Of a stretch of DNA of 43,663 nucleotides, positions 1 through 43,663 are shown piece after piece. The position numbers and the translations under genes are program-made. This DNA comes from a phage. How positions within the stretch are numbered: position 1 is the stretch's first letter; each line of letters starts with the position of its first letter. The notes under the pieces were generated by a model that saw nothing but the letters and a program-made list of their open reading frames with translations, did not search any database and had not been told where the DNA came from. The DNA lies in sequence record PZ445529.1, one strand, 5' to 3'.

Positions 1-121
1 GGGGTGCTGTCCCGCTGTCCCGATCGGCTAAACCCCGCGGCAGCACTGGTGGGGACGGGGTGCTGTCCCGCTTTGTCCCGCCCCTTGTTTGTCCCGCTTT
101 TTGTCCCGCTTAGTTTATGCA
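1..121. repeat. 3' part of copy A of a 169-bp dispersed element; six GTCCCG iteron cores (mostly TGTCCCGC) and a 15-bp direct repeat ggggtgctgtcccgc at 1-15 and 57-71
   Basis: 1-121 is identical to 27667-27787; with 43616-43663 it reconstitutes the full element found intact at 27619-27787. Confidence 0.9.
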
Positions 122-159
122 GTTTTATTGCATAACTATTCAATATATTTACACTACAC

Positions 160-207
160 GGCAACCAATGCGACCAGCTAAAAACACTCGAAATGGCAAC
201 CAATGCG
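160..207. repeat. two copies of 13-bp motif CGCATTGGTTGCC (reverse orientation) at 160-172 and 195-207; a third forward copy lies at 43540-43552
   Basis: Exact 13-mers read directly; they flank element copy A in inverted orientation, just 3' of the primase/helicase gene. Confidence 0.8.
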
Positions 208-215
208 CGCAACAT

Positions 216-2480
216 TTAATCTTTTAAATCATCATCGGTCGCAGAAAGCGTGATGGGTATACTCGTTTTAATGACAATATTCGACGACCCGTAGATGGCC
301 CCGGTGTGCGGATCGGTATAAAAACCGAGCACGCCGCGCTCGACCATATCGTCGATTGCCTTCGTCGATGTGCCACCTTTCGCAAGCCCAGCCTGGCGGA
401 CAATTGCCGATTTACTGAATCCGGTATGGTCCGGGTTATCTTCCATCAGTTTTTCCAGTGCCGCATAAAGCACTTTCTCTTTTTCGTTGCGCGGTCCGGC
501 GGCGTTTTCTTCCTTAACTGCGGCTTTGCCAGCGGCCTTCGCCTGTTCGATGGCGAACGGTGCCAGGGCGACCGGTACGAGGTAAAGAGTCTCGTCGCGT
601 GGCGTGGATGCGATCGGCTTGACGTCCCAACCGGCAACCACATCGCCGAAGTCTGGCCCGGCGCTGGTGGACTGGTGGGCTTCGAACGCTTCGGACTTGC
701 GGAGATCTACCTTAACTTTGCACTTAAGCAGGACGAATCCGCGCGGCGCTTGCTTGATGCCGTTACGCGCCTTTTCGTGATACAGGTTCAATTGTCCGGG
801 CTGGTTGTCGTCCGGTTGTTCCAGGAAGAACGCGGAATCGACAGCACCATGAAGCGCGCCGGACCCGCGAGGCGTTCTGCTGCCGTTTGCACCTTTAGCC
901 GGGTGGTGGATGACGCCCGCACTGCCGCCTGTATTTTCCGCAATGGCCTTCAGCGCCTTGACCACTTCGCCCATATCGCTGGCGTTGTTCTCGTCGAACG
1001 GTTTAGCATCGGCGGACCGCAGCGCAACAGTCTGGTTGAGTGAGTCGAACGCCACCAGGCCAACCGGTTCGCCGTTAGCGGTGCGGTTGATAAAGCTGAT
1101 AACTTCGCGCAAGCCCGACTTGCTGGTGATATCCCAGCCGCGTGATTGCAGGTCAATAATGTGCAGCTTGTCCAGGTCGTGCTCGTATTTGATCTGCAAT
1201 GCTTCCTTACGCTGGTTGGAGGCTTCGCCACCTTCCGCGTCGAAATAGAAGCAATGGGACTGGACGACCTTCGCACCGCCAAACGGGATACCCGCGGCAA
1301 CCGCACCCATCTGCCCCAGCACGTAGAACGATTTACCGATGTTCGACTCACCCGCCATGTACCAGGTCGATTTAAAGTTAATCAACCCCTCGATGATCGG
1401 GTCGTGCTTACTGAACAGCGCAACCGGCTCGTTATCCAGATCCGCATCGGTGCACACGCCGTATTCTTCGCCGTCGCCAACCGCATCAACAATATGTTCA
1501 TATAAGGATTCGACTTCCTCGTCGTCCAGCCCTGGGAGGATGGCGGCGATTTGCTTACGTGACATGTTGTGCGGCTCGACGTTCAGGTGGTCCGGTATCC
1601 CGATAAGACGTAGCGCCAGGTGCTGGTGTCTGTTCAGCTCAGAGCAACACTCGTTGCCGGTGTGCATACACTTGAAACGGATCTCGCCATCCTTGACCAT
1701 AATAGCCGTCGACCCTTCGCCGCTGTGCAGATGTTCGTTCGGGCACGGCACTTCATAACCGCGACCGGAGGATAACTCCTCGAATCCTGCTTGGAAGCAC
1801 CAGTCCAGAATGCCGTCAGCCACTGCGTCGTCGCCCTGGGTAAGCTCGCGGCGTACTTCCTCTTTCTCCACTCCCAGCCTGTCAGCCCGGCGAAGCAGAC
1901 GACGCACACTGGCGCGCTTTCCGTAGTGGCACTTAATGACAGACTGCTGGTGTGGTAGGTACATCAGGCGGTTTGTGTCTTTGGTGCAATCGTCGAAGTC
2001 CACATCAGACAGGCCCAGTTGGTCTAACAGCGCGTACTGGACGCGGCCCAGGTCTTCCGCCGGTACGGGCTTGTCTGTGAGCACAAGGAAACGTGCGCAA
2101 CGCGTGCCGCCTTTCAGCGGGTGGCGGTCGCCGGTTGTTGTATGGAATACGTGCTCCAGCCCCGCATCGATGAAAGCCTTACGGCAGCGGCGCAAGGTGC
2201 GAGTGTCGGTACGGTCGATATCAAAGAACAGGATCGAGCGGTCCACCGCGCTGGTCTTACGGCGTAGGCCGTCACTGGTATATGCCACGATGCCATCGGC
2301 CTTGCGCTTGCGGCGCGCATACTCGGCTTTATCCTCGGTCTTGTTGATATGCACTGATGATATTTCTTTCGCATCATTGATAAATTCGAAAAATTCATCA
2401 GTTGTCATCTGGAAGTTTTCCGCCCTGGCTTTTTCGCCTTTTTTAGCGGGTCTTGTTACAGCGAATTTAATTAAGCTCAT
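216..2480 (-). CDS. bifunctional DNA primase/helicase (primase-type N-terminal region with Cys/His zinc motif, RecA-like P-loop helicase C-terminal region)
   Basis: 754-aa ORF; zinc motif CPNEHLHSGEGS...KCMHTGNECC; Walker A GESNIGKS; VIHHPAKG motif typical of RepA/DnaB-like phage helicases; stop 11 nt after the upstream HTH gene. Confidence 0.8.
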   Translation of the reverse strand: MSLIKFAVTRPAKKGEKARAENFQMTTDEFFEFINDAKEISSVHINKTEDKAEYARRKRKADGIVAYTSDGLRRKTSAVDRSILFFDIDRTDTRTLRRCRKAFIDAGLEHVFHTTTGDRHPLKGGTRCARFLVLTDKPVPAEDLGRVQYALLDQLGLSDVDFDDCTKDTNRLMYLPHQQSVIKCHYGKRASVRRLLRRADRLGVEKEEVRRELTQGDDAVADGILDWCFQAGFEELSSGRGYEVPCPNEHLHSGEGSTAIMVKDGEIRFKCMHTGNECCSELNRHQHLALRLIGIPDHLNVEPHNMSRKQIAAILPGLDDEEVESLYEHIVDAVGDGEEYGVCTDADLDNEPVALFSKHDPIIEGLINFKSTWYMAGESNIGKSFYVLGQMGAVAAGIPFGGAKVVQSHCFYFDAEGGEASNQRKEALQIKYEHDLDKLHIIDLQSRGWDITSKSGLREVISFINRTANGEPVGLVAFDSLNQTVALRSADAKPFDENNASDMGEVVKALKAIAENTGGSAGVIHHPAKGANGSRTPRGSGALHGAVDSAFFLEQPDDNQPGQLNLYHEKARNGIKQAPRGFVLLKCKVKVDLRKSEAFEAHQSTSAGPDFGDVVAGWDVKPIASTPRDETLYLVPVALAPFAIEQAKAAGKAAVKEENAAGPRNEKEKVLYAALEKLMEDNPDHTGFSKSAIVRQAGLAKGGTSTKAIDDMVERGVLGFYTDPHTGAIYGSSNIVIKTSIPITLSATDDDLKD

Positions 2481-2490
2481 TGCCGTTGCC

Positions 2491-2820
2491 TTACTTCGAA
2501 GTTTTGTTATTGCGTACCCAAGAGCGCACGGTGCTTTGGTTAATTCCTGTCAACTCCGCGATCATTGCCCATGACTTCCCCTCATCGCGCAAACGGATAA
2601 CCTGTTTTTTGTATTCTTCCATTTCCTCATTGTGCTTTTGCAGCTTGCTTGCTGCCGTACCGTTGAGTAATTCCAGCTTCGCGCGCAATTCTTTTTCGGT
2701 AAGTCGCAGACGTTCGATCTCAAATAGCACCGCACCCACGGCATCGGTATATGCCCAGGACCGGCTTGTCTCACTGCAAACAGTCTTAGTTAACATTTCG
2801 ATTGCGTCGTCAATATTCAT
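2491..2820 (-). CDS. small helix-turn-helix DNA-binding protein (candidate transcriptional regulator)
   Basis: 109-aa ORF; C-terminal HTH-like segment GKSWAMIAELTGINQSTVRSWV; RBS GGAGA 8 nt upstream of ATG; first gene of the operon with the primase. Confidence 0.65.
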   Translation of the reverse strand: MNIDDAIEMLTKTVCSETSRSWAYTDAVGAVLFEIERLRLTEKELRAKLELLNGTAASKLQKHNEEMEEYKKQVIRLRDEGKSWAMIAELTGINQSTVRSWVRNNKTSK

Positions 2821-2834
2821 TTTTCTGTCTCCGG

Positions 2835-2849
2835 TTGGTTAATGACCAA
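2835..2849. promoter_or_regulatory. operator-like imperfect palindrome TTGGTtaatgACCAA over the predicted transcription start of the HTH gene
   Basis: Inverted TTGGT/ACCAA half-sites; same half-site as the recurring TTGGTTGCA motif. Confidence 0.4.
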
Positions 2850-2851
2850 CG

Positions 2852-2880
2852 AAACTACACCTAAAACCGCGGGGTGTCAA
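2852..2880 (-). promoter_or_regulatory. sigma70-like promoter for the HTH-primase operon (-35 TTGACA, 17-bp spacer, -10 TAGTTT with upstream TG)
   Basis: Reverse complement of 2875-2880 is TTGACA; -10 region is the reverse complement of 2852-2857. Confidence 0.45.
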
Positions 2881-2893
2881 CTCCTTTGGAATA

Positions 2894-2922
2894 TTGAAAC
2901 GGGCGCGCACGCGTGTAATAAT
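2894..2922 (+). promoter_or_regulatory. sigma70-like promoter P1 (-35 TTGAAA, 17-bp spacer, -10 AATAAT with TG), back-to-back with the HTH promoter
   Basis: Hexamers read directly; a terminator lies only about 30-60 nt downstream. Confidence 0.4.
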
Positions 2923-2950
2923 ACTCCCGTCTCATTGTCTCTTATTGGTT

Positions 2951-2985
2951 AGCGCCGTTGCATTTTGCCTCGGCGCTTTTTTTTT
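2951..2985 (+). terminator. Rho-independent terminator (stem agcgccg/cggcgct, 13-nt loop, run of 9 T)
   Basis: Perfect 7-bp GC-rich stem followed by TTTTTTTTT, between promoter P1 and the main early promoter. Confidence 0.6.
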
Positions 2986-2995
2986 AAATTAGTTG

Positions 2996-3025
2996 TTGAC
3001 ACCTATCCTGCAACCAATCTATTAT
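2996..3025 (+). promoter_or_regulatory. main early promoter (-35 TTGACA, 18-bp spacer, -10 TATTAT) with TGCAACCAAT motif in the spacer
   Basis: ttgacacctatcctgcaaccaatctattat; drives the plus-strand early block through a ~195-nt leader. Confidence 0.55.
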
Positions 3026-3221
3026 TCCCCCCGTCGACAGGATGCAGGACGCAAACTGGAGAGGGGCAACGCAGGGGCCGGATCGAAGTGTCAGGATTCC
3101 CAACCGTGATTATATAACCCGGTCCACTACCCGAACGGGAGAACGCGCAACCGGGCAATATGTTAAGGCCACCGACGAAGTTAACTGCCGACACCTAAAC
3201 TTAACCAATCGGAGATATACC

Positions 3222-3728
3222 ATGTTTGAGCAAATCGTAAACCTGATCACTCGCGGCGTAGTAGCACTGGAAACCATCGCAAAGCATTATGAAACTGTTG
3301 GCGCTGCCGTTGGTAAGCAGGAAGACAAGAAGCCGTCTAAGGCCAAAAAAGAAGATGACGACGATGCCGCCGAAGACGAAAAACCGGCTAAAGCTAAAAA
3401 AGCACCGGCGAAAGGTAAGGCCAAAAAAGAAGTCGTAGAAGATGACGACGAAGACGCCGAAGACGAAAAACCGGCTAAGGCTAAAAAAGCACCGGCGAAC
3501 GGCAAAGGTAAGAAAGATGCTGATCCGCTGGCGGAGATGCGCGACGAAATCAAACAGTATGCCGCGATTATCGCCGGTGGTGATGACGACGATGCGAACG
3601 ACGAATTCGACGACCTGCTGGAGTCGTTCGAGATCAAATCAATCGCCAAGCTGGAAGATGACGACGTCGAAGACTTCCACACAGAGTTAAAAGAAATCGT
3701 CGAAACCTATTTCGAACTGGAAGATTAA
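3222..3728 (+). CDS. highly acidic low-complexity protein with alternating D/E and K/A-rich stretches; first gene of the early operon
   Basis: ATG at 3222 with RBS GGAG; 168 aa; contains in-frame 87-bp tandem repeat; upstream part of ORF 3042-3728 judged 5' UTR. Confidence 0.65.
   Translation: MFEQIVNLITRGVVALETIAKHYETVGAAVGKQEDKKPSKAKKEDDDDAAEDEKPAKAKKAPAKGKAKKEVVEDDDEDAEDEKPAKAKKAPANGKGKKDADPLAEMRDEIKQYAAIIAGGDDDDANDEFDDLLESFEIKSIAKLEDDDVEDFHTELKEIVETYFELED
3351..3518. repeat. in-frame tandem repeat (87-bp unit, about 2 copies) encoding EDDD(D/E)A(A/E)DEKPAKAKKAPA(K/N)GK
   Basis: Near-identical units starting 3351 and 3438. Confidence 0.8.
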
Positions 3729-3736
3729 TATATTCC

Positions 3737-3763
3737 GGCCCGCTAATCTGCGGGCCTCTTTTT
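3737..3763 (+). terminator. Rho-independent terminator (ggcccgc-taatct-gcgggcc followed by tcttttt)
   Basis: Perfect 7-bp stem plus T-run 9 nt after the stop of the acidic-protein gene. Confidence 0.7.
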
Positions 3764-3776
3764 AGAGGACGAGACA

Positions 3777-4028
3777 ATGGCACGCTTCACGCTAATCGAG
3801 GCGGTGGACTCCCGCGACCAGCGCCCGTATTATTGGCTATTCGAACGCATCGGCAATTTTCAGTCACGCGTTGCCGTAATAGATAAACGCCGCAATACTC
3901 CCGCGCAAATTAAGCGCACCACCTTTATTAATCCCGACTTTTATATTTGGGCAGACTCCAATCTGGAATATGTTCGCTTTGCAGTTGCATCCGAAGCAAG
4001 AACGATTGACCGCTGGGAGACGAAATAA
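3777..4028 (+). CDS. hypothetical protein (83 aa)
   Basis: ORF with RBS GAGG 8 nt upstream; stop overlaps next start (TAATG). Confidence 0.55.
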   Translation: MARFTLIEAVDSRDQRPYYWLFERIGNFQSRVAVIDKRRNTPAQIKRTTFINPDFYIWADSNLEYVRFAVASEARTIDRWETK

Positions 4029-4207
4029 TGAAATTCTTCGTGCTGGCAACATGCCACGAATTAGACGATCACACTTCTTTTATTGTTGAAAACACCAACG
4101 CAAGCAATTGCTTTGTGGACGCGCAAAATGAAGTTAAGCGCCGAGTCGAAAAAGCGGGCCTGGCGAATGTGAAATATGTAATTGTCCAGTTTACACGGGT
4201 GGAATAA
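4028..4207 (+). CDS. hypothetical small protein (59 aa), below the ORF-track size cut-off
   Basis: Hand-translated MKFFVLATCHELDDHTSFIVEN...; start overlaps upstream stop and stop overlaps downstream start (TAATG both ends). Confidence 0.45.
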   Translation: MKFFVLATCHELDDHTSFIVENTNASNCFVDAQNEVKRRVEKAGLANVKYVIVQFTRVE

Positions 4208-5637
4208 TGGCGATTAAACCAAAACGTAAAACGCAATCCGGTAGCAATACGGAACACTCATTACTCGGCCCGTCCGGTGCTAAAAAATGGATGGGTTGCC
4301 CTGCCGCCCTGGTGGTGGAAAAAGATATCCCGAACGAATCCGGGCAGGCGGCGATTAACGGTACGAGTATGCACACCGTATCTGAAGTCGTGCTAAACCG
4401 CATTATCGCCGGTGAAAAGCGGATAACAGCAAAGACGTATAAAGGATGTTACGTCGAGAATGAAGGCAAGGGGCCAGTAAAGGCGCACCCGAAAGCGCCG
4501 AAAGGCGGCGTACTGGTCAATGACGACATGGTGAAACAGTGCGATGCATACATCGACCACTGGCGCCCGCTCCTCGAAGTGGCGGAGTTTGTTCAGCTTG
4601 AGATGCGCGCCGATCTGACCCGCGTCCTTCATTCAGGCTTCGAGATCGACGGCAACAGGATTAAAACGTTCGGCACTGCCGATATGGTCATGGTCATGAA
4701 GAAGACCGACGGCACGTACATGCTGATTGTTGGCGACCTGAAGACGGGGCGGCATAAGGTCGAGGCGAAAGAAAACAAACAGCTTATGTTGTACGCGCTC
4801 GGCCTGCTGCGCAAGCTGCAATACATGTACGACATTACGACCGTGCGTCTGGTTATCTTCCAGCCATATTGTGGCGGGGCGTCGGAGTGGGATATTACAG
4901 TGGAAGCGCTGGAGATATTCGCGAAGTTTGCGTCCAAGCGTGCAATCGCCGCCCTGGAAGCGTACACCCGCGGCAAGAAGGGACTAACCCGCGCCGACTT
5001 CCGACCCAGCGTTGATGCGTGCCAGTGGTGCCGATTTGCGGACCAATGTAGTGCCCGGGCGAAGGCCGCAATCGACACGATGACACCACCAACGGCAACC
5101 GACGAAGACCTGGGCGACGACGTGAGTATCGCTACAGAGGAGGAATGCGCCAACCACGATCGCAATATGGCCCGCGAAGCCCGGAAGGCGGCACGACGTG
5201 CGAAGCGAGGCAAGAAAGAAGCGGCCCCCGGCGCTATGAGCGCGGCTGAACTGCGCAAGGCTTATGAAGGTCTGGACGCAATGCGCCAGCACATCAAAGC
5301 AATCGAGTCCGCGGTATTTAAGGCTGTGATGGCGGGTGATGGCGAATCGCTTGGCCTCAAGATGGTTGCCGGTAAGGAAGGGATCCGCAAGTGGGCGGAC
5401 GAGAGCGAAGTGATTGAAATCTTCACGAAGGCCCGGATCAAGCGCGATGTGATGTACAAAGAAACATTGCTCAGCCCTACTGATGCCGAGAAGGTACTGA
5501 AGGACGAGAAACCGAAAGTATGGGCGAAGCTGTGTGATAAAATCACGCGCGCACCGGCAAAACCGGTATTAGCACCAATCGACGATCCGCGCCCTGCGTG
5601 GTCGGAAGCTACTGACGAGGACTTAAGCAATGAATAA
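4207..5637 (+). CDS. PD-(D/E)xK exonuclease of the Cas4/RecB-like phage type (DUF2800-like)
   Basis: 476 aa; nuclease-core motifs GTADMVMV...IVGDLKTGRH; C-terminal Cys cluster CQWCRFADQC typical of Cas4-type nucleases; sits beside a putative SSB. Confidence 0.7.
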   Translation: MAIKPKRKTQSGSNTEHSLLGPSGAKKWMGCPAALVVEKDIPNESGQAAINGTSMHTVSEVVLNRIIAGEKRITAKTYKGCYVENEGKGPVKAHPKAPKGGVLVNDDMVKQCDAYIDHWRPLLEVAEFVQLEMRADLTRVLHSGFEIDGNRIKTFGTADMVMVMKKTDGTYMLIVGDLKTGRHKVEAKENKQLMLYALGLLRKLQYMYDITTVRLVIFQPYCGGASEWDITVEALEIFAKFASKRAIAALEAYTRGKKGLTRADFRPSVDACQWCRFADQCSARAKAAIDTMTPPTATDEDLGDDVSIATEEECANHDRNMAREARKAARRAKRGKKEAAPGAMSAAELRKAYEGLDAMRQHIKAIESAVFKAVMAGDGESLGLKMVAGKEGIRKWADESEVIEIFTKARIKRDVMYKETLLSPTDAEKVLKDEKPKVWAKLCDKITRAPAKPVLAPIDDPRPAWSEATDEDLSNE

Positions 5638-5872
5638 AGTATTCGCAATCTTATTGATGTTTTTGCTCGGCGCGCTGGGCTTTCTCCTGCATTGCGTGCA
5701 AGGCGTGTTAATGGTGGCCTGGATGATTCGCCATCCAACCCAATGGCTTGATGACGGCTATAGCGAAGCTGCCGTCGATTGGGTGGCGAAGAACATTAAC
5801 CGCCCGCCGTTAAGCTGGATCGAGAACGCGACCAACTACGTTACCAGAAATCTTTTTAATGAAAATGCTTGA
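5630..5872 (+). CDS. small membrane protein (80 aa, N-terminal transmembrane helix)
   Basis: Hydrophobic N-terminus ILLMFLLGALGFLLHCV; RBS GAGGA 9 nt upstream; ATG overlaps upstream gene end. Confidence 0.5.
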   Translation: MNKVFAILLMFLLGALGFLLHCVQGVLMVAWMIRHPTQWLDDGYSEAAVDWVAKNINRPPLSWIENATNYVTRNLFNENA

Positions 5873-5961
5873 CCGCTTAGGCACAACCAAGTAGATTAGC
5901 AACCAAGCCGGACGGGGTGGCTTCCAATAACCCCGATACATGTGAAATGAGGAATTGGAAA

Positions 5962-6690
5962 ATGGCTAAAGTCAACCTGAAAAATGTGCGCGTATGCTTC
6001 CTGAAAATTTGGGAACGTGACACCCCTAAACAGGATGGACAAAAACCGGCATACCGTGCCGTGATTCTTCTGGATAAAGAAGATCCGCAGGTGGACAAAG
6101 TGGAAGCGGCAGCGCGCGCAGTGCTCACCGACAAGCTGAAATCCGAGAAGAATGCCGATAAGTGGATGGACCGCCACTACGCCCAGGATTCGAAGGAATG
6201 CGCAGTTCGTGACGGTGACGAGCGCGACGAAGTATCCGAAGAATTCGAAGGCATGTTGTACATCAACGCTAAATCGTTCAAACAGCCAAACATTCAAACG
6301 TCACTCGGCGAGAAGCAGACCGAACAGGGTCTGACCGTAGAAGGCGACGAGATCGAAGGCCAGGAGATCTACTCCGGTTGTTATTGCAACGTGTCCCTTG
6401 ATATCTGGGCGTGGAACAACACCAACGGCAAGGGACTCGGTGCTGGCTTGCTGGGTTTACGCTTCCGTGATGACGGTGAAGCCTTCGGCGGTGGCGGGTC
6501 TTCTTGCTCCGATGAAGACCTGGACAACGACGACGAAGACGAAGCACCGCGCAAGTCCAAGAAATCCAAGCGCCGCGATGACGACGATGAGGAAGATGAA
6601 AAACCTCGCAAACGCCGCAAGTCCCGCGATGACGAAGATGAGGACGAAGACGACGAAGACGAAGCACCACGCAAACGTCGCCGCCGTTAA
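5962..6690 (+). CDS. putative single-stranded DNA-binding protein (DUF2815-like) with acidic/basic repeat tail
   Basis: N-terminus MAKVNLKNVRVCF... characteristic of the phage SSB family paired with Cas4-like exonucleases; start chosen at ATG 5962 (RBS GAGG); C-terminal DE/KR tail. Confidence 0.6.
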   Translation: MAKVNLKNVRVCFLKIWERDTPKQDGQKPAYRAVILLDKEDPQVDKVEAAARAVLTDKLKSEKNADKWMDRHYAQDSKECAVRDGDERDEVSEEFEGMLYINAKSFKQPNIQTSLGEKQTEQGLTVEGDEIEGQEIYSGCYCNVSLDIWAWNNTNGKGLGAGLLGLRFRDDGEAFGGGGSSCSDEDLDNDDEDEAPRKSKKSKRRDDDDEEDEKPRKRRKSRDDEDEDEDDEDEAPRKRRRR

Positions 6691-6708
6691 GGGCAAAGCC
6701 CACTATTC

Positions 6709-6733
6709 AAGCCCGCTTAATGCGGGCTTTTTA
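6709..6733 (+). terminator. Rho-independent terminator (aagcccgc-ttaat-gcgggctt + TTTTT)
   Basis: Perfect 8-bp stem and T-run 19 nt after the SSB stop. Confidence 0.7.
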
Positions 6734-6748
6734 ATAGGACAATGAAAA

Positions 6749-6919
6749 ATGCGTATTAAAGCCAGCGAAGTGAAAGTCGGAATGCAGGTATGGTCCAAAT
6801 TGCTGGGCGAGTATTTCACAGTTGCCGAGATTCGTAACAACGGTGAAGAGATCGCCCTGTCCGACGGCATCTTCTCCATGATCGGCAGCGCTGACGCCGT
6901 AGTGAGGATTAAGCAATGA
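6749..6919 (+). CDS. hypothetical small protein (56 aa), below the ORF-track cut-off
   Basis: Hand-translated MRIKASEVKVGMQVWSKLLGEYF...; stop overlaps polymerase ATG (ATGA). Confidence 0.45.
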   Translation: MRIKASEVKVGMQVWSKLLGEYFTVAEIRNNGEEIALSDGIFSMIGSADAVVRIKQ

Positions 6920-9207
6920 AAGACTTCGAACGCCTGTTTCTCGATACCGAGACATTTAGCGGGGTGGACCTGAAGAAAGTAGGGGCGTACGCCTACGCAG
7001 AGCACCCAACCACCGAGATTATGATTTGCACATACGCCATCGACGAGGGTCGCGTGCAGACATGGGACGCCACTGAATCCCCCACAATGCCGCGTGAACT
7101 GCGCAAGGCGCTCCGCCGGGTAACCCGCAAGAAAGCAAAAATCGTGATGGCTAACGGCCTCCTGTTTGACCGCCTGGTTATCCGTGAGAAGTGGGGTATT
7201 GACCTGCCCGTAAGCCAGATCGAAGACACCATGATTATGGCCTTTCGCCACGCGCTGCCCGGTAGCCTCGATATGCAGTGCCAGGTGTTGGGCGTTGACG
7301 CAGAGCACGCGAAGGATAAGGCAGGCAAGGCGCTGATCAAACGATTCTGTAAGCCTACCCCTAAGACCTACAAAATACGCCGCTACACTCGCGAGACTCA
7401 CCCAGAAGAGTGGGCCAAGTTTCTGCGCTATGCCGCGCTGGATATTGTTGCCATGCGTGAAGTCTACTGGCGCATACCGGACTGGGGCAACTCACCGAAG
7501 GAAGATGAAATCCTGCTCATCGACCAGTTGATCAACGACCGCGGCTTCTATGTGGACGTTGACCTGGCGAACGCCGCGATCAAAGCGGTGCAGGCGCATA
7601 AGGAAGAATTGAAGGAAGAAGCCTGGGAGCGATTTGGCGGTAAACTGACAGGCAATGACTTTCTGCCAATCCTGCGTGATATCGCACCGGCGTTTACAAT
7701 CCACAACGCGCAGAAATCCACACTTAACGACCTGCTTGAAGACCCGGACTTCCCCGACGAAGGCAAAGCGCTTATCGAAATGCGCCTCGGAGCGTCATCA
7801 ACGGCATCGACTAAGTACAATCCGCTAGTTAATGGCCTGTCGGCCGATGGTCGCCGCCGTGGGTGTCTTCAGTATGGTGGTGCAAAGCGCACGCTGCGCT
7901 GGGCGGGTAAAGGCTTCCAGCCTCAAAACCTGGCACGCGGCGAGTATAGCGACGATCACGAAGGGAAGATTAAGCGCCGCGAAGGCGAGAGCGACGTCGC
8001 TTTCTGGGTCCGGTCGCATATGCTCACCAACGGCATAAACTCCCTGTTACGCGGGACCGCACACTGGGCGTATGACATATCTAAGCTGACCGCCTCGACC
8101 GTTCGCGGGTGCATCATTCCGGCGAAGGGCAAGAAGTTTGTCGTCGCGGACTACTCCAACGTGGAAGGGCGTGGCCTTGCCTGGATCGCGGGCGAGAAAA
8201 CCGCGCTAATGGTGTTTAAGGCCGGACGCGATATCTATTGCGAGACTGCCGGTAAGATGTTCGGCCTTGACCCGGATTACATTAAAGCCAACCGCAAGGA
8301 CTTACGCCAGATTGGTAAGGCGTGCGAATTGGGACTGGGCTATGGTGGCGGCGTCGCGGCGTTCTTGCAGTTCGCTAAAAACCTGGGCCTCGACCTTTAC
8401 ACTATGGCGGACGTGATGAAAGGCACGTTCCCGGATCACATTTGGGCGGCGGCGAAACGTGGTTATGAGTACGCCCGCATTAACGAAGCGAAGCGCCCGC
8501 CGAAGCCCGGTAAGAAAGACGAGCGCCCAACATACATACTGCCGAAAAACGTATGGCTTACCTGTGACGCGATCAAACGTATGTGGCGTGAGGCTCACCC
8601 GAAGACGGTAGCCTTTTGGGCCGAGCTTGAGGACGCGGTGTTGTGTGCAATCCGCAATCCGGGCAAAGCATACTGGGCTGGCGCGAACGTTCGCCCGGAC
8701 GGTAGGAAAGCGCTCAAGATTGTGCGCACGAAGGCGAAGCACGACCCAACCTTCGACGAGGAGCGCGACGACCCGAACGCCGCGGGGTGGTGGTTGAAAA
8801 TTGAGTTGCCGTCCGGGCGCATCATGAGCTACCCAGGCATCGCACTGTCGGTCACGACCGAGATCGACGAAGACACCGGCAAGAAGCGCACCAGTACCCG
8901 CATCAAATATCAGGGCGAGAATCAGACGACGCGCCAATGGGGGTTCCAGTACACCTACGGCGGCAAACTTACAGAGAACATCGTGCAAGCGTTGTGCCGC
9001 GATATTCTCGCGTGGTCCATGCCTGGCGTTGAAGCCGCGGGCTATGAGATCGTACTGTCAGTGCACGATGAATTGATAACCGAAGTGCCGGATACTGACG
9101 ACTACACGACCGAGGAGCTATGCGCGCTGATGTGCGACCTGCCTGTTTGGGCGAAAGGCTTCCCACTTGCCGCCGAAGGCGACATTATGATGCGCTACCG
9201 CAAATAA
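6916..9207 (+). CDS. family A DNA polymerase (Pol I-like) with 3'-5' exonuclease domain
   Basis: 763 aa; exo motif LDTETFSG; Pol A motif A ADYSNVEGRGLAW, motif B RQIGKACELGLGYGGG, motif C VHDELITEV. Confidence 0.9.
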   Translation: MKDFERLFLDTETFSGVDLKKVGAYAYAEHPTTEIMICTYAIDEGRVQTWDATESPTMPRELRKALRRVTRKKAKIVMANGLLFDRLVIREKWGIDLPVSQIEDTMIMAFRHALPGSLDMQCQVLGVDAEHAKDKAGKALIKRFCKPTPKTYKIRRYTRETHPEEWAKFLRYAALDIVAMREVYWRIPDWGNSPKEDEILLIDQLINDRGFYVDVDLANAAIKAVQAHKEELKEEAWERFGGKLTGNDFLPILRDIAPAFTIHNAQKSTLNDLLEDPDFPDEGKALIEMRLGASSTASTKYNPLVNGLSADGRRRGCLQYGGAKRTLRWAGKGFQPQNLARGEYSDDHEGKIKRREGESDVAFWVRSHMLTNGINSLLRGTAHWAYDISKLTASTVRGCIIPAKGKKFVVADYSNVEGRGLAWIAGEKTALMVFKAGRDIYCETAGKMFGLDPDYIKANRKDLRQIGKACELGLGYGGGVAAFLQFAKNLGLDLYTMADVMKGTFPDHIWAAAKRGYEYARINEAKRPPKPGKKDERPTYILPKNVWLTCDAIKRMWREAHPKTVAFWAELEDAVLCAIRNPGKAYWAGANVRPDGRKALKIVRTKAKHDPTFDEERDDPNAAGWWLKIELPSGRIMSYPGIALSVTTEIDEDTGKKRTSTRIKYQGENQTTRQWGFQYTYGGKLTENIVQALCRDILAWSMPGVEAAGYEIVLSVHDELITEVPDTDDYTTEELCALMCDLPVWAKGFPLAAEGDIMMRYRK

Positions 9208-9220
9208 CGGAAATAAGATT

Positions 9221-9583
9221 ATGAAAGCACCGATTAGCAAAATATTACACTTCCCAGCGAGGGTGCGGCTTATGTGCCCCAACTGTGGCACGGTGAGCAA
9301 CAACCACAAGCCTCACTCCATGCGTACTGAGTACTACTGGGACACGCGCGTGAGGCCGTCAACCGTGTTTTTGCATACGTGCTGCCGGTGTGGGTACACG
9401 GATAGCGACGGGCCTGGGTTTATTGACAGTGGGAACGACCATACCGAGGATTTCGTGAATATGGCGGAGTGGGAGCGCGAGGAGCGCAGACTGCAAGACG
9501 CACTTGACGAATTGAGACGTAAAATCGCGCGGGGGAAAGCGCTATGGGACCGCCGCTGGAACTCGACGGAGGATAGCCAGTAA
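9221..9583 (+). CDS. zinc-ribbon protein (120 aa)
   Basis: Cys pairs CPNCG...CCRCG; weak RBS. Confidence 0.5.
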   Translation: MKAPISKILHFPARVRLMCPNCGTVSNNHKPHSMRTEYYWDTRVRPSTVFLHTCCRCGYTDSDGPGFIDSGNDHTEDFVNMAEWEREERRLQDALDELRRKIARGKALWDRRWNSTEDSQ

Positions 9584-9861
9584 TGACACCAGAAGGCAAG
9601 GTTCAAAGTCACCTGATGAAGCTGGTTAAAGCAGTTGGTGGATTCTGCCGCAAAGTGGCATGGGAGGGGCGCGCAGGCGCGCCCGACCTGATTATCATCA
9701 TCAACGGCCGCATAGTATTCGTCGAAGTGAAGCGCCCAGGCGGAAAACCGAAGCCGCACCAGGTACGTGAACATGAGAGGATGGCCCGCCGCGGCGCGGA
9801 CGTTCGCGTTATAGACAACATCGCCGACTGTGATTTGTTGGTTGCTGAATTGGTCGCATAG
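9583..9861 (+). CDS. VRR-NUC domain nuclease
   Basis: 92 aa; PD-(D/E)xK-type motifs GAPDLIII...FVEVKRPGGK...QVREH; RBS GGAGG. Confidence 0.7.
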   Translation: MTPEGKVQSHLMKLVKAVGGFCRKVAWEGRAGAPDLIIIINGRIVFVEVKRPGGKPKPHQVREHERMARRGADVRVIDNIADCDLLVAELVA

Positions 9862-9901
9862 CGGTATAGTGTGCCGGTTAGCCATATCGAGGATTTTAGA
9901 G

Positions 9902-10075
9902 ATGATTGAAGAAAAACGTTGCAGTAATTGCGGCTGCGTTAAACCGCTATCCCAGTTCCATAAATACACCGGTAAGACTGCGCGAAGCCCGGACGGGTAT
10001 CGGGCAGAGTGCAAATCGTGCCGCAATAAAAAAGAGCGCGAACGGCAGCGCCGCTACCGCGCAGAGCAAAAATAA
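9902..10075 (+). CDS. small Cys-rich (zinc-finger-like) protein, 57 aa
   Basis: CSNCGC...ECKSCRNKK; start chosen at ATG 9902 preceded by GAGGA. Confidence 0.45.
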   Translation: MIEEKRCSNCGCVKPLSQFHKYTGKTARSPDGYRAECKSCRNKKERERQRRYRAEQK

Positions 10076-10082
10076 TTAATAC

Positions 10083-10105
10083 GGCGGGCTTGTCCCGCCA
10101 TTTTT
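10083..10105 (+). terminator. Rho-independent terminator (ggcggg-cttgt-cccgcc + ATTTTT)
   Basis: Perfect 6-bp GC stem and T-run 8 nt after the stop. Confidence 0.6.
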
Positions 10106-10118
10106 GGGAGACATGACG

Positions 10119-10337
10119 ATGAAAGAACATTACCGACTCACCAAGCTGGGCGAATGTAAACCGGGCGATCGCGTGTGGTTTATTGCTGGCCTGAATTACC
10201 CGCTGCCGTTGACGGTGTGCTGGCAGAAGTTTAAGAGCTTCCGGGCTACCGGTGTCCACATCGGACACGCCACCAACTACGACGCCACAAAGAGGAACTT
10301 GGATAGTGAAACTGAAGTCTGGAAAAAGGCGGAATAA
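10119..10337 (+). CDS. hypothetical protein (72 aa)
   Basis: ATG 10119 with RBS GGGAG 8 nt upstream; in frame with ORF 10104-10337. Confidence 0.45.
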   Translation: MKEHYRLTKLGECKPGDRVWFIAGLNYPLPLTVCWQKFKSFRATGVHIGHATNYDATKRNLDSETEVWKKAE

Positions 10338-10341
10338 AGAG

Positions 10342-11766
10342 ATGGCACGATTCCGACGTCGCGAATATCAGAAGTTGATTACCGCGTTCATCCTCAAGCA
10401 TAAGCGATGTAATATCTGGGCGACAATGGGATCCGGGAAAACCGGCGCGACAATGTGGGCGCTGAATAAAATGTTCCAGACTGGCGTCCTGTCCCATCAT
10501 GAGGACCGCGTACTGGTGCTGGCCCCGCTGCGTGTTGCGTCAGGTACATGGCCCCCGGAACAGGAGAAATGGCGGTTCTCATCCCTGCTGGTCGTAGACG
10601 GCACCGGACCGGAGAAGGACCGTATTGCCGCGCTTGAGAGCGACGCTAACGTGGTTTGTGTTAACTACGATGTGGTTGAGTGGCTGGTTGACTATTACGG
10701 CGATGCGTGGCCCTTTACGGTCGTTGTTGCCGATGAATCGACTAAGCTGAAAGGCTATCGTAGCAAGCAAGGCAGTAAGCGCGCACGCGCACTGGCAGCG
10801 ATTGCACATAAACACGTCAAGCGCTGGATTAATCTGACCGGCACACCAGCGCCAAACGGCTTGAAAGACTTATGGGGTCAGACGTGGTTTGTCGACGGTG
10901 GCGAACGACTCGGCAGTAGTTATAAGGCATTTACCGATCGCTGGTTCATTAGCAAGCCTGTTAAGCCTGGCAGCTTCACGATGCAGCACGCTCCGCTAAA
11001 GAACTCCGAGAAAGAAATACAACAACGCCTGTCTGACGTATCACTAACCGTTGACGCTGCTGAATACTTCGGGTGCGACAAGCCAATCTATACGCCGGTT
11101 GTTGTGGACCTGCCGAAGAAAGCCCGCAAGATTTACGACCAGTTTGAAAGCGAGCTATTTGCCGAACTGGAAAGCGGAACAGTGGAAGCGGCGAACGCGG
11201 CATCGAAGACAATTAAGTGCCTTCAGCTTGCTTCCGGCGCTGTGTATAAGGTGGACGAAGACGGCGAACGGACCGACGAGTGGGTGAAGATTCACGACGC
11301 CAAACTGGACGCGCTGGAAAGTATCGTGGAGGAGTTGAACGGCGCGCCGTTGCTCGTTGCGTATCAGTACAAGCATGATCTGGCGCGTCTCAAGAAGAAA
11401 TTTCCGCACGGCGTAGCGCTGGGTAAGGGTAAGCAGGGGAATAAGGATATGGAAGCGTGGAACAGGGGCGAGATCCCCATCATGTTTGCACACCCGGCAT
11501 CCGCAGGCCACGGCCTTAACTTGCAGGACGGCGGACACCACCTGGCAATCTTCTCCGATACCTGGAACTTTGAGCACTTTTCGCAGATCGTGGAGCGTAT
11601 CGGGCCGGTTCGACAGATGCAGGCCGGACACCCTAGACCGGTATTCGTATACATTATCCAGGCGCGCGGAACACTGGATGAACTTGTCGCCGAGCGTCGC
11701 GACAGTAAGCGCGATATCCAGGACGATTTAATGGAATACATGAAAGCTAAAAAGGCGCGCAAATGA
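10342..11766 (+). CDS. SNF2/DEAD-like superfamily 2 helicase
   Basis: Walker A TMGSGKTGAT, DExx box VVVADESTKLKG; start at ATG 10342 immediately after the upstream stop. Confidence 0.75.
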   Translation: MARFRRREYQKLITAFILKHKRCNIWATMGSGKTGATMWALNKMFQTGVLSHHEDRVLVLAPLRVASGTWPPEQEKWRFSSLLVVDGTGPEKDRIAALESDANVVCVNYDVVEWLVDYYGDAWPFTVVVADESTKLKGYRSKQGSKRARALAAIAHKHVKRWINLTGTPAPNGLKDLWGQTWFVDGGERLGSSYKAFTDRWFISKPVKPGSFTMQHAPLKNSEKEIQQRLSDVSLTVDAAEYFGCDKPIYTPVVVDLPKKARKIYDQFESELFAELESGTVEAANAASKTIKCLQLASGAVYKVDEDGERTDEWVKIHDAKLDALESIVEELNGAPLLVAYQYKHDLARLKKKFPHGVALGKGKQGNKDMEAWNRGEIPIMFAHPASAGHGLNLQDGGHHLAIFSDTWNFEHFSQIVERIGPVRQMQAGHPRPVFVYIIQARGTLDELVAERRDSKRDIQDDLMEYMKAKKARK

Positions 11767-12053
11767 TAATCTGGTCATTGTTTGACGGCAGCGGCTTGAT
11801 GATTGAGCGTGCTGCCGAGATGGGGCATAAGTGTTATTGCTTCAACTACTCCGAAGCCGATCACGGGTCGTACCTTGACTACCGTATTTATGGTCGCGGA
11901 ATCCGGTATCGCAATGAGTTTATCGATCTGGACTTCGTGGACCGCGCGATGAATGGCGATTTCGGTACGCCAGATATCATCTATGCATTCCCTCCGTGCA
12001 CGGATCTAGCTGTGAGCGGTGCGCACCGCGAAGATCGCAGCTTACCTGGGTGA
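11763..12053 (+). CDS. C5-cytosine methyltransferase-like, N-terminal segment (motif I FDGSG, motif IV-like FPPC); frame ends at 12053
   Basis: SLFDGSGLM and AFPPCTDLAVSG resemble C5-MTase motifs I and IV; ATG overlaps SNF2 stop (ATGA). Confidence 0.5.
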   Translation: MIIWSLFDGSGLMIERAAEMGHKCYCFNYSEADHGSYLDYRIYGRGIRYRNEFIDLDFVDRAMNGDFGTPDIIYAFPPCTDLAVSGAHREDRSLPG

Positions 12054-12402
12054 CTTCTTCGAAGTGCCATATATGATTGAGAATCCGCGCAGTGTGCTTT
12101 CCACCCAGTGGCGTAAGCCGGACCACTCGTTTGATCCGTGGGAGTATGGGGGATATCTGCCGGAGGATGACGTACACCCGCTCTTCCCGGAATACATCAA
12201 CGCCCGCGATTCATATCCGAAGCTGACCTGCTTATGGACCGGCAACGGCTTCCGTATGCCTGAGAAAAAGCCTGTATTCGTTGAAAAAGGGTACTCGAAG
12301 CAGTATAGTCGCCTCGGAGGCAAATCAGCCCGCACAAAATTAATCCGGTCGCTCACCCCGCGCGGCTTCGCGATAGCAGTCAATGAGGAAAATTTAGAAT
12401 GA
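12019..12402 (+). CDS. C5-cytosine methyltransferase-like, C-terminal segment in +1 frame (motif VI-like ENP)
   Basis: VPYMIENPRS resembles the ENV motif; frame is open only from 12016; overlaps upstream segment by about 35 nt, suggesting a frame disruption or recoding. Confidence 0.45.
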   Translation: MRTAKIAAYLGDFFEVPYMIENPRSVLSTQWRKPDHSFDPWEYGGYLPEDDVHPLFPEYINARDSYPKLTCLWTGNGFRMPEKKPVFVEKGYSKQYSRLGGKSARTKLIRSLTPRGFAIAVNEENLE

Positions 12403-12722
12403 ACACTACATTCGAAGCCATCGATTTTTCGGTTGCAATGACTAACCAGTTATTCTCCTACGACAGCAAAACCGGCGTCATTCGTCTGAAGTCCACCGGC
12501 TGCAAAATTGGCAACATCAATACTGCCGATGGAGGCACCCGTATCGAATGCAATGGTAAGACGCTGTCGGGCGCGCGCGTGGCGTGGATTATTGAGACGG
12601 GCAATACAATCCCCCCGGGCTTCGCCGTAGTGTGTCGCCAGCGCACACCAGGGCACTACGGCAACCGAATCAGCAATCTGTATCTGGTAGACGTTGCACG
12701 CGATCCGAATTTTTATTCGTAA
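12399..12722 (+). CDS. HNH-type homing-endonuclease-like protein (NUMOD4-like + HNH-like region, possibly degenerate)
   Basis: 107 aa; YDSKTGVIRLKSTGCKIGN...ECNGK and GHYGNRISNLYLV resemble phage HNH endonuclease motifs; RBS GAGGA. Confidence 0.5.
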   Translation: MNTTFEAIDFSVAMTNQLFSYDSKTGVIRLKSTGCKIGNINTADGGTRIECNGKTLSGARVAWIIETGNTIPPGFAVVCRQRTPGHYGNRISNLYLVDVARDPNFYS

Positions 12723-12727
12723 ATTGG

Positions 12728-12756
12728 TTGCATAACCATATTGGTTGCATTATATT
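12728..12756 (+). promoter_or_regulatory. sigma70-like promoter (-35 TTGCAT, 17-bp spacer, -10 TATATT) built on two direct ATTGGTTGCAT copies
   Basis: aaattggttgcataaccatattggttgcattatatt; contains TGGTT-gcat-AACCA inverted repeat. Confidence 0.5.
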
Positions 12757-12758
12757 GA

Positions 12759-12783
12759 GGGTGTCCGGTTGGACGCCCTTTTT
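12759..12783 (+). terminator. leader hairpin/attenuator (gggtgtcc-ggtt-ggacgccc + TTTTT) between promoter and gene start
   Basis: 7 of 8 bp stem followed by T-run, lying after the promoter and before the ATG at 12803. Confidence 0.45.
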
Positions 12784-12802
12784 AATAACTGGAGACAGTG
12801 CG

Positions 12803-13054
12803 ATGAAATCATTATTTTTCGACTACGACGGCGACCTTCGATTTTGGGTGCTCCTCACCCTCATGATTGCCGTTTGTGTTTGCGTACCTGCCGCGGGTGT
12901 CGCGGGTGTCTACTACTCGGAACGCTACGAATGCCGGACTGTGTACGCAGAGCAAACAGGTCGCAACACCCAATGGCGCTATGGTGTCTGCTGGGTAGAG
13001 ATGGACGGCAAATTTATTCCACGCGATGAAATCCGCACTACGGAGACTAAATAG
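12803..13054 (+). CDS. small membrane protein (83 aa)
   Basis: ATG 12803 with RBS GGAGA; hydrophobic helix FWVLLTLMIAVCVCVPAAGVAGV. Confidence 0.5.
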   Translation: MKSLFFDYDGDLRFWVLLTLMIAVCVCVPAAGVAGVYYSERYECRTVYAEQTGRNTQWRYGVCWVEMDGKFIPRDEIRTTETK

Positions 13055-13510
13055 ATGAAAATTTTACAAGAAGAAAAAGATTACTGGGCCGCGCAATGCC
13101 TCGAAGCCCGCGAACAGGCCGAACGGGCTAACTCGGTGGCGGACACCAACCAGGCGCTATATGAAGGAGAGAAGAAAGTGCGCCGGGAGTTAGAGGAACG
13201 CTTCGAACTGCTTTTCGAATTGATGGGGATTATGCAGCGCACCGGGTACACAACCAGCGTTGCGCTAAACCGCGTCACGGCTGATGCGTTGCGCGAGCAT
13301 TGCAAACGGGCCGAGGAATACGTGCGCTCGAAGGGCCGCCAGTCTTCGATCGCCCGGAAAGACCTTGTGCTCATGGCGTGGCGCAACCCTACAAACGGCA
13401 GCATCTACCCGAACGCGCGCCCGCTTAGTGTCGAAGAAGCAAAGCGCGTCATCAATAAAGGTGGTAAGACTCCACTTTATGCGATAGACACCGACCATGC
13501 AGAAGAGTGA
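13055..13510 (+). CDS. hypothetical protein (151 aa)
   Basis: ORF abutting upstream stop; RBS GGAGA. Confidence 0.5.
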   Translation: MKILQEEKDYWAAQCLEAREQAERANSVADTNQALYEGEKKVRRELEERFELLFELMGIMQRTGYTTSVALNRVTADALREHCKRAEEYVRSKGRQSSIARKDLVLMAWRNPTNGSIYPNARPLSVEEAKRVINKGGKTPLYAIDTDHAEE

Positions 13511-13982
13511 GCAAAAAGATAGCTGGCGCACGCCGCCAGCTTTATTTAAACCGCTGCGCCGTAAGTTCCGATTCCGTTACGATATGGCGGCGAGCGACGC
13601 CAATCATCTGCTACCGCGTTACTTCACGGCAGAGCACAGCGCGCTTGATGTGGACTGGGCAGAGTTGAAAGGGTGGAAGTGGTGCAATCCGCCGTATTCC
13701 GATCCGTTGCCGTGGGTGGAATGCGCAGCGCACGGACGACGTACTGTCATGCTGCTGAATCAGGACACGTCGACGAAGTGGGCGAAGTTGGCCCGGAAGA
13801 CTGCAAACCTGATAATTCTTCTGGACTGGCGTATTAGATTCATTCACGCCGTCACCGGCGAAGTCGGTCCGAGCAATAACAAGTGCCAGCAATTGATAAT
13901 CTTTGACGAAGCGCCACCAATCGGCAGCGCACAAATTGAAATAATGAGCGAAGGAGAACTCCTTGAATATCTTAATCGTTGA
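13497..13982 (+). CDS. phage Dam-type DNA N6-adenine methyltransferase
   Basis: 161 aa; N-terminal WRTPPALF and catalytic NPPYS motifs of the phage Dam family. Confidence 0.8.
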   Translation: MQKSEQKDSWRTPPALFKPLRRKFRFRYDMAASDANHLLPRYFTAEHSALDVDWAELKGWKWCNPPYSDPLPWVECAAHGRRTVMLLNQDTSTKWAKLARKTANLIILLDWRIRFIHAVTGEVGPSNNKCQQLIIFDEAPPIGSAQIEIMSEGELLEYLNR

Positions 13983-14187
13983 CCGCGACCCCGCGGTAGT
14001 AGACCAAATGCAAAAAGACTTCTGCATCGACCCACGCCGCGATCGTGTGCGTCGCGTGTCGCGGCCTGAATACCTTCTGGGCCTGGACCTTACCGGCTGG
14101 CTTGTCATGACTCAGCGTTGCCATTTCGTGTGTAACTCCTTCACCGCGCGCAGCGCCCGATACACCCTTATTGAGAGCTTAAAATGA
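13963..14187 (+). CDS. hypothetical protein (74 aa), TTG start
   Basis: ORF with AAGGAG 6 nt upstream of TTG; overlaps Dam 3' end. Confidence 0.3.
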   Translation: MNILIVDRDPAVVDQMQKDFCIDPRRDRVRRVSRPEYLLGLDLTGWLVMTQRCHFVCNSFTARSARYTLIESLK

Positions 14188-14654
14188 AATTACTGATTTG
14201 CGATTTGGATGGCGTTATTAATGGTTCAAGCGATGCGCGTGCCGACCTGGTGCCGGGGATAAAAACGAAATCAACCTTTTGGGCAAAGTGGCACAAAGCG
14301 CATGTACGCGAAGACCTGAACATGGATATGCTGCCGCTGTTGCGCATGTACAAAGAGCAAGGCTTCGAGATCGCGTATCTGACCAACCGGCAGCTAGAAT
14401 GCTGGGAGACTACCGCCGAGCAACTGGAGGTATTCCCGGCAGGCCGGTTGTTTATGCGCCACATGCTGGACGACACCCCGCCGCCAGAGTTTAAGGCGTG
14501 CGCTGTGTTCAAAATGGTCTGCTATGCAGACGTGTCTGAACTTGTCATCATTGAGGACTGCGAGAAGAACATCGCGGCAATTCGTCGGGCGTGCGGCGAT
14601 TTGGTCCCGAAAATTTACGCAATAAACGTTGCAAAATTCACTTGCAACCAATAG
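14184..14654 (+). CDS. HAD-superfamily hydrolase (nucleotidase/phosphatase-like)
   Basis: 156 aa; motif I LICDLDGVI (DxDG). Confidence 0.55.
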   Translation: MKLLICDLDGVINGSSDARADLVPGIKTKSTFWAKWHKAHVREDLNMDMLPLLRMYKEQGFEIAYLTNRQLECWETTAEQLEVFPAGRLFMRHMLDDTPPPEFKACAVFKMVCYADVSELVIIEDCEKNIAAIRRACGDLVPKIYAINVAKFTCNQ

Positions 14655-14660
14655 GTTGGT
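14632..14660 (+). promoter_or_regulatory. promoter-like element with perfect palindrome TGCAACCAA-tagg-TTGGTTGCA
   Basis: cttgcaaccaataggttggttgcattatag; -35 TTGCAA, 17-bp spacer, -10-like TTATAG. Confidence 0.45.
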
Positions 14661-14717
14661 TGCATTATAGTTAACGCGTCGGGGGGCAATACGGCCTCCC
14701 ATAAAAAGGACCACATA

Positions 14718-15176
14718 ATGAAAGCATACGAATACTGCAAAAACGCCGCCACCACTATGGAACAGCGCGGAAAAGAAAACGGCTATGGCAACGCGAAAGA
14801 AGAACGCATCGCTAAACAAATAGCTGCCGTGTTTAACGCGCTTACCGGTCGCGACCTGACCGAGCAAGAAGCCTGGACTTTCTTGATTTGCCTGAAGCTG
14901 GTACGCCAGCACCGCAAGCACCGGGAAGACAATATCGTCGACCTGGTAGCGTATGCGGCCTTGCTTGGCGAATCCCACATGACCGTTCATGATGAGATTC
15001 AGGTTGATACAACGGCAGCGCAATACGACAGCCTCAAGGCCACCAATTTCGGCGTCGTAGACCAGGACGTCCAGCCTATGGTCGTGCTCACTGGCGAGGA
15101 TGGGTCCAAAATCCTCATGACGCCGGAAGACTTCCGCAACATGGAAAAAACACTGGTACGTAGCGCACTGAAATAA
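14718..15176 (+). CDS. hypothetical protein (152 aa) with conserved-looking N-terminal segment KENGYGNAKEERIAKQIAAVFNALTG
   Basis: ORF with RBS AAGGA 7 nt upstream. Confidence 0.5.
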   Translation: MKAYEYCKNAATTMEQRGKENGYGNAKEERIAKQIAAVFNALTGRDLTEQEAWTFLICLKLVRQHRKHREDNIVDLVAYAALLGESHMTVHDEIQVDTTAAQYDSLKATNFGVVDQDVQPMVVLTGEDGSKILMTPEDFRNMEKTLVRSALK

Positions 15177-15184
15177 TTCTAATC

Positions 15185-15200
15185 GCGGGCTTCGGCCCGC
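15185..15200 (+). promoter_or_regulatory. GC stem-loop with UUCG tetraloop (gcgggc-ttcg-gcccgc), no T-run
   Basis: Perfect 6-bp stem 9 nt after the stop at 15176. Confidence 0.35.
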
Positions 15201-15218
15201 ATCAATGAGGGATTCACA

Positions 15219-15794
15219 ATGTACGGCGAATATGAAATAACCGGTAAACAATTCCACTTGGCGGCAATGATTGCAAGCATCGAGTTTGAACAGTGGCGAT
15301 ACAAGTCTGACGCGTGCAAGCAAAGCAGACTCGTCGGTGTGCTGGGCGAAATGTTTGCAGGCATGTACCTCGAAGGGCAGGCGGGCGGGCGTAGCTGTAT
15401 CCCGCAAGGTTTGCTAATGCGTACCGGCCTGTTTAGCGCTAACACTATCGACCGCGGCGATATTATCATGGTCGGCAAGCGCAAGGTAAAATCCGGTCCC
15501 GACTTCCGCGAACATATGATTGATGCCGTCTGGACCTACGAGGTTAAGGCCACCAGCGGCATCCGTCGGGGGTTGGTGGAGGCGCGTTGCGCTCGTGAGT
15601 ATCTCACTCGTCGAGTTGCCGGTGTTATTCTGGTGGGAGTGTCGTTCGGGCAGCATAGCGCCAGCGGCGTTATTGAGGATATTGCGGAGCCATACGTGAT
15701 TGTGAACGACTGGCCCCTGGTGGAAGTGGAAGGAAAGGAATATTACGAAAGCCCGTTGGTACGGCGTAAAATGGACTGGGAAAACTCAAACTAA
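15219..15794 (+). CDS. hypothetical protein (191 aa); possible PD-(D/E)xK-like core (IDAVWTYEVK)
   Basis: ATG with RBS GAGGG 7 nt upstream; last plus-strand gene before the convergent terminator. Confidence 0.5.
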   Translation: MYGEYEITGKQFHLAAMIASIEFEQWRYKSDACKQSRLVGVLGEMFAGMYLEGQAGGRSCIPQGLLMRTGLFSANTIDRGDIIMVGKRKVKSGPDFREHMIDAVWTYEVKATSGIRRGLVEARCAREYLTRRVAGVILVGVSFGQHSASGVIEDIAEPYVIVNDWPLVEVEGKEYYESPLVRRKMDWENSN

Positions 15795-15795
15795 A

Positions 15796-15816
15796 AAGGG
15801 GGCCACGCAGCCCCTT
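15796..15816. terminator. bidirectional terminator between convergent early (+) and late (-) blocks
   Basis: aaaaaggggg-ccacgcag-cccctt; A-run on one side, T-rich on the other. Confidence 0.6.
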
Positions 15817-15820
15817 CTCC

Positions 15821-17389
15821 TTATTTACCTTCCAGCTTTTCCACTTTCCGCAACAGGTGAACGAAGGCGGCACACAGATCCATCAACAGCACGTTACTAT
15901 CTAGTGACAGCACATCGTCCGTATACCCGATTTCCTTTCGGTCGACTACAACTTCGTTGCCTTCCTCGTCCACCCCCTTGATATCCTCATAAATGGCATA
16001 ACCCGGCAGCAAGTGCACATATTCTGGGTCAATCCTTGCCAGATCCTGTGCGATAAGGCCGTATCGCTGTACGTCAGACTCCTTATACTTGAACATTGCC
16101 GGAAGCCATTGACGAACGCGGTTGTAGCTTTCCTCGCCGTCAGTGTATTGGATTTCTTTTTTAAGGTCGCGGTCCGATAGCGCCGCTTTCTGGAACTCGT
16201 TAACCGAAGGGTTGCTGCTGTTACCACTAATCAGCCTGCCGTCCGGTAGGAAGCGGAATAAAGCCTCCGCATAACCATCCTTCCACACGTGGACACGGTA
16301 GTCCGATAAGTGGGCATCGCCGCCCCTGACCAAGCCAGATCGTGTCCAATCCGTGTACCACTTATGCATCGTCTGCCCGACCCAGCTATCCATCCCGAAA
16401 GACGCGTTTGATATAATCAAACCGTTTCTTTCGACATCATTGAAGGTTAGCGATTCGCCTCCGTTCAGACGTAATGTTGCGTGTTTAACGATACTATCAT
16501 CACCAACGCCAAGATTAGCGCGTGCCGCCGATTTATCTGCGACGTCTGCCAGGTTCTGCGACTTCTTCATGAATTGCGTAGGGTCGATCGCGTTTTTGAA
16601 GTCTTCGGCTTCGTCCCGATACCCCTGCGCGGCATCGCGGGCGGCTTGCGCGTCCCTCTTCGCTGTATTGGCCTGATCTCGAATAACGCCGGTGTCAGTC
16701 TTGATCTGGTTCGTCTGCGTCTTGATGGCCTGCGTATCCGTCTTGATCTGGTTCGTCTGCGTCTTGATGGCCTGCGTATCCGTCTTGATCTGGTTCGTCT
16801 GCGTCTTGATGGCCTGCGTATCAGTTTTGATCTGGTTCGTCTGCGTCTTGATGGTATTGGTGGCGTCGCGAATACCCGCCGTCTCGGTCTTGAAGCCTTC
16901 TGCCTCATTGCGAAATCCTTGCGCGGCTGCTTCCGATGCGGCGGCTTGTTGTTGCAGGTCGCGCATTTCCACTGGGTCGATCTGTTTCATCAACTGCGAC
17001 AGATAGCCCCATGACATACCCTGCATGACTTGCCCGTTCGGCAGCGTTACGGTGATTTCTTCAGCGTCGCCGAAGATTGCACGCCAGTTGTTTTCATCGG
17101 CGATCATCAAACGAAATGCTTTCTGTGCCTGGACGGTAACGCCCATCGTAGTCAATGACATGGTGTCACGTTTGATGCCGTCCCAGGCTAGGCCGGTTGC
17201 CGTCGGGCCGTCGAACGGCAGCACCAGCGTAAGCGCCGTGTTACTTTTGATTGATGCGATCGCCACGGTGTAAGGAACTTGCCCTACCACCAGCGTTAAG
17301 AAGTCGCCAGCTTTAAACGCGGTAAACGTTGTGCCGACCCCTACTACCGCCTTGCTATTGTTCGTTACGGATAGCGTACCCGCTGCCAT
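15821..17389 (-). CDS. tail fibre with coiled repeat region and C-terminal intramolecular chaperone (peptidase S74-like) domain
   Basis: C-terminal SDRDLKKEI...YGLIAQDL...LLMDLCAAFVHLLRKVEKLEGK resembles autoproteolytic chaperone domains; start set at ATG 17389 (RBS GAGGA) rather than 17416. Confidence 0.65.
   Translation of the reverse strand: MAAGTLSVTNNSKAVVGVGTTFTAFKAGDFLTLVVGQVPYTVAIASIKSNTALTLVLPFDGPTATGLAWDGIKRDTMSLTTMGVTVQAQKAFRLMIADENNWRAIFGDAEEITVTLPNGQVMQGMSWGYLSQLMKQIDPVEMRDLQQQAAASEAAAQGFRNEAEGFKTETAGIRDATNTIKTQTNQIKTDTQAIKTQTNQIKTDTQAIKTQTNQIKTDTQAIKTQTNQIKTDTGVIRDQANTAKRDAQAARDAAQGYRDEAEDFKNAIDPTQFMKKSQNLADVADKSAARANLGVGDDSIVKHATLRLNGGESLTFNDVERNGLIISNASFGMDSWVGQTMHKWYTDWTRSGLVRGGDAHLSDYRVHVWKDGYAEALFRFLPDGRLISGNSSNPSVNEFQKAALSDRDLKKEIQYTDGEESYNRVRQWLPAMFKYKESDVQRYGLIAQDLARIDPEYVHLLPGYAIYEDIKGVDEEGNEVVVDRKEIGYTDDVLSLDSNVLLMDLCAAFVHLLRKVEKLEGK
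16698..16865. repeat. in-frame 42-bp tandem repeat (about 4 copies, 21-bp sub-period) encoding TDTQAIKTQTNQIK heptad repeats
   Basis: Unit gtcttgatctggttcgtctgcgtcttgatggcctgcgtatcc repeated head-to-tail. Confidence 0.85.
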
Positions 17390-17410
17390 AGCTAAATCCT
17401 CGTAAATTGG

Positions 17411-17439
17411 TTGCAATCCAGGTTGAGCGGTGTAATACT
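17411..17439 (+). promoter_or_regulatory. promoter-like element with ATTGGTTGCAA motif (-35 TTGCAA, -10-like TAATAC) upstream of the lipoprotein gene
   Basis: cgtaaattggttgcaatccaggttgagcggtgtaatact. Confidence 0.4.
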
Positions 17440-17469
17440 AAAACTCAACCAAATATAGGGGATGATACC

Positions 17470-17688
17470 ATGAAAACTTTAATTATGATTTGTGCGGTTC
17501 TTTTGTCCGGTTGTGCCAACATGCCCGCTAAAGTCTGCGACGCCACATACCAGAATAGCGGCATTGATTATGCGGTCCCTGTGTATGGTGTCGCAGACTT
17601 CTCCGGGCATAAAATGCTAAGGGCGGGTTATCCGTTTAGCTTCCAGTACGTGTCGGTAGACCATTTCAAAAACACCACCTGCGAATAA
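17470..17688 (+). CDS. small lipoprotein (73 aa) encoded antisense inside the tail gene block; candidate receptor-blocking/superinfection-exclusion protein
   Basis: Signal peptide with lipobox MKTLIMICAVLLSGC; RBS GGGGA; own promoter and terminator. Confidence 0.6.
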   Translation: MKTLIMICAVLLSGCANMPAKVCDATYQNSGIDYAVPVYGVADFSGHKMLRAGYPFSFQYVSVDHFKNTTCE

Positions 17689-17708
17689 TCCCCGAAAGGG
17701 GATTTTCC
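17687..17708 (+). terminator. terminator (aatcccc-gaaa-ggggatt + TTTT)
   Basis: Perfect 7-bp stem with GAAA loop directly after the lipoprotein stop. Confidence 0.6.
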
Positions 17709-18383
17709 TCAGTCGTAGTTGGCAGTGTTAATCGCCATGATTGCGTTGCCGTTATTCGTATACCCCACCACATCCCCCGTGGCGTTCCCTGACGACGCTG
17801 CCGATATACGCGTTCGCGACCCATCAAATCTGGCCCCCGTGTACGCCGTTACCGATACTACCTGCGGCTGGCCCTGCACAAAAAACCGGATCAGCGTTGA
17901 CCCCAATATGCCCGGTGCGACGGCGTAGCTGCCGTTTAGCGTCTGGTCAATGTTAATCCCCCCGTTAGCGCCAGGAGATCCGACGGTAACTAAATCGCTT
18001 AATACGCGACTCTCATTAGTAAGCACTAGCTTCCCCGTCTTACCCCAAATAGCGAAGCCCCACCGCGGAAGGGTCTGTGGGAATATGGCAAAGATGTAAG
18101 CCGTCATAGTGAAGCCTTGCCCGAATGGATTGCTGGCGCTCACCTTCACCACATTACCAACGCGAGAAGACCCTACGACGGTCGGCTGGGCGGTGTGCGT
18201 AGTTTTCACAAACGCTATTGCAGGGTAGTCACCGCCCAAATTAATATCGGCAGCCGCCGACTGCGCAGTGCCGTTAGCCGAAGACCCAACAACCACACGG
18301 CGGAATAGACAAAACGGCGTCGATTCTGGCGTGATAAACGGGTTGCCGTTTGGTAAGTCAATCAACGCGCCGTAATTAGCCAT
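17709..18383 (-). CDS. hypothetical tail-associated protein (224 aa)
   Basis: ORF downstream of the J-like gene; start overlaps upstream stop. Confidence 0.5.
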   Translation of the reverse strand: MANYGALIDLPNGNPFITPESTPFCLFRRVVVGSSANGTAQSAAADINLGGDYPAIAFVKTTHTAQPTVVGSSRVGNVVKVSASNPFGQGFTMTAYIFAIFPQTLPRWGFAIWGKTGKLVLTNESRVLSDLVTVGSPGANGGINIDQTLNGSYAVAPGILGSTLIRFFVQGQPQVVSVTAYTGARFDGSRTRISAASSGNATGDVVGYTNNGNAIMAINTANYD

Positions 18384-18685
18384 TAAGCTCGCTCCACAAA
18401 AACAATAACGTCACATTCAGATGCGGAGTAAACCCCGCCACCTACCGCACTTGCCGCGGAAACCGTGATAGTGTTCCCGCTGGCGGTTATTCTGCGTCCT
18501 GGCCCGACCGCGCCTTTATCCAGTGCGACCACGTATCCGACCCTCATCCCCGCCGGTACTGGGAACGACCACGCGCCTGATTTTTGTCCTTCCGCAAGAT
18601 GAATCCTTCCGATCACGCTTACCGGTTTAATGCCGTAGTTGTTTGGGCGTCCTTGCGCGTCCCACGTTGCGATACCGAATGCCAT
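18383..18685 (-). CDS. hypothetical protein (100 aa)
   Basis: ORF with RBS GAGG after the J terminator. Confidence 0.5.
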   Translation of the reverse strand: MAFGIATWDAQGRPNNYGIKPVSVIGRIHLAEGQKSGAWSFPVPAGMRVGYVVALDKGAVGPGRRITASGNTITVSAASAVGGGVYSASECDVIVFVERA

Positions 18686-18696
18686 AAATAACCTCG

Positions 18697-18719
18697 TTAA
18701 AAAGGGGCCAAAGCCCCTA
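18697..18719 (-). terminator. terminator/attenuator hairpin after the J-like gene
   Basis: aggggc-tttg-gcccct followed by TTTTT on the minus strand. Confidence 0.45.
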
Positions 18720-18721
18720 TA

Positions 18722-21700
18722 CTACCAGCGACCAGTAAGCTCGCCAATTTGCACGCGTAAAACACCGTTCGCGTCTTTAACGCTGTAGTTGGTGTTGGTC
18801 TGCTTTGTACCACCACCGCTTCCAGTACCCAGGTTGATAAACGTCCCGTCTTTGCCTAAGCGCCATCCGCGCGTGCTGCCGTCGTAGTTATTCGATTGCA
18901 GCGTGTCTGTGATCTGCGCGAAGTTGATGGACGCGTTCTTGATGCGGGCGGTGTCGATGTACACCTGACCACCGTCAACGATAAACGCGGACGAAAGCGA
19001 CCCATTAGACGGGTGCATGATGTAGAACTGGTCCGCCTTGAACGCGATGCGGGATTTAACCGCGCCACCTTCCGCAACAACTGAAAGCTGCATACCGGCA
19101 TCGTAGTAAGTCCCGTTATACGTCACGCCCGCCTTAAGGCTGTATGTGGCGTTGCCACCGGCATGGTTAAACGTGGACGTCATCTTCTGCTCGATAGCGG
19201 CGGACTGCTGACCGAACTGTGCCGCGACCTGGGTCTTGTACTCCGCCAGCGCGCCCGCTACGTCTGCCGTTGCTGTTTGTACCTGCTGGATGGCAGCTTC
19301 CTGTTCCGAAAACTTAGCGGCAACAGTTTGCTGGTACTGGGCGAAGGCTTGCTCGTGCGTGCTTTGCGCTGTCTGCAACGTGTGGATCGCCGCTTCCGCA
19401 TCGTCAAGTCGCGTGCCGATCAACGTTTCCAGTTGAGCTACCGCCTTGTGGGCGTCCGCCGCCACGTTATACGCCACCTTGATTTCCGCATAAATGCCCT
19501 TGTACTCGGCGCGGGCGTTGAACAATTGCTGCGCGTCGGTGAGCATCGCCTCATAAATGCCTTGCGGCATGGTGTCGATCGCTTCCTGGAAGCGTTTACC
19601 ATCTTTGGAAGTCAGGAACTCGTCATCAAGCCCCTTCATATACTCGTCAACATTGTCACTCACCTGCCCTTCAAACGGGGCAGACCAGTCAGACAGGTTG
19701 CCGATTTTATCCGCTACACGGGCGCGCAACTGCTGATAGATGCCGAACTCCAGCGACGTTTGCGCATACTCCGACCCAGGATATGGGACGTTGGTTAAGA
19801 ACTTCCATTCCGTTTCACCGGTCTTGCGCACTTCAAGCTCGGTGTACGAAATATCCGTCGCGGCGTTGTTGTGGTTCCACTTCCACAAAATCTGGTGAAG
19901 GCCGGAAACTGCTGCCGTAATGATAGGCGCGTTAAGACCGCCGAGACGACCTTCGATCGGCGTGATGGCAGACGACACCCACGGTGATGAAATCTCGCCC
20001 ATACCGATCGCGCGAACGCGTGCCTGATAGTTACCGGAAAACACGTTTGGGATATGCGCGCCATTCGATGCCGTGCGGGGAATGTTCACCCAGTCGTTAC
20101 CCCACTGGATTTCCATATTCTGTAAGCTGGTACGTCGCCACTGGATTTCATACACCACGGCATCCTTCACCGGCGGGAATACAATATCCACGTTGGTGAT
20201 TAGCTGGCCTTGCGATGAAATCTGCGACTGGGTGATGGTCACGGACTCCGGCCCCTTCATTACGCCGTCAGGAACTTGCGTAAAGATGCCTGGGTCAAGG
20301 CGAGCGCCATTATCGACGGCATCATATTTGCTATCGTTGTACTCGATCCCGCGCACTGAAAAAGTGCTGGTAGAGTCGTCATATTCCAGGTCGGTAATGC
20401 GGAACTTCTGCAACTGGATATCGTTGCCATCAACGCAAAACGGCTGGTCTGGAATAGGGTCGGCGTCCAGTGCGGTTTTTAGCGTAACCTTGTTGCCGTT
20501 GACGCTGGCGATCTCGCGAGTCTCCACATTACCGCTATCGGTGCGTACAAGGAACTTATCGCCAGGGCGGAACGTGATTTCGCAGTCCGTGTTCAGCACG
20601 GTGCGAGTGCCCGGATCTGACAACAGGCGACCGCCGCGTGTCTCGAAGCCGCCAGAAATGTTTGTATCGGCGATCGCGACTACGCTACCCGGAATAAAGA
20701 AAAGTCCCTCCATGCCAACCTTAAAGCTAACTTGCTGGTCAAGCTGGTTGGAGATTAGCGCCCAGTGCCCACGTCGTTGCGCTTCTGATTCACGCGTACA
20801 TCCGATCGCCGTAATATCCAGACGATTAATCTTATGGCGGCGTACCAGTTCGACACGCTGTCCCGTTGCGATGGCGTCTTCATAGTGGTTCTTCGGGTTG
20901 CCGTATGCTACCGCGAATGTGGAATACCGAGTTTTCTGGCTGCCGGACGCGTAGTCGAATCGGCCATCAATTACCGAGGCGTTGGTGATGGTGTGCGATA
21001 CCGCTGCGACCGGCTGATCGCTTACGATATTCAACATCTGGTTGCCCCACCAGGTCATACCAGCAAAGATAGCGGCTAAATCCTTAAGCACGGTCCAGGC
21101 GTCGGTCTGCGACTGAATGTACATATCATTCTTAAATCGGATTTCCCGCCCGCCGTTGCCATCACTAACCAGCTGATCGCATCGCTGCGCAATCTGGTAG
21201 AGCGCGTACCGGTTCAGCATTTGCGGTTTGATCCGGCGACCTAGGCCGAAGCGTTCAGTAATACAAATATCGTACCAGTGCCACGCAGGATTATCCGTCC
21301 ATGCGCGTTTAAACGTGCCGTCCCAGTCGCCCGAATATGTATGATTAATCGGGTCGTAGTTGTTCGGGACCAGCACTTTGCGGCCTTTGCACTTGATGGA
21401 CACGCGCGGAATGTTCTGGAACGCTTTGGCGTCGAACTCCACGAACAACAGCGCAGTTAGCGGGTATCGCAGGCGGGCGTCGATAATCTCAGTGATGGAT
21501 TGCACCCGGATATCATTAACCACTTTCGCCGATGTGGAGTCTGCCGTTATGCGGTGCACCTCCACTCGCCAGCCAGTATTCACGTTCGGCGGTAATTCGA
21601 TGCGGTGGTCGCGCTCATATAGCGACATTGTTTTACCAACGGCGGCGAATCTGAACTCACGCGGGTCTGCGTTATCCGTATACACAACGATCTTATAGTC

Positions 21701-22141
21701 GATGCGCCCGCCCACCAGGTCGCCATTATCTTCGTTTGTGTACAGGGCCGGAATGCCGATTCGAATGCGCACGGCGTCAAGACTGGTGTCGTTAATCAGG
21801 CGCACCCACGGCGTGCCGTTTTCCAGTTTTACGCCTACGGATTGCTCACTTTCCACCGCTGAAAACCCGTGGATCACATCCTGGTGCTGTGTTCCTGGGC
21901 GGAACTCCACACGAGCGCCAGGGAAGTTTTCAGACAGATCGGCGTTCTGGATCGGTGTTCCGTCCAGATATACACGCTGCCGCAATTCGCTGGCGCTGGT
22001 AATACTTTCGAACTCACCTTCTCCCAGTGCGAGCAAGATGCGGATTTTAGCCAGGGAATGCAGGCTATCCGGCGTTTCCTGCGGGGTGTGCTGTTTGCCG
22101 CCGCCGCCTTTATGCCCTGTGACGTCGTAGATAATCGTCAT
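18722..22141 (-). CDS. central tail fibre / host specificity protein (lambda J-like)
   Basis: 1139 aa; position after I/K/L/M-like genes. Confidence 0.75.
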   Translation of the reverse strand: MTIIYDVTGHKGGGGKQHTPQETPDSLHSLAKIRILLALGEGEFESITSASELRQRVYLDGTPIQNADLSENFPGARVEFRPGTQHQDVIHGFSAVESEQSVGVKLENGTPWVRLINDTSLDAVRIRIGIPALYTNEDNGDLVGGRIDYKIVVYTDNADPREFRFAAVGKTMSLYERDHRIELPPNVNTGWRVEVHRITADSTSAKVVNDIRVQSITEIIDARLRYPLTALLFVEFDAKAFQNIPRVSIKCKGRKVLVPNNYDPINHTYSGDWDGTFKRAWTDNPAWHWYDICITERFGLGRRIKPQMLNRYALYQIAQRCDQLVSDGNGGREIRFKNDMYIQSQTDAWTVLKDLAAIFAGMTWWGNQMLNIVSDQPVAAVSHTITNASVIDGRFDYASGSQKTRYSTFAVAYGNPKNHYEDAIATGQRVELVRRHKINRLDITAIGCTRESEAQRRGHWALISNQLDQQVSFKVGMEGLFFIPGSVVAIADTNISGGFETRGGRLLSDPGTRTVLNTDCEITFRPGDKFLVRTDSGNVETREIASVNGNKVTLKTALDADPIPDQPFCVDGNDIQLQKFRITDLEYDDSTSTFSVRGIEYNDSKYDAVDNGARLDPGIFTQVPDGVMKGPESVTITQSQISSQGQLITNVDIVFPPVKDAVVYEIQWRRTSLQNMEIQWGNDWVNIPRTASNGAHIPNVFSGNYQARVRAIGMGEISSPWVSSAITPIEGRLGGLNAPIITAAVSGLHQILWKWNHNNAATDISYTELEVRKTGETEWKFLTNVPYPGSEYAQTSLEFGIYQQLRARVADKIGNLSDWSAPFEGQVSDNVDEYMKGLDDEFLTSKDGKRFQEAIDTMPQGIYEAMLTDAQQLFNARAEYKGIYAEIKVAYNVAADAHKAVAQLETLIGTRLDDAEAAIHTLQTAQSTHEQAFAQYQQTVAAKFSEQEAAIQQVQTATADVAGALAEYKTQVAAQFGQQSAAIEQKMTSTFNHAGGNATYSLKAGVTYNGTYYDAGMQLSVVAEGGAVKSRIAFKADQFYIMHPSNGSLSSAFIVDGGQVYIDTARIKNASINFAQITDTLQSNNYDGSTRGWRLGKDGTFINLGTGSGGGTKQTNTNYSVKDANGVLRVQIGELTGRW

Positions 22142-22755
22142 TCGTTCAAGTCCTCGGTTACGATTCCGGCTGAAATAATAGCGCCGCCGATCTCACGCTC
22201 GCCCCATAATACACCAAGTGCCGTGCCTTGCGCGGTTGTGTTCACTGGCCCGCCGAACGCGTACGACGCTTTGTTATCCACGTCCTGCCTTGTCTGCAAT
22301 CCTTTCGGTTGTGGCGACAGCAATTGCATAACGCCACCCAGCGCCATCGACATCCCGAACGAAAACGTCGCCGTTCCGATAGCGGCAGCGGTTGAAGCCG
22401 AAGCCCCGAAAGCGGCAGTAGCAAATCCGCCCGTATAGAACGACGCCACAACGATCGCGACACCCGCCAGCAATTGTCCCAACCCTCTTTTTGCGCCCGT
22501 CATAACCGGCGCGATGGTAACTACGCGGTTGCCGTGGAACTCGCCCAGCTCATCATAGCCGGTCATCGTGTGGTCGCCTTTGCGCACCTTGAACATCATA
22601 TTGTCCAGGTGGGCCGACATTAGAAAGTCCTGTAAGCCGGGTAACTTCACGCACAGGCCGGTGATACCCTCTCCCGGAGTGAAGCAGTCCAGCTTATGCA
22701 CTTTACCGAATCGACGTCCTAAAACGCCGTATAATTTAAATGTGGTCATTGCCAT
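22138..22755 (-). CDS. tail assembly protein (lambda I-like)
   Basis: 205 aa; position between K-like and J-like genes. Confidence 0.6.
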   Translation of the reverse strand: MAMTTFKLYGVLGRRFGKVHKLDCFTPGEGITGLCVKLPGLQDFLMSAHLDNMMFKVRKGDHTMTGYDELGEFHGNRVVTIAPVMTGAKRGLGQLLAGVAIVVASFYTGGFATAAFGASASTAAAIGTATFSFGMSMALGGVMQLLSPQPKGLQTRQDVDNKASYAFGGPVNTTAQGTALGVLWGEREIGGAIISAGIVTEDLNE

Positions 22756-23486
22756 TCTGTTATATTCCCCGGTAGGTCTTTATGACGTACCCATTTAACC
22801 ACATTGTCCCGGAAAAATCCTGACCGGAAGGGTATCACGCTCGACAGGCTGCCGTAGATATGGTGGAGTAGTTGGTTGCCCGGAAGGAATATCCCGGCGT
22901 GGTTAGGCACTGGCGCGCTAATCTGCATGATGACCATCGCCCCCGGCGTATTCTCCTCACACTCCCGGAAGCCCGCGCCATACCAATTGTCCATATACAG
23001 GTTTTCGCCTGTCTCCCACCAGTTATACGGCACGCGGAAGTCTGGAAGGTTTACTCCCTGCTTTTTGTGCCAGTCCATAACGAGGCCATAACAATCCGTA
23101 ATTCCGAGAACAAATCGGCGACCCACCAGCGGCGGGTCTTCTGGGTCGATCTCGATAAAGTCGCCATATTCGTTAGTGATGGTCCAGACGACGCCGCTGC
23201 CGTTGCATCCGTTAACGTCGCCCAACGACGGGGTTAGCTCTCGCTGACCTGGGTGCGAGTGGACTACACGCACGACGTCGCCCATATCCTCGGCATCCAT
23301 CCAGGCCATATCACTAATCGTGAAAGCGTCTTTGCGTGAGCGCACGCCGGTCGGGTCTTCAAACACGTTAAGGCACGGGACGAATACTTGCTTACGGCCC
23401 ACCATGACAACCAGGCCGCAGGCTTCTTCCGGCAGACATGCCGCGACGTGTGCGGCGATATCGCTTTTAACCTTCTTCGTTAACAT
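22746..23486 (-). CDS. tail tip assembly protein (lambda K-like; MPN/JAMM + NlpC/P60 motifs)
   Basis: JAMM-like VVHSHPG...S..GD; Cys in GITDCYGLV. Confidence 0.7.
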   Translation of the reverse strand: MLTKKVKSDIAAHVAACLPEEACGLVVMVGRKQVFVPCLNVFEDPTGVRSRKDAFTISDMAWMDAEDMGDVVRVVHSHPGQRELTPSLGDVNGCNGSGVVWTITNEYGDFIEIDPEDPPLVGRRFVLGITDCYGLVMDWHKKQGVNLPDFRVPYNWWETGENLYMDNWYGAGFRECEENTPGAMVIMQISAPVPNHAGIFLPGNQLLHHIYGSLSSVIPFRSGFFRDNVVKWVRHKDLPGNITEWQ

Positions 23487-23488
23487 GA

Positions 23489-24277
23489 CTACCCCTTAAT
23501 TAATCTGGACCCTGGAAAGCCGCCGAAGTCCAGCACCGCCGCTTTAGGGTCCGCAAGCCCTTGCCCAAATCGAAGATAACAGTCGGACAAACAGCCGCCG
23601 CATCGGTCCATGTTCATCGCGATGACTTCATTACCTCGCTCGTCGTAATACTTGATACCAGGCTTCGCAAGGTTCCAGGTGCACCCGTCCCCGCTGGCGT
23701 ACTTCCCGTTGAGCGCCCACTCGCACATATTCATGATTTGGCGACGTGGAACGACCTGCCCTTCCATATCCGCAGGCGAGGATAGTGCGAAGGTAATTTG
23801 CTTGCCCGGATTGCGCCCGACCTGCGAGTCGATGTAATACTCCTGAACTCGTTTCTGCGTCGGGTCTGGATCTGTCCCGTTATCCAGGAACTTCGCGAAC
23901 GTATCAATGATCTCAACCTTCGCGCCAAGTAGTTGGTCGTGGTTCAGCGACAGCCGGGTTATTATGCCGCCAATATCGACGATTGTTAGTTGCGGTTCTG
24001 CCGCCGTCGATGTGGAGAAGTTAAGGCCGGACAAATCAAAGGGCCAAAATTCGAACTCCTGCCCACCGAAGAATATGGATTTAGGTTTTAGCTTGTCCTC
24101 GTCACCACCAGCGGCAGCAATATCCTCGGCAGTGTGCGGAATAAAGCAATAGTGAAAATAGTGATGACCCGCGCCGATCGCGCCGTCGCCCGGCTCCACG
24201 TCCTGCGCGTCAATGTGAATCAGGCGAACGCGTCCCGATGGGTCAAAGCGCGTCGCCTCGCGATATAGTTTATTCAT
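23489..24277 (-). CDS. minor tail protein (lambda L-like) with C-terminal Cys cluster
   Basis: 262 aa; C-terminal DGCTWN...DRCGGCLSDC. Confidence 0.65.
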   Translation of the reverse strand: MNKLYREATRFDPSGRVRLIHIDAQDVEPGDGAIGAGHHYFHYCFIPHTAEDIAAAGGDEDKLKPKSIFFGGQEFEFWPFDLSGLNFSTSTAAEPQLTIVDIGGIITRLSLNHDQLLGAKVEIIDTFAKFLDNGTDPDPTQKRVQEYYIDSQVGRNPGKQITFALSSPADMEGQVVPRRQIMNMCEWALNGKYASGDGCTWNLAKPGIKYYDERGNEVIAMNMDRCGGCLSDCYLRFGQGLADPKAAVLDFGGFPGSRLIKG

Positions 24278-24912
24278 CTTACGAATCCGATAGCTGTCTT
24301 AAGGGTGACGGACACCGTTGCCGTGTTATGCCCGTTGTCAGTGTACGACAAGCTCGAACGCTCGACCACGAATAAACCTGTTTCGCCATCCGGCGCGGTG
24401 ACGACAAACGGCTTGACGAAGTGCCCGCGAAGGAAGTTGTAAACCAGTTTGGGGTCGCACCACTTGTCAGTAGTCAGTCCGATGAATTGCACGGGGAACT
24501 GTTTCGTTTCGGCGTTCGGGCCGTCCGCGATGTTCTGACCGTAACCGTTACCGAATTGCAATTCCTCGGACCGGAAAGACAACTGCACGTCTCCGCCGCC
24601 TTGCAATTGCATATGCCAGTAATAGGGCCATTCGTTTGACCGCGGGTCGTGCGCTTCGATTAGCTCATAAACCACACCGGCTTTTGTCGGTCCTGCCCAG
24701 TTATCCGCCAGGGTGATGACGGTGTTAGAGTTGAATGCCGCAATTTTTCCGGTGTAGTCGTTGCCGTCGATGCGGGTAAATACGCGGACCTTCCCGATCT
24801 CGCTCAAGAACGCCGTTCCCGCGCCCGTTACGGTCTTACTTCCTTTCGTTAGTGTGATTGTACCTTGCGCCATAAAAAAGCCCCCACGTTGTAGTGAGGG
24901 CCATTTTATCAT
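24274..24912 (-). CDS. minor tail protein (lambda M-like)
   Basis: 212 aa; start overlaps tape measure stop (ATGA). Confidence 0.6.
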   Translation of the reverse strand: MIKWPSLQRGGFFMAQGTITLTKGSKTVTGAGTAFLSEIGKVRVFTRIDGNDYTGKIAAFNSNTVITLADNWAGPTKAGVVYELIEAHDPRSNEWPYYWHMQLQGGGDVQLSFRSEELQFGNGYGQNIADGPNAETKQFPVQFIGLTTDKWCDPKLVYNFLRGHFVKPFVVTAPDGETGLFVVERSSLSYTDNGHNTATVSVTLKTAIGFVR

Positions 24913-27551
24913 CGTTTGTAAAGTACACCACCCGGTTTCGTCGCTTTCACGATCTCGGCCTTGACCGCCTCGGTGATTTGCTTTCCGAACGCCTGCGCGG
25001 TGCGTGGGTCCGGCCCGCTCACACTGGCATCCGTCTTACCGGTCCCCATGTTCACGTTGGTCGTTACAATCATCCCACCCCCAACACCGGCAGCGGCAAC
25101 GCCCAGCTTACCGTCAGGCCCGCGCTTCAGTGGCATGATGGCCTCGGGTCCGGCCTCACCCATCAATCCAGCGCCTTTAGCGAACGCCTGGACGCCATAA
25201 CTGAAAAAGGTAGGCTGGCTTACCACTTTCCCCGAATAGGCAGCGAGATTGCCTCCTGCGTACGCTCCGCCGTCCGCATTCTTAGTGAGGCCGGAGAAGA
25301 TAGCGCCGAACAATCCGTTTTTGCCGCCGTCGCCACCGAAAGCGCTAACGATGGACTTGAATGCTTGCGATGTAGCCAGCTTGATTAATTCGCTCAGGAT
25401 GGACTTAACCATATCCTTTGCGTTCAGCTTGCCAGTCTCGAAAAACTCGTTCATCGTGTCCTGCATAGCGCCGAACGTGAATTTTGTGAGTGACGTCATC
25501 TGCGTATAGCCGTTACCCATTTCATCCACGCTATCCTTAAGCCCGCGGCTGAATCCATCCCATAGCGAGGCGTTAGCACCGGTCTGTGCTTCCTGCACTT
25601 CGCGCAGTTTAGACACCGCCAGATCAATATCGGTATCGCTAGCGCCCACCCGCTTAAGGCGGTCAATTAGCTGCAATTCTTCGCGCAGGTTAGCCGCTTC
25701 GCGAGTGGAAAGCGCATAGCCCGCCGCGGTGGCTTTTAGCTCGGCGTTCTGGTTCTTGACGAAGGCGTCGATCTGCGCGTGCGCCTTGACCTGCTTCTCT
25801 TTCGCGTCCAGCAATTTGGCTTCTTCGACGATCTGCTCGCGTACTTCCTTCACGCGTCCGAATTCGACCATCTGCTGCTTTTCTGCTGCCGTTAGTGCTC
25901 TTTCTTTGCTTGCTGCGATTAACTGTTCATTATCCGCGATCAGCTTGTTTAGGGCCGCTTGAGCGCGTTGCGTGCGGGTCTGCGTAGACGCGTTGGCTTC
26001 GATCTGCTTGCCGGATTCTCGAAGCTGGGCCAGTTCGCTCCGTGCAACTTCCAGCATTTTCATACCGGCATCCACGCGAACAGCCGCGGCCTTCTTCGGG
26101 GCGGGGTCTTTGTAACGCTCGTTTACCTGCTTCACCGCCTCGGCAAGCTCTTTCTCGTCAATCACGCCGCGCTTATTCAGCAAATTGAGGCGGGCGATCT
26201 CGTCGGCGCGCCTCTTCGCGTTGGTTGCGTACTCCTTCTCAAACGCGGCGCGGTCGCGGGCGGTGCGGTTGGCCTCCTCGTTCGCCTTTGCTGCTTCGTC
26301 CGCGGCGCTGGCGTTGTCCCGCTCCGCACGGTTGCGCAGGGTGAGCGACGCCACTACTTTCTCCTGGGCGACCAGTTCGCTGTAAAGCATGTTAATACGC
26401 GCTTTCTGCGCTTCAGTCATTACCCCACCGGCAGCGTTTACCGCTTTCATCTCGGCATAGTAAGCCGTGGTTAGTCGCTGCAATGACTCACGCGCTTTCA
26501 TCTCGGATTCATTGGAGGACTGCGCGCGGCCCACATCCAGGATGGCGTCCCACATTGATTTGGCTGCCGATGTGACGACGTTCATCGACCGCTCAAGCGT
26601 ACCCATGTTGGACTTGATTTCATTGGTCATGCTGGTGAACGACGCAGCGGCTGTTTTGTTAGCCAACGCAACTGCGTCTGTCTCACGACCCGCATCAACG
26701 AGCGACTGTACCTGCTGGATCTGCGCTTCGTTTACGACGTGATACTTATCCGCCAGCGCACGCAGTCCGCCAACGGGGTCGGTTGACAGCTTCGCCACCG
26801 CCGCGACCACATCCTCGATCGGCTGGCTGGACACCTTCGCGAAGTCATTCACTACCTTCGCCAGTGCGCCGAAGTCACCCCCCGCTTTCACACCCGCCGC
26901 CGCCAGCGCCTGGATTGTGTCACGCGTCTTGCGGAACGACCCGCCCATGCGCTCGGCGTTCTCGGATAGCACCAGGATCTGGTTTGCCGTCAGGCCGGAA
27001 ATGTTACCGGAAAGTGCCAGCGTCTTGTTAAGCGCGGCGACCTGGTTCTCCGCGCGGGACGTAATTGCCACCCCTACGCCTAACGTTGCCGTTAGTGCTG
27101 CAATGCCGATCCCTACCGGACCGAGGAAGCCAGCAACAAAACGCAGCGTGTTACCCAATCCACCGAACGCCCCAGTTAACTGCGGTAACTGCTGAAGCAT
27201 GACGCGGTGCACCGGCATACCCATCTCAAGCGTTACAGCGATATCCTGTAACTGGAATGCGGCGTTACGCGAGGCAAAGCCCAGGTTTTTGGTCGACATG
27301 CCTAACCTGTTGGCAAGTCGCTCCTGTTTCGTCATGCCATCGGCGGCGCGCTGCGATTCAGTCGCCAGCTTCTCCATTCCGCCCGCGGCGTCACTCGTCA
27401 CCTTTTTGGATTTGCCGAGGGTGTCGTTTAATTTCTTAACCTTGTTTTCTGTGTTCTCGGATTTCTGTGCGAAGGAGTCCAGCACAGTATTTGCCGTTCT
27501 GATTTGTGCAACATCAGCCTTCAGCGTGATGCCTGCCGCTTGATCTGCCAT
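24909..27551 (-). CDS. tail tape measure protein
   Basis: 880 aa, Ala/coiled-coil-rich, between chaperone genes and the M/L/K/I/J-like genes. Confidence 0.8.
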   Translation of the reverse strand: MADQAAGITLKADVAQIRTANTVLDSFAQKSENTENKVKKLNDTLGKSKKVTSDAAGGMEKLATESQRAADGMTKQERLANRLGMSTKNLGFASRNAAFQLQDIAVTLEMGMPVHRVMLQQLPQLTGAFGGLGNTLRFVAGFLGPVGIGIAALTATLGVGVAITSRAENQVAALNKTLALSGNISGLTANQILVLSENAERMGGSFRKTRDTIQALAAAGVKAGGDFGALAKVVNDFAKVSSQPIEDVVAAVAKLSTDPVGGLRALADKYHVVNEAQIQQVQSLVDAGRETDAVALANKTAAASFTSMTNEIKSNMGTLERSMNVVTSAAKSMWDAILDVGRAQSSNESEMKARESLQRLTTAYYAEMKAVNAAGGVMTEAQKARINMLYSELVAQEKVVASLTLRNRAERDNASAADEAAKANEEANRTARDRAAFEKEYATNAKRRADEIARLNLLNKRGVIDEKELAEAVKQVNERYKDPAPKKAAAVRVDAGMKMLEVARSELAQLRESGKQIEANASTQTRTQRAQAALNKLIADNEQLIAASKERALTAAEKQQMVEFGRVKEVREQIVEEAKLLDAKEKQVKAHAQIDAFVKNQNAELKATAAGYALSTREAANLREELQLIDRLKRVGASDTDIDLAVSKLREVQEAQTGANASLWDGFSRGLKDSVDEMGNGYTQMTSLTKFTFGAMQDTMNEFFETGKLNAKDMVKSILSELIKLATSQAFKSIVSAFGGDGGKNGLFGAIFSGLTKNADGGAYAGGNLAAYSGKVVSQPTFFSYGVQAFAKGAGLMGEAGPEAIMPLKRGPDGKLGVAAAGVGGGMIVTTNVNMGTGKTDASVSGPDPRTAQAFGKQITEAVKAEIVKATKPGGVLYKR

Positions 27552-27618
27552 TATGCAGTCCCCTTTTTATGCAGTTGCCGATTGTCATTGTATCAGCGAT
27601 TTTAAAACAATCCTTATT

Positions 27619-27787
27619 CAGTCTCAGACGAGGGGGGCCACTGACCCCCGTCTAGTCTGAAAGACTGGGGTGCTGTCCCGCTGTCCCGATCGGCTAAACC
27701 CCGCGGCAGCACTGGTGGGGACGGGGTGCTGTCCCGCTTTGTCCCGCCCCTTGTTTGTCCCGCTTTTTGTCCCGCTTAGTTTATGCA
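27619..27787. repeat. copy B of the 169-bp element (palindrome + GTCCCG iterons), in the gap between the GT chaperone stop and the tape measure start
   Basis: Exact match to 43616-43663 + 1-121; followed at 27826-27857 by extra inverted GGGACA/GTCCCG copies (gggacaaaacgggacgtcccgatctgtcccgc). Confidence 0.9.
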
Positions 27788-27856
27788 ATAAATTCGAATA
27801 GGTATGCACATTTCAGGGGTGGGACAAAACGGGACGTCCCGATCTGTCCCGCTGCA

Positions 27857-28533
27857 TTATGCGGGGTTCTGCTGCGCCATTTCATCAAGCGCGATTCGTT
27901 CCATTAGCTTGATATCTTTAAACGCGCGCTGTTCGTTTTCGATACCGTGCATCTTAAATAGCCACTCCAGCACGCCGTAGTCGATGCCGTATGCGCCACC
28001 AAATCCGGTGCGCCATTGCGTGGAGCAATCTGTGAAGACTGCGACTACCTTCGCGTTGTCGGGCCATAGCGCAACAGGCGGACAAACATCTTCGGGGGCC
28101 GCACCCCATAAACTTGCGGCTAAATCTTCGGAGGGTGGCGGCGGGCCATAAAAGCGTCGCGCCGCCTCAATTAGTTTTTTTCACGCAACCCCATCAGCTC
28201 GAGATAGTACGACGTGTGAAACACACCGAACGCGCGCGGATAGTTGACCACCAGGCGGCGGACGTTCTCCGCGTTAAATTCGTCTGGCAGATTCCAGCCT
28301 TCCGCGACGTGCATGATGGCCTCGACCATAACGTTAAAGCCGTCTGGGTCATTGTCGTCATATTCCGATAGCTTTCGTTCGGTGTCCTGCATGGTTTGCG
28401 AAAATTCGTCGATCGGGCGGTGGCGTACGGTAAACGTCATCTTGCCCGGCTCGTTCTCGCCAGGACGCGGGATCTCAATCGGCAGCTTAAAGGTCGGTTT
28501 AGGGTCAAGTGTGAAGAGTGGTGCTTTAGCCAT
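27857..28533 (-). CDS. tail assembly chaperone GT-like fusion made by programmed -1 frameshift
   Basis: Slippery heptamer A-AAA-AAC at the last sense codons of G; the -1 frame is open for 105 codons to a stop at 27857-27859 with no start codon near its beginning. Confidence 0.6.
28171..28533 (-). CDS. tail assembly chaperone (lambda G-like)
   Basis: 120 aa; ATG 28533 with RBS GGAGA; between major tail protein and tape measure; ends ...R E K N * over a run of seven A. Confidence 0.65.
   Translation of the reverse strand: MAKAPLFTLDPKPTFKLPIEIPRPGENEPGKMTFTVRHRPIDEFSQTMQDTERKLSEYDDNDPDGFNVMVEAIMHVAEGWNLPDEFNAENVRRLVVNYPRAFGVFHTSYYLELMGLREKN
28174..28180 (-). promoter_or_regulatory. slippery heptamer AAAAAAC for the G/GT -1 frameshift
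   Basis: Plus-strand gtttttt; XXXYYYZ pattern in register with the zero frame. Confidence 0.6.
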
Positions 28534-28545
28534 TGTAGTATTCTC

Positions 28546-28572
28546 CAATAAAAAAGGGGCCGTGCTGGCCCC
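28546..28572 (-). terminator. Rho-independent terminator after the major tail protein gene
   Basis: ggggcc-agcac-ggcccc followed by TTTTTTATT on the minus strand. Confidence 0.65.
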
Positions 28573-28589
28573 ATATTAACACCCGCTAT

Positions 28590-29306
28590 TTAAGCGACCA
28601 GATCCTTACGGTAGATAACCATGTCAGACTGCATGGTCAGAGTGGCTTGTACGGTTTCCACGTTGTTTACTTCAGCGGACGGAATCTTCTGGAAAGATAC
28701 CTTAGCCGGGTAAATACGGATCTCACCTTTGCCGCTTGCTGCCGCTGGGTTCGTGAACTTAATCACAGTGGTTTTCTGTGTGTCGTCCAGGTCTTCCAGG
28801 ATTGGGCGGATCGGGTCTTCTTCGTCGTGGGTGAAGGTGTAAGTCTGGACCAACGGGTTTTTCGTGGTGTTAAGACTGATTGCGGTGTTCACCTGCAACG
28901 GCTGGAAGGTAGTAGTCTGCTGGTCGCCACCAGACACGGCGACGTTAGTAATGAAAGGGAAGTCGATAAAGCCCGACACCTTCACCACTTCGCCCGGAGT
29001 GCCTGCGCTGAAAGCGCCGGTCGGGTATTTTGTGACGTCTTTGGTGTCGAAGCGCGCCAGCGTAACGTCGTTGGTGTCTACTTTACCCACGATGAATGCG
29101 CGGTTAAGCGCTCGGACCCACGGGGTTTTAGTGAACATAACAACGTCGCCAACAACCAGACCATGCGAAGCCGCACAGGTAATTACGCAACCTTGCGTAA
29201 GGTCGGAGATCGACGCTGCGGCGTTGGTAGCTGCCGTAACAGCGATGCCGCTACCCAGTACGGACCCGATCTGGACGCTGGACCCGTTAGGAAGTTGATA
29301 ACCCAT
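28590..29306 (-). CDS. major tail protein
   Basis: 238 aa; RBS AGGAG; followed by terminator then chaperone genes. Confidence 0.7.
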   Translation of the reverse strand: MGYQLPNGSSVQIGSVLGSGIAVTAATNAAASISDLTQGCVITCAASHGLVVGDVVMFTKTPWVRALNRAFIVGKVDTNDVTLARFDTKDVTKYPTGAFSAGTPGEVVKVSGFIDFPFITNVAVSGGDQQTTTFQPLQVNTAISLNTTKNPLVQTYTFTHDEEDPIRPILEDLDDTQKTTVIKFTNPAAASGKGEIRIYPAKVSFQKIPSAEVNNVETVQATLTMQSDMVIYRKDLVA

Positions 29307-29366
29307 AATGAAGCTCCTGTTTAGATATACGGATTAATGATACAGCACGCGCAGAAATGCGCCAAA

Positions 29367-29789
29367 TCAGGCGCAACAGGTGTAGGGGACTGTAACCACG
29401 ATGCGGGCGCGATCAACATCCTCAATCACTGAACTGGTGTATGGCGCGTCCTGAAGCTGGAATGAAGCGCCTGCAAGCCTTACGGCCCGCCACTTGTCAG
29501 ACGTCGCGATGGTGTCCGCCAGTTCGCTCGCATACTGTGTGCCAGTGCCCGCAGGAAATACCACGGCGACCTGATACACACCTGCATAGATCCGGCCCTT
29601 CTGCTGGAAGCCCACAAACTGGGTCGGGGCCGGAAGCAGATATGGTTCCAGGTAGACACCGCTGCCGTTTGCGTGGTCGCCGCTCACGTTCTCCCAGTTA
29701 ACCTTTATCGGGCGCGTGCTAGTGCTCAGGCTCCCCGCTAATTCTTCAACTACGCTGTTAAGCGCCTTGCGGATTAGTGTATTGCTCAT
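29367..29789 (-). CDS. tail terminator / tail completion protein (positional call)
   Basis: 140 aa ORF directly upstream of the major tail gene. Confidence 0.5.
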   Translation of the reverse strand: MSNTLIRKALNSVVEELAGSLSTSTRPIKVNWENVSGDHANGSGVYLEPYLLPAPTQFVGFQQKGRIYAGVYQVAVVFPAGTGTQYASELADTIATSDKWRAVRLAGASFQLQDAPYTSSVIEDVDRARIVVTVPYTCCA

Positions 29790-30382
29790 TATTTCACCTT
29801 AGAATTGATTTCTGCCGCTACGACGCGAACAATCCCCGCGGGCGCTTGTTTACTCCAGCCATACTCCAGCCGCTGCGCGTACGGCACATTGTTCGTAAAC
29901 CAGATCGACCCGTATTCGCCAGAATCATAATGTGCCAGCACTTCACGCCCTGCGGCTAATGTTGCCGTTCCGGCCTTGTCCACGCGGTCGATAGCGCCTA
30001 CAGCTGGGCGGTCGAACGTAACCTGCCAGTTTCCCCGGAAGCGTCCGCCGGTGTAATTTTTCGCGGCCCAGCCACGCTGGCGGAACGTGACGTTGCCGTT
30101 TTTAGTTTTGAATGAGACGAGCACACTGGCGTGCTTCTTCTGCCCGCGCTTCAGTTTGCCGCCATTCTTGCGGCGCTGTGCGGCGTTCACCTTGTTCGCG
30201 TGCTGGCGGGCCATTGCATAAGCCTTGTTAATCTTCCACCGGCGAGGGTCGCCAACCGGGGAGATCTCAATAAGGCGTCCGAGTATTTGCATCCCGTACG
30301 CCCGCACCGCCTTATCGTTGTTCTCCTTCGTCTTATCCACCCACGTAGCAATAGTGGCGGCGAATGAGTATACTTCAGCCAC
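29789..30382 (-). CDS. head-tail joining protein (HK97 gp10-like)
   Basis: 197 aa; C-terminal WFTNNVPYAQRLEYGWSKQAP; GTG start overlapping upstream stop. Confidence 0.6.
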   Translation of the reverse strand: MAEVYSFAATIATWVDKTKENNDKAVRAYGMQILGRLIEISPVGDPRRWKINKAYAMARQHANKVNAAQRRKNGGKLKRGQKKHASVLVSFKTKNGNVTFRQRGWAAKNYTGGRFRGNWQVTFDRPAVGAIDRVDKAGTATLAAGREVLAHYDSGEYGSIWFTNNVPYAQRLEYGWSKQAPAGIVRVVAAEINSKVK

Positions 30383-30383
30383 G

Positions 30384-30737
30384 TCAGCCCCTTAGCTGTA
30401 GTTGAAACAGCATGGTCGTGCCTGCCGGTTGCAGTGGGTTTGGATTGACGACCCGGTAGTCGGCACCGTTCAGATTAACCAGGTCGCCTACCCGCAATTG
30501 CTCAACCGCCCGACATAAAAACTTCACATCACCGGCAACGATACGCGTTCCGTCGATCTCGCTCGGCTTGTACTCCTCGCGAAGACCGATGACGTCAAAC
30601 GAGGTCGGTGGGATGACAACTTCTTCGCCGTCTACACGGTCAACCGACCCCGGACGCGTAACCGTAACGGTCATGCCGAATTTTTTAATCAGCGGATTCA
30701 CTTTCCGCTTTAATCCTGCGTAATTAAAGCCCGCCAT
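30384..30737 (-). CDS. head closure / head-tail connector protein (positional call)
   Basis: ORF 30384-30746 trimmed to ATG 30737. Confidence 0.5.
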   Translation of the reverse strand: MAGFNYAGLKRKVNPLIKKFGMTVTVTRPGSVDRVDGEEVVIPPTSFDVIGLREEYKPSEIDGTRIVAGDVKFLCRAVEQLRVGDLVNLNGADYRVVNPNPLQPAGTTMLFQLQLRG

Positions 30738-30841
30738 CTTCTTCACGCTCCTGTGCCGGTGGTACTGGTTCTGGCTCCGGTTGTTCTGGTTGCCGTTTAG
30801 CGTTGGCGGCGATTATCGCCGCGAGTAATGCAGGATTCATA

Positions 30842-31342
30842 TTACCCCCTGAATACGTCGAAATTGCCTGCGGCGTTGCCGCCTGAATCAACCCAGTGCC
30901 CTAACAAGCCATCCCACCACGGGAACGACACCCCGCTACCAATAGACGCCGGGTCATACTCCATCGTGATCGGGCCGACCGTTTCGCGAATAGTCTCTTT
31001 ACCATCGCCGACAGGAGAAATATCGATCTCGTCTGCCACCAACAGCGCCAGCCGGTAAACGGCTTGTTCAACGGCGACGGGGATTGATGCAAAGTCTACG
31101 ATTTGCCCGACAGGCACTACCGCCACGACTTCGGTTAGCGTGTCGCGCACCGGCTTCCCGTCCGATGGGTAATTGATGCGGGGCCATGCGTCTAGTCCTG
31201 TCTGGTCCGCCTGTTCGCCGATCCAGTTGATGCCGTTAAGGAAGTCATTAACGATGGTAAGGTGTCGCGTTGCATCGCCCAACGTGACTTCAACGCCTCG
31301 CGCGGCGGCATAATCGACAAAGGTTTGCGGGTCGCCATACAT
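30842..31342 (-). CDS. head-tail adaptor protein (positional call)
   Basis: Start set at ATG 31342 (RBS GGAG) because the longer ORF runs into the capsid-gene terminator. Confidence 0.55.
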   Translation of the reverse strand: MYGDPQTFVDYAAARGVEVTLGDATRHLTIVNDFLNGINWIGEQADQTGLDAWPRINYPSDGKPVRDTLTEVVAVVPVGQIVDFASIPVAVEQAVYRLALLVADEIDISPVGDGKETIRETVGPITMEYDPASIGSGVSFPWWDGLLGHWVDSGGNAAGNFDVFRG

Positions 31343-31355
31343 TAGATTCACTCCT

Positions 31356-31381
31356 ATAAAAAAGGCGGGCATAAGCCCGCC
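31356..31381 (-). terminator. Rho-independent terminator after the major capsid gene
   Basis: ggcgggc-ttat-gcccgcc followed by TTTTTT on the minus strand. Confidence 0.7.
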
Positions 31382-31400
31382 CATTTGGGATGTGCGCCCG

Positions 31401-32495
31401 TTAAGACGCGGTGGTCGCAGTCAGCGTAACCAGTACGCCAGCGGTTTCCTTGATGTGACGGGTAGGCACTGCCTGTGCGGCCTGGGTCTTACGACGGCCT
31501 TTAGTATCGCTATCGCCGCCAACATCCTGAACGGTTGCCGGTGCGTTGTCTACCTGGCCCTGGTCCAGTTCCCAGTTATCGACATTGGTAATATCGTCCA
31601 GTTTGAACGAGCGCACACCTTCGATCGGGGTTCGAGCGGACGCCGTCAGACGGTAACCTTTAACAGCCACGTTGAAGTCGAACTCGCCCTGCCACCAGCG
31701 CTCGATGTTCTCGTTACCGCCTTTCTCCTGCGCCAGCATATCGAGGCCGTTGGTGGTAACCGCAACCGCGCCAGGGACCAGGCCCAGCATTTTGCCAGCG
31801 CCCATAGCACCGGCAGCGGCATCGGAGATAATAAAACGGCGGCCCAGGCCGTCGCCCATCACTTGCAGATCGCCGATCGCGAATACCTGCTCGGCGGAAG
31901 GGAGCGCCTGGTAAGCAATGAAGTTTGCCCAGGTAACGCCGTCCATAAACCAGGATTTAATCAAAGACGCCTGATCGCCGAACTTAGAAGCCGCCAGCGG
32001 GAAGTCTGCCAGGGTTGGGAAGGTACGACCGCCAACGCCGTCAACGCGCGCCGGTTGGGTGTATTTTGCTTCTATGTTGCTTTCAATAGCTGCTTTGCCC
32101 GCACCGATACCAGCTTTGAGGTAATGCAGCATAATCGCTTGAGTAGCCTGTGCCGCAATCTCAGCCGCAACGCTGTTAACGTTGGTTTCGATCTTAGCCA
32201 TCATGGCCTTAGTGATCGCCACCGGACCCACTTTCGCGGACAGGTTAACGGAGTTGGTCAGCATACGCGCCAGCACTTTTGCGGTAGCCGGAGTACCTAC
32301 AGGGGCGTAGGCGTTACGGTCGGTAACGAGGTTGGCGATCAAGCCTACGGACATTTTTTCTACAACGTCCTTCAGCACTTCACCCGTGCCGAGAACAACA
32401 GCGCCGTTAGCGGCAGCGTTGAACACGTTCAGGTTATCGGGGATCATTTGCGTAACCGCGGTAACGAGTTTACGCTGGAACACTGTTAAAGACAT
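31401..32495 (-). CDS. major capsid protein
   Basis: 364 aa; RBS AAGGA; after scaffold gene and before terminator. Confidence 0.75.
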   Translation of the reverse strand: MSLTVFQRKLVTAVTQMIPDNLNVFNAAANGAVVLGTGEVLKDVVEKMSVGLIANLVTDRNAYAPVGTPATAKVLARMLTNSVNLSAKVGPVAITKAMMAKIETNVNSVAAEIAAQATQAIMLHYLKAGIGAGKAAIESNIEAKYTQPARVDGVGGRTFPTLADFPLAASKFGDQASLIKSWFMDGVTWANFIAYQALPSAEQVFAIGDLQVMGDGLGRRFIISDAAAGAMGAGKMLGLVPGAVAVTTNGLDMLAQEKGGNENIERWWQGEFDFNVAVKGYRLTASARTPIEGVRSFKLDDITNVDNWELDQGQVDNAPATVQDVGGDSDTKGRRKTQAAQAVPTRHIKETAGVLVTLTATTAS

Positions 32496-32592
32496 ATCGA
32501 AATCCTTTGAGTTGTGAGCATTCGCCCAGTGACGTTAATGTTACCTTAGATTTCCGCGCTAGCAAAATCGCCCGCGAAAGCGGGCGATCTGC

Positions 32593-33297
32593 TTACTCGT
32601 CGTCGCCCATCTTCGCGATGATATCCCCCGCCTGTTTGGTGAGATCGGTGATACCGAAGCTGTGGCCCATAGAGATTTTCGACTTCACATCTTCGACAAC
32701 ATGCGTCGGTTTGCTCGGCGCACCACCGGCTGGCGTGCCAGCCAGGACGGATGCAAAATCGGCGTTATTACGGAACTCTTTTTCAAGCTCTTCCATAGTC
32801 AGCGCGGATGGTTTGCCATCCTGCAAGACACGCACCTTCAAGCTGCCGTCTTCGCCGTCTTCCAGCGTCAGGCGGTCCATAACGTGGCGTTGCATGATGC
32901 CAGCATTCTTACCGAACAGCTTCGAGGCCAGGTCTTTGGCAGCGCTGCCGATGGTTAGATCGTGGATCTGCTTGCGGTAGGCTTCGATTTTTCCCGATGT
33001 GTCTGCTTCGTGTTTCGCAAACTTATCTTTCCAGGACTTGTCGATCGCTTCGAGGTCACCATTTTTTCGCGCGGCGGCTTCCTCTTTCTCTTTCGCAAGT
33101 CGCTCGGCTTCGGCGCGGCGTTCAGCTTCTGCTTTCTTCTCGCTCACCAGCTTCGCGTTATTGTCTTTCAGACCCTTGATTTCCGCCTGTACTTCTTCTG
33201 CGGTCATGAACGTTGATTTATACCCGTCGCCATCGGCAACAAAAAGCGCCTTCATACCTTCCGGCAACGCGTCATATTCTGCTTTAGTAAGTTTCAT
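32593..33297 (-). CDS. head scaffolding protein
   Basis: Start at ATG 33297 (RBS GGGGGA); charged helical sequence AEAERRAEAERLAKEKEEAAARK; immediately upstream of capsid gene. Confidence 0.6.
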   Translation of the reverse strand: MKLTKAEYDALPEGMKALFVADGDGYKSTFMTAEEVQAEIKGLKDNNAKLVSEKKAEAERRAEAERLAKEKEEAAARKNGDLEAIDKSWKDKFAKHEADTSGKIEAYRKQIHDLTIGSAAKDLASKLFGKNAGIMQRHVMDRLTLEDGEDGSLKVRVLQDGKPSALTMEELEKEFRNNADFASVLAGTPAGGAPSKPTHVVEDVKSKISMGHSFGITDLTKQAGDIIAKMGDDE

Positions 33298-33387
33298 GCT
33301 ATCCCCCTGGGATTGTGGCAGAGCAGGCCACCCGCTCGACTTCACGCTTCTAATATTATCAGCGATAAAAATAATCGCAAAATTCGC

Positions 33388-33416
33388 TTGCAATCCTCAT
33401 ATTGGTTGCATATATT
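33388..33416 (+). promoter_or_regulatory. sigma70-like promoter (-35 TTGCAA, 17-bp spacer, -10 TATATT) with two ATTGGTTGCA copies
   Basis: cttgcaatcctcatattggttgcatatattggttgcacaccaaca; the 21-mer tatattggttgcacaccaaca recurs on the minus strand at 43413-43433. Confidence 0.55.
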
Positions 33417-33445
33417 GGTTGCACACCAACAACGAGGACACACTA

Positions 33446-34210
33446 ATGAGACTGACGAAAGACATTAAAAACCAGATTCTGGCTAACATCCTGCGCGACC
33501 ACGAAATCGCAACCGAAGCCAAACAAATCATGATGGACTCTCGCGATCTGGCGTACGCAATCACGCTGGACTGTATGCCGGACGGCATTCGCACATTCGC
33601 AGCGCTCCGCGAGCATATCAAGGAAATCCGCGACGACCAGTCGCAGATGTACGGCGTCAGCGTATACACCAACAAGGCGACGTATAGTTATAACTCCGAC
33701 CGCCCGAAGGGTATCGGCAGCGTCTATAACGCCACCTTTGAAATCAACGCAGGCGGCAATGTTCGCACCTTGTCATTGAGCGGTGACGGTCGCCAATACC
33801 GCGTACATCGCGGATACTGGGAAGAGAAATATATGAATAAGCTTGCGCCTGATCTCGGCGATATCGTTCCGGGGTTCGAGACAGTTATGCTCGCGTCGGT
33901 GTGTGAAGTGGACGAGGACGGGAATGCGCTGCCGATATATCTCCCTCGCGGTCGCGTAGATTACCCGGCAGACCATGACTTCTGTAAACGCTTGGACCGC
34001 AACGACAAGGCCCGTAGCGAGTTGCGCGCGAAGTATGATGCGTTCAAACTAACCGTTACCGGTGTTCTGGACCTGCACAATACTGACAAGAAGCTGATTA
34101 AGGCATGGCCTGAAGTTGAGCAATTCATCCCTTACCCGGACAAGCCGAAGTCCACGGCGGTGGCGCTGGATGTGAAAACTCTCAACGAGATTTGCGGTAT
34201 TCCGCGCTAA
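33446..34210 (+). CDS. hypothetical protein (254 aa) on a moron transcribed antisense to the structural operon
   Basis: ATG 33446 with RBS GAGGA 7 nt upstream; no signal peptide or TM segment seen; own promoter and terminator; no motif I recognise. Confidence 0.65.
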   Translation: MRLTKDIKNQILANILRDHEIATEAKQIMMDSRDLAYAITLDCMPDGIRTFAALREHIKEIRDDQSQMYGVSVYTNKATYSYNSDRPKGIGSVYNATFEINAGGNVRTLSLSGDGRQYRVHRGYWEEKYMNKLAPDLGDIVPGFETVMLASVCEVDEDGNALPIYLPRGRVDYPADHDFCKRLDRNDKARSELRAKYDAFKLTVTGVLDLHNTDKKLIKAWPEVEQFIPYPDKPKSTAVALDVKTLNEICGIPR

Positions 34211-34212
34211 CG

Positions 34213-34237
34213 AAAAAGGGGCCATTACGGCCCCTTA
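34213..34237. terminator. bidirectional terminator between the moron (+) and the Rz1-like gene (-)
   Basis: aggggcc-attac-ggcccct with A-run upstream and T-rich downstream. Confidence 0.65.
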
Positions 34238-34455
34238 ATTATTTGCTGCAACTCCAGGACCTGCGCCCTCAGCTTAGCACCGCACTCCATATTTTTAACA
34301 TCAACCAGCAAATCTTCGTCTGGATCTGCCGAGGCATTCTCAAAGGTGCAAGGTGGCCTATAGACCGACTCGGTTAGCGGCGTCGATGGCACGTTGCTTG
34401 ATCCGCACGCGCTCATCATCAAAACTGCAATCAGGACGGTTAGGACGCGTAACAT
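34225..34455 (-). CDS. o-spanin (Rz1-like outer-membrane lipoprotein) overlapping the Rz-like gene in another frame
   Basis: 76 aa; signal peptide with lipobox LIAVLMMSACGSS; Pro-rich; RBS AGAGG. Confidence 0.65.
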   Translation of the reverse strand: MLRVLTVLIAVLMMSACGSSNVPSTPLTESVYRPPCTFENASADPDEDLLVDVKNMECGAKLRAQVLELQQIIKGP

Positions 34456-34666
34456 ATTTTACAACCTCTTTCGTGATAGTCCGGTATTCCACATCGCGGG
34501 TCTGTTCTGCTTGCACCGCCCCCTCGACGACCTTAGTTTGCTGCCGTTGGGCTTTCGCTTGCGCTTCTTGCGCCGCTCTCGCCTCAACGCCTGCGCGGTA
34601 GGAATCCCCCTGCCAGAATCCAACCGCCAGGCCTATTACCAGCCCAATCGCTGCGTATTTAATCAC
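34358..34666 (-). CDS. i-spanin (Rz-like)
   Basis: 102 aa; N-terminal TM helix AAIGLVIGLAVGFW then charged coiled segment; GTG start with GGGGG RBS. Confidence 0.65.
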   Translation of the reverse strand: MIKYAAIGLVIGLAVGFWQGDSYRAGVEARAAQEAQAKAQRQQTKVVEGAVQAEQTRDVEYRTITKEVVKYVTRPNRPDCSFDDERVRIKQRAIDAANRVGL

Positions 34667-35762
34667 GCCATAACCCCCGGTTTTTAAGCTGTGCGATAGT
34701 CATCAGTTCGCCAGAATCGGTGAACATCTTCGGCACTCTCACGCCTCGCATAATCTGGTCTGCGCGCTGCACTCCATATAATTCCTCCAGAATATGGCGC
34801 GGCTGGCGCTGCACCCATGAGAAGAAATCAGTCTGCGCGTCGACCTGCTCACTCAGCAATCTGCCCGCTTCAGCCTTCAGTGCCGGACGCTTACCACTGG
34901 GCCAATCTTCCATGCCCTTAACTTTCCACGTCTCCGTCGAACGGCAGCAATAATGTAGCTTGCCCGGACCAGCGCCATATTGTGATCCAGCCACCACTTT
35001 CCCGCCGCGCTTTCCTTTGGTGTCGGGAGTGACGTCAACAGGATAAAACAGGCGATCGCGTAGCTGGCACATTGGGGAAGTATGAGTGTCCAATGTAGCC
35101 AACCATTGGCGACCTTCGAGAATATCGTCATTAGCTTTTACCATTAATTCGCGGGCGGTAGCCGCGTAGTGGTTGACCGCGGACTTAACAACGCTTGAGA
35201 TTGCTTGCGCACTACGACCGCCTAGCGCGCGCCTCACATCCGCAATAATTTCCATCGTTGGCTTGCCCTGGATGAATCCGGCGCGCACCTGATTACCGAT
35301 CTGCGTCCTGGTCCACTCGGAAAGTGAATCAGGCCACTGCATCATGGTGTTACCCTGGAACGGGTTTCTCATTGCAGTCGCTGCGATCTGCGCGCCAGTC
35401 ACTACACTCACCACCTCCACCGCGGGTATGGCGACCGCGGGCTGGATCGCTGCCGTTAGTGTGTCCGAGAGATAATCAGCCTCGGTGTCGGCGAACTCCT
35501 GAAGGCTCTCCGCCAGCACTTTAAACTCGGCGCGCAGTTCCGTTTTGACGGTCTTGTCGATTCGGGTTAACAGTGTGGTAAGTGCCTTGTTGCTCATGGA
35601 CTTTTTGCCATCAAGTAACTCGGTCAACTTACCCAGTAAAGCGGGCCGGAACTTCTCCCACATAGCCAGCACCCGTCGCGCCTGATCATTGCTCAGGCGC
35701 TGGGTGAAGATGTGACGGCGAATCATTCGATCCGCCATATATTGATTAATTGTCTTCGCCAT
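34659..35762 (-). CDS. head morphogenesis / minor head protein (Mu F / SPP1 gp7-like)
   Basis: 367 aa directly downstream of portal. Confidence 0.6.
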   Translation of the reverse strand: MAKTINQYMADRMIRRHIFTQRLSNDQARRVLAMWEKFRPALLGKLTELLDGKKSMSNKALTTLLTRIDKTVKTELRAEFKVLAESLQEFADTEADYLSDTLTAAIQPAVAIPAVEVVSVVTGAQIAATAMRNPFQGNTMMQWPDSLSEWTRTQIGNQVRAGFIQGKPTMEIIADVRRALGGRSAQAISSVVKSAVNHYAATARELMVKANDDILEGRQWLATLDTHTSPMCQLRDRLFYPVDVTPDTKGKRGGKVVAGSQYGAGPGKLHYCCRSTETWKVKGMEDWPSGKRPALKAEAGRLLSEQVDAQTDFFSWVQRQPRHILEELYGVQRADQIMRGVRVPKMFTDSGELMTIAQLKNRGLWRD

Positions 35763-37266
35763 TGTCCGCTACCTTGTCCGGGTCTTCTTCGGTGGATTCT
35801 ACCGCATCAGGGGACATTTGAGGCAATGGATTCTGATTTCGCAGTTCGTCTTCCACCTGCTCGACGGTTTGCGAGTCATCAATGACGCCCTGGGCCATCA
35901 TCCACTTGATAAAGTCCGCCAGCCGGACCGTACCGGTCTGCACACCCGCCATCATTGCGGTCATAAGCTGTGCGTCAACCGTGATTTCGGTGTAGAACTT
36001 ATTCAGCGTTACGCGTTGATCTGCGGTGTCGCCCGTGAACAGCTTGACGATTTGCAGCGCACGGTTGAAAGCCTTCTCGACGTTACCGGCAATCAGTGAC
36101 AGGATACTGTTATCAGTCTGCGCATCGTAGGCCGCTTCGGTTGCCGTCTTAGGTGCGGTCCCCTTCTCGACCAGGGCCGCGCCAAGTTTAGCCATTTGCA
36201 GCTCTCGGCGTTCACACAGTGCGACCGATAGGTTTCGTTCTTCGGCCTGAAGCAGTTTGGCGTCCATGTTCTGACCCAGGATAACGCCCTTAGTCGCACC
36301 GAGCGCGATGCCGCCTTTCAGGTTTTTGTCCGCCCATGATTGAGTCAAGCCCGTCGCAACCAGGGTTGGTTGGCCCACTATGTGCGCAATCTCGGCGACG
36401 TCCGCTTCGGCGTTGTAGTGCTTAATGTTGATGGACGCAATATCAGCCAGCGGCGCGGCGTCCGGCGTTGCGTTGTTGTCCACCGCACCACACCAGCAAA
36501 ACGGGAGTTGTGTCAGCGCCTTACCGGCTGCATCCACCAGCGGCACAAGATCGGTACGGGTAAACCCCCGCGGCAAGTCCATTTGCACCTCGGACGTGTC
36601 CGCATTATAAAACCAGCGGCGGGCGTGTGCCGCACCGTTAATCATGCGAAGCTCGGTCCAGATTGTTACTTCGTGGTTTGCGAAGTCGTCCGGGTCTTCG
36701 GTGCTGATTTCGTCCGTTTCCTTCAGAACAATCAGCGTATCGACGCCGTGGGTCTGCCGCCAGTTGATGATCTGTTCTGCCGTATATAGGCGGATAAGCG
36801 GGCGGTGTGACGCCATCTCGGCGGCTGTCTGCGGCACTACGTTACCCAGTTCGTCAAAATGCGCCTGGCGGTCGTAGTCAACCATAAAGCCTGCGCGGCC
36901 AGATTGCAGAACTTCAGACATAGCACCGCGCAGGAGTTGCGGCAGCGGCATTCCGCTGCCGTCTACGTCGTCAATCAGGTCAGCCATCGCCCCGGAAAGG
37001 TCGAGACTTACCGGTTTAGCAAAGGCAACTCCTAACAGCGCGTTAAGTGTGCGGGCGGTGGCGTTCAGGAATACAGCGCGTTGCTTGTACGCCTTATACC
37101 GCGCCCGTGCTTTCGGGTCAGTATTGTCGCCACTGGCGGGATGAGGCAGGTACAAGGGGCCGCACGCCTTCACGGCGCGCTCCCCTGCCACACAATCGCG
37201 GATCATCTTCCACTCGGGCGCGATGCGCGCATAAAGTGGGTGCTGGTTGTCAACGTTAACGGTCAT
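35746..37266 (-). CDS. portal protein
   Basis: 506 aa directly downstream of terminase large subunit. Confidence 0.7.
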   Translation of the reverse strand: MTVNVDNQHPLYARIAPEWKMIRDCVAGERAVKACGPLYLPHPASGDNTDPKARARYKAYKQRAVFLNATARTLNALLGVAFAKPVSLDLSGAMADLIDDVDGSGMPLPQLLRGAMSEVLQSGRAGFMVDYDRQAHFDELGNVVPQTAAEMASHRPLIRLYTAEQIINWRQTHGVDTLIVLKETDEISTEDPDDFANHEVTIWTELRMINGAAHARRWFYNADTSEVQMDLPRGFTRTDLVPLVDAAGKALTQLPFCWCGAVDNNATPDAAPLADIASINIKHYNAEADVAEIAHIVGQPTLVATGLTQSWADKNLKGGIALGATKGVILGQNMDAKLLQAEERNLSVALCERRELQMAKLGAALVEKGTAPKTATEAAYDAQTDNSILSLIAGNVEKAFNRALQIVKLFTGDTADQRVTLNKFYTEITVDAQLMTAMMAGVQTGTVRLADFIKWMMAQGVIDDSQTVEQVEDELRNQNPLPQMSPDAVESTEEDPDKVADNGEDN

Positions 37267-37276
37267 GGTCGTTTCC

Positions 37277-38662
37277 TTAGTAGAAGTCTACAGTTGGAAC
37301 AACGGCGATAGGGCGAATCACCGGGAACAGGTGCGCGATTGGATAGCCTGCGGCATCGTTCATGTGGTCCACACCGGCGGTTTTATCCGGCTCGCCTTTC
37401 TTCAGGTCGTAAACCTGCTGTTCCAGACATTTCGCTAGTGTAGGGCATTTATCCAGGTTGACAAAATACTGGCGCACGCCCTTCGAGTTGCACATCATCG
37501 TATTCATCGCGATCAATCGGTCTTTCACAGGCGGGTTAACGCTGTCGTACTCCACCTCGAAGCCCGCGTCTTCCAGTTGTGCGATATCTGACGACGATGC
37601 GTTGACAGTCTTGCGGGACTTGCCGCTGCTATCCGGGTAAACGACAACCCGACCGGCAGCACAATGATCGGGGTAGCGCGCCTCGATCGCCTCAATCATA
37701 GCCGGGGTGTCAAACAGGTCCACAAATTCATCCACCGCGTGAATCTCGTCGCGGAACTCCTTGTTCTCGGTGACTCGCTGCCGTCTGACGTACACAACCG
37801 CCGCCATCTTCGTGACGTTAAAGTCCATACCGATAATCAGCGTGTCGTCCGGCTGCACTTCTTCGGTGCTGGCGTTCTCCTCGCGATTAAACATCTTGTA
37901 CACCGCGCCCGACGTAAGGTTAACAAACAGGCCGTTCAGGTACGCATCAATCAGGTTAGCTGGGTACTGACTGCGGAGCGTGTCGATAAAGTCCGCCGGT
38001 AAATGGGGGTTGTCCGTGGTCTTCGCCCGGATCAGGCGTTTCTGGTTGTCTTTCTCCACCTCGAAAATTTGGTACATCGCCCGGTAGCCTTCAGGCGTCG
38101 ATACGATGACGAACTGGCGGACGAAGCCAGCACGCAGACGACCGAGCAATTTGTGATACGCCGCCAGCGCGACGTCTTGTTTCGTGGTGTCGAACTCGTC
38201 GGCAACAATCCACGCGGCGTTGACCCCGATCAGGCGGGTATAGTTCTCCATTGATTCACAGATCACGCGGGTCCATTTGCCTTTTACCAGCACGTTGTAG
38301 ATCTTATCCTGCTTATTGAATTTCCACCGGAATCCAGCCTCGTCGAATGCCTTCTCCAGTTCCGGATACATGATTTTAACCAGGAGGGGAATCGTCGGTT
38401 CTGTAACGATGCCGTCATGACCGGGGTTCAGGGTTAAAAGCTGGATGACCTTACGCGCAGCGACCCACGACTTTCCACCGCCGAAGCCGGAACACAGGCC
38501 GAGGATTTTAGTCTTTGTGTCGCGCAGTAGTTCAACCTGGTGCGGCAAGCAATCAGGCTGGTAAAGGCGGACGGCCTGCGCAACGCGTGTCGGGCGTGGC
38601 GGTCGGTTGCGCTTTGCGATCGCGCGTTCCAGTGCGCGGTGTTCTGCCGCATAGTTACGCAT
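37277..38662 (-). CDS. terminase large subunit
   Basis: 461 aa; P-loop-like LGLCSGFGGGKS, acidic IVADEFD; start overlaps small-subunit stop (TAATG). Confidence 0.8.
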   Translation of the reverse strand: MRNYAAEHRALERAIAKRNRPPRPTRVAQAVRLYQPDCLPHQVELLRDTKTKILGLCSGFGGGKSWVAARKVIQLLTLNPGHDGIVTEPTIPLLVKIMYPELEKAFDEAGFRWKFNKQDKIYNVLVKGKWTRVICESMENYTRLIGVNAAWIVADEFDTTKQDVALAAYHKLLGRLRAGFVRQFVIVSTPEGYRAMYQIFEVEKDNQKRLIRAKTTDNPHLPADFIDTLRSQYPANLIDAYLNGLFVNLTSGAVYKMFNREENASTEEVQPDDTLIIGMDFNVTKMAAVVYVRRQRVTENKEFRDEIHAVDEFVDLFDTPAMIEAIEARYPDHCAAGRVVVYPDSSGKSRKTVNASSSDIAQLEDAGFEVEYDSVNPPVKDRLIAMNTMMCNSKGVRQYFVNLDKCPTLAKCLEQQVYDLKKGEPDKTAGVDHMNDAAGYPIAHLFPVIRPIAVVPTVDFY

Positions 38663-39234
38663 TATTCACCCTGGCCTTTGCCGGAAGGTTCCACTACGAC
38701 GTCGCCGTTATCATCTTCGTCGTCATCCAGCGGCACATCGTCGCGGACGCCGTGGTTTGCTTTAAGCAGGAATGTTGCGAAGCCCGCCGCGATGGTCACG
38801 CCGCCAGCTTCCATCAGGAAGGTTTTTTGTAACTCCATTGCGTCCGCCATCGCCTCAGCGAACTCCTCATGCGCACGCGCCCAGCGATACAGGCAAGCTA
38901 CGCCCACGCCGATTTCCGCGGCAAATCGACCGAAGGTTGGCATTTTGTTGCGGGGGATTACTTGCGCAGCGCCTTTAGCGGAGTAGTTGACCTGCCAGGC
39001 GTCGGCGTCGGCGAAATAGCGACGAAGCTGGTCGCAGTAAACGGATCGGTAGTCAGTAGGGCGTCCACATTTGCCGCCTTTACGACGCTTTCCGTACTCG
39101 ATCTCCGGTCCGAGATTAGTATGCTCGGTTTGCTCGCCTGGTTTACGGCGCGGGGTTACCGCCACTCGTCCGTCCAGTTTGGCGCGTCGGCCCTTAACTT
39201 TGATTTCTGCCATGATATAAGCCCTTTTGTTCAT
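38662..39234 (-). CDS. terminase small subunit
   Basis: HTH-like FGRFAAEIGVGVACLYRWARAHEEF; start uncertain (ATG 39234 or 39213; longer GTG-initiated ORF to 39312 seems unlikely). Confidence 0.6.
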   Translation of the reverse strand: MNKRAYIMAEIKVKGRRAKLDGRVAVTPRRKPGEQTEHTNLGPEIEYGKRRKGGKCGRPTDYRSVYCDQLRRYFADADAWQVNYSAKGAAQVIPRNKMPTFGRFAAEIGVGVACLYRWARAHEEFAEAMADAMELQKTFLMEAGGVTIAAGFATFLLKANHGVRDDVPLDDDEDDNGDVVVEPSGKGQGE

Positions 39235-39343
39235 ATGCGCCGACCATCGGCAACATAGGAGACGGCCCTGCCATCTAACGGGGATTATAACAGGCACAAA
39301 AAAGCCCACCAAATCGGCAGGCTGGGAGGGGTACGGGTTGCCG

Positions 39344-40486
39344 TTACTTCAACATTTCCGGGCTAATGGTTAAGCGCGCTACTTCGCCGTAATTGGCGCT
39401 GTAGGTGATGACGTTGGCACTGCGGCCGGACATCCAACCGCCGCGGCTTGCGTATGCGTCTTTCGCTGCGAGTGTCCGGTGCTGTTCAACAATCATGTTG
39501 CGGGATTCTACAATCTTCTGGTGGTGCAAGTGGCCTACGTGCGCGTAGCTGTACTCACTGGACCCGAAAGCCTGTCTGAATTTAGAAATCATAACCTGCT
39601 CGATCGCATCGAATCGCGCTTTGTGCCCGTGGTGGAAGAATAGCGTGGTCTTGCCGTGCTGCACCATTTTGTAGACGTCAGGGGACGTATCCACATCGAC
39701 GCGCGGCTCGTTCTCGTACAGAGTATTGAACATCTCAGCCAGCCAAATCATACCCGACTCGTCATGATTCCCCTGGACGATTAGCAGTTTGACTTTGTGG
39801 TGTTTTTGCAGCGCCAGGTCTACCACGTTACGCACCATGCGAATCATGTAGCGGACCAACTTCTGGTATCGGGTATCTGCGTCCAGTATGTGACCACTGG
39901 CAGGAGTGACGGCATCGAGGCTATCAAAGTGCGCCATATCACCGAGGATATTAATCACGGCAGTGCCTGCGTCCGGTGCGCGTGCGAAGGCTTCGACAAA
40001 CCAGCGGTAAAACAGGTCTTCGGCGATCGCCATATCCCAGTCCTCGCCAGTCTCCTCGCCCCAGGCCAACATGCCCAGGTGGAAGTCGGACACGGTGTAC
40101 AGGTTGAGTAGGTCAAGTGCCTGGATCGGGACTGGTGGGGCGCTTACTGGTGCTGCCGGTGTGATCTCGCTGTTCATACCCTCGACAACGGCGCGCATTG
40201 CTTCAAGCTGGCGCTCCTTGTCCTGCTCAGTGATAACCCACGACATGACCTCTTCGCCATTGCCGCGTACCAGGGCGGATACGCGCTTAACACCAAAGCC
40301 ATCGGCAACGCGCTTACGGATTACATCATCGTTACCATGACCAATACCTTTCTTCGACAGGCGGGCTTTGCGCATGTAGACATTTCGGAGGGAAAGGCCG
40401 TACTTCTTAGAAATCTCTTTCGATGTAGCGCCGGATTGTAATTCAGCAATCAATTGCTCGTCGGTGATTTTAGTTTGCGGGTGCAT
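39344..40486 (-). CDS. HTH domain fused to calcineurin-like metallophosphoesterase
   Basis: 380 aa; N-terminal HTH-like GATSKEISKKYGLSLRNVY; metallophosphatase motifs DFHLG, GDMAHFD, GNHDE, HHGH, GHLHH. Confidence 0.7.
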   Translation of the reverse strand: MHPQTKITDEQLIAELQSGATSKEISKKYGLSLRNVYMRKARLSKKGIGHGNDDVIRKRVADGFGVKRVSALVRGNGEEVMSWVITEQDKERQLEAMRAVVEGMNSEITPAAPVSAPPVPIQALDLLNLYTVSDFHLGMLAWGEETGEDWDMAIAEDLFYRWFVEAFARAPDAGTAVINILGDMAHFDSLDAVTPASGHILDADTRYQKLVRYMIRMVRNVVDLALQKHHKVKLLIVQGNHDESGMIWLAEMFNTLYENEPRVDVDTSPDVYKMVQHGKTTLFFHHGHKARFDAIEQVMISKFRQAFGSSEYSYAHVGHLHHQKIVESRNMIVEQHRTLAAKDAYASRGGWMSGRSANVITYSANYGEVARLTISPEMLK

Positions 40487-40547
40487 ATTAATTCACTTCC
40501 AGATTATGGGACCGAGGACAATATACCACGGCCCATATTGTGGCGGG

Positions 40548-40628
40548 TTATAGCAATTCGCAAATAACCATACCGATAAACGCTGCGGCGGACCAGATTG
40601 CCAATACCCAAATATCATTACGTGCCAT
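40548..40628 (-). CDS. small hydrophobic peptide (26 aa) with strong RBS
   Basis: Hand-translated MARNDIWVLAIWSAAAFIGMVICELL; GAGGAG 8 nt upstream. Confidence 0.35.
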   Translation of the reverse strand: MARNDIWVLAIWSAAAFIGMVICELL

Positions 40629-40658
40629 AGTGTAATACTCCTCTTGTTGATTGGTCGC

Positions 40659-40688
40659 AGTATGGCGTCTATGTTGGTTGCAAGTCAA
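40659..40688 (-). promoter_or_regulatory. sigma70-like promoter (-35 TTGACT, 18-bp spacer, -10 CATACT) with TGCAACCAA motif at the -35
   Basis: Reverse complement of 40659-40688; sits just after the terminator that follows the Ig-like gene. Confidence 0.4.
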
Positions 40689-40690
40689 GC

Positions 40691-40718
40691 AATAAAAAGC
40701 CCGGAATTAACCGGGCTT
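40691..40718 (-). terminator. Rho-independent terminator after the Ig-like gene
   Basis: aagcccgg-ttaatt-ccgggctt followed by TTTTTATT on the minus strand. Confidence 0.7.
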
Positions 40719-40724
40719 GTGGTT

Positions 40725-41138
40725 TTATTCTTCTGCTCCCGTTACGGTGAAGATGGCGGACGCCATCGCCCCGCCTCCATCAGATGCCACCCAAAAGATG
40801 TGAGCGCTACCTGCCGTTTGGGGTGTGATTTTGCCGGTAGTCTGATCGATTTCCGCACAGGCAGGATTCGACGACACCCACTTCCCTGCCTTGTTAGTTG
40901 CGTCGGATGGCTGTACCGCAACCGAAGCGGCGGCCTTTGCACCAACTGCGGCGGATTTCGGTGTGATAGTTACGGTGGCACTTGTCACCGGCTTACTTTC
41001 CGGCGGGCTGGGTAACTTCGCGTCGAATACCCCCGCATGGCTGATCGTATCCGCTACAATAGCGCGTGCGCCTGGGTCTTCGGTTTTAGCCAGCGCGGCG
41101 AGCGCGTCGGCGTTATGATCAAGAATACTTTTTAACAT
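40725..41138 (-). CDS. bacterial Ig-like (Big_2-type) domain protein, 137 aa
   Basis: VTITPKSAAVGAKAAASVAVQPSDATNKAGKWVSSNP...TAGSAHIFWVASDGG resembles Big_2 domains; downstream of endolysin. Confidence 0.55.
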   Translation of the reverse strand: MLKSILDHNADALAALAKTEDPGARAIVADTISHAGVFDAKLPSPPESKPVTSATVTITPKSAAVGAKAAASVAVQPSDATNKAGKWVSSNPACAEIDQTTGKITPQTAGSAHIFWVASDGGGAMASAIFTVTGAEE

Positions 41139-41154
41139 ACTGTGTTACCCCGTA

Positions 41155-41646
41155 TTATGCTGCGTTACGTCCGATCTTCTCGGCAACGTCCCACTGCTTA
41201 CCATCGAATAGCGCCTGCCTGCCGATTGCTCGACGGACTAACCCCTTCAGCACTTCCCCACCTTGCTTGCGGAATTGTGGCAGTATAGCCCGCACCTTTG
41301 CCCAGTCGCCCCGGCGGATCGCATCGTCGAAATCACCGGCTACGTCGTCCGGCATGATCGGACCAGGACCGGCATTGATTACCAGGTCCACCAGCGCGTC
41401 GAATTGCGCCTGATTGATGCTCGGGTGTGCGTACTTGTTCACCCAGTTCTCGGCATATGCCACATCGCGCTTGAGTAGCTCCAGTGCTTCCGCACGGGTA
41501 ATGCTTCGTGGCGGAGTAGTGCCAGTGTGCCCATAACCCCAGGTGTACAGGCCGCGGGCCTGCTCTTTCTTGGTCGCGAAATACGGCACCGGGCTGAAAG
41601 CCTCCCATGCTGCCGTAAATCGTAGACCGTTATCACTGAATCGCAT
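41155..41646 (-). CDS. endolysin (T4-lysozyme-like muramidase)
   Basis: 163 aa; N-terminal EAFSPVPY and TWGYGHT motifs. Confidence 0.75.
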   Translation of the reverse strand: MRFSDNGLRFTAAWEAFSPVPYFATKKEQARGLYTWGYGHTGTTPPRSITRAEALELLKRDVAYAENWVNKYAHPSINQAQFDALVDLVINAGPGPIMPDDVAGDFDDAIRRGDWAKVRAILPQFRKQGGEVLKGLVRRAIGRQALFDGKQWDVAEKIGRNAA

Positions 41647-41878
41647 GTTTTACCCCATTCAAAACAGCATTACGCAGCGTGCGCAATGCAAACAGCCAGA
41701 TTAACGCGGTCCAGGTGGTATCTGATACGTCTCCCGTTTGCAACAGCCCGACAATACAGGTCATTGCTGTTAGCAGATATAACACCCGACCGAAGAAGCC
41801 ATCCTGAACGGACGGCGCATACACGTTAAACAGGGACGAAGCCCCTATGATAACAAACAACAGGACGGAGATAATCAT
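41633..41878 (-). CDS. second membrane protein of the lysis cassette (holin/antiholin-like)
   Basis: 81 aa MIISVLLFVIIGASSLF...; ATG overlaps holin stop (ATGA). Confidence 0.5.
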   Translation of the reverse strand: MIISVLLFVIIGASSLFNVYAPSVQDGFFGRVLYLLTAMTCIVGLLQTGDVSDTTWTALIWLFALRTLRNAVLNGVKHAIQ

Positions 41879-42165
41879 TTTGCGCCCCCCGGAAGGTGTA
41901 GCGTCGCAATTGTCTCCCGGATCCGGTCGGCGATTGGCATCCAGAAGATGGCAGTTACGAAGCCCAAACCGGCGACAGTGCGCTCGCCAGACAAACCAGA
42001 CCACTCGGCAATAGCTGGCGCACCAAATATGGCACACAGGAAGCCAACTACGACATATAAAACGAAGTTCAACGGCCCTTTCGTTGCCTCGCCGTGAATG
42101 CGTGCGCCCACGAAGCCACCAGCAAGACACGCAAGGGCGAATAACCACTCGTTTAGCTTATCCAT
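41875..42165 (-). CDS. holin (three predicted TM segments, charged C-terminus)
   Basis: 96 aa; hydrophobic segments WLFALACLAGGFVGA, FVLYVVVGFLCAIFGAPAIA, VAGLGFVTAIFWMPI; immediately upstream of endolysin. Confidence 0.6.
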   Translation of the reverse strand: MDKLNEWLFALACLAGGFVGARIHGEATKGPLNFVLYVVVGFLCAIFGAPAIAEWSGLSGERTVAGLGFVTAIFWMPIADRIRETIATLHLPGGAK

Positions 42166-42200
42166 AAAAAAGTCCCAGTAAGTTTTAGCTCACTGGGACT
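42166..42200 (-). terminator. intrinsic terminator (9-bp stem, 12-nt loop, TTTTTT) abutting the holin start codon
   Basis: Minus strand agtcccagt-gagctaaaactt-actgggact-tttttt-ATG. Confidence 0.6.
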
Positions 42201-42217
42201 ATATCACGCTTGCGTAA

Positions 42218-42391
42218 TTAATCGAAAATGGACCACTTACCGACGCCTTTCCATTCCCACCCTTCCGATCGGACGGCCTCGAACATCCTGCCCCCTATCA
42301 TATCCCGATACCATAGCCACCACATGCGCAACCTGGTAGGGTGCTCCGTGATACCACGGCGCTTGTATACCTCGAACGTCATGCGGGCCAT
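42218..42391 (-). CDS. hypothetical small protein (57 aa)
   Basis: ATG-initiated ORF overlapping upstream ORF end; no clear RBS. Confidence 0.3.
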   Translation of the reverse strand: MARMTFEVYKRRGITEHPTRLRMWWLWYRDMIGGRMFEAVRSEGWEWKGVGKWSIFD

Positions 42392-42480
42392 ACGACGAAC
42401 ATCAGGATGCCAAACAGCACCGCGGTAAGCAGGCACAGCCCGCAGATCAAACCAAACCAATAAATCACATCATGAATCAT
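42379..42480 (-). CDS. small hydrophobic peptide (33 aa)
   Basis: Hand-translated MIHDVIYWFGLICGLCLLTAVLFGILMFVVWPA; overlaps neighbours by about 12 nt. Confidence 0.3.
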   Translation of the reverse strand: MIHDVIYWFGLICGLCLLTAVLFGILMFVVWPA

Positions 42481-42595
42481 AATCTGCCCCATAGGTATTT
42501 AGCCAGACTACCGCGAAGACGTATAGCATCGAATTGCCCCTACCGCCTATCTCAAAGCGGTTGTGCATCAGCATATCACGGATAGCCACACTCAT
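42470..42595 (-). CDS. hypothetical small protein (41 aa)
   Basis: Hand-translated ORF; stop overlaps next start. Confidence 0.25.
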   Translation of the reverse strand: MSVAIRDMLMHNRFEIGGRGNSMLYVFAVVWLNTYGADYDS

Positions 42596-42626
42596 TTCAG
42601 AATCACCGAGCGCGGGTCAATGGCGT

Positions 42627-42818
42627 TCATGCTGCCGTCACGGCATCAAAGCGATTGACTATCTCATGCGTGACAATATCGTATTTCTCCGGCAGCTTTG
42701 CCTTACTCGCCCACCAGACACGATCGCTTGCGGCGTGGTGCAAGCGGACGTGTGCCGCAAGGGTCTGTATTGGCCTCAGGATTTTGCCATCTGCTTTACG
42801 GCGGAATAGTAATTTCAT
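42627..42818 (-). CDS. hypothetical protein (63 aa)
   Basis: ORF; start overlaps upstream stop. Confidence 0.45.
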   Translation of the reverse strand: MKLLFRRKADGKILRPIQTLAAHVRLHHAASDRVWWASKAKLPEKYDIVTHEIVNRFDAVTAA

Positions 42819-43084
42819 TTGCTCAGTCTCCAGTGTTTGCCTACCCGCTCAACGGCGGGCTTCCGGCGTAATGTAATACGGATCCCCATTGGTTGCAAGG
42901 AGGTCCGCACCCTGAAATCGTGTTGTGCTGCGAACTGGTGCAAGTAGCGAGTCTGCGTCAACGGCTTTACGTCGTCGCGATAGCACCAGAATACAGATTC
43001 ACCCTCAACCGCATTCTCAGCCCATATTCGTATGCAATGCAGGGGAATATGCCACGAAAGCTGTTTGGCGCGCCTACGGCTCAT
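42815..43084 (-). CDS. hypothetical basic protein (89 aa)
   Basis: ORF 10 nt after upstream stop. Confidence 0.45.
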   Translation of the reverse strand: MSRRRAKQLSWHIPLHCIRIWAENAVEGESVFWCYRDDVKPLTQTRYLHQFAAQHDFRVRTSLQPMGIRITLRRKPAVERVGKHWRLSK

Positions 43085-43093
43085 TTTGGCCCC

Positions 43094-43399
43094 TTATTTC
43101 GCAAGCTGGGCGAATAGTTCGCGCTGGGCTTTAATCCGGGCGACGTTTGTCACTGCCGTCTCACCGATCCCGAAGCGATACGCCAGGCGCTCACGGGCAA
43201 ATGCCTTGGCATATTCGTGAATTGCCATACGCAACGGCTTCAGGTCATCCAGGCTGGCGTCCATGCGGTAGAGCGCGTCACGAATTGATTGGTGCGCCAG
43301 TACCGCAATCTGCAGCGCCTGGTCTACGTTGCCGTTCAGTGCTTTCGCTTCTTCCAGCTTTGCCACGGCCAGGGTGTAATTCCAGATAATTGCTTTCAT
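43094..43399 (-). CDS. hypothetical protein (101 aa), first gene of the minus-strand operon leading into the lysis cassette
   Basis: ATG with RBS AGGA; promoter immediately upstream. Confidence 0.5.
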   Translation of the reverse strand: MKAIIWNYTLAVAKLEEAKALNGNVDQALQIAVLAHQSIRDALYRMDASLDDLKPLRMAIHEYAKAFARERLAYRFGIGETAVTNVARIKAQRELFAQLAK

Positions 43400-43427
43400 T
43401 GTTCAGTCCTCATGTTGGTGTGCAACC

Positions 43428-43456
43428 AATATAGCAAGGTGCCAGGCCGGATGCAA
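43428..43456 (-). promoter_or_regulatory. sigma70-like promoter (-35 TTGCAT, 17-bp spacer, -10 TATATT) with two ATTGGTTGCA copies
   Basis: Reverse complement gives ttgcat-ccggcctggcaccttgc-tatatt; shares an identical 21-mer with the promoter at 33388-33416. Confidence 0.55.
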
Positions 43457-43539
43457 CCAATATTAATCACGCGCATGAAAAAGTTGATCGCTATCTGCTG
43501 AGACTGCAAACCGCATTTTTCACTCAACATAATACAACC

Positions 43540-43552
43540 CGCATTGGTTGCC
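43540..43552. repeat. forward copy of CGCATTGGTTGCC motif
   Basis: Exact match to the reverse complement of 160-172 and 195-207. Confidence 0.8.
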
Positions 43553-43615
43553 TAGTTCCGCGACGACCGCAATCCGCAACATGCTGCCGTGTATTTTGCA
43601 ATCCAGGATTTTATG

Positions 43616-43663
43616 CAGTCTCAGACGAGGGGGGCCACTGACCCCCGTCTAGTCTGAAAGACT
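43616..43663. repeat. 5' part of copy A of the 169-bp element (imperfect GC-rich palindrome cagtctcagacgaggggggccactgacccccgtctagtctgaaagact)
   Basis: 43616-43663 is identical to 27619-27666; window end joins window start seamlessly as in copy B. Confidence 0.9.

What the first reader, a model, noticed from the sequence alone, without database searches (positions are those of the whole stretch)
1..215. Candidate replication origin 3' of the primase/helicase gene: iterons, AT-rich tract and flanking inverted CGCATTGGTTGCC motifs
Immediately downstream of the primase/helicase stop (216) lie two exact copies of CGCATTGGTTGCC (160-172, 195-207), an AT-rich stretch (about 110-160) and the GTCCCG iteron block (1-121). 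A third copy of the 13-mer sits in opposite orientation on the other side of the element at 43540-43552. Iterons plus an AT-rich unwinding region next to an initiator gene is the usual origin architecture for primase-initiated replicons.
Basis: partly seen in the sequence, partly recalled or inferred. Interest (0 to 1): 0.6.

Follow-up and report, generated by a model that had tools for sequence, protein, structure and literature searches.

The report
Duplicated iteron-type phage replication origin
The short repeats beside this coliphage's primase/helicase gene look like a real replication origin read by that enzyme's own DNA-binding tail, and a second copy lies 16 kb away; this is a familiar kind of element in a phage group where it has not been tested.

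Summary
Six (A/G)CGGGACA repeats (window 8-109), a 76% A+T tract (110-159) and three CGCATTGGTTGCC boxes lie just 3' of the primase/helicase gene of a Dhillonvirus (HK578/SO-1-like coliphage).

- The window ends join, so the element continues into a conserved double hairpin at 43616-43663.
- A 174-nt block (hairpin plus all six repeats) is duplicated at 27614-27787, between the tail chaperone and tape-measure genes.
- The 13-mer belongs to a dispersed promoter-associated motif (13 copies genome-wide).
- The cassette is conserved across related phage lineages.

In seven lineages the repeat sequence differs, and over 35 repeat-bearing loci it tracks one-to-one with the start of the recognition helix of a C-terminal winged-helix domain of the primase/helicase. 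This holds even where the primase and helicase domains are 95-98% identical. Distant second copies, in Dhillonvirus and in a Klebsiella phage, carry the same repeat as the gene-proximal copy.

The protein is an AEP primase plus a RepA-like helicase plus a winged helix. I conclude, with confidence about 0.6, that this is an iteron-type origin recognised by the primase/helicase and present twice. Origin activity itself is inferred, not shown.

The parts
216..2480 (-). Primase/helicase gene (754 aa). Domains: AEP-fold primase about aa 1-205, Cys/His zinc motif about aa 245-280, RepA-like helicase aa 357-600, winged helix aa 664-740, acidic tail DDDLKD.
261..491 (-). Coding region of the C-terminal winged-helix domain (aa 664-740), the proposed iteron reader.
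195..207 (-). CGCATTGGTTGCC box 1.
   Evidence: Exact match. Conserved in Dhillonvirus copy B. Member of the dispersed ATTGGTTGC family.
160..172 (-). CGCATTGGTTGCC box 2.
110..159 (.). A+T-rich tract (76% A+T). It holds the GAATAGTTATGCA core, which is conserved across genera, and the inverted repeat TTATGCA-N7-TGCATAA (115-121 / 129-135). Proposed unwinding element.
   Evidence: Composition rank. Inverted repeat. The core is shared with Cornellvirus and five other lineages. The loop of the inverted repeat is flipped between genomes.
8..109 (-). Six direct 8-bp iterons, (A/G/T)CGGGACA on the minus strand. On the plus strand they are TGTCCCGN at 8, 16, 64, 74, 90 and 102.
   Evidence: In 34 aligned A and B copies the CGGGACA cores stay at least 94% conserved for five of the six (the fourth keeps CGGGAC) while the spacers vary.
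43616..43663 (.). Conserved double hairpin (AGTCT-TTC-AGACT plus the G/C-rich stem GACGGGGG...CCCCCCTCGTC). It runs on to window position 1.
   Evidence: An equivalent double hairpin with a different sequence follows the iterons in all seven repeat-bearing lineages and folds equally well on both strands.
43582..43591 (-). CACGGCAGCA motif. It is conserved downstream of the hairpin in most lineages.
   Evidence: It occurs once in the window.
43540..43552 (+). Third CGCATTGGTTGCC box, in inverted orientation.
43428..43456 (-). Sigma-70-like promoter TTGCAT-N17-TATATT for the 101-aa ORF (43094-43399). It is built from two ATTGGTTGCA motifs. It marks the end of the non-coding region and is probably not part of the origin.
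   Evidence: Sequence reading. The same 21-nt promoter and leader sequence is found at 33411-33431.
27614..27787 (-). Second copy of the element ('region A'). Hairpin at 27619-27667 and six iterons at 27674, 27682, 27730, 27740, 27756 and 27768. It differs from 43611-43663 plus 1-121 at 1 of 174 nt.
   Evidence: Present in all Dhillonvirus genomes examined. It lies between the tail assembly chaperone and the tape-measure gene.
27776..27852 (.). The A+T block of copy A (27776-27815), plus extra iterons that include the perfect palindrome CGGGACGTCCCG (27830-27841) and TGTCCCGC (27845-27852).
   Evidence: (I6).

Best explanation
The non-coding cassette after the primase/helicase gene is an iteron-type origin of replication, and the phage carries it twice.

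Cassette order, read in the direction of transcription: A+T-rich tract with a small inverted repeat, then six CGGGACA iterons, then a G/C-rich double hairpin. Copy B is at 43582-43663 plus 1-215. Copy A is at 27614-27852.

Proposed mechanism:
1. The C-terminal winged-helix domain of the phage primase/helicase binds the iterons. This step is inferred from covariation.
2. Clustering several protomers there helps load the RepA-like hexameric helicase onto the adjacent A+T-rich tract. This step is inferred by analogy with P4 alpha, SaPI Rep and RSF1010.
3. The N-terminal AEP primase makes the first primers, possibly using the extruded hairpins as single-strand initiation signals. This step is speculative.
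4. The phage's own family-A DNA polymerase takes over.

The second copy is either a second origin, as with SPP1 oriL/oriR, or a cis-acting enhancer that binds the same protein, as with P4 crr.

The CGCATTGGTTGCC boxes are promoter-family motifs. They are not shown to belong to the origin.
For: 1. Position. A cluster of 5-7 copies of one 7-mer lies within about 200 nt after the primase/helicase stop codon in Dhillonvirus, Cornellvirus, a Klebsiella-phage lineage and four further lineages whose enzymes are 37-50% identical. The order of parts is the same in all: A+T core GAATAGTTATGCA, then iterons, then double hairpin, then CACGGCAGCA.

2. Footprint pattern. In 34 Dhillonvirus copies the iterons are nearly invariant while the spacers vary.

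3. Covariation. Seven iteron types map one-to-one onto seven motifs at the start of the recognition helix, over the 35 repeat-bearing loci. Two pairs have 95-98% identical primase and helicase domains but only 44-52% identical winged helices, and their iterons differ. These are L080/L072 and L078/L075, and the DNA breakpoint lies about 340 nt before the stop in both.

4. The match cannot be explained by physical linkage alone. Copy A, 16 kb away, carries the same iteron as copy B. So does the second cluster of Klebsiella phage VLCpiS11a, 30 kb from its first, even though the spacers have diverged.

5. It is about 96% identical in L006 and L072, whose iterons differ, and in Dhillonvirus it is replaced by an unrelated protein.

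6. Protein anatomy. AEP primase fold with RSF1010 RepB' among the top hits, RepA-like AAA_25 helicase, and a C-terminal winged helix resembling the Orc1/Cdc6 and MarR types.

7. The 110-159 tract is among the most A+T-rich 50-mers of the genome.

8. Copies A and B form separate orthologous lineages across the genus: A-A 89%, B-B 86%, A-B 79%. Both have therefore been kept since before the genus radiated.
Against: - No replication assay, footprint or marker-frequency data exist for any of these phages in the literature I could search.
- GC skew follows the direction of transcription and gives no independent origin signal.
- Kagunavirus and Jerseyvirus, and one 43-45% lineage (L065-69, L073), have the winged helix but no detectable iteron cluster right after the gene. 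The association is therefore not universal, or their sites lie elsewhere.
- The locus is also the boundary between the early and late gene blocks, so a transcriptional role would sit at the same place.
- The winged-helix fold is generic. The best Foldseek E-value is 4e-3, and the solved P4 origin-binding domain was not among the listed hits.
- A second origin inside the tail operon has no obvious rationale.
Confidence: 0.62

Rival explanations
1. The cassette is a transcriptional control element at the early/late boundary. The repeats would be operators for a phage regulator, or for the primase/helicase acting as an autoregulator or roadblock. The hairpin would be a terminator or attenuator that gates read-through into the lysis and morphogenesis genes (copy B) and the tail genes (copy A).
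For: - Both copies lie in the transcribed orientation inside long minus-strand gene blocks, upstream of late genes.
- Copy B is followed by a strong sigma-70-like promoter.
- A weak promoter-like match overlaps the 3' side of the hairpin in copy A.
- One GenBank record carries a software-called 'terminator' inside the iteron array.
Against: - No T-tract follows the hairpin, and the terminator scan found nothing.
- The hairpins fold equally well on both strands, so nothing points to an RNA-strand-specific structure.
- No Rfam family matches.
- Six to seven unevenly spaced direct repeats next to an A+T-rich tract are atypical for operators.
- The repeats co-vary with the DNA-binding domain of a replicative helicase rather than with the neighbouring HTH regulator.
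- In the Klebsiella phage the second copy sits at a different place in the late region.
Confidence: 0.15
2. The repeats are binding sites for a different phage protein, and their match to the primase/helicase winged helix is a by-product of co-transfer of neighbouring DNA. Candidates are the 109-aa HTH_23 protein at 2491-2820 or the 101-aa ORF downstream.
For: - The winged-helix coding region lies no more than 350 nt from the iterons, so a single recombination event would move both.
- The 109-aa protein has a sigma-70 region 4-like HTH.
Against: - The upstream HTH is nearly identical in two lineages with different iterons and is non-homologous in Dhillonvirus.
- Distal copies 16-30 kb away keep the iteron of the proximal copy.
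- Breakpoints in two independent swap pairs fall at the helicase/winged-helix domain boundary rather than between the gene and the iterons.
Confidence: 0.08
3. The element is a packaging signal (pac or cos, with terminase binding sites), and the window begins here because this is a physical genome end.
For: - The window starts inside the repeat block.
- G/C-rich direct repeats resemble terminase small-subunit sites in some phages.
Against: - In relatives the sequence runs continuously across 43663/1.
- Dhillonvirus genomes assemble as circles, and PhageTerm predicts headful packaging (PMC9022532, PMC13348001).
- The single cos claim gives ATCTTAAGGG, which is absent from the window.
- Two direct copies 16 kb apart would cut a cos genome in two.
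- The terminase genes are at 37277-39312, far from both copies.
- An assembler breaking at a 174-nt repeat explains the window start.
Confidence: 0.03
4. The cassette is a selfish or neutral repeated sequence, such as a duplicated intergenic segment or a recombination hot spot, with no role in replication.
For: - There are two copies per genome.
- There is clear gene conversion in this genome: 174 nt with one mismatch, against 72-86% identity between A and B in other genomes.
- Phage 'rolling' has tandem amplification of units in copy A.
Against: - Both copies have been retained as separate orthologous lineages across the genus, with selective conservation of the iterons and the hairpin.
- The architecture is conserved across lineages whose proteins are only 37-50% identical.
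- The repeat type matches a protein domain one-to-one.
Confidence: 0.05

Closest known systems
Satellite phage P4 ori and crr with the alpha protein
   Same: - One polypeptide combines primase, helicase and a C-terminal winged-helix origin-binding domain.
- Short (8-bp) iterons are recognised by that domain (as summarised in PMC4234260).
- From my own knowledge of the P4 literature (Ziegelin and Lanka 1995): iterons occur at two separate loci, ori and crr, and both bind alpha.
   Different: - P4 alpha has a Toprim (DnaG-type) primase and an SF3 helicase. Here the primase has an AEP fold and the helicase is RepA-like (AAA_25).
- There is no sequence or top-ranked structural match to the P4 origin-binding domain.
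- The iteron sequences are unrelated.
- Whether copy A is needed in cis, as crr is, is unknown.
IncQ plasmid RSF1010 oriV with RepA, RepB' and RepC
   Same: - From my own knowledge: the RSF1010 origin is built of direct iterons, G/C-rich and A+T-rich segments, and palindromic hairpins (ssiA/ssiB) used by the primase.
   Different: - Here the three functions are fused in one protein, and the iteron reader is a winged helix rather than a separate RepC.
- The iterons are 8 bp rather than 20 bp.
- Whether the hairpin is a single-strand initiation site is untested.
- This is a virulent phage with its own DNA polymerase.
Bacillus phage SPP1 oriL and oriR (bound by G38P)
   Same: From my own knowledge: two copies of an initiator-binding repeat region with an adjacent A+T-rich segment, far apart on the genome. 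One lies at the initiator gene and one in the late region.
   Different: - The SPP1 initiator is a separate origin-binding protein that recruits a loader and a DnaB-type helicase.
- oriL lies inside the initiator gene.
- There is no sequence relationship.
Staphylococcal pathogenicity island (SaPI) ori with Pri/Rep
   Same: From my own knowledge (Ubeda et al.): the origin lies immediately 3' of the helicase/initiator gene, consists of short iterons and an A+T-rich region, and has island-specific Rep-iteron specificity.
   Different: - The Rep family is different and the primase is a separate protein.
- There is a single copy.
- The iterons flank the A+T region symmetrically.
Lambdoid ori with the O protein
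   Same: - Iterons, an A+T-rich tract and a palindrome.
- The initiator DNA-binding domain and its iterons are exchanged together as a specificity module among related phages (my own knowledge; the iteron-O relation is noted in PMC11447400).
   Different: - Lambda ori lies inside the O gene.
- O is not a helicase or primase and relies on host DnaB and DnaG.
Archaeal plasmid pRN1 origin with ORF904
   Same: - An AEP prim-pol plus helicase plus winged-helix replication protein.
- The origin lies downstream of its gene and contains an essential stem-loop (PMC4234260).
   Different: - ORF904 has an SF3 helicase.
- The pRN1 origin lacks iterons.

Membership tests
Iteron-type replication origin (general class) | Cluster of at least 3 short repeats that could serve as initiator-binding sites. 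| tested here: met
   Six CGGGACA repeats in 102 nt. Simulations never exceed 3 GTCCCG in any 121 nt. The repeats are conserved and the spacers variable in 34 copies.
Iteron-type replication origin (general class) | Adjacent A+T-rich DNA-unwinding tract. | tested here: met
   110-159 is 76% A+T. Only 2 of 43,614 50-nt windows are as A+T-rich. Copy A has its own A+T block at 27776-27815.
Iteron-type replication origin (general class) | A cognate initiator encoded nearby whose DNA-binding domain matches the repeats. | tested here: met
   Indirect evidence only. The winged-helix motif corresponds one-to-one with the iteron type over the 35 repeat-bearing loci, there are two domain-swap pairs, and distal copies share the iteron. 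Physical binding has not been tested.
Iteron-type replication origin (general class) | Replication starts here, or the fragment confers replication. | not testable with these tools
   No experimental data were found. GC skew is uninformative.
P4 alpha / ori-crr system | Toprim primase plus SF3 helicase plus winged-helix origin-binding domain in one protein. | tested here: not met
   A winged helix is present. However, the primase has an AEP fold and the helicase is AAA_25/RepA-like. It works like P4 alpha but is not a member of that family.
P4 alpha / ori-crr system | Iterons at two separated cis sites. | tested here: met
   The copies are at 8-109 and 27674-27775, plus 27830-27852. The Klebsiella phage likewise has two clusters.
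IncQ (RSF1010) replicon | RepA-type helicase and RepB'-type AEP primase. | tested here: met
   [not shown]
IncQ (RSF1010) replicon | A separate RepC initiator, 20-bp iterons, and ssiA/ssiB sites used by the primase. | tested here: inconclusive
   There is no separate initiator, and the iterons are 8 bp. A conserved double hairpin that folds on both strands is present, but its use as a priming signal is untested.
cos/pac packaging site | A unique site at or near the physical genome end and the terminase genes. | tested here: not met
   There are two copies. The sequence is continuous across the junction in relatives. Headful packaging is reported. The terminase genes are at 37277-39312.
Intrinsic transcription terminator | G/C-rich stem-loop followed by a T-tract on the transcribed strand. 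| tested here: not met
   The hairpin is present, but no T-run follows it in Dhillonvirus. The scan found 0 sites.
Known structured RNA (Rfam) | Match to a curated covariance model. | tested here: not met
   No hit at gathering threshold in the window. In the relative L001, which spans the junction, the only hit was a chance-level one (radC, E=0.53).

The most novel reading that the evidence does not exclude
These siphoviruses use a single polypeptide that fuses the three IncQ-type replication functions: a RepB'-like AEP primase, a RepA-like helicase and an iteron-reading winged helix. It acts on a bipartite origin made of a gene-proximal cassette plus a distal one, which loop together or fire independently. 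The conserved double hairpin serves as a single-strand priming signal. The winged helix and its iterons form a portable specificity cassette that is swapped between otherwise near-identical replication genes. This creates replicon 'types' that prevent co-infecting relatives or satellites from hijacking each other's initiator.
Probability: 0.25. Interest if true: 0.6.

Novelty: new variant of a known kind. Interest (0 to 1): 0.5.

Why it matters
Dhillonviruses and their Guernseyvirinae relatives are common virulent coliphages and Salmonella phages. They are used in phage collections such as BASEL and in biocontrol work. I found no description of how they start DNA replication.

A defined origin with a predicted reader domain gives several things:
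- A direct handle for phage engineering, such as origin plasmids amplified on infection, or conditional replication.
- An explanation for the unexplained 300-bp non-coding insert in the middle of the tail operon.
- A natural set of seven matched winged-helix/iteron pairs. In some pairs the rest of the enzyme is 95-98% identical, which is close to a ready-made specificity-swap experiment.

It also documents a fusion of AEP primase, RepA-like helicase and winged helix that sits between the P4 alpha, pRN1 ORF904 and IncQ solutions to origin recognition.

Tried and rejected
- **GC and AT skew**. The skew changes sign near 3 kb and 16 kb, following gene orientation. It is not usable as origin evidence.
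- **cos or terminase-site reading.** Rejected because the junction is continuous in relatives, headful packaging is reported, there are two copies, and the reported cos sequence is absent.
- **Terminator reading of the hairpin.** There is no T-tract and the scan found 0 sites. The 'terminator' annotated in phage CS16 is in fact an inverted pair of iterons.
- **Structured RNA.** Rfam found nothing, and there is no strand asymmetry in folding energy.
- **PDB sequence searches** with the protein and with a family profile. Only a weak RepA hit and a spurious repeat-protein hit came back.
- **Homologue search with the C-terminal 126 aa alone.** It returned only 2 fragments. The full-length query was needed.
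- **P4 origin-binding domain.** I looked for it among the fold hits, and it was not listed.
- **Iteron clusters in Kagunavirus and Jerseyvirus loci and in L065-69/L073.** None lies next to the gene. L073 and L067 keep only the distal part of the cassette, about 1.6 kb downstream.
- **Literature searches** for an experimentally mapped origin in Dhillonvirus or Guernseyvirinae found none.
- **SO-1 GenBank note.** The SO-1 record (GQ502199) already flags 'region A' and 'region B' as similar repeat regions with a 'possible ...' function.

Full report
**What the window is**

The 43,663-bp window is a complete genome of a Dhillonvirus, the group of HK578-, SSL-2009a- and SO-1-like virulent coliphages. 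Its first 3 kb are 92-93% identical to more than 140 GenBank phages of that genus.

The window ends are artificial. In relatives the sequence runs without a break from 43663 into 1. Members of the genus assemble as circles and are predicted to package by the headful mechanism (PMC9022532 and PMC13348001).

The feature therefore sits in one 479-bp non-coding region, 43400-43663 plus 1-215. On one side is the stop codon of the 754-aa primase/helicase (216-2480, minus strand). On the other is the start of a 101-aa ORF (43094-43399, minus strand).

**Checking the observation**

- Three exact CGCATTGGTTGCC boxes.
- Six GTCCCG repeats, better described as 8-mers: TGTCCCGN on the plus strand at 8, 16, 64, 74, 90 and 102, or (A/G/T)CGGGACA in the direction of transcription.
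- An A+T-rich tract at 110-159. At 76% A+T it is matched by only 2 of 43,614 50-nt windows.

The clustering is far beyond chance. In 100 simulations no 121-nt window held more than 3 GTCCCG.

1. The repeat block continues across the junction into a conserved double hairpin, CAGTCTCAGACGAGGGGGGCCACTGACCCCCGTCTAGTCTGAAAGACT(G), at 43616-43663 and on to position 1.

2. The hairpin plus all six repeats are duplicated in direct orientation at 27614-27787, with one mismatch in 174 nt. This second copy lies in a roughly 300-bp non-coding gap between the tail assembly chaperone (Pfam Phage_TAC_4) and the tape-measure gene. It has its own A+T block and extra repeats, including the perfect palindrome CGGGACGTCCCG. 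The GenBank record of Sodalis phage SO-1 already annotates these two places as 'region A' and 'region B', repeat regions with mutual similarity and a 'possible ...' function that is truncated in the tool output.

3. The ATTGGTTGC core of the 13-mer occurs 13 times in the genome against a simulated mean of 0.44, always between the long ORFs. At 12723/12740, 33401/33414, 43422/43453 and 17406 it supplies a TTGCAT or TTGCAA -35 hexamer 16-17 nt from a TATATT or TAATAC -10. It is a promoter-associated family, and it is absent from copy A. I therefore do not count the boxes as defining parts of the element, although they are conserved in copy B across the genus.

**Conservation within the genus**

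I took both copies from 16 Dhillonvirus genomes: 14 IMG/VR contigs, phage 'rolling' and the window. Two further unpaired copies brought the alignment to 34 sequences.

The CGGGACA cores, the TGCATAAA that precedes them and the hairpin stems are at least 94% conserved. The spacers and the hairpin loop vary freely. That is the pattern expected of protein-binding sites.

A copies resemble each other (mean 89%), as do B copies (86%), more than A resembles B (79%). The duplication is therefore older than the genus, and both copies have been maintained.

Within a genome, A and B are 72-86% identical in 15 genomes but 95% in the window. The window's copy B has acquired the A-type central segment by gene conversion.

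**Conservation beyond the genus**

Using an alignment of primase/helicases, I retrieved 80 loci from viral contigs. In the 700 nt after the stop codon, one 7-mer recurs 5-7 times in each of these groups:

| Lineage | Repeat |
|---|---|
| Dhillonvirus | GCGGGACA |
| Klebsiella-phage lineage | TTGCGAG |
| Cornellvirus | GGGGAGA |
| L070, L078, L092 | TCCGACA |
| L071 | GGGATAA |
| phiEap-2-like lineage | CGGACAA |
| L093 | GGGGATG |

The order of parts is the same throughout:
- one or two repeats;
- an A+T core containing GAATAGTTATGCA, which is shared even between genera whose enzymes are only 43% identical;
- three to five direct repeats, often with inverted ones;
- a double hairpin whose sequence differs between lineages but whose shape is the same;
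- a CACGGCAGCA motif.

The hairpins fold equally well on either strand. They match no Rfam family and are not followed by a T-tract in Dhillonvirus.

Kagunavirus, Jerseyvirus and one further lineage lack a detectable cluster next to the gene.

**Who reads the repeats**

The protein has three recognisable parts.
- A RepA-like helicase, Pfam AAA_25.

Over the 35 repeat-bearing loci of the 41 examined, the residues at the turn and the start of the recognition helix fall into seven classes that correspond one-to-one with the seven repeat types. The remaining six loci form an eighth class with no adjacent cluster.

The rest of the protein does not follow this partition.
- L080 (GGGGAGA) and L072 (CGGACAA) are 95% and 97% identical in the primase and helicase domains but 44% in the winged helix.
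- L078 (TCCGACA) and L075 (CGGACAA) are 98%, 97% and 52% respectively.
- Pairs that share a repeat keep 66-84% identity in the winged helix even though the rest of the protein is more divergent.

In both swap pairs the DNA identity breaks about 340 nt before the stop codon, which is the domain boundary.

Physical linkage alone cannot explain the match. Distal copies carry the same repeat as the proximal one while their spacers have diverged. This holds for Dhillonvirus copy A, 16 kb away, and for the second TTGCGAG cluster of Klebsiella phage VLCpiS11a, 30 kb away and at a different position in the late region.

It is about 96% identical in two lineages with different repeats, and in Dhillonvirus it is replaced by an unrelated HTH_23 protein.

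**Interpretation**

The most economical reading is an iteron-type origin recognised by the primase/helicase itself.

- The winged helices bind the CGGGACA array. This is inferred from covariation.
- The helicase is loaded at the neighbouring A+T tract, and the AEP domain primes. This is inferred by analogy.
- The hairpins may act as single-strand initiation signals, as ssiA and ssiB do for RepB' in RSF1010. This is speculative.

The second copy is either a second origin, as in SPP1 oriL/oriR, or a crr-like auxiliary site, as in P4. These comparisons rest on my knowledge of that literature. The P4 alpha winged-helix/iteron relation and the pRN1 origin downstream of ORF904 are cited from PMC4234260.

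The element works like P4 alpha with ori and crr, but the enzyme is not a member of that family: it has an AEP primase rather than Toprim, and a RepA-like helicase rather than SF3. It shares its enzymatic toolkit with IncQ plasmids, but fuses the three functions and uses 8-bp iterons.

**Rivals**

- A transcriptional role at the early/late boundary cannot be excluded, because the locus is also that boundary. However, there is no terminator signature, no strand-specific structure, and the covariation is with a replication enzyme.
- A packaging site is very unlikely: there are two copies, packaging is headful, and the terminase genes are elsewhere.
- A functionless repeat is contradicted by selective conservation across lineages.

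**Limits**

Nothing here shows initiation of DNA synthesis. GC skew tracks transcription, and I found no experimental origin mapping for these phages.

My confidence is about 0.75 that the repeats are the cognate sites of the primase/helicase winged helix. It is about 0.6 that they function as origin(s).

**Verdict**

- The kind of element is familiar. The particular combination is an undescribed variant of moderate interest. That combination is a fused AEP primase/RepA-like helicase/winged-helix initiator, a portable winged-helix-plus-iteron specificity module, a conserved double hairpin, and a maintained second copy.

Noticed in passing
window 161, 196, 3010, 12723, 12740, 14644, 17406, 33401, 33414, 42888, 43422, 43453, 43543: The 9-mer ATTGGTTGC (either strand) occurs 13 times against a simulated mean of 0.44, always between the long ORFs. 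Several copies form TTGCAT/TTGCAA-N16-17-TATATT promoters, and an identical 21-nt promoter and leader sequence occurs at 33411-33431 and 43413-43433. This looks like a phage-specific extended -35 or regulator site. Cornellvirus has an analogous TGTTGGCTG(C/T) box at its origin cassette and its late promoter.
   Followed up: partly
window 115-135 (and the aligned position in other Dhillonvirus genomes, e.g. L012, L013): The 7-nt loop of the inverted repeat TTATGCA-N7-TGCATAA is reverse-complemented between genomes (GTTTTAT versus ATAAAAC). It is as if the palindrome had been flipped, which suggests the arms matter and the loop does not.
   Followed up: no
window 43611-43663 plus 1-121 versus 27614-27787: The two copies differ at 1 of 174 nt in this genome but are only 72-86% identical in 15 other genomes. 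Copy B here carries the A-type central segment, which indicates a recent gene conversion between sites 16 kb apart.
   Followed up: yes
L007 (phage 'rolling') 32330-32500: Copy A of this divergent Dhillonvirus holds three tandem units. Each has a palindromic iteron group (GCGGGAC..CGGGACGTCCCG..TGTCCCGC) followed by an A+T block with TGCATA motifs. The region can therefore expand.
   Followed up: no
L122 (Klebsiella phage VLCpiS11a) 5036-5280 and 35684-35899: An independent lineage also has two iteron clusters (TTGCGAG). The second lies between the spanin and head-morphogenesis genes rather than in the tail operon.
   Followed up: partly
window 219-236 (last six codons of the primase/helicase) and homologues in alignment A1: All homologues end in a conserved acidic tail (DDDLKD, EDDLEN, TEEDLE). 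It is reminiscent of the T7 gp4 C-terminal tail that contacts the DNA polymerase.
   Followed up: no
window 16650-16896, 3350-3517 and 6511-6674: There are in-frame tandem repeats of 21/42 nt inside the 531-aa minus-strand ORF (15821-17416). There are also acidic Asp/Glu-rich repeats in the 228-aa ORF (3042-3728) and in the ORF spanning 5917-6690.
   Followed up: no
L081 1-85; L073 6940-6990: A Kagunavirus contig begins with seven tandem copies of ACCTGTTACACC. L073 has six tandem GGCAGCAT units fused to the conserved CACGGCAGCA motif. These may be displaced or alternative initiator sites in lineages that lack a cluster next to the gene.
   Followed up: no
L005 1835-1862 (phage CS16, LR999870): The annotated 'terminator' in this GenBank record is an inverted pair of iterons (GCGGGAC...GTCCCGC) inside the repeat array. 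It is not the hairpin and not a terminator with a T-tract.
   Followed up: yes

What the first reader, a model, noticed from the sequence alone, without database searches (positions are those of the whole stretch)
1..43663. Window closes on itself: a complete phage genome linearised inside a repeated element
The last 48 bp and first 121 bp are contiguous in the internal copy at 27619-27787, so joining the ends recreates an intact element. Gene content is a full phage complement (replication, lysis, packaging, head, tail) with no integrase, excisionase or CI-like repressor found, suggesting a virulent or non-integrating lifestyle. Short direct terminal repeats collapsed by assembly were considered but cannot explain the second internal copy with different flanks.
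Basis: partly seen in the sequence, partly recalled or inferred. Interest (0 to 1): 0.45.

Follow-up and report, generated by a model that had tools for sequence, protein, structure and literature searches.

The report
Complete Dhillonvirus genome cut in repeat
The window is one complete, circularly closing genome of an ordinary virulent E. coli siphophage (genus Dhillonvirus) whose sequence record happens to be cut open inside one of two copies of a conserved non-coding repeat element that is probably a replication or regulatory site.

Summary
The last 48 bp plus the first 121 bp reproduce 27619-27787 without a mismatch. In the relative SECphi18 the two window ends map to adjacent bases, so joining them loses and adds nothing.

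The window is a full-length, collinear Dhillonvirus (SO-1/HK578-like) genome, about 92-94% identical to more than 150 database phages. It has no lysogeny genes and no match in 5,426 complete E. coli genomes. Published read analyses of two members of the genus report headful, permuted packaging. The junction is therefore an arbitrary cut, most likely placed by the assembler at a repeat, not a virion end.

The repeated element is already annotated in phage SO-1 as "region A" and "region B", without a tested function. Each copy has a long GC hairpin, six same-strand TGTCCCG repeats and a very AT-rich stretch.

New here:
- Two related phage lineages also carry two clusters, but of different repeat motifs.
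- The two copies exchange sequence. They are 100% identical here against about 84% in most relatives.
- The adjacent helicase-primase ends in a winged-helix domain.

My favoured function is an iteron-type origin with a second copy, at about 0.4. Overall this is an ordinary new member of a known genus.

The parts
43616..43663 (.). Left 48 bp of the junction copy (copy B) of the repeat
   Evidence: Identical to 27619-27666.
1..121 (.). Right 121 bp of the junction copy (copy B)
   Evidence: Identical to 27667-27787. Weaker similarity continues to 142 (D3).
27619..27787 (.). Internal copy (copy A), 169 bp exact
27552..27860 (.). Region A: the whole non-coding gap between the tail-chaperone frameshift ORF (stop near 27861) and the tape-measure start (27551)
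   Evidence: Frame translations. Corresponds to SO-1 'region A', 11214-11597, between gp16 and the tape-measure gene.
43400..43663 (.). Region B, left part: non-coding, between the junction and the next minus-strand gene (43094-43399)
   Evidence: Corresponds to SO-1 'region B', 40178-40657.
1..215 (.). Region B, right part: non-coding, from the junction to the stop of the helicase-primase gene (216)
27619..27667 (.). Long imperfect GC-rich hairpin that includes the small AGTCT-GAA-AGACT hairpin. The same sequence lies at 43616-43663 plus base 1.
   Evidence: Free energy -28.4 kcal/mol. Stems invariant and the large loop variable in 30 distinct copies. No T-run follows, so it is not a canonical intrinsic terminator.
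27674..27775 (+). Six same-orientation TGTCCCG(C) repeats (iterons) in copy A, starting at 27674, 27682, 27730, 27740, 27756 and 27768, with a 35-bp centre between the 2nd and 3rd
   Evidence: Motif census: 18 forward, 0 reverse, 13 of them inside the two regions. The GTCCCG cores are invariant in 30 copies.
8..109 (+). The same six repeats in copy B, starting at 8, 16, 64, 74, 90 and 102
27774..27813 (.). AT-rich 40 bp next to the repeats (copy A), containing TTTATGCA
   Evidence: GC 30%, within the lowest 0.5% of 40-nt windows of the genome.
108..147 (.). AT-rich 40 bp next to the repeats (copy B), with the inverted repeat TTATGCA-N6-TGCATAA
   Evidence: GC 25%, within the lowest 0.08% of 40-nt windows.
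27821..27852 (.). Extra inverted or palindromic half-sites (GGGACAAAACGGGACGTCCCG..TGTCCCGC), present in region A only
   Evidence: (I6).
216..2480 (-). Replicative helicase-primase, 754 aa, immediately upstream of region B in the direction of transcription
   Evidence: Pfam AAA_25 (RepA-type helicase) at residues 357-531. phrog_3228 'replicative helicase-primase' over the full length.
270..485 (-). C-terminal winged-helix domain of the helicase-primase (residues 666-737)
   Evidence: AlphaFold2 with a 47-sequence alignment gives pLDDT about 80-90 and an H-b-H-H-b-b topology. Foldseek top hits are mostly winged-helix proteins, none significant.
2491..2820 (-). 109-aa coiled-coil plus helix-turn-helix protein just upstream of the helicase-primase. 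It is the alternative candidate binder of the repeats.
   Evidence: Pfam HTH_23, Sigma70_r4_2 and HTH_28. It is conserved wherever the repeat motif is conserved.
24909..27551 (-). Tape-measure gene, directly downstream of region A
27861..28548 (-). Tail assembly chaperone G (28171-28548) and its frameshift extension T (to about 27861), directly upstream of region A
   Evidence: (translations).
37277..39312 (-). Large terminase (37277-38662) and small terminase (38662-39312)
   Evidence: Terminase_6N/6C; weak GP3_package/Sf6_terminase matches. phrog_3064. There is no TGTCCCG repeat in or beside the small-terminase gene.
43428..43456 (-). Promoter-like TTGCAT-N17-TATATT with two ATTGGTTGC boxes, 30-60 bp upstream of the first gene after region B
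   Evidence: Read directly from the sequence. The consensus scan did not score it because its first hexamer matches only 3 of 6. A similar arrangement is seen in L025.

Best explanation
SHOWN. The window is one complete genome of a virulent siphophage of the genus Dhillonvirus (SO-1/HK578-like). It is written as a linear string whose cut point lies inside 'region B', the non-coding region just downstream of the replicative helicase-primase gene. Region B shares a 169-bp core with 'region A', which lies 16 kb away between the tail-chaperone and tape-measure genes. For that reason the two ends of the window read through as one intact internal copy.

INFERRED FROM RELATIVES. These phages package by headful from concatemers, so virion DNA is circularly permuted and terminally redundant. 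Reads then assemble into a circle and the cut point is arbitrary. Here it probably fell in the repeat because a 169-bp exact repeat is a branch point for a short-read assembler.

THE ELEMENT. Each copy is built as follows: a long GC hairpin, 2 TGTCCCG repeats, a 35-bp centre, 4 more repeats, then an extremely AT-rich 40 bp. The two copies are kept alike by gene conversion, and in this genome copy B has been fully overwritten.

MOST LIKELY FUNCTION (inferred, about 0.4). The element is an iteron-type replication origin next to the helicase-primase gene. Either the winged-helix C-terminus of that enzyme or the small helix-turn-helix protein encoded beside it would bind the repeats and open the AT-rich stretch. 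Region A would be a second origin or a distant cis-acting partner.
For: Closure: exact 169-bp identity; window ends adjacent in SECphi18 with reciprocal spanning of cut points; junction contiguous in 124 records.

Identity of the phage: 92-94% nucleotide identity over 92-98% of the window to more than 150 Dhillonvirus records.

Lifestyle: no lysogeny domains; no match in complete E. coli genomes.

Packaging: PhageTerm reported headful, permuted genomes for Opt-212 (PMC9022532) and BF9 (PMC10059673). The small terminase gives weak P22 gp3 / Sf6-type matches.

Assemblers stumble here: other records begin or end in or near the element. Kente ends in A. CHD5UKE2 starts in A. PNS1 starts beside A and has a roughly 125-bp end overlap. 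BEK2-2 lacks about 515 bp there. eiAU is cut inside its equivalent region.

Element known: SO-1 repeat_region A and B, present at two or more places in all 159 matching records.

Anatomy and conservation.

Gene conversion: A/B identity is 100% here, 95.3% in SM_W22 (whose B also carries the A-type centre), 89.5% in TH11 and about 84% in five others. LM40P1's two copies share lineage-specific changes.

Origin-like features: repeats next to the most AT-poor-in-GC windows of the genome. The position directly after the helicase-primase gene is kept in eiAU, L025 and VLCpiS11a. The repeat motif differs between lineages (GTCCCGC, TCGCCCCG, CTCGCAA), and so do the winged-helix domain and the small HTH protein. 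Two clusters per genome are seen in all three lineages. The winged-helix fold is predicted with confidence.
Against: No reads or virion DNA are available, so headful packaging is borrowed from two relatives, and the reason for the cut point is a guess.

The perfect identity of the two copies could be an assembly collapse rather than biology.

For the origin idea there is no binding or replication evidence at all. GC skew follows gene orientation only and shows nothing at A or B. The winged-helix hits are generic and not significant, with E above 0.09, and P4 alpha is not among them. The small HTH protein fits the co-variation equally well. All repeats point in the direction of late transcription and both copies sit at operon boundaries, which fits a transcriptional role just as well.
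Confidence: 0.85

Rival explanations
1. The element is a transcription control cassette, not an origin. The hairpin would stop or process transcripts coming from the helicase-primase operon (copy B) and from the tail tube/chaperone genes (copy A). The repeats would be binding sites for a phage activator or repressor that sets late-gene expression, giving two late units, B to A and A to the tail fibres.
For: Both copies lie between genes of the same long minus-strand gene array, at functional boundaries. All repeats have one orientation relative to transcription. Several depositors annotated a 'terminator' here (HK578, WFI, WF5505, PTXU06). The neighbouring 109-aa protein has a sigma-70 region-4-like HTH. 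Promoter-like sites with ATTGGTTGC boxes follow region B. In VLCpiS11a the second cluster sits in front of the head genes.
Against: The hairpin has no T/U tract on either strand and is not called as a terminator. No good sigma-70 promoter is found within the shared core. An extremely AT-rich block beside direct repeats, and placement right after the replication gene, are more typical of origins.
Confidence: 0.3
2. The perfect 169-bp identity of the two copies is an assembly artefact. The real phage would have an ordinary B-type centre, and the assembler merged two similar paths into one consensus used twice.
For: In six of eight genomes compared, A and B differ at 10-16% of positions and share exact runs of only 23-44 bp. 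The window's shared sequence is a mosaic: an A-like centre with a B-like right end relative to its nearest relative SECphi18. Independent bubble merging would produce exactly that. No IMG/VR contig has a B left flank with an A-type centre, against 13 with the B-type centre.
Against: SM_W22, sequenced independently, also has the A-type centre in region B but keeps 8 differences between its copies, which a collapse would not leave. TH11 and LM40P1 show partial homogenisation. The window keeps distinct flanks right up to the edges of the alignable core.
Confidence: 0.25
3. The element is a packaging signal (pac) bound by the small terminase, and the junction reflects a real, preferred DNA end.
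For: Several database records are cut in or near one of the two regions. Repeated short boxes are typical of pac sites such as those of P1 and SPP1 (own knowledge).
Against: The cut points differ from record to record and look like assembly features: a 125-bp overlap in PNS1 and a 515-bp gap in BEK2-2. Most records were deliberately re-set to start at the small-terminase gene. There are no TGTCCCG repeats in or beside that gene, where P22/Sf6-type pac sites lie. Two pac sites in direct orientation 16 kb apart have no precedent that I know of.
Confidence: 0.07
4. The window has fixed physical ends at the junction (short direct terminal repeats or cohesive ends), or it is an excerpt of a larger replicon or prophage.
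For: None, beyond the fact that the record is linear.
Against: The ends do not repeat each other. The junction is internal and contiguous in 124 relatives. Gene content and length equal those of complete relatives. There is no match in E. coli chromosomes or plasmids. Headful packaging is reported for the genus.
Confidence: 0.03

Closest known systems
Sodalis phage SO-1 'region A' and 'region B' (GenBank GQ502199 repeat_region features)
   Same: Same two positions: after gp16, before the tape-measure gene; and after the helicase-primase gene. The DNA is 87-88% identical, with the same mix of direct, inverted and palindromic repeats.
   Different: In SO-1 the two copies are about 84% identical, with distinct centres. 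Here they are 100% identical over 169 bp. I found no experimental work on it.
Headful (pac) packaging with circular permutation and terminal redundancy, as in P22, Sf6 and P1
   Same: The assembly closes into a circle, the record has no terminal repeat, the small terminase gives weak P22 gp3 / Sf6-like matches, and PhageTerm results for two genus members report headful packaging.
   Different: Not shown for this phage. The pac site is unknown.
Satellite phage P4: alpha primase-helicase with a C-terminal origin-binding domain, and its two cis sites ori and crr (own knowledge)
   Same: One polypeptide combines primase, helicase and a C-terminal DNA-binding domain. There are two separated clusters of the same short repeat on one genome.
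   Different: The helicase here is RepA/AAA_25-type, not superfamily 3. There is no significant structural match to P4 alpha. Binding and the requirement for both sites are untested.
SaPI Rep/ori and iteron plasmids or lambda ori: initiator gene followed by repeats flanking or adjoining an AT-rich region (own knowledge)
   Same: The repeats lie directly downstream of the replication gene, beside the AT-richest stretch of the genome. Direct repeats are combined with inverted half-sites, and the repeat motif changes between lineages along with the candidate binding proteins.
   Different: A second full copy sits inside the tail operon, and a conserved long GC hairpin is part of the unit. There is no functional evidence.
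Lambda nutL/nutR or HK022 putL/putR: two-copy cis elements acting as RNA (own knowledge)
   Same: Two copies per genome in the direction of transcription. There is a small hairpin with an invariant loop (AGUCU-UUC-AGACU).
   Different: Six repeats and an AT-rich block are not nut- or put-like. There is no Rfam match, the overall fold is not unusually stable (z = -1.7), and there are no compensatory changes because the stems never vary.
T7-type short direct terminal repeats
   Same: A repeat of 150-200 bp that involves the ends of the record.
   Different: The second copy is internal, with its own flanks, and the two ends are different halves of one copy rather than two copies.

Membership tests
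Genus Dhillonvirus (SO-1 / HK578-like siphophages) | Nucleotide similarity well above the 70% genus threshold across the genome | tested here: met
   90.6-93.7% identity over 92-98% of each window half, to more than 150 records. Seven fetched genomes cover 76-98% of the window.
Genus Dhillonvirus (SO-1 / HK578-like siphophages) | Shared gene order and content: terminase-head-tail arm, divergent replication arm, helicase-primase | tested here: met
   Collinear with SECphi18 round the circle. Same genes as SO-1 and SSL-2009a. Only 9244-9572 and 18105-18304 are absent from all seven relatives.
Virulent (non-temperate) phage | No integrase, excisionase, CI/Cro-type switch or partition genes | tested here: met
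   Pfam and PHROG scans (40 queries on 34 distinct ORFs) found none. The 'transposase' label belongs to a 109-aa HTH protein without a catalytic domain. Not every small ORF was scanned. For the rest I rely on the annotation of SSL-2009a, which covers 98% of the window.
Virulent (non-temperate) phage | Not found as a prophage in host genomes | tested here: met
   The portal/terminase region has no megablast match in 5,426 complete E. coli genomes.
Headful-packaging, circularly permuted genomes | The assembly closes into a circle with no fixed terminal repeat | tested here: met
Headful-packaging, circularly permuted genomes | Dispersed read starts or a submolar pac fragment in virion DNA | not testable with these tools
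   No reads or DNA are available. Reported for relatives Opt-212 and BF9 only.
Short direct terminal repeat genomes (T7-like) | The same sequence at both ends of the virion DNA or record | tested here: not met
   The first 121 bp and the last 48 bp are different parts of one element. The only other copy is internal.
SO-1 region A / region B repeat element | Two copies: one between the tail chaperone and tape-measure genes, one after the helicase-primase gene | tested here: met
   27552-27860, and 43400-43663 plus 1-215.
SO-1 region A / region B repeat element | Sequence similarity to the SO-1 regions | tested here: met
   The 195-bp core is 90.9% (A) and 88.1% (B) identical to SO-1. The 271-bp query gives 87.0% for A.
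Iteron-type replication origin | Three or more direct repeats of one short motif | tested here: met
   Six TGTCCCG per copy, all on one strand. 13 of the 18 genomic occurrences lie in the two regions, against 3.7 expected per strand genome-wide.
Iteron-type replication origin | An adjacent AT-rich, easily melted stretch | tested here: met
   GC 25% and 30% over 40 nt, within the lowest 0.08% and 0.5% of windows.
Iteron-type replication origin | A cognate initiator protein that binds the repeats | not testable with these tools
   There are candidates only: the winged-helix C-terminus of the helicase-primase and the adjacent HTH protein. Both change where the repeat motif changes.
Iteron-type replication origin | Replication starts there | not testable with these tools
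   GC skew is uninformative because it follows gene strand.
Intrinsic (Rho-independent) terminator | GC-rich hairpin followed at once by a T/U run | tested here: not met
   The hairpin is present (-28.4 kcal/mol) but no T-run follows on either strand. The scan found no terminator at the element: none in 27300-28300 or 1-400, and the one site in 43000-43663 (43551-43534) lies outside the hairpin.
Known structured RNA families (Rfam) | Match to a curated covariance model | tested here: not met
   No matches at gathering thresholds over the whole window.

The most novel reading that the evidence does not exclude
Dhillonviruses and their relatives (Eiauvirus and a Klebsiella Guernseyvirinae phage) share a two-copy cis-module made of lineage-specific repeats, a long hairpin and an AT-rich block. 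One copy always follows the helicase-primase gene, and the other sits at a variable site inside the late operon. The most novel reading is that this module is a bipartite replication origin. It would work either as an origin plus a distant enhancer, like P4 ori/crr, or as twin origins. It would be read by the winged-helix tail of a RepA-type helicase-primase, and its copies would be kept matched by frequent gene conversion. Such an arrangement has not been described for virulent siphophages.
Probability: 0.3. Interest if true: 0.5.

Novelty: new member of a known kind. Interest (0 to 1): 0.25.

Why it matters
For the finding as stated, very little. It confirms that the window can be treated as a finished, circularly permuted genome of a strictly lytic coliphage, probably a new species of a well-sampled genus. 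It also shows that coordinate 1 has no biological meaning.

There are two practical lessons. First, the 169-bp exact repeat is a trap for assemblers, and several deposited Dhillonvirus records are cut, overlapped or incomplete at these regions. Second, the identity of the two copies should be checked against reads.

The repeat itself is the part worth an experiment. It is universal in the genus, was annotated in 2009, has never been explained, and appears as a two-copy design with different motifs in three lineages. If it is the replication origin, it would give a handle on how this very common group of therapeutic-candidate phages starts DNA synthesis. It would also be a clean natural example of concerted evolution of two cis-sites within a 44-kb virus.

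Tried and rejected
- Rfam scan of the whole window: nothing. tRNA/tmRNA: none.
- Terminator and promoter scans of both regions: none at the hairpin; the one terminator-like site found (43551-43534) is outside it. The only weak promoter-like hits are no better than a few in shuffles.
- Folding of the 201-nt element as RNA (gene-sense strand) and as DNA: z = -1.7 and -1.9, so only the hairpin stands out.
- GC skew as an origin marker: it switches only where gene orientation switches, near 3 kb and 16 kb.
- Sequence search of the helicase-primase against PDB chains: only a marginal RepA hit, E = 0.53.
- Foldseek of the C-terminal model: top hits are mostly winged-helix proteins, none significant, and no P4 alpha hit. 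This supports a DNA-binding fold but not membership of any initiator family.
- Tracing the source contig through exact protein look-ups (helicase-primase, large terminase): not on record.
- The idea that the window start marks a de Bruijn edge at k = 121. The start is exactly 121 nt before the end of the exact repeat. This is suggestive but cannot be checked, and I gave it no weight.
- The idea that an A-type centre in region B is unique to this window. It held in IMG/VR (0 against 13 contigs), but phage SM_W22 overturned it.
- The idea that record cut points near region A mark real DNA ends. I rejected it after finding an overlap in PNS1 and a gap in BEK2-2.
- Literature searches for Dhillonvirus transcription or origin data found nothing relevant. 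Grose & Casjens 2014 is not held.
- The element has no match in E. coli genomes or plasmids.

Full report
OBSERVATION. The ends of the window and the internal site were read directly. The last 48 bases occur only at 43616 and 27619. The first 121 bases occur only at 1 and 27667. Together they equal 27619-27787, 169 bp without a mismatch. With mismatches allowed, the similarity runs 43611..142 against 27614..27808 (families D3 and D7). The two ends are not copies of each other, so the record has no terminal repeat. Chance cannot produce a 169-bp exact repeat in 43.7 kb.

WHAT THE WINDOW IS. Both halves match more than 150 phages of the genus Dhillonvirus (SO-1, HK578, SSL-2009a, SECphi18 and others). 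Identity is 90.6-93.7% over 92-98% of the query, and no record is identical. Against SECphi18 the window is collinear round the whole circle. Window 42816-43663 aligns to 3920-3086 and window 1-3030 to 3085-1, so the two window ends fall on adjacent bases of the relative. Conversely, SECphi18's own cut point falls inside window 3030-3720, where the window is continuous. A 947-bp query across the junction is covered in one place by 124 records. SSL-2009a covers 98.2% of the window. Only 9244-9572 and 18105-18304 are missing from all seven fetched relatives. Those two stretches encode a protein of unknown function (phrog_17187) and part of a membrane-associated protein. The window is therefore a complete genome and not an excerpt.

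LIFESTYLE. The RefSeq annotation of SSL-2009a lists terminase, portal, head, tail, lysis and replication genes, and no integrase, excisionase or repressor. Pfam and PHROG scans of the window ORFs tested (40 queries on 34 distinct ORFs) gave no lysogeny domain. The PHROG label 'transposase' attaches to a 109-aa protein that has only a helix-turn-helix domain (HTH_23 / Sigma70_r4_2). The portal/terminase region has no match in 5,426 complete E. coli genomes. There are no tRNAs and no Rfam families.

WHY IT CLOSES, AND WHY THE CUT IS HERE. Two independent papers report read-based (PhageTerm) evidence for headful, permuted packaging in Dhillonviruses. Opt-212 and its relatives 'assembled into circles' (PMC9022532). 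[quoted passage not shown] The small terminase here gives weak P22-gp3 / Sf6-type matches. A circular assembly with an arbitrary start is therefore the expected outcome, and the junction is not a virion end.

The cut probably lies in the repeat because a 169-bp exact repeat is a branch point in a short-read assembly graph. In other genus members the longest exact run shared by the two copies is only 23-77 bp. Other deposited records show the same weakness:
- Kente ends inside region A.
- CHD5UKE2 starts in region A.
- PNS1 starts beside region A and carries a roughly 125-bp end overlap.
- BEK2-2 lacks about 515 bp there, which holds the tail-chaperone genes.
- The linear eiAU record is cut inside its equivalent region.
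The positions differ from record to record, so they do not mark a common physical end.

THE REPEATED ELEMENT IS ALREADY ON RECORD. GenBank GQ502199 (Sodalis phage SO-1) annotates two repeat_regions. 'Region A' (11214-11597) lies between gp16 and the tape-measure gene. 'Region B' (40178-40657) lies after the helicase-primase gene. The window's two copies sit in exactly these places. All 159 matching records contain the element at two or more places. It has no match in E. coli genomes or plasmids.

ANATOMY (plus strand; genes on both sides run on the minus strand).
1. A long imperfect hairpin: CAGTCTCAGACG-x-GGGGG / loop / CCCCCGTCTAG..., enclosing a small hairpin AGTCT-GAA-AGACT. Its free energy is -28.4 kcal/mol.
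2. Two TGTCCCGC repeats.
3. A 35-bp centre that ends in an inverted half-site (GGGAC).
4. Four more repeats.
5. A 40-bp stretch of 25% GC (copy B) or 30% GC (copy A), within the lowest 0.08% and 0.5% of windows in a 54.7% GC genome. It contains TTTATGCA, and in copy B the inverted repeat TTATGCA-N6-TGCATAA.

TGTCCCG occurs 18 times on the plus strand and never on the minus strand, and 13 of those occurrences lie in the two regions. Across 30 distinct copies from 20 or so genomes the following are invariant: the hairpin stems, the small hairpin including its loop, all six GTCCCG cores, and TTTATGCA. The large loop, the spacers and the centre vary. The hairpin has no T-run on either side and is not scored as a terminator. 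The element as a whole does not fold unusually well (z = -1.7 and -1.9).

THE TWO COPIES EXCHANGE SEQUENCE. In most genomes A and B have recognisably different centres. The A type is GATCGGCT.AAACCCGCGGCAGCACTGGCGGGGAC and the B type is GCTCCTCG.CCAGGCCGCGTCATCCGGGGCGGGACA. Over the 169-bp core, A/B identity within a genome is as follows:
- about 84% in SECphi18, A144, SO-1, SSL-2009a and LM40P1;
- 89.5% in TH11;
- 95.3% in SM_W22;
- 100% in this window.

The window's copy B carries the A-type centre. No IMG/VR contig does so, against 13 with the B type. The independently sequenced SM_W22 does, while keeping 8 differences between its copies. The most divergent genome, LM40P1, has lineage-specific changes present in both of its copies (GGCGGGACGTCCCG in place of GGGGTGCTGTCCCG). 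This pattern indicates recurrent gene conversion. I cannot exclude that the perfect identity in this window is an assembler's merged consensus, and I put that at about 0.25. The shared sequence is a mosaic of an A-like centre and a B-like right end relative to SECphi18, which either process could produce.

THE DESIGN IS OLDER THAN THE SEQUENCE.
- A metagenomic relative with a 68%-identical helicase-primase (L025) has the same repeats and hairpins after that gene.
- Edwardsiella phage eiAU (Eiauvirus) has long non-coding gaps at both positions. They share a 52-bp segment, a different repeat (TCGCCCCG) and a similar GC hairpin.
- Klebsiella phage VLCpiS11a (Guernseyvirinae; helicase-primase 49% identical) has yet another repeat, CTCGCAA, again in two clusters. 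One follows the helicase-primase gene (5036-5280). The other lies between the head-morphogenesis and spanin genes (35684-35899). The two clusters share 40 nt at 92% identity, and each has its own long hairpin.

The conserved features are therefore two copies, one of them anchored to the helicase-primase gene, and a motif that changes with the lineage.

WHO MIGHT READ IT. The helicase-primase (754 aa) has a RepA-type AAA_25 core. AlphaFold2 with a 47-sequence alignment predicts a C-terminal domain (residues 666-737) with the topology of a winged helix at pLDDT about 80-90. Foldseek top hits against the PDB are mostly winged-helix proteins (MarR family, histone H1, ORC, LexA), none significant (E above 0.09), and no P4 alpha hit. 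Its putative recognition region is conserved among genomes with GTCCCGC repeats and differs in eiAU and VLCpiS11a. The same holds for the small HTH protein encoded just upstream, which those two phages replace with an unrelated XRE-type HTH protein. The data do not distinguish the two candidates.

MECHANISM. I favour an iteron-type origin, at about 0.4. The reasons are direct repeats plus inverted half-sites, placement beside the AT-richest DNA in the genome and directly downstream of the replication gene, and lineage-specific motifs. This is the layout of lambda ori, iteron plasmids and SaPI ori. The pairing of two distant clusters with a primase-helicase that carries its own DNA-binding domain recalls P4 ori/crr and alpha. 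These comparisons come from my own knowledge and were not tested here.

The main rival, at about 0.3, is a transcription cassette. The hairpin would act as a stop or processing site at two operon boundaries, and the repeats as regulator sites. This fits the single orientation of the repeats, the positions of the copies, and the 'terminator' labels some depositors gave. A packaging role is unlikely (about 0.07). GC skew gives no help, because it tracks gene strand.

VERDICT. This is a complete, circularly closing genome of a virulent Dhillonvirus, a new member of a known genus, at about 92-94% identity to its nearest records. It is cut at an arbitrary point inside an element that was already annotated but never characterised. 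As a finding it is ordinary. The two-copy element and its concerted evolution are a modestly interesting lead for experiments.

Noticed in passing
window 161, 196, 3010, 12723, 12740, 14644, 17406, 33401, 33414, 42888, 43422, 43453, 43543: The 9-mer ATTGGTTGC (either strand) occurs 13 times against about 0.2 expected, almost always between genes and often in pairs. At 43428-43456 (minus strand) and 12728-12756 (plus strand) it overlaps a TTGCAT-N17-TATATT promoter-like site. The core TTGGTTGC is also enriched in eiAU, L025 and VLCpiS11a, although their small HTH proteins differ. It may be a conserved promoter or operator box.
   Followed up: partly
window 16650-16896: Tandem 21/42-bp repeats (GTCTGCGTCTTGATGG CCTGCGTATCCGTCTTGATCTGGTTC) lie inside the 531-aa tail-fibre gene (15821-17416, minus strand). 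They probably encode a repeated fibre shaft motif.
   Followed up: no
window 3340-3670 and 6510-6680: Runs of acidic GAT/GAC/GAA codons alternate with lysine/alanine-rich units in the 228-aa protein (3042-3728) and at the C-terminus of the Enc34-type ssDNA-binding protein (5917-6690). These are low-complexity tails.
   Followed up: no
window 11763-12402: The DNA methyltransferase that is a single 231-aa gene in SSL-2009a appears here as two overlapping ORFs (11763-12053 and 12019-12402). The second matches only positions 106-218 of the PHROG model. This is a possible frameshift, pseudogene or sequencing error.
   Followed up: partly
window 9221-9583: A 120-aa ORF after the DNA polymerase gene is absent from all seven fetched relatives. 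It matches phrog_17187 (unknown function) and sits at a variable slot that holds an HNH endonuclease in SO-1.
   Followed up: partly
L029/L030 (BEK2-2, MN158213), L031/L032 (PNS1, NC_073063), L007 (TH11, MT446389): Deposited 'complete' relatives have defects at region A. BEK2-2 lacks about 515 bp, covering most of the tail-chaperone genes, between its two ends. PNS1 carries a roughly 125-bp end overlap. The unverified TH11 record has region A twice, 515 bp apart.
   Followed up: partly
L022 (Klebsiella phage VLCpiS11a) 5036-5280 and 35684-35899; L024 (eiAU) 26894-27792 and 42120-43015/1-222: More distant relatives also have two clusters of a lineage-specific short repeat (CTCGCAA; TCGCCCCG). 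One cluster always follows the helicase-primase gene. The second is at a different place in VLCpiS11a than in Dhillonvirus and eiAU.
   Followed up: partly
L026/L028 (Escherichia phage SM_W22, PP920555): This is a second phage whose region B carries the A-type centre, with 95.3% A/B identity. It is independent evidence for conversion between the two copies.
   Followed up: yes
phage records MG065648 (Campylobacter phage A144) and OQ221563 (Acinetobacter phage NJ01): These records are labelled with non-enterobacterial hosts but are ordinary Dhillonviruses at 85-97% identity to coliphages. Likely explanations are mislabelled hosts or contaminants.
   Followed up: no
one search hit list (P0026-P0103): Many helicase-primase homologues (44% identical) are filed as 'AAA family ATPase [Salmonella enterica]' on contigs of 41-45 kb. 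These are whole Jersey-like phage genomes sitting in bacterial assemblies. That could reflect carrier-state infection or contamination rather than prophages.
   Followed up: no

What the first reader, a model, noticed from the sequence alone, without database searches (positions are those of the whole stretch)
2852..3025. Divergent control region with back-to-back promoters and a possible ~55-nt terminated transcript
A minus-strand promoter (TTGACA-17-TAGTTT) for the HTH-primase operon, an operator-like palindrome over its start site, a plus-strand promoter P1 (TTGAAA-17-AATAAT) only 14 bp away, then a strong terminator (7-bp GC stem + 9 T) about 30-60 nt downstream, then the main early promoter. 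P1 plus the terminator would give a very short transcript (candidate small RNA or attenuator) that itself contains a TTATTGGTTAG motif variant.
Basis: seen in the sequence. Interest (0 to 1): 0.45.

Follow-up and report, generated by a model that had tools for sequence, protein, structure and literature searches.

The report
Phage early switch encoding small RNA
This is the early control region of a Dhillonvirus coliphage: three conserved host-type promoters, one of which should make a 57-base terminated RNA complementary to the ribosome-binding sites of the neighbouring early genes, so it is probably a small regulatory RNA, though no expression data exist.

Summary
The window is a Dhillonvirus (HK578/EP23-like). 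The P1–RNA–terminator module occurs in all 155 phage records that carry the neighbouring HTH gene.

In 19 distinct relatives the hexamers of all three promoters are nearly invariant while their flanks vary. Invariance starts exactly at the predicted P1 start, G2929: 22 of 23 positions are invariant, after 0 of 6 just upstream. The terminator hairpin keeps 100% pairing, with two doubly compensated pairs.

The RNA (2929-2985) has an unpaired 5' part and no competing antiterminator fold, so a small RNA fits better than an attenuator. A 16-nt unit, TRTCTC-N3-TTGGTTA, occurs three times in 43.6 kb, all here. Two copies lie over the Shine-Dalgarno sites of the two divergent first genes and one lies in the RNA. 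Their orientations make the RNA antisense to both start regions. My best reading is a trans-acting anti-RBS RNA. DNA operators are the main rival. No transcript data exist.

In passing: the main promoter drives a 160-nt structured leader RNA (3033-3192). It has no Rfam match, is shared by several phage genera, and shows strong covariation.

The parts
2491..2820 (-). First gene of the leftward operon: a 109-aa HTH protein, followed by the primase/helicase gene (216-2480).
   Evidence: ORFs. Pfam HTH_23 and Sigma70_r4_2 for the 109-aa protein, AAA_25 for the 754-aa protein. phrog_9366. Relatives annotate the 754-aa protein as helicase-primase.
2826..2841 (+). Copy 1 of the 16-nt unit TRTCTC-N3-TTGGTTA. 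On the minus-strand mRNA it reads UAACCAACCGGAGACA, which is the Shine-Dalgarno region of the HTH gene.
   Evidence: 3 copies in the window against 0.03 expected. Duplex with the P1 RNA is -21.7 kcal/mol.
2834..2850 (.). Palindrome GTTGGT-N5-ACCAAC over the predicted start of the leftward promoter; a candidate DNA operator.
   Evidence: Read. The same TTGGT-N5-ACCAA arrangement occurs at 33415 and 43415 (3 found against 1.3 expected, not significant alone). It is absent in HK578 and CHD5UKE2, which carry a different HTH gene.
2852..2880 (-). Leftward sigma-70 promoter: -35 TTGACA (complement of 2875-2880), 17 nt, -10 TAGTTT (complement of 2852-2857).
   Evidence: The -35 is invariant in 19 relatives, and the -10 is TAGTAT in HK578 and CHD5UKE2, while the spacer and flanks vary. 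The HK578 GenBank record annotates a promoter here.
2894..2922 (+). Promoter P1: TTGAAA, 17 nt, TGt-AATAAT (extended -10). The spacer is a GC-rich alternating purine-pyrimidine tract.
   Evidence: 10/12 plus TG. The -10 is invariant at 6/6 and the -35 at 5/6. The HK578 record annotates it.
2929..2985 (+). Predicted 57-nt non-coding P1 RNA: an unpaired 5' part (2929-2950) followed by the terminator hairpin and U tail.
   Evidence: Invariance begins at G2929: 22/23 invariant, against 0/6 for 2923-2928. Folds. No ATG or GTG start inside. No Rfam family reaches threshold; best hit E = 0.67 at 25.8 bits against a gathering score of 72.
2936..2951 (+). Copy 2 of the 16-nt unit, in the sense strand of the P1 RNA (UGUCUCUUAUUGGUUA): the proposed anti-RBS seed.
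2951..2985 (+). Intrinsic terminator: 7-bp stem with an inner 3-bp helix, then U9.
   Evidence: 100% of cells paired in 19 sequences, two pairs changed on both sides (G-C to U-A, G-C to C-G), 0/500 shuffles reach the score. The WF5505 record annotates a terminator here.
2977..2995 (.). T9 plus AAATTAGTTG: an invariant A/T block at the UP-element position of the main promoter, so the T tract may serve two purposes.
   Evidence: 2986-2995 is invariant at 10/10. The UP-element reading is inference from position.
2996..3025 (+). Main rightward early promoter: TTGACA, 18 nt, TATTAT.
   Evidence: 11/12. Conserved with small variants (TTGACT-17-TAATAT) in relatives.
3009..3018 (-). ATTGGTTGCA motif in the spacer of the main promoter, ending 1 nt before the -10; a candidate operator.
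   Evidence: Invariant at 10/10 while the rest of the spacer is invariant at only 2/7. The motif is enriched genome-wide: 15 found against 2.3 expected.
3033..3192 (+). Structured 160-nt leader RNA starting within a few nt of the main promoter's transcription start. It lies outside the finding but is part of the same control region.
   Evidence: No Rfam hit.
3202..3217 (-). Copy 3 of the 16-nt unit. On the plus-strand mRNA it reads UAACCAAUCGGAGAUA, the Shine-Dalgarno region of the first rightward gene.
   Evidence: Duplex with the P1 RNA is -19.0 kcal/mol.
3222..3728 (+). First rightward gene: a 168-aa acidic, repeat-containing protein of unknown function, followed by a strong terminator at 3737-3763.
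   Evidence: phrog_3127, unknown function.

Best explanation
The region is the early divergent control region of a virulent Dhillonvirus, read by host sigma-70 RNA polymerase from three promoters. P-left (minus strand) expresses the HTH protein and the primase/helicase. The main rightward promoter expresses a structured leader and the early and replication genes. P1, back-to-back with P-left, transcribes a discrete 57-nt non-coding RNA (2929-2985) that ends at its own intrinsic terminator. The unpaired 5' part of this RNA (GUCUCAUUGUCUCUUAUUGGUUA) is antisense to the ribosome-binding regions of the first gene of each divergent operon, and more weakly to the next early genes. I propose that it pairs with these mRNAs in trans, covers the Shine-Dalgarno site and start codon, and so lowers or times their translation, or triggers their decay. 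Shown here: the sequence elements, their conservation, the hairpin covariation and the complementarity. Inferred: that P1 fires, that the RNA accumulates, that pairing occurs, and the sign of the effect. My sub-confidences are about 0.65 for a discrete selected RNA and about 0.35 for the anti-RBS mechanism.
For: Elements and scores. The module is present in 155 of 155 phage records that carry the HTH gene. In 19 distinct sequences the P1 -10 is invariant at 6/6 and the -35 at 5/6. The discriminator 2923-2928 is invariant at 0/6, yet 2929-2951 is invariant at 22/23, so conservation starts at the predicted +1. Terminator: 100% pairing, 2 doubly compensated pairs, 0/500 shuffles. The hairpin forms with probability 0.98 and the 5' 22 nt are 86% unpaired. 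The 16-nt unit TRTCTC-N3-TTGGTTA occurs exactly 3 times in 43.6 kb against 0.03 expected, and all three copies have the orientation an RNA-RNA model requires. Duplex energies are -21.7 and -19.0 kcal/mol, about the 0.3 and 1.2 percentile of genome-wide windows. In 17 of 19 relatives both duplexes stay between -18 and -24; WF5505 has 17 contiguous pairs. Phages with a non-homologous HTH gene 5' end (HK578, CHD5UKE2) lack copy 1. Their start-codon region ACAAUGAGCAC is instead complementary to the 5' end of the RNA. In annotated phage bob, the four genes nearest the control region rank in the top 7 of 59 start regions. This grouping is post hoc, hypergeometric p about 1e-4. None of 500 shuffled seeds matches both flanking sites as well.
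Against: There are no transcript data for any Dhillonvirus. The duplex energies are good but not unique. The best non-self hits in the genome (-25.5) lie in a GCGGGACA repeat element, and bob_44 ties with the HTH gene. The seed is U-rich, so G-U pairs inflate scores, and early genes share a GGAGAC-type Shine-Dalgarno site that any anti-SD sequence would match. In the most divergent clade (LM40P1, L015) the seed lost one U and the targets changed without compensation. Energies there fall to between -14 and -17. TTGGTT is also the core of a DNA motif found at many promoters, so the three copies could be protein-binding sites. The T tract also sits where an UP element of the main promoter would be.
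Confidence: 0.4

Rival explanations
1. DNA-operator model. The invariant block 2929-2951 and the two copies over the start regions are binding sites on double-stranded DNA for a phage regulator, for example the divergently encoded HTH protein. This regulator would also recognise the TTGGT-N5-ACCAA palindrome and the ATTGGTTGCA sites. It would block all three transcription units just downstream of their starts. The P1 transcript would be a by-product, and the terminator would merely keep P1 polymerases off the main promoter.
For: ATTGGTTR is enriched (15 against 2.3). It lies next to -10 or -35 hexamers at many intergenic sites and in the spacer of the main promoter, where it is invariant at 10/10. 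The palindrome at 2834-2850 has two look-alikes and disappears together with the HTH gene type in HK578 and CHD5UKE2. Copies 1 and 2 lie at about +5 to +22 of their promoters.
Against: Copy 3 keeps its position relative to the Shine-Dalgarno site, not the promoter. Its distance from the main start differs by about 150 bp between phages with and without the leader. Invariance of the RNA region covers 16 nt beyond the TTGGTTA core and starts exactly at +1. All three orientations fit the RNA model, a 1 in 4 chance under an orientation-free model. HK578-type phages replace copy 1 with a different complementarity to the same RNA.
Confidence: 0.2
2. Tandem promoter with an attenuator. P1 is an upstream second promoter for the rightward early operon, and the terminator is a regulated stop that a host or phage factor overrides at some stage.
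For: P1, the terminator and the main promoter are co-linear on the same strand. A second promoter-then-hairpin arrangement exists at 12700-12790.
Against: There is no alternative antiterminator structure, and the hairpin forms with probability 0.98. A near-consensus promoter lies 10 bp behind the terminator, so read-through would add little. The invariant 23-nt 5' segment has no role in this model.
Confidence: 0.1
3. Replication-origin model. The P1 transcript primes or activates DNA replication through an R-loop or transcriptional activation next to the primase/helicase operon. GTCTC-N3-GTCTC would act as iterons and the T9/A-rich block as an unwinding element.
For: The location lies between the replication-gene operons. 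GC skew changes sign near 3000. An A/T-rich block at 2977-2995 lies downstream of the promoter. The analogy with promoter-plus-unwinding-element origins of T4 and T7 comes from my own knowledge.
Against: The skew change coincides with the switch of coding strand, so it is uninformative. There are only two short direct repeats. An efficient terminator hairpin kept by compensatory changes is not expected for a primer that must stay annealed.
Confidence: 0.06
4. No function. The promoter-like and terminator-like sequences are chance matches in an A/T-rich spacer.
For: Sigma-70-like hits are not enriched genome-wide (3 against 3.6 expected; 5 against 2.3 in 2.5 kb).
Against: The hexamers and the transcribed block are invariant amid variable flanks in 19 sequences and 155 records. 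The stem shows compensatory changes.
Confidence: 0.04

Closest known systems
Phage antisense RNAs that block a ribosome-binding site: P22 sar RNA and P1/P7 c4 RNA (my own knowledge)
   Same: These are short (about 70 nt), promoter-to-terminator phage RNAs. Their unpaired segment pairs with the Shine-Dalgarno and start region of a phage regulatory gene (ant, icd-ant) and shuts off its translation.
   Different: sar is cis-antisense, transcribed from the opposite strand of its target. c4 is processed from the same operon as its target. Here the RNA is a separate gene, acts in trans on two divergent operons, and belongs to a strictly virulent phage. No sequence or Rfam relationship was found.
DicF (53-nt sRNA of the Qin prophage) and other prophage-encoded Hfq-type sRNAs (my own knowledge)
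   Same: Size, architecture (5' seed, GC hairpin, U tail), phage origin, and inhibition by pairing over a start region.
   Different: DicF is processed from a longer transcript and targets host mRNAs such as ftsZ. Host targets, Hfq binding and processing were not testable here.
Lambda 6S RNA and StxS: short transcripts from pR' ending at tR' (my own knowledge)
   Same: A constitutive promoter is followed within tens of nucleotides by a strong intrinsic terminator. In Stx phages the short RNA is itself a regulatory sRNA.
   Different: There the terminator is overridden by the Q antiterminator to express the late genes. Here an independent strong promoter follows the terminator, and no Q-like logic is evident.
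Lambda oop RNA (my own knowledge)
   Same: A 77-nt phage RNA with its own promoter and intrinsic terminator, acting by base pairing on an early regulator mRNA.
   Different: oop is cis-antisense to the 3' end of cII and acts through RNase III cleavage, not by occluding a ribosome-binding site.
Back-to-back divergent early promoters such as lambda PRM/PR (my own knowledge)
   Same: Two divergent starts lie about 83 bp apart (2846 and 2929), one of them leading to a regulator gene.
   Different: There are no operators between the promoters, since that stretch is the least conserved part. The candidate operators lie downstream of the starts or in the main promoter's spacer.
HK022 put RNAs (for the leader element only; my own knowledge)
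   Same: A structured RNA encoded immediately downstream of early promoters, acting independently of the identity of the downstream genes.
   Different: put is about 70 nt with two stem-loops, while this element is about 160 nt with at least 7 helices. No terminators were seen downstream in two other phages. Relatives without the leader keep the same downstream terminator. The resemblance is one of position only.

Membership tests
Sigma-70 promoter (P1, main, leftward) | -35 and -10 hexamers close to TTGACA and TATAAT with a 16-18-nt spacer. | tested here: met
   P1 scores 10/12 plus TG and the main promoter 11/12. The leftward promoter has a 6/6 -35 but a 3/6 -10.
Sigma-70 promoter (P1, main, leftward) | Hexamers under selection relative to their flanks. 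| tested here: met
   the hexamers are invariant or nearly so in 19 sequences, while discriminators and spacers vary.
Sigma-70 promoter (P1, main, leftward) | Transcription initiates there in vivo or in vitro. | not testable with these tools
   No transcript data were found.
Intrinsic (Rho-independent) terminator | GC-rich hairpin directly followed by a U tract. | tested here: met
   7-bp stem plus U9, -16.4 kcal/mol, z = -3.2.
Intrinsic (Rho-independent) terminator | Hairpin maintained by compensatory substitutions. | tested here: met
   2 pairs changed on both sides and 1 A-U changed to G-U, with 100% of cells paired. All these changes come from one clade.
Trans-acting base-pairing sRNA (Hfq-type architecture) | Own promoter and own terminator, no ORF, length 50-300 nt. 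| tested here: met
   No ATG or GTG lies within 2929-2985.
Trans-acting base-pairing sRNA (Hfq-type architecture) | Conserved unpaired seed. | tested here: met
   22/23 positions invariant. Mean unpaired probability 0.86.
Trans-acting base-pairing sRNA (Hfq-type architecture) | Complementarity to target start regions beyond chance. | tested here: met
   0/500 shuffled seeds match both targets, and the four nearest genes rank in the top 7 of 59.
Trans-acting base-pairing sRNA (Hfq-type architecture) | Seed-target covariation. | tested here: inconclusive
   The seed is invariant except in one clade, where pairing weakens rather than being compensated. HK578-type phages show a different complementarity.
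Trans-acting base-pairing sRNA (Hfq-type architecture) | RNA accumulates, binds Hfq or ProQ, and regulates targets. | not testable with these tools
   Needs Northern blots, RIL-seq and reporter assays.
Transcription attenuator | Mutually exclusive terminator and antiterminator folds, or a leader peptide. | tested here: not met
   There is only one stable fold and the terminator forms with probability 0.98. No leader ORF.
Any Rfam 15 family (P1 RNA) | Score at or above the family's gathering threshold. | tested here: not met
   Best hits are STnc480 on the opposite strand (25.8 bits against 72) and RsaE (21.2 against 79).
Any Rfam 15 family (leader RNA 3033-3192) | Any match with E up to 10. 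| tested here: not met
   Zero matches. No tRNA or tmRNA.

The most novel reading that the evidence does not exclude
A strictly virulent siphophage encodes, between its two divergent early operons, a dedicated 57-nt trans-acting RNA. Its anti-Shine-Dalgarno seed would damp translation of the first genes of both operons, and possibly of further phage or host mRNAs with GAGAC-type sites. This would be an RNA-based early timing or dosage circuit fixed across the whole genus. It sits beside a second, unclassified structured leader RNA that is shared by several phage genera.
Probability: 0.3. Interest if true: 0.65.

Novelty: new member of a known kind. Interest (0 to 1): 0.55.

Why it matters
Regulatory RNAs of virulent phages are barely charted. 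Most known phage sRNAs come from temperate phages and prophages. A genus-wide, invariant small RNA aimed at the ribosome-binding sites of both early operons would give a simple, testable model of RNA-based early gene control. Dhillonviruses are in common laboratory use, for example in the BASEL collection and as SECphi phages.

It also matters for annotation. Some records place 'hypothetical protein' CDSs over the small-RNA region or the leader.

The neighbouring leader RNA occurs in about 170 phage records from several genera. It has strong covariation and no Rfam family, so it is a ready candidate for a new RNA class.

Tried and rejected
1. Rfam scans of 2000-4500 and 3020-3225 gave only sub-threshold, terminator-driven hits for the small RNA and nothing for the leader.
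2. The metagenome scan with a 15-specified-base pattern for the leader was swamped by chance matches.
3. The genome-contig scan found one phage-like contig only, so the leader is not a bacterial or prophage element.
4. RNAalifold on the plain MAFFT alignment of the leader mis-registered the variable stems. I replaced it with a hand-anchored gapless alignment.
5. Ranking sRNA targets by duplex energy genome-wide did not single out the two flanking start regions. Restricting to annotated start regions and using shuffled seeds was more informative.
6. A put-like antitermination role for the leader gained no support. No terminators lie downstream in slyngel or IME279, and leader-less relatives keep the same downstream terminator.
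7. The leader is not a gene-specific riboswitch, because the downstream genes are unrelated between phage groups.
8. The region is not coding. The ORFs 3042-3728 and 2965-3117 are not supported: the leader is an indel among close relatives, and the annotated start at 3222 has a strong Shine-Dalgarno site.
9. Literature searches for Dhillonvirus transcription or for the exact sequences found nothing relevant.
Full report
WHAT THE WINDOW IS. The window is a complete or nearly complete genome of a Dhillonvirus, an HK578/EP23/SO-1-like virulent siphophage of E. coli. The stretch 2400-3700 matches 196 phage records, most at 90-95% identity. To the left of the finding, on the minus strand, lie a 109-aa HTH protein (2491-2820; Pfam HTH_23 and Sigma70_r4_2; phrog_9366) and a 754-aa primase/helicase (216-2480). 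To the right, on the plus strand, lie a 168-aa acidic protein of unknown function (3222-3728), two small ORFs, an exonuclease, a Gp2.5-like ssDNA-binding protein and a DNA polymerase. The finding therefore sits in the intergenic space between the two divergent early and replication operons.

OBSERVATION CHECK. Every element is present.
- Leftward promoter: -35 TTGACA is the complement of 2875-2880 and -10 TAGTTT is the complement of 2852-2857, with a 17-nt spacer.
- Palindrome GTTGGT-N5-ACCAAC: 2834-2850.
- P1: TTGAAA 2894-2899, 17 nt, AATAAT 2917-2922, preceded by TG (10/12).
- Terminator: stem 2951-2957 with 2971-2977, an inner 3-bp helix, and nine T at 2977-2985. The fold is -16.4 kcal/mol, z = -3.2.
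- Main promoter: TTGACA 2996-3001, 18 nt, TATTAT 3020-3025 (11/12).
- The -35 hexamers of the leftward promoter and P1 are 13 bp apart.

Only three sigma-70 sites scoring at least 10/12 exist in the whole 43.6-kb window, and two of them are P1 and the main promoter. The genome-wide count is not above expectation, so consensus matches alone prove little.

CONSERVATION. I collected the region from 14 IMG/VR contigs and from phages bob, HK578, CHD5UKE2, WF5505 and LM40P1. This gave 19 distinct sequences. The P1-RNA-terminator module is present in 155 phage records, the same number that carry the HTH gene.

Per-element conservation:
- P1 -10: 6/6 invariant. P1 -35: 5/6. P1 spacer: 13/17.
- The six bases after the -10 (2923-2928): 0/6 invariant, and they vary in length.
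- 2929-2951: 22/23 invariant.

Conservation therefore starts at the base where transcription is predicted to start. That pattern is expected if the transcribed RNA is the selected object.

The leftward -35 is invariant. Its -10 is TAGTTT, or TAGTAT in HK578 and CHD5UKE2. This holds even though those two phages have an unrelated sequence downstream and a different HTH gene (47% identity, C-terminal part only).

The terminator keeps 100% pairing in all 19 sequences. In the LM40P1/L015 clade, two stem pairs are changed on both sides (G-C to U-A, G-C to C-G) and an inner A-U becomes G-U. None of 500 column shuffles reaches the observed score. These changes come from one lineage, so they count as few events.

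The GenBank record of HK578 already annotates three consensus promoters at these places. The WF5505 record annotates the terminator. No record annotates an RNA gene.

THE RNA. The predicted transcript 2929-2985 is 57 nt. Its first 22 nt are unpaired (mean probability 0.86) and the hairpin forms with probability 0.98. No competing antiterminator fold exists, and there is no ATG or GTG start codon and no leader peptide. No Rfam family comes near its threshold. With a near-consensus promoter 10 bp behind the terminator, read-through would serve little purpose. I therefore prefer 'small RNA' to 'attenuator'.

COMPLEMENTARITY TO THE NEIGHBOURING START REGIONS. This unit occurs exactly three times in the window against 0.03 expected, and all three copies lie within this 400-bp region.
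- Copy 1 (2826-2841, + strand) lies over the Shine-Dalgarno site of the minus-strand HTH gene.
- Copy 3 (3202-3217, - strand) lies over the Shine-Dalgarno site of the plus-strand gene at 3222.
- Copy 2 (2936-2951, + strand) lies in the P1 RNA.

With these orientations both mRNAs carry UAACCAA-N3-GAGAYA and the RNA carries the complement.

RNAduplex gives -21.7 and -19.0 kcal/mol. The genome-wide mean is -10.6 and the first percentile is -19.5. Each phage's own RNA against its own two start regions stays between -18 and -24 in 17 of 19 genomes. WF5505 has 17 contiguous pairs.

HK578 and CHD5UKE2 have a different HTH gene and lack copy 1. Their start-codon region ACAAUGAGCAC is instead complementary to the very 5' end of the RNA, GUCUCAUUGU.

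In the fully annotated relative bob, I scored the seed against all 59 annotated start regions. The HTH gene ties for first place. The four genes nearest the control region (bob_50 to bob_53) are all in the top seven; this grouping is post hoc, hypergeometric p about 1e-4. None of 500 shuffled seeds matches both flanking sites as well as the real seed.

Counter-points:
- The strongest non-self duplexes in the genome lie in an unrelated GCGGGACA repeat.
- The U-rich seed profits from G-U pairs.
- Early genes share a GGAGAC-type Shine-Dalgarno site.
- In the LM40P1 clade, seed and targets changed without compensation, and energies fall to between -14 and -17.

DNA MOTIFS. ATTGGTTR is enriched: 15 sites against 2.3 expected. 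The full form, ATTGGTTGCA, sits in intergenic regions, often in pairs. It lies directly upstream of a -10-like hexamer or supplies a TTGCA(A/T) -35. One copy, in reverse orientation, fills the spacer of the main promoter and ends 1 nt before the -10. It is invariant at 10/10, while the rest of the spacer is invariant at 2/7. This is most simply an operator through which a phage factor controls the main early promoter.

The palindrome at 2834-2850 has the same TTGGT half-site, with two look-alikes at 33415 and 43415. These DNA sites are the basis of the main rival reading, in which the three 16-nt copies are operators rather than RNA pairing partners. Three points argue against that rival:
- Copy 3 keeps its distance to the Shine-Dalgarno site, not to the promoter. 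Its distance from the promoter differs by about 150 bp among relatives.
- The conserved block extends well beyond TTGGTTA.
- HK578-type phages show a different complementarity to the same RNA.

THE MAIN PROMOTER'S TRANSCRIPT: A STRUCTURED LEADER (outside the given coordinates). Between the main promoter and the ATG at 3222 lie 190 nt. About 150 of them (3042-3191) are missing in some Dhillonviruses: L003, L006, L009, L015, WF5505, CHD5UKE2 and LM40P1.

The same element occurs in other genera at 80-94% identity in its core. These include Drexlerviridae (slyngel, swan01, JK16, KMI8, PHB17, Motto), Sortsnevirus (IME279, Lumpael), HeidiAbel/BUCT618, Serratia MQ-4 and Klebsiella KA2-1. It is found in about 170 phage records in all. 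It always lies in an intergenic gap, in the orientation of the flanking genes. A -10-like hexamer always ends 30-35 nt before the invariant GGAGAGG block, so the element begins within a few nucleotides of a transcription start. The downstream genes are unrelated between phage groups.

Invariant single-stranded blocks alternate with helices that differ in sequence but stay paired:
- P7 has 10 sequence variants, with 49/50 cells paired.
- P6 has 6 variants, including G-C to A-U and A-U to U-A changes.
- P8 has 4 variants.
- P9 has 4 variants, mostly with GNRA loops.
- P3 has A-U or G-C at one position.
- P1 has at least 7 variants.

On a gapless alignment of 24 distinct sequences, 98.5% of cells pair, against 33-47% when partners are slid. 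Fifteen of 31 pairs change on both sides. The covariation score is 0.403 against 0.125 in shuffles (0/500). Caveat: I anchored that alignment by hand on the invariant blocks and chose the register of one strand of P7 by best complementarity, which favours P7.

There is no Rfam match at E up to 10, no tRNA or tmRNA, and no literature hit. Its function is unknown. A promoter-proximal role independent of gene identity is suggested, such as transcript stability, action on the polymerase, or a processed stand-alone RNA. A put-like antitermination role gained no support.

MECHANISM PROPOSED. On infection, host polymerase fires all three promoters. P1 yields an abundant 57-nt RNA. Its seed pairs with the Shine-Dalgarno and start regions of the HTH mRNA and of the first rightward mRNA, and more weakly with the next early genes. 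This limits or delays their translation. A DNA-binding factor acting at ATTGGTTGCA and the palindrome later adjusts the main and leftward promoters. Sequence, conservation, structure and complementarity are shown. Expression, pairing and the direction of the effect are inferred.

COMPARISON AND NOVELTY. In working principle the RNA resembles P22 sar, P1 c4, DicF and the short pR' transcripts of lambdoid phages (my own knowledge). It is not a sequence relative of any Rfam family. It differs in being a separate trans-acting gene aimed at two divergent operons of a virulent phage. The promoters and the terminator are already annotated piecemeal in two GenBank records. The RNA gene, its seed and its targets are not, and no paper in the searched library deals with them. 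I rate it a new member of a known kind. The leader RNA may be a new class.

LIMITS. All evidence is comparative and thermodynamic. The genus is closely knit (84-99% identity here), so independent evolutionary events are few. The target statistics include a post hoc grouping.

Noticed in passing
window 3033-3192 (+); also L020 1929-2170, L021 1948-2174, L022 1903-2172, L023 1460-1721, L024 1426-1664, L026 1429-1670: A structured RNA element of about 160 nt starts within a few nt of the main early promoter's start site. It is shared by Dhillonvirus, several Drexlerviridae, Sortsnevirus and other enterobacterial siphophages (about 170 records). It is always 30-35 nt behind a -10 hexamer and precedes unrelated genes. 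98.5% of cells pair and 15 of 31 pairs show double changes. There is no Rfam hit. Some Dhillonviruses lack it. It is a candidate new RNA class of unknown function.
   Followed up: yes
window 162-204, 3009-3018, 12723-12749, 14643-14664, 17406-17415, 33401-33423, 40674-40682, 42888-42897, 43421-43461, 43543-43552: The 10-nt motif ATTGGTTGCA is enriched (ATTGGTTR: 15 sites against 2.3 expected). It lies in intergenic regions, often in pairs 13-35 bp apart. It sits directly upstream of a -10-like hexamer or provides a TTGCA -35. It is probably the site of a phage transcription factor. TTGGTTGCAA also sits at the -35 of the leader promoter in an unrelated phage group (L041, L046, L054).
   Followed up: partly
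window 27614-27808 and 43611-43663 joined to 1-142: A repeat of about 195 nt is present twice (93-98% identity). One copy spans the window's ends, so the window is circularly joined or terminally continuous. On the minus strand it carries six GCGGGACA units followed by a GC hairpin (AGACGGGGG...CCCCCCTCGTCT). It also gives the strongest non-self duplex with the P1 RNA seed (-25.5 kcal/mol), probably through G-U pairing.
   Followed up: partly
window 12700-12805 and 14640-14690: Two ATTGGTTGCA copies and a TATATT -10 are followed at once by a strong hairpin (GGGTGTCC/GGACGCCC) plus T5, then the RBS and ATG at 12804. This is a second 'promoter then terminator' arrangement. A 28-nt look-alike (79% identity) lies at 14656-14683.
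   Followed up: no
window 3737-3763 (+): A strong intrinsic terminator (7 G-C pairs plus a T run) lies directly after the first rightward gene and before the exonuclease, SSB and polymerase genes. No strong promoter follows it. Early rightward expression therefore needs read-through or is deliberately stepped down (the WF5505 record annotates the same terminator).
   Followed up: no
window 2903-2916: The P1 spacer contains a 14-nt perfectly alternating purine-pyrimidine tract (GCGCGCACGCGTGT, including the palindrome CACGCGTG). All variants in relatives keep the alternation (GCGCGCGCGCGTGT, GTGCGCGCGCGTGT, GCGCGCACACGTGT). This could be a Z-DNA-prone, supercoil-sensitive element between divergent promoters, or simply a bias towards transitions.
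   Followed up: no
window 3195-3224: The start region of the first rightward gene (ACUUAACCAAUCGGAGAUAUACCAUG) shares GGAGAUAUAC with the phage T7 gene 10 ribosome-binding site. It also has a UUAAC element like that site's upstream enhancer (comparison from my own memory). It is probably a very strong translation start.
   Followed up: no
L171 1291-1449 and 1499-2182 (phage JohannBuxtorf_Bas84); several 'hypothetical protein' features under the match: Some relatives annotate CDSs over the small-RNA region (53 aa), or extend the first rightward gene upstream through the leader RNA (228 aa, equivalent to window ORF 3042-3728). Given the indel and the covariation, these CDS calls are probably spurious.
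   Followed up: partly
window 3350-3517 and 6511-6674: The acidic first rightward protein contains an 87-nt tandem duplication (89% identity) encoding DDDxAEDEKPAKAKKAPA repeats. Similar acidic/basic repeat DNA recurs at the C-terminus of the Gp2.5-like SSB gene.
   Followed up: no
window 16650-16896: A 21/42-nt periodic repeat array (7 copies of a 79-nt register) lies inside a long minus-strand ORF (15821-17416), probably a repetitive structural or fibre protein.
   Followed up: no

What the first reader, a model, noticed from the sequence alone, without database searches (positions are those of the whole stretch)
11763..12722. C5-methyltransferase-like gene split across two frames, followed by an HNH-like gene
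Motif I (SLFDGSG) and a motif IV-like FPPC are in the first frame, which stops at 12053. A motif VI-like ENP follows in the +1 frame, which is open only from 12016. The combined product of about 220 aa would be a very compact C5-MTase lacking an obvious target-recognition domain. This could be a pseudogene, a sequencing indel or programmed recoding. The next gene encodes a NUMOD4/HNH-like protein whose catalytic His motif looks degenerate. The phage also has an intact Dam-type MTase (13497-13982).
Basis: partly seen in the sequence, partly recalled or inferred. Interest (0 to 1): 0.45.

Follow-up and report, generated by a model that had tools for sequence, protein, structure and literature searches.

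The report
Phage cytosine methyltransferase gene broken by deletion
This E. coli phage carries a dead copy of a small cytosine-methyltransferase gene, broken by a 56-base deletion between two 9-base repeats; this is ordinary gene decay, and the same gene is broken in other ways in several related phages.

Summary
ORF 11763-12053 carries FDGSG and FPPC. ORF 12019-12402, in the +1 frame that is open from 12016, carries ENP. They are the two halves of one gene.

The window is a Dhillonvirus (HK578-like coliphage). Its relatives have one intact 696-nt, 231-aa gene at this position. The window lacks 56 nt of it. In intact relatives the missing segment is bounded by a 9-bp direct repeat, GCGGTGCGC, spaced exactly 56 nt apart. 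That points to repeat-mediated deletion, not a homopolymer sequencing error or evolved recoding.

The deletion shifts the frame and removes a conserved stretch of about 17 residues, including one invariant lysine. The gene is most likely dead.

Only phage Bas84 has the same junction, on a different haplotype. Window and Bas84 differ by 29 synonymous changes and 1 nonsynonymous change. So the deletion is recent and probably arose independently in each.

At least eight other lesions hit this gene in related genomes: nonsense mutations, several other repeat-bounded deletions and a duplication.

The downstream 107-aa ORF is only remotely HNH-like and lacks the canonical catalytic histidine. The Dam gene is intact.

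The parts
10342..11766 (+). SNF2-family DNA helicase gene. Its stop overlaps the methyltransferase start (ATGA).
   Evidence: Pfam SNF2-rel_dom, E 1.6e-10. Relatives annotate a 1425-nt helicase CDS that ends at this overlap.
11763..12053 (+). N-terminal fragment of the broken C5-methyltransferase-like gene. It encodes 87 native residues (motif I FDGSG, catalytic-loop FPPC), then 9 out-of-frame residues (HREDRSLPG) and a TGA stop.
   Evidence: phrog_757 profile positions 15-93, E 5e-27.
12016..12024 (+). The single surviving copy of the 9-bp direct repeat GCGGTGCGC. The deletion junction lies at 12015|12016. Intact relatives have a second copy 56 nt upstream of this one, and that copy plus the intervening sequence is what the window lacks.
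   Evidence: Alignment with jat and Bas84 and with SM_S22, AV129 and L2P5. The repeat finder on SM_S22 reports GCGGTGCGC twice, spaced 56 nt.
12019..12402 (+). C-terminal fragment of the same gene in the +1 frame (frame open from 12016). It contains motif VI ENP, the QWRK segment and SLTPRGFA. There is no convincing Shine-Dalgarno before GTG 12019 or ATG 12073.
   Evidence: phrog_757 profile positions 106-218, E 9e-46. Identical in amino-acid sequence to the intact homologues except the last residue.
12399..12722 (+). 107-aa Dhillonvirus-specific ORF, remotely HNH_3-like. The canonical Asp-His position is occupied by Cys79/Arg80/Gln81. It has its own GAGGA Shine-Dalgarno at 12385-12389.
   Evidence: phrog_99, E 1.6e-16. 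Pfam HNH_3 at 13 bits, below the 24.8 cut-off. Only 6 homologue clusters. R80 and Q81 are invariant. AF2 mean pLDDT 74.6, with no significant PDB fold match.
12758..12782 (+). Hairpin GGGTGTCC-GGTT-GGACGCCC followed by TTTTT. Probably the terminator that closes the helicase / methyltransferase / HNH-like gene block.
   Evidence: Read directly. A 'terminator' feature is annotated under the same match in phages CS16 and PTXU06. The scan did not flag it.
13497..13982 (+). Intact Dam-type N6-adenine DNA methyltransferase gene.
   Evidence: PF05869, E 1.3e-35.

Best explanation
The two ORFs are the remains of one accessory gene for a compact protein of about 231 aa with a C5-cytosine DNA methyltransferase fold. 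The gene sits between the SNF2 helicase gene and the HNH-like gene in Dhillonvirus phages.

In this phage a 56-bp segment has been lost. The loss fits slippage or illegitimate recombination between two copies of the 9-bp direct repeat GCGGTGCGC, with one copy remaining at 12016-12024. Because 56 is not a multiple of three, the frame shifts and translation stops at 12053.

About 17 residues that form the helix after the catalytic Cys loop are missing. They include one invariant lysine and four nearly invariant residues. The gene is therefore most likely a recent loss-of-function pseudogene. I infer that the phage makes no C5-methylated DNA of its own and keeps only Dam-type adenine methylation.

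Shown here: the deletion, its repeat boundaries, the fold and the recent timing. Inferred: loss of activity, the slippage mechanism, and independent origin from the Bas84 deletion.
For: **One gene, normally continuous.**
- 156 GenBank phage records match the region. Relatives such as jat and SM_S22 carry a continuous 696-nt ORF.
- The window aligns to that ORF with a single 56-nt gap.

**Repeat-bounded deletion.**
- SM_S22 has the perfect repeat GCGGTGCGC twice, spaced exactly 56 nt.
- The same junction occurs in the independently isolated phage Bas84. There the pieces are annotated as two 'DNA methyltransferase' CDSs.

**Loss of conserved residues.**
- The missing residues include invariant K98 and nearly invariant F95, P103, Q106 and A109 of a 117-sequence family alignment.
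- They lie in helices 89-101 and 105-123 of the AF2 model, which has mean pLDDT 90.5.

**Recent and probably independent origin.**
- Window versus Bas84: 29 synonymous and 1 nonsynonymous difference, pN/pS 0.01.
- The Bas84 gene is closest to the undeleted L2P5 gene (8 differences). The window gene is closest to the undeleted jat gene (22 differences). Window and Bas84 differ at 30 sites.

**The gene decays repeatedly in this genus.**
- Nonsense codons in AV129 and in ENA contig L039.
- Deletions of 10, 108 and 213 bp, each bounded by direct repeats of 5 to 9 bp.
- A roughly 510-bp in-frame deletion in Opt212, Teewinot and a Logan contig.
- A tandem duplication in L2P5.

**Fold.**
- Foldseek matches DNMT3A/B at E about 1e-6.
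- 70 of 117 family members touch PF00145 at E <= 1, best 1.3e-6.
Against: - No reads are available, so I cannot formally exclude an assembly error or a minority variant in the stock.
- The two fragments have accumulated essentially no amino-acid changes. That is also what continued function of a split protein would predict.
- No member of this family has been biochemically characterised in the literature I could search. 'Loss of m5C' therefore presumes an activity that has never been shown.
- Independent origin from the Bas84 deletion could be mimicked by an old deletion followed by recombination in the flanks.
Confidence: 0.88

Rival explanations
1. Sequencing or assembly artefact: the real phage genome has the intact 696-nt gene, and the 56 nt were lost in assembly or consensus calling.
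For: There is no read evidence for the window. The exact ORF1 product is not found in any other public assembly.
Against: - The gap is 56 nt, not a homopolymer slip.
- It is bounded by a 9-bp repeat, which is too short to collapse a modern assembly.
- The identical junction exists in the independently sequenced phage Bas84.
- Several other repeat-bounded deletions occur in the same gene in unrelated samples. Such deletions are therefore real biology in this genus.
Confidence: 0.05
2. The gene is still functional. Either a +1 ribosomal frameshift occurs at the ORF1 stop (CCT GGG TGA C, where the +1 frame reads GGT GAC = ...GDFFEV), or the two fragments assemble as a two-subunit methyltransferase.
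For: - The ORFs overlap by 35 nt.
- The ORF1 stop is a weak UGA-C, and a +1 shift there would enter the ORF2 frame.
- Both halves are free of further damage.
- From my own knowledge, not tested here: natural and engineered split C5 methyltransferases exist, for example M.AquI.
Against: - The arrangement exists in only 2 of more than 150 relatives and arose by a recent deletion. It is therefore not an evolved recoding site.
- Any fused product would still lack invariant K98 and nearly invariant F95, P103, Q106 and A109, and would carry 9 foreign residues.
- There is no Shine-Dalgarno-like stimulator upstream of the stop, and none before GTG 12019 or ATG 12073.
- The lack of further damage is explained equally well by the deletion being recent. 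Other lineages show frank nonsense mutations and large deletions, so the gene is dispensable.
Confidence: 0.04
3. The 56-bp deletion is a single old event inherited by both the window phage and Bas84, or passed between them by recombination. It is not a recurrent hotspot.
For: The junction sequence is identical in both. Dhillonviruses are mosaic, and the helicase region upstream is 93-98% identical between the window and Bas84.
Against: - The flanks differ within 10 nt on both sides of the junction.
- Bas84 clusters with undeleted L2P5 and the window with undeleted jat.
- 29 of the 30 window-Bas84 differences are synonymous. That is not expected if the sequence had drifted as a pseudogene since a shared deletion.
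Confidence: 0.25

Closest known systems
Split 'DNA methyltransferase' genes Bas84_0037 and Bas84_0036 of Escherichia phage JohannBuxtorf_Bas84 (PQ850611)
   Same: Same genus, same gene, same 56-bp deletion junction and same two-ORF outcome (291 nt plus the C-terminal piece).
   Different: About 5% nucleotide divergence within the gene (30 differences), and a different flanking haplotype. Probably an independent event.
Intact Dhillonvirus 'C-5 cytosine-specific DNA methylase / Dcm-like' gene, for example phage jat gp32 (QHR76412.1), Sodalis phage SO-1 gp32, HK578
   Same: The orthologous locus between the SNF2 helicase and the HNH-like ORF. Amino-acid sequence outside the deletion is more than 98% identical.
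   Different: The window copy lacks 56 nt and is frameshifted.
Canonical C5-cytosine DNA methyltransferases (Pfam PF00145: M.HhaI, M.HaeIII, DNMT3A/B catalytic domain)
   Different: - About 231 aa, against 327 aa for M.HhaI and about 280 aa for the DNMT3 catalytic domain.
- No canonical target-recognition domain.
- The intact jat protein gives no PF00145 hit.
- No sequence-level PDB hit, even with a family profile.
- Target and specificity are unknown.
HNH_3 (PF13392) phage homing-endonuclease-like proteins, phrog_99
   Same: The 107-aa ORF matches phrog_99 (E 1.6e-16). It also shows the '(H)R..W...G..ip.G' and 'NR..NL' signatures.
   Different: - Below the Pfam threshold.
- The canonical Asp-His is replaced by Cys/Arg/Gln.
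- The first His is replaced by Ala.
- No significant fold match.
- Restricted to Dhillonvirus.

Membership tests
C5-cytosine DNA methyltransferase (PF00145 superfamily) | Motif I FxGxG (AdoMet binding) | tested here: met
   FDGSG at the start of ORF1. F12, G14, S15 and G16 are nearly invariant in the 117-sequence family alignment.
C5-cytosine DNA methyltransferase (PF00145 superfamily) | Motif IV Pro-Cys catalytic nucleophile | tested here: met
   FPPC in ORF1. P82, P83 and C84 are invariant.
C5-cytosine DNA methyltransferase (PF00145 superfamily) | Motif VI ENV | tested here: met
   ENP in ORF2. E130, N131 and P132 are invariant.
C5-cytosine DNA methyltransferase (PF00145 superfamily) | Motif VIII QxRxR and motifs IX/X | tested here: inconclusive
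   There is a QWRK segment (W140 invariant, R141 nearly invariant) and an SLTPRGFA segment that resembles motif IX. The spacing differs from M.HhaI, and I had no residue-level structural alignment.
C5-cytosine DNA methyltransferase (PF00145 superfamily) | Target-recognition domain between motifs VIII and IX | tested here: not met
   The protein is 231 aa. Only a coil-rich stretch of about 45 residues (model residues about 156-202) occupies that position. Family lengths are 220-260 aa across 803 clusters at 50% identity.
C5-cytosine DNA methyltransferase (PF00145 superfamily) | Pfam PF00145 gathering score (22 bits) | tested here: not met
   ORF1 scores 11.6 bits, E 0.18. The intact jat protein gives no hit at E <= 10. 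70 of 117 relatives hit at E <= 1, best 1.3e-6.
C5-cytosine DNA methyltransferase (PF00145 superfamily) | C5-methyltransferase fold | tested here: met
C5-cytosine DNA methyltransferase (PF00145 superfamily) | Continuous reading frame in this genome | tested here: not met
   A 56-nt deletion, a frameshift and a stop at 12053.
C5-cytosine DNA methyltransferase (PF00145 superfamily) | Demonstrated m5C formation in DNA | not testable with these tools
   I found no biochemical report for this family.
HNH endonuclease (HNH_3, PF13392) | Pfam gathering score (24.8 bits) | tested here: not met
   13 bits, E 0.08. Only profile positions 5-21 of 46 align, and the alignment stops just before the catalytic Asp-His.
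HNH endonuclease (HNH_3, PF13392) | Catalytic His of the beta-beta-alpha-metal motif | tested here: not met
   The expected position is occupied by C79/R80/Q81, and R80 and Q81 are invariant in the family. A conserved H86 lies three residues before N89 and might substitute for it, but that is unproven.
HNH endonuclease (HNH_3, PF13392) | beta-beta-alpha-metal fold | tested here: inconclusive
   AF2 mean pLDDT 74.6 from only 7 sequences. The best Foldseek E-value is 0.9, and a few of the weak hits are HNH domains.
NUMOD4 (PF07463) | Pfam hit | tested here: not met
   No hit at E <= 1.
Dam (PF05869) N6-adenine methyltransferase | Pfam gathering score and an intact ORF | tested here: met
   123 bits against a cut-off of 28.1. 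The ORF is 161 aa, 13497-13982.

The most novel reading that the evidence does not exclude
The compact phage family of about 230 aa, with a C5-methyltransferase fold and no canonical target-recognition domain, may be a low-specificity or very-short-site DNA cytosine methyltransferase. The family has 803 clusters at 50% identity, and I found no characterised member. Its benefit (escape from restriction) would then trade off against a cost in hosts with modification-dependent defence.

That would explain a gene that is under very strong purifying selection (pN/pS about 0.01-0.04) yet repeatedly knocked out by fresh lesions in individual Dhillonvirus isolates, including this one. The GC-rich short repeats inside the gene would act as a built-in deletion hotspot.
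Probability: 0.2. Interest if true: 0.45.

Novelty: already known. Interest (0 to 1): 0.18.

Why it matters
The main value is for annotation. The two ORFs should be annotated as one pseudogene, not as two methyltransferases or as a recoding candidate. The phage should be expected to lack its own cytosine methylation.

There is also a modest general point. An accessory methyltransferase that is strongly conserved across the genus is repeatedly lost through short-repeat deletions, at least one of which (this 56-bp deletion) appears to recur.

The intact family is a widespread, uncharacterised, minimal C5-methyltransferase scaffold. It could be worth biochemical study.

Tried and rejected
- **Programmed +1 frameshift.** Rejected. 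The overlap exists only because of a recent deletion found in 2 of more than 150 relatives, conserved residues are missing, and there is no stimulatory element.
- **The 56-nt segment as an insertion or mobile element in the relatives.** Rejected. It encodes conserved in-frame residues that are present in homologues at only 55-65% identity.
- **A stable DNA hairpin driving the slippage.** Folding the intact region as ssDNA gave z-scores of -0.1 to -0.6, no better than shuffled sequence.
- **The same junction in IMG/VR.** 0 hits.
- **The exact ORF1 product in public assemblies.** Absent. The exact ORF2 product does occur in ENA contig L039. That contig turned out to carry a different lesion, a TAT>TAG nonsense codon, and not the deletion.
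- **Sequence-level PDB searches.** Neither the single protein nor the family profile gave a relevant hit.
- **Methyltransferase plus HNH-like ORF as a conserved functional pair.** Rejected. The adjacency holds only within Dhillonvirus. Distant family members have different neighbours, and the HNH-like ORF stays intact where the methyltransferase gene is broken.
- **Literature on the activity or specificity of this family, or on Bas84.** Nothing relevant found.
- **McrBC-type counter-selection.** I considered this only as speculation. Phages jat, mckay, bob and welsh have intact genes and list E. coli K-12 MG1655 as host in their records. If that strain was wild type it carries McrBC (my own knowledge), which argues against K-12 McrBC as the selective agent.
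Full report
**1. The observation**

- ORF 11763-12053 (96 aa) begins MIIWSLFDGSG and contains AFPPC. It stops at the TGA at 12051-12053.
- The +1 frame is closed by a TGA at 12013-12015, so it is open from 12016. Its first start codon is the GTG at 12019.
- That frame runs to 12402 (127 aa) and contains MIENP.
- The next ORF, 12399-12722 (107 aa), overlaps the stop by ATGA. ORF1 overlaps the stop of the upstream SNF2 helicase gene in the same way.
- ORF 13497-13982 is an intact Dam methyltransferase (PF05869, E 1.3e-35).

The two small ORFs hit adjacent parts of a single profile, phrog_757 'DNA methyltransferase'. ORF1 matches positions 15-93 (E 5e-27) and ORF2 matches positions 106-218 (E 9e-46). 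They are two halves of one gene, with about a dozen profile positions missing between them.

**2. What the window is, and what is missing**

The region matches 156 GenBank phage records at about 90-95% identity. Nearly all are Escherichia or Shigella Dhillonvirus phages (HK578-like), plus Sodalis phage SO-1. Over its first 25 kb the window is about 92% identical to its nearest relatives.

In phage jat the helicase gene is followed by one 696-nt CDS of 231 aa, annotated 'C-5 cytosine-specific DNA methylase'. The 324-nt 'putative HNH endonuclease' CDS comes next.

The window aligns to the jat gene with a single 56-nt gap and is otherwise about 96% identical. The missing segment in jat reads GCGGCGCGCCAGC...CAGCTTAAG and is followed by GCGGTGCGC. 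In SM_S22 and L2P5 the two boundary copies are a perfect 9-bp direct repeat, GCGGTGCGC. The repeat finder reports them exactly 56 nt apart.

The window keeps one copy, at 12016-12024. This is the signature of slipped-strand or illegitimate recombination between short direct repeats.
- It is not a homopolymer-type sequencing indel.
- The 56 nt are not an insertion in the relatives. They encode in-frame residues (PAFPRKRAKDPAFQLKA) that are conserved in homologues at only 55-65% identity.

**3. Consequence for the protein**

In a 117-sequence family alignment the lost stretch contains invariant K98 and nearly invariant F95, P103, Q106 and A109.

The AlphaFold model of the intact protein has mean pLDDT 90.5 and pTM 0.89. 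In that model the lost residues form most of helix 89-101 and the start of helix 105-123. These helices link the catalytic Pro-Cys strand to the ENP strand.

ORF1 therefore encodes 87 native residues and a 9-residue out-of-frame tail. ORF2 has no convincing ribosome-binding site before GTG 12019 or ATG 12073. I infer loss of function. This is not demonstrated.

**4. Is it really a C5-methyltransferase?**

The intact jat protein gives no Pfam hit at all and no NCBIfam hit. Neither the single sequence nor the family profile finds a relevant solved structure by sequence.

Three lines of evidence still support the fold-level assignment.
- 70 of 117 close family members touch PF00145 at E <= 1, best 1.3e-6.
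- Foldseek's best PDB matches are the DNMT3A/3B catalytic domains at E about 1e-6.

FxGxG, PPC and ENP are invariant or nearly so.

The family is large: 2902 hits in one search, and 803 clusters at 50% identity. Lengths are uniformly 220-260 aa. Compactness and the absence of a canonical target-recognition domain are therefore family traits, not truncation.

I found no report of the activity or specificity of any member. The BASEL paper (PMC8594841) notes only that no simple link was found between methyltransferase genes and restriction resistance in the related Drexlerviridae.

**5. How common is the deletion, and how old?**

A 111-nt probe across the junction matched full-length in one piece in only one GenBank record, phage JohannBuxtorf_Bas84. 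All other records matched only the downstream half. In Bas84 the gene is annotated as two 'DNA methyltransferase' CDSs. The junction is absent from IMG/VR. All 14 Dhillonvirus-like IMG/VR copies are intact.

The window and Bas84 carry the deletion on different haplotypes.
- Within the gene, Bas84 differs from undeleted L2P5 at 8 sites.
- The window differs from undeleted jat at 22 sites.
- The window and Bas84 differ from each other at 30 sites.
- SNPs differ within 10 nt on both sides of the junction.

Of the 30 window-Bas84 differences, 29 are synonymous (pN/pS 0.01). All pairwise comparisons give pN/pS of 0.01-0.04. Nearly all of the divergence therefore accumulated while the gene was under strong purifying selection. 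The deletion must be recent in each lineage, and it most likely arose twice at the same repeat pair. Recombination cannot be fully excluded, and I give shared ancestry about 25%.

**6. The gene decays repeatedly in this genus**

Other independent lesions found in passing:
- AV129 has GAG>TAG in the ENP glutamate codon.
- ENA contig L039 has TAT>TAG just before FPPC.
- L036 has a 10-bp deletion between GCGAT repeats.
- L037 has a 108-bp in-frame deletion between CCGCGCA repeats, which removes ENP.
- L038 has a 213-bp in-frame deletion between CGCCCGCGA repeats. That repeat pair is also reported.
- L2P5 has a tandem duplication at the same spot. That 88.6-kb record may be a mis-assembly.
- Phages Opt212 and Teewinot and a 44,281-nt Logan contig carry an in-frame deletion of about 510 bp between the GGCAGCGGCTT and GGCAACGGCTT repeats. 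It leaves a 61-66-aa remnant. Two different crossover points are seen (FDGSGF and FDGNGF).
- Further truncated gene calls are P0282 to P0285.

In the disrupted genomes examined, the neighbouring helicase and HNH-like genes remain full-length, and so does Dam wherever the locus reaches it. The methyltransferase gene is thus conserved but dispensable, and the window is one more case of its loss.

Why it is lost is unknown. Counter-selection by modification-dependent restriction is a speculation. Phages with intact genes whose records list E. coli K-12 MG1655 as host argue against K-12 McrBC specifically, if that strain was wild type and so carried McrBC (my own knowledge).

**7. Rivals**

- **Assembly artefact.** I cannot exclude this without reads. 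It is unlikely given the length of the gap, its repeat boundaries and the independent Bas84 case.
- **Programmed recoding or a functional split enzyme.** A +1 shift at CCT-GGG-TGA-C would indeed enter the ORF2 frame. But the configuration is a recent accident in 2 of more than 150 genomes, there is no stimulatory signal, and the product would lack conserved residues.
- **A DNA hairpin promoting slippage.** Folding gave z-scores of -0.1 to -0.6, no better than shuffled sequence.

**8. The HNH-like ORF**

- It matches phrog_99 'HNH endonuclease' (E 1.6e-16). Pfam HNH_3 scores 13 bits against a cut-off of 24.8, and the alignment ends just before the catalytic Asp-His. There is no NUMOD4 hit.
- Only six homologue clusters exist, all Dhillonvirus-like.
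- In their alignment the expected Asp-His position is C79/R80/Q81, with R80 and Q81 invariant. The usual 'HR' is 'AR'. H86 and the NR..NL signature are conserved except in the frameshifted SSL-2009a copy.
- The AF2 model is mediocre (mean pLDDT 74.6) and has no significant PDB fold match.

Whether the protein is a nuclease is open. It is not a conserved partner of the methyltransferase, because distant members of the methyltransferase family have other neighbours.

**9. Verdict**

This is a real and correctly observed feature with an ordinary explanation. It is a recent pseudogene of a known, widely annotated phage C5-methyltransferase-like gene, created by a 56-bp deletion between short repeats. 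The same state is already present, and annotated as two CDSs, in GenBank phage Bas84.

Minor points of interest are the apparent recurrence of the same deletion, the repeated decay of a gene that is otherwise strongly constrained, and the fact that this minimal C5-methyltransferase family remains uncharacterised.

Noticed in passing
window 12723-12804: The intergenic region after the HNH-like ORF contains ATTGGTTGCAT twice in direct repeat. A hairpin follows (GGGTGTCC-GGTT-GGACGCCC + TTTTT, 12758-12782). A 'terminator' feature is annotated at the equivalent place in phages CS16 and PTXU06, but the consensus scan did not flag it. TTGCAT-17 nt-TATATT within the repeats also looks promoter-like.
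   Followed up: partly
window 12805-13054: A small ORF (83 aa from the ATG at 12805, hydrophobic N-terminal half) is present in the window, jat and AV129. It is absent from Bas84 and SM_S22, where the HNH-like gene is followed directly by the 151-154-aa ORF. Some records label that ORF 'DNA ligase', which looks doubtful for a protein of that size.
   Followed up: no
window 13282-14099 versus L002 (Bas84): Identity to Bas84 drops to 65-82% across the Dam gene and downstream, while the flanks are above 92%. This is a mosaic exchange of the Dam module.
   Followed up: no
L005 (PQ843332, phage P-GXEC-L2P5) about 2038-2964: The record is 88.6 kb, about twice the genome size. It carries a tandem duplication of about 77 nt inside the methyltransferase gene, right next to the 56-bp deletion hotspot. 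This is either a real duplication or an assembly artefact.
   Followed up: partly
proteins P0279, P0280 and P0290 (phages Opt212 and Teewinot, and a 44,281-nt Logan contig): An in-frame deletion of about 510 bp joins FDGSG to (TGNG)FRMPEK via the repeats GGCAGCGGCTT and GGCAACGGCTT (window 11787-11797 and 12243-12253). It leaves a 61-66-aa remnant ORF. Two crossover variants (FDGSGF and FDGNGF) imply at least two events. The contig length equals that of phage UAE_MI-01, one of the window's closest relatives.
   Followed up: partly
L017 (IMG/VR copy of Escherichia phage SSL-2009a) 2199-2450; protein P0275: The HNH-like ORF of SSL-2009a is itself frameshifted near its C-terminus. That small gene also shows occasional decay.
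   Followed up: no
L019-L035 (IMG/VR contigs of 25-59 kb): Members of the compact methyltransferase family at 33-58% identity sit in T1-like-sized phage contigs with different neighbours. There is no SNF2 helicase, HNH-like ORF or Dam within 1.5 kb.
   Followed up: partly

What the first reader, a model, noticed from the sequence alone, without database searches (positions are those of the whole stretch)
12399..15794. Early accessory block with Dam-type methyltransferase, HAD hydrolase and five proteins of unknown function
Downstream of the replication genes, two internal TTGGTTGCA promoters (12728, 14632) drive an HNH-like protein, a small membrane protein, a Dam-type MTase, a HAD hydrolase and unknowns of 151, 74, 152 and 191 aa; the last has a possible PD-(D/E)xK-like core. 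This is the most likely place for host-defence evasion or nucleotide-metabolism functions; only the MTase and HAD motifs are clear.
Basis: partly seen in the sequence, partly recalled or inferred. Interest (0 to 1): 0.4.

Follow-up and report, generated by a model that had tools for sequence, protein, structure and literature searches.

The report
Conserved Dhillonvirus early gene block
This stretch is the conserved far end of the early operon of a Dhillonvirus coliphage: eight real genes, two of which are orthologues of proteins already shown to block (anti-Tmn) or set off (Ksap1) bacterial immune systems, so it is mostly known biology with one newly classified nuclease.

Summary
There are eight + strand ORFs at 12399-15794. 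TTGGTTGCA boxes lie in both internal intergenic gaps: 12 exact copies in the window against 0.4 expected.

The window is a Dhillonvirus. 150 phage records carry the same block at 80-91% nucleotide identity.

- The 151-aa ORF is 84% identical to anti-Tmn (ORF35 of phage SM_S22), which databases mislabel "DNA ligase".
- The 74-aa ORF is 86% identical to Ksap1, the protein that binds and activates KpAvs2.

These two are the fastest-evolving full-length genes in the block. The HNH-like protein, the Dam methylase (PF05869), the small HAD phosphatase and the 191-aa protein are at least 95% conserved in most genomes.

The DUF6378 protein stays unexplained. The membrane ORF is present in only about half of the genus. 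I found no evidence of DNA hypermodification.

Verdict: an ordinary, largely explained block in a new member of a known genus. Interest is low to moderate.

The parts
11763..12402 (+). Context, just outside the finding: a Dcm-like C5 cytosine methyltransferase gene broken by a 56-bp out-of-frame deletion. It survives as two ORF fragments, 11763-12053 and 12019-12402.
   Evidence: Both fragments hit phrog_757. Alignment with SECphi18 and TheodorHerzl shows the deletion between GCGGTGCGC direct repeats. All 12 listed top hits carry the undeleted 147-bp version.
12399..12722 (+). HNH_3-like protein, 107 aa. Fixed in the genus. Candidate H86/N93/N104 motif.
   Evidence: phrog_99 E = 1.6e-16. Pfam HNH_3 reaches only 13 bits against a cut-off of 24.8. 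H86, N89, N93, D98, D102 and N104 are invariant in five relatives. At least 95% identical in 128 of 162 records.
12724..12756 (+). Promoter-like region P1: two direct TTGGTTGCA boxes (12724-12732, 12741-12749). TTGCAT (12728-12733), a 17-nt spacer, then TATATT (12751-12756).
   Evidence: Conserved in TheodorHerzl, SECphi18 and distant relatives L004 and L005. Promoter function is inferred.
12757..12783 (+). GC-rich hairpin (12757-12766 pairs with 12771-12780) running into a T5 tract (12779-12783), immediately after the -10 hexamer of P1.
   Evidence: RNA fold -17.7 kcal/mol, z = -4.8. Sequence conserved in relatives.
12803..13054 (+). Small single-pass membrane protein, 83 aa. Variably present in the genus.
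   Evidence: phrog_18961 E = 1.6e-50. Hydrophobic stretch found. Present in only 79 phage records. Absent in SECphi18.
13055..13510 (+). Anti-Tmn orthologue, 151 aa. Databases label the family 'DNA ligase', which is wrong.
   Evidence: 84% identical over its full length to SM_S22 CDS0035, which is ORF35/anti-Tmn. The gene is missing in SM_A8, as the paper states. Paper: PMC11846954. No Pfam, NCBIfam or PADLOC hit.
13497..13982 (+). Orphan Dam-family N6-adenine DNA methyltransferase, 161 aa. DMAAS at residues 29-33 and NPPY at 64-67.
   Evidence: PF05869 at 123 bits, cut-off 28.1. Motifs located. At least 95% identical in 120 Dhillonvirus records.
13963..14187 (+). Ksap1 orthologue, 74 aa, TTG start. 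Ksap1 is the protein recognised by the immune sensor KpAvs2.
   Evidence: 86% identical to SECphi18 Ksap1. L39, L47, T50 and F60 are kept; K30 is R. It sits between the methyltransferase and phosphatase genes, as the paper describes. It is hypervariable across the genus.
14184..14654 (+). Small HAD-superfamily phosphatase, 156 aa. D7xD9, T67, K104, E124-D125.
   Evidence: phrog_415 E = 3.8e-35. Motifs invariant in alignment A7. Profile against PDB: class C acid phosphatase 2i33 at E = 1.1e-4, Pnkp1 4xrp at E = 5.6e-3.
14642..14671 (+). Promoter-like region P2: TTGCAA (14642-14647), an 18-nt spacer holding the palindrome TGCAACCAA-TAGG-TTGGTTGCA (14643-14664), then TATAGT (14666-14671).
   Evidence: Promoter scan, 9 of 12 matches. 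Sequence. Two boxes are kept at this site in all relatives.
14681..14700 (+). Stem-loop in the 5' leader of the DUF6378 gene. The stem is kept by different sequences in relatives.
   Evidence: Fold -14.4 kcal/mol, z = -2.0. Alignment A9 shows different G/C stems at the same place in L004 and L005. Covariation was not tested formally.
14718..15176 (+). DUF6378 protein, 152 aa: helical N-terminal domain, a linker of variable length, and a conserved C-terminal beta-hairpin plus helix. Function unknown.
   Evidence: PF19905 at 39.8 bits, cut-off 27.1. Length varies 130-199 aa in relatives. The AF2 model is poor, pLDDT 50.8.
15185..15200 (+). GCGGGC-UUCG-GCCCGC tetraloop hairpin between the DUF6378 and nuclease genes. 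No U-tract follows it.
   Evidence: Fold -13.6 kcal/mol, z = -4.7. Sequence.
15219..15794 (+). PD-(D/E)xK-fold nuclease, 191 aa. Catalytic candidates E44, D81, E108 and K110. Member of a small, unnamed, phage-only family.
15797..15816 (.). Terminator-like hairpin between the convergent nuclease gene (+) and lateral tail-fibre gene (-).
   Evidence: Found on both strands by the terminator scan. Fold -11.8 kcal/mol.

Best explanation
The interval is the distal part of the rightward early (DNA-metabolism) operon of a Dhillonvirus (HK578/SSL-2009a-like) coliphage.

It appears to be split into three transcription units by two conserved promoter-like regions, each carrying a pair of TTGGTTGCA boxes:
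1. ...SNF2, Dcm-like, HNH-like.
2. Membrane ORF, anti-Tmn, Dam, Ksap1, HAD.
3. DUF6378, nuclease, terminator.

The genes fall into two classes.

(a) Four slowly evolving enzymes fixed in the genus:
- An HNH_3-like protein.
- An orphan PF05869 Dam-family N6-adenine methyltransferase. It presumably methylates phage DNA during rapid replication and so protects it from restriction at the sites it methylates (inferred).
- A 156-aa HAD phosphomonoesterase. It is closest to class B/C acid phosphatases (nucleotidases) and to the phosphatase domain of Pnkp. Its substrate is unknown.
- A PD-(D/E)xK nuclease with an intact E-D-ExK site. It is most likely a Mg2+-dependent DNA endonuclease used in phage DNA metabolism (inferred).

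(b) Fast-evolving or variably present small proteins at the phage-host immunity interface:
- The 151-aa protein is the orthologue of anti-Tmn. Anti-Tmn neutralises the membrane KAP-NTPase defence Tmn in an allele-specific way.
- The 74-aa protein is Ksap1. It binds the C-terminal sensor domain of KpAvs2 and thereby switches on that protein's nuclease (abortive infection). The window's allele keeps L39, L47, T50 and F60, so it is predicted to be sensed.
- The membrane ORF and the DUF6378 protein have no assignable function.

What is shown here: the ORFs, their homologies, the fold, the invariant residues, synteny and the variability profile. What others have shown on orthologues: anti-Tmn and Ksap1 activities. 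What is inferred: promoter function, the Dam target, the phosphatase substrate, and the role of the nuclease.
For: Genus and synteny:
- 150 phage records cover at least 80% of the block at 80-91% identity, and all are Dhillonvirus-type.
- Gene order is the same in TheodorHerzl, SECphi18 and SM_S22.
- It is also the same in metagenomic relatives whose nuclease is only 54-57% identical.

Anti-Tmn:
- 84% identity to SM_S22 CDS0035.
- The paper's CDS numbering matches the GenBank record.
- The gene is absent from SM_A8, exactly as the paper reports.

Ksap1:
- 86% identity, the same position between Dam and the phosphatase, and the key residues kept.

Variability across about 158 genomes:
- HNH-like, Dam, HAD and nuclease are at least 95% identical in 128, 120, 112 and 126 records.
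- Anti-Tmn and Ksap1 have no record at or above 95%, and 113 and 54 records in the 60-80% band.

Nuclease. Dam. HAD. Motif.
Against: - No transcript or activity data exist for this phage. The promoters and unit boundaries rest on consensus matches only, and the -35 elements are weak (3-4 of 6).
- Anti-Tmn activity is strongly allele-dependent. Five close homologues failed against the tested Tmn, so this 84%-identical allele may be inactive against any given Tmn.
- Equating the paper's ORF35 with GenBank CDS0035 is my inference from numbering and presence/absence. The paper does not state it.
- Ksap1's benefit to the phage is unknown, and phages tolerate its deletion.
- The substrates of the nuclease and the phosphatase are not determined.
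- The DUF6378 model failed.
Confidence: 0.8

Rival explanations
1. The whole block is a dedicated counter-defence or nucleotide-modification island. On this view most of its genes exist to evade host immunity or to alter the phage's nucleotides.
For: It contains anti-Tmn and an orphan Dam. A Dcm-like methyltransferase lies next to it. SM_S22 has a Lar-like restriction-alleviation gene a few genes upstream. The small proteins evolve fast.
Against: Four of the eight genes are fixed, at least 95% conserved, and syntenic with the replication module even in distant relatives. That is the pattern of housekeeping DNA metabolism, not of swappable counter-defence cargo. Ksap1 is a liability to the phage (an immune trigger), not a shield. 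BASEL phenotyping places Dhillonviruses among the comparatively RM-sensitive small siphoviruses, not the DNA-modified genera. GATC and CCWGG are not avoided. PADLOC matched nothing except the methyltransferase.
Confidence: 0.25
2. The nuclease and the phage adenine methyltransferase form a phage-borne restriction-modification-like pair. The nuclease would cut DNA lacking the phage's methylation (host or competing phage DNA), while the methyltransferase protects the phage genome.
Against: The two genes are not adjacent; three genes and a promoter separate them. Methyltransferases are common in phage early regions, and the contexts are not independent. E. coli hosts are themselves Dam+. SECphi18 escapers with deletions that remove part of the methyltransferase gene upstream of ksap1 are viable with the nuclease intact, although host Dam could compensate. 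Two contexts show no methyltransferase.
Confidence: 0.12
3. The 191-aa nuclease is the phage's Holliday-junction or branched-DNA resolvase (Hjc-like), needed to debranch replicated DNA before packaging.
Confidence: 0.15
4. The HNH-like gene and/or the PD-(D/E)xK gene are free-standing homing endonucleases, that is, selfish mobile genes.
Against: Both genes are present at the same locus in essentially every Dhillonvirus record at 90-99% identity, and in distant relatives. Homing endonuclease genes are typically sporadic in their distribution.
Confidence: 0.05

Closest known systems
Early-region block of sequenced Dhillonviruses (HK578, SSL-2009a, SECphi18, BASEL Bas14 TheodorHerzl, SM_S22)
   Same: Same genes in the same order between the SNF2 helicase and the lateral tail-fibre gene. 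80-91% nucleotide identity. The same paired TTGGTTGCA boxes.
   Different: No record exceeds 91% identity over the block. The window keeps the optional membrane ORF. Its anti-Tmn protein is 3 aa shorter. Its neighbouring Dcm-like gene is broken by a private 56-bp deletion.
Anti-Tmn (ORF35 of Escherichia phage SM_S22; Commun Biol 2025, PMC11846954)
   Same: 84% identity over the full length. Same locus between the HNH-like and Dam genes. The family is essentially confined to Dhillonvirus.
   Different: Activity is allele-specific, and this allele is untested. The inhibitory mechanism is unknown even for SM_S22.
Ksap1 of SECphi18 (KpAvs2-stimulating protein 1; Nat Commun 2024, PMC11564622)
   Same: 86% identity, 74 aa, same locus. 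Keeps L47 and T50 (the escape positions) and L39 and F60 (the contact residues).
   Different: K30 is R here. Binding to KpAvs2 has not been tested for this allele. The protein's own function is unknown.
Phage Dam-family methyltransferases (Pfam PF05869 / TIGR01712)
   Same: Strong Pfam match, NPPY catalytic motif, small single-domain orphan enzyme.
   Different: Below the NCBIfam equivalog cut-off, 86.6 against 97.05 bits. Target sequence not determined.
HAD phosphatases of the class B/C acid phosphatase and Pnkp-phosphatase type (PDB 2i33, 4xrp; T4 Pnkp C-terminal domain)
   Same: All four HAD motifs, and weak but specific profile matches. PHROG 415 groups it with 'polynucleotide kinase' phosphatase domains.
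   Different: Only 156 aa. No kinase (P-loop) domain, so it is not a polynucleotide kinase. Below the Pfam cut-off for Acid_phosphat_B, 22.7 against 27 bits.
PD-(D/E)xK nucleases: I-Ssp6803I, archaeal Hjc, fusellovirus D212, small type II restriction enzymes
   Same: alpha-beta-beta-beta-alpha-beta core, with Glu on the first helix, Asp at the start of strand 2, and ExK in strand 3.

Membership tests
Dam-family phage N6-adenine methyltransferase (Pfam PF05869) | Profile match above the curated cut-off | tested here: met
   123 bits against a cut-off of 28.1, E = 1.3e-35, residues 3-142.
Dam-family phage N6-adenine methyltransferase (Pfam PF05869) | (D/N)PPY catalytic motif and an upstream AdoMet-binding DxAA-type motif | tested here: met
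   NPPY at residues 64-67 and DMAAS at 29-33. The role of these motifs is from general knowledge of amino-methyltransferases.
Dam-family phage N6-adenine methyltransferase (Pfam PF05869) | NCBIfam equivalog TIGR01712 score above its cut-off | tested here: not met
   86.6 bits against 97.05. It is a family member but not a certified equivalog.
Dam-family phage N6-adenine methyltransferase (Pfam PF05869) | Methylation of adenine in GATC | not testable with these tools
   Needs methylation-sensitive digestion or SMRT/nanopore methylome data.
HAD-superfamily phosphatase | Four catalytic motifs: DxDx(T/V), S/T, K, (D/E)D | tested here: met
   D7-L-D9-G-V, K104 and D125 are invariant; motif II is T67 or Ser, and position 124 is E or D, across six sequences down to 34% identity.
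HAD-superfamily phosphatase | Curated profile match (Pfam Acid_phosphat_B or NCBIfam HAD models) | tested here: not met
   Best is 22.7 bits against 27. NCBIfam matches are all far below cut-off. Support comes from phrog_415 at 3.8e-35 and PDB profile hits at 1e-4 and 6e-3.
Polynucleotide kinase-phosphatase (T4 Pnkp type; a database label for the 156-aa protein) | N-terminal P-loop kinase domain | tested here: not met
   The protein is 156 aa and consists of the HAD domain only. No kinase family matched.
PD-(D/E)xK nuclease superfamily | Restriction-endonuclease-like alpha-beta-beta-beta-alpha-beta core fold | tested here: met
PD-(D/E)xK nuclease superfamily | Conserved acidic and lysine catalytic residues at the canonical positions | tested here: met
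   E44 on helix 34-54, D81 at the start of strand 81-87, and E108-x-K110 in strand 101-112. All are invariant in 16 sequences.
PD-(D/E)xK nuclease superfamily | Membership of a named sequence family (Pfam, NCBIfam, PDB relative) | tested here: not met
   No hit for the protein or its family profile. It has only 15 relatives in 1.84 billion representatives.
PD-(D/E)xK nuclease superfamily | Metal-dependent nuclease activity | not testable with these tools
   Needs purified protein.
Anti-Tmn (SM_S22 ORF35) | Full-length homology and the same locus | tested here: met
   84% identity, E = 6e-99. It lies between the HNH-like and Dam genes.
Anti-Tmn (SM_S22 ORF35) | The published ORF35 is GenBank CDS0035 of PP627283 | tested here: met
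   The paper's CDS6 (nmad5) and CDS25 (a tail protein of more than 1098 aa) fit the record's numbering. The gene is absent in SM_A8, which has only 139 bp between Dam and HNH, as the paper says. This is an inference; the paper does not state it.
Anti-Tmn (SM_S22 ORF35) | Inhibition of Tmn defence | not testable with these tools
   Activity is allele-specific according to the paper.
Ksap1 (SECphi18) | Homology, length and position between the methyltransferase and phosphatase genes | tested here: met
   86% identity, 74 aa. The position matches the paper's description.
Ksap1 (SECphi18) | Residues implicated in KpAvs2 recognition (K30, L39, F60; escape sites L47, T50) | tested here: met
   L39, L47, T50 and F60 are identical. 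K30 is R, which keeps the charge.
Ksap1 (SECphi18) | Binding to and activation of KpAvs2 | not testable with these tools
   Needs co-expression toxicity or pull-down assays.
ATP/NAD-dependent DNA ligase (a database label for the 151-aa protein) | Nucleotidyltransferase domain with a KxDG adenylation motif | tested here: not met
   No Pfam or NCBIfam match. There is no KxDG in the sequence, and 151 aa is too short. The label traces back to older phage records.
HNH endonuclease (Pfam HNH_3) | Profile match and an H-N-(H/N) beta-beta-alpha-metal motif | tested here: inconclusive
   Pfam gives 13 bits against 24.8, and the match stops before the catalytic core. phrog_99 gives 1.6e-16. H86, N93 and N104 are invariant with plausible spacing.
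Free-standing homing endonuclease | Sporadic presence or absence among close relatives | tested here: not met
   The HNH-like and PD-(D/E)xK genes are present in essentially all Dhillonvirus records at the same locus.
DUF6378 (Pfam PF19905) | Profile match above cut-off | tested here: met
   39.8 bits against 27.1. 12 of 13 relatives also match.
MazG-like all-alpha NTP pyrophosphatase (considered for the DUF6378 protein) | Detectable profile similarity or a shared fold | tested here: not met
   hhalign against E. coli MazG gives probability 0.1%. No PDB sequence hit. The AF2 model is too poor for a fold search. The test has low power, so a distant relationship is not excluded.

The most novel reading that the evidence does not exclude
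The 191-aa protein would found a new, phage-only PD-(D/E)xK nuclease family that works together with a phage adenine methyltransferase. This would be a phage-borne restriction-modification-like device. It would cut unmethylated host or rival-phage DNA while the phage's own genome is protected. The basis is that distant homologues keep turning up near non-homologous methyltransferases (Dam, MT-A70, N6_N4).
Probability: 0.12. Interest if true: 0.55.

Novelty: new member of a known kind. Interest (0 to 1): 0.25.

Why it matters
For annotation, the result corrects several labels that keep propagating:
- 'DNA ligase' should read anti-Tmn.
- 'acid phosphatase' and 'hypothetical' on the 74-aa gene should read Ksap1.
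- 'polynucleotide kinase' should read a stand-alone HAD phosphatase.
- 'phosphofructokinase' should read DUF6378.

It also gives the conserved terminal gene of the block a fold and an active site.

For phage biology and therapy, it shows that the two genes in this block with known immune interactions are also its two fastest-evolving full-length genes. Their alleles could help predict whether a Dhillonvirus isolate is stopped by Tmn- or KpAvs2-carrying hosts. This phage's Ksap1 allele is predicted to be sensed.

If the nuclease proved to be coupled to methylation, that would be a new type of phage-encoded restriction-modification-like function. The present evidence for that is weak.

Tried and rejected
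- AlphaFold2 on the DUF6378 protein with a 13-sequence alignment gave pLDDT 50.8 and pTM 0.27. That is too poor for a fold search, so its fold remains unknown.
- A relationship between DUF6378 and MazG was tested by hhalign against E. coli MazG: probability 0.1%. No PDB sequence hits either. A literature search for DUF6378, Nmad1 and DUF1599 gave nothing useful.
- PDB sequence searches with the nuclease, alone or as a profile, gave only chance hits. Pfam on 16 family members gave nothing.
- PADLOC matched nothing in the block except methyltransferase models.
- The afdb50 fold library was unavailable. The BFVD viral library returned only uncharacterised phage proteins, plus one labelled 'restriction endonuclease'.
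- A Dhillonvirus gene of unknown function triggers Retron-Eco7 (PMC12640716). The main text does not identify the gene and no supplement is held, so I could not tell whether it lies in this block.
- Papers on RAZR, Borvo, Retron-Eco8, Zorya/Druantia/ARMADA, Evangelion and daunorubicin mention Dhillonviruses. They implicate genes outside this block (portal, polymerase, SSB) or no specific gene.
- Hypermodified DNA was considered and rejected. BASEL phenotyping places Dhillonviruses among the comparatively RM-sensitive small siphoviruses, and GATC and CCWGG are not avoided.
- The 'DNA ligase' and 'polynucleotide kinase' labels were rejected on domain content.

Full report
**What the window is.** The 3.4-kb interval matches 158 phage records. 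150 of them cover at least 80% of it at 80-91% nucleotide identity, and all are Dhillonvirus-type coliphages: HK578, SSL-2009a, SECphi18, the BASEL phages Bas14-18 and others. The 43.7-kb window has the genome size and gene content of such a phage. Upstream on the + strand lie a DUF2800/PD-(D/E)xK exonuclease, an Enc34-type ssDNA-binding protein, a family A DNA polymerase, a VRR-NUC nuclease and an SNF2 helicase. Downstream, on the other strand, lies the lateral tail-fibre gene.

**Checking the observation.** All eight ORFs are present as described. They are tightly packed, with overlaps of 4-20 nt inside each unit. Two intergenic gaps, 12723-12802 and 14655-14717, divide them.

TTGGTTGCA occurs 12 times exactly in the window against 0.40 expected from shuffles. 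Two copies sit in each gap. At 12724 and 12741 they form a direct pair followed by TATATT. At 14643(-) and 14656(+) they form a palindrome between a TTGCAA and a TATAGT hexamer.

Both pairs are retained at the same sites in relatives whose nuclease orthologue is only 54-57% identical. The element is therefore functional. Whether it is a promoter part or an operator is not settled.

Each site is followed by a stable hairpin. The first (12757-12780, -17.7 kcal/mol) runs into a T5 tract directly after the -10 hexamer. Transcripts coming from upstream would meet a terminator there. Transcripts that start at this promoter would begin inside the stem and escape it. This is inference only.

**Enzymes that were already suspected.**
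- Dam. The 161-aa protein is a clear PF05869 Dam-family methyltransferase, at 123 bits with an NPPY motif. It is below the NCBIfam equivalog threshold.
- HAD. The 156-aa protein has all four HAD motifs, invariant in relatives down to 34% identity. A family profile finds a class C acid phosphatase (2i33, E = 1e-4) and the phosphatase part of Pnkp1 (4xrp, E = 6e-3). It has no kinase domain, so the database label 'polynucleotide kinase' is wrong.
- HNH-like. The 107-aa protein matches phrog_99 (E = 1.6e-16) but not Pfam HNH_3. H86, N93 and N104 are invariant and could form an H-N-N motif. Membership is inconclusive.

**Two 'unknowns' are known.**

The 74-aa ORF is the orthologue of Ksap1. [quoted passage not shown] Ksap1 binds the C-terminal domain of the Klebsiella NLR-like protein KpAvs2 and activates its nuclease (PMC11564622). 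The window's protein is 86% identical. It keeps the escape-mutation sites L47 and T50 and the contact residues L39 and F60; K30 is R. Phages tolerate large ksap1 deletions, and its own role is unknown.

The 151-aa ORF is 84% identical to CDS0035 of phage SM_S22. The paper on Tmn immunity (PMC11846954) identifies 'ORF35' of SM_S22 as anti-Tmn. It describes a gene absent from SM_A8 and found almost only in Dhillonvirus, encoding a rod-like helical N-terminus and a small beta-sheet C-terminal part. Three points tie ORF35 to CDS0035:
- The paper's other CDS numbers fit the GenBank record.
- SM_A8 has only 139 bp where this gene would be.
- The family is confined to Dhillonvirus-type records.

The widespread 'DNA ligase' label has no support. 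There is no ligase domain and no KxDG motif, and the protein is only 151 aa.

An exhaustive HMMER search of 1.84 billion representatives finds only 15 relatives. In a 16-sequence alignment reaching 23% identity, E44, D81, E108 and K110 are invariant. In the model they sit at the canonical positions: first core helix, start of the second strand, and third strand. There is no Pfam, NCBIfam, PADLOC or PDB sequence match.

All homologues with readable context are in phages, towards the end of the early or replication gene cluster and, where flanks are readable, usually just upstream of tail or lysis genes. In 7 of 9 contexts a DNA methyltransferase of one family or another (Dam, MT-A70, N6_N4) lies within about 6 kb, upstream on the same strand in all but L017, where the Dam gene is on the opposite strand. 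HAD and DUF6378 genes recur too. This is suggestive of a link to methylation but weak, because methyltransferases are common in such regions and the contexts are related.

The window's own VRR-NUC gene, and the RusA or VRR-NUC genes near distant homologues, argue against the protein being the phage's sole junction resolvase. Its fixed, highly conserved distribution argues against a homing endonuclease.

**What remains unexplained.**
- The DUF6378 protein has a conserved helical N-terminal domain (PF19905), a linker that varies from 0 to about 45 residues, and a conserved C-terminal piece. Its model failed, and a test against MazG was negative.
- The 83-aa membrane ORF is present in only 79 records.

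**Evolutionary pattern.** tblastn against the phage collection gives a sharp contrast within the block.

| Gene | Records at >=95% identity | Other bands |
|---|---|---|
| HNH-like | 128 | - |
| Dam | 120 | - |
| HAD | 112 | - |
| Nuclease | 126 | - |
| Anti-Tmn homologue | 0 | 113 at 60-80% |
| Ksap1 | 0 | 54 at 60-80%, 15 below 60% |

Ksap1 is flanked on both sides by genes that are at least 95% conserved. The nuclease is 97% identical to that of SECphi4 while Ksap1 is only 50% identical. The two genes with published immune interactions are thus the two most diversified full-length genes in the block. That fits an arms race and local recombination.

**Verdict.** The block is real and correctly delimited. 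It belongs to a well-sampled genus and is largely explained: conserved DNA-metabolism enzymes interleaved with fast-evolving immune-interface proteins. New here are four things:
- The fold and active-site assignment of the terminal nuclease, and its tiny family.
- The link of two ORFs to recent experimental papers.
- The correction of several propagated labels.
- The variability profile across the genus.

BASEL phenotyping places Dhillonviruses among the comparatively RM-sensitive small siphoviruses, in contrast to the 7-deazaguanine-modified genera, and the window shows no avoidance of GATC or CCWGG. A nucleotide-modification role is therefore unsupported.

Noticed in passing
window 11763-12402 (junction near 12015): The Dcm-like C5 methyltransferase gene just upstream carries a 56-bp out-of-frame deletion between GCGGTGCGC direct repeats, which splits it into 96-aa and 127-aa ORFs. 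All 12 listed top phage hits have the intact 147-bp version. TheodorHerzl has a different, in-frame 117-bp deletion near the 3' end. This could be a pseudogene or an assembly error. Published work says phage Dcm can trigger retron Eco1 (text seen), so loss of the gene could be selected; that is speculation.
   Followed up: partly
window 3009, 12724, 12741, 14643, 14656, 17407, 33402, 33415, 40674, 42889, 43421, 43452: TTGGTTGCA occurs 12 times exactly (0.4 expected). At least nine copies lie in gaps between genes, eight of them in pairs 4-22 bp apart next to a TATAxT hexamer or just upstream of a start codon. The element is conserved in distant relatives. It looks like a genome-wide regulatory box. 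A candidate binding protein is the HTH/sigma-70-region-4-like ORF at 2491-2820 (- strand).
   Followed up: partly
window 12751-12783: A strong terminator-like hairpin with a T5 tract starts 1 nt after the -10 hexamer of the first internal promoter. Read-through transcripts from upstream would be stopped. Transcripts that start at this promoter would begin inside the stem and escape.
   Followed up: partly
window 15185-15200: A perfect GCGGGC-UUCG-GCCCGC tetraloop hairpin (-13.6 kcal/mol, z = -4.7) lies between the DUF6378 and nuclease genes with no U-tract. It may be an mRNA processing or stability element.
   Followed up: no
window 14681-14700; L001, L002, L004, L005 at the aligned positions: The 5' leader of the DUF6378 gene holds a G/C stem-loop. 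Its sequence differs between relatives while its pairing potential is kept. Covariation was not tested formally.
   Followed up: no
window 12803-13054: The small membrane-protein gene is present in only 79 of about 158 Dhillonvirus records, at 60-90% identity. It is missing from SECphi18 and SM_S22. It is the only truly optional gene of the block.
   Followed up: partly
window 14718-15176 and homologues P0142-P0261: DUF6378 proteins of close relatives range from 130 to 199 aa. The cause is insertions and deletions in a linker between two conserved parts. Some records label the family 'phosphofructokinase' or 'nucleotide modification associated protein' without visible support.
   Followed up: partly
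loci L007, L010, L012, L016, L017, L018: Distant homologues of the 191-aa nuclease (23-36% identity) lie in unrelated phage types. They sit near methyltransferases from three non-homologous families, and often near HAD or DUF6378 genes as well.
   Followed up: partly
window 16560-16910 (- strand, inside the tail-fibre ORF 15821-17416): The lateral tail-fibre protein contains a run of near-perfect tandem repeats (IKTQTNQIKTDTQA repeated several times), visible in the translation.
   Followed up: no
window 17467-17688 (+ strand): A small ORF with a lipoprotein-like signal (MKTLIMICAVLLSGC) follows a TTGGTTGCA box. It lies where SM_A8 annotates a 'super-infection exclusion protein cor' and where L005 has a Pfam Phage_lipoprotein gene.
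   Followed up: no
window 9583-9861 and 4207-5637: The genome encodes two further PD-(D/E)xK-type nucleases, a VRR-NUC protein (92 aa) and a DUF2800/PDDEXK_1 exonuclease (476 aa). The 191-aa protein is therefore the third nuclease of this fold in a 44-kb genome.
   Followed up: partly
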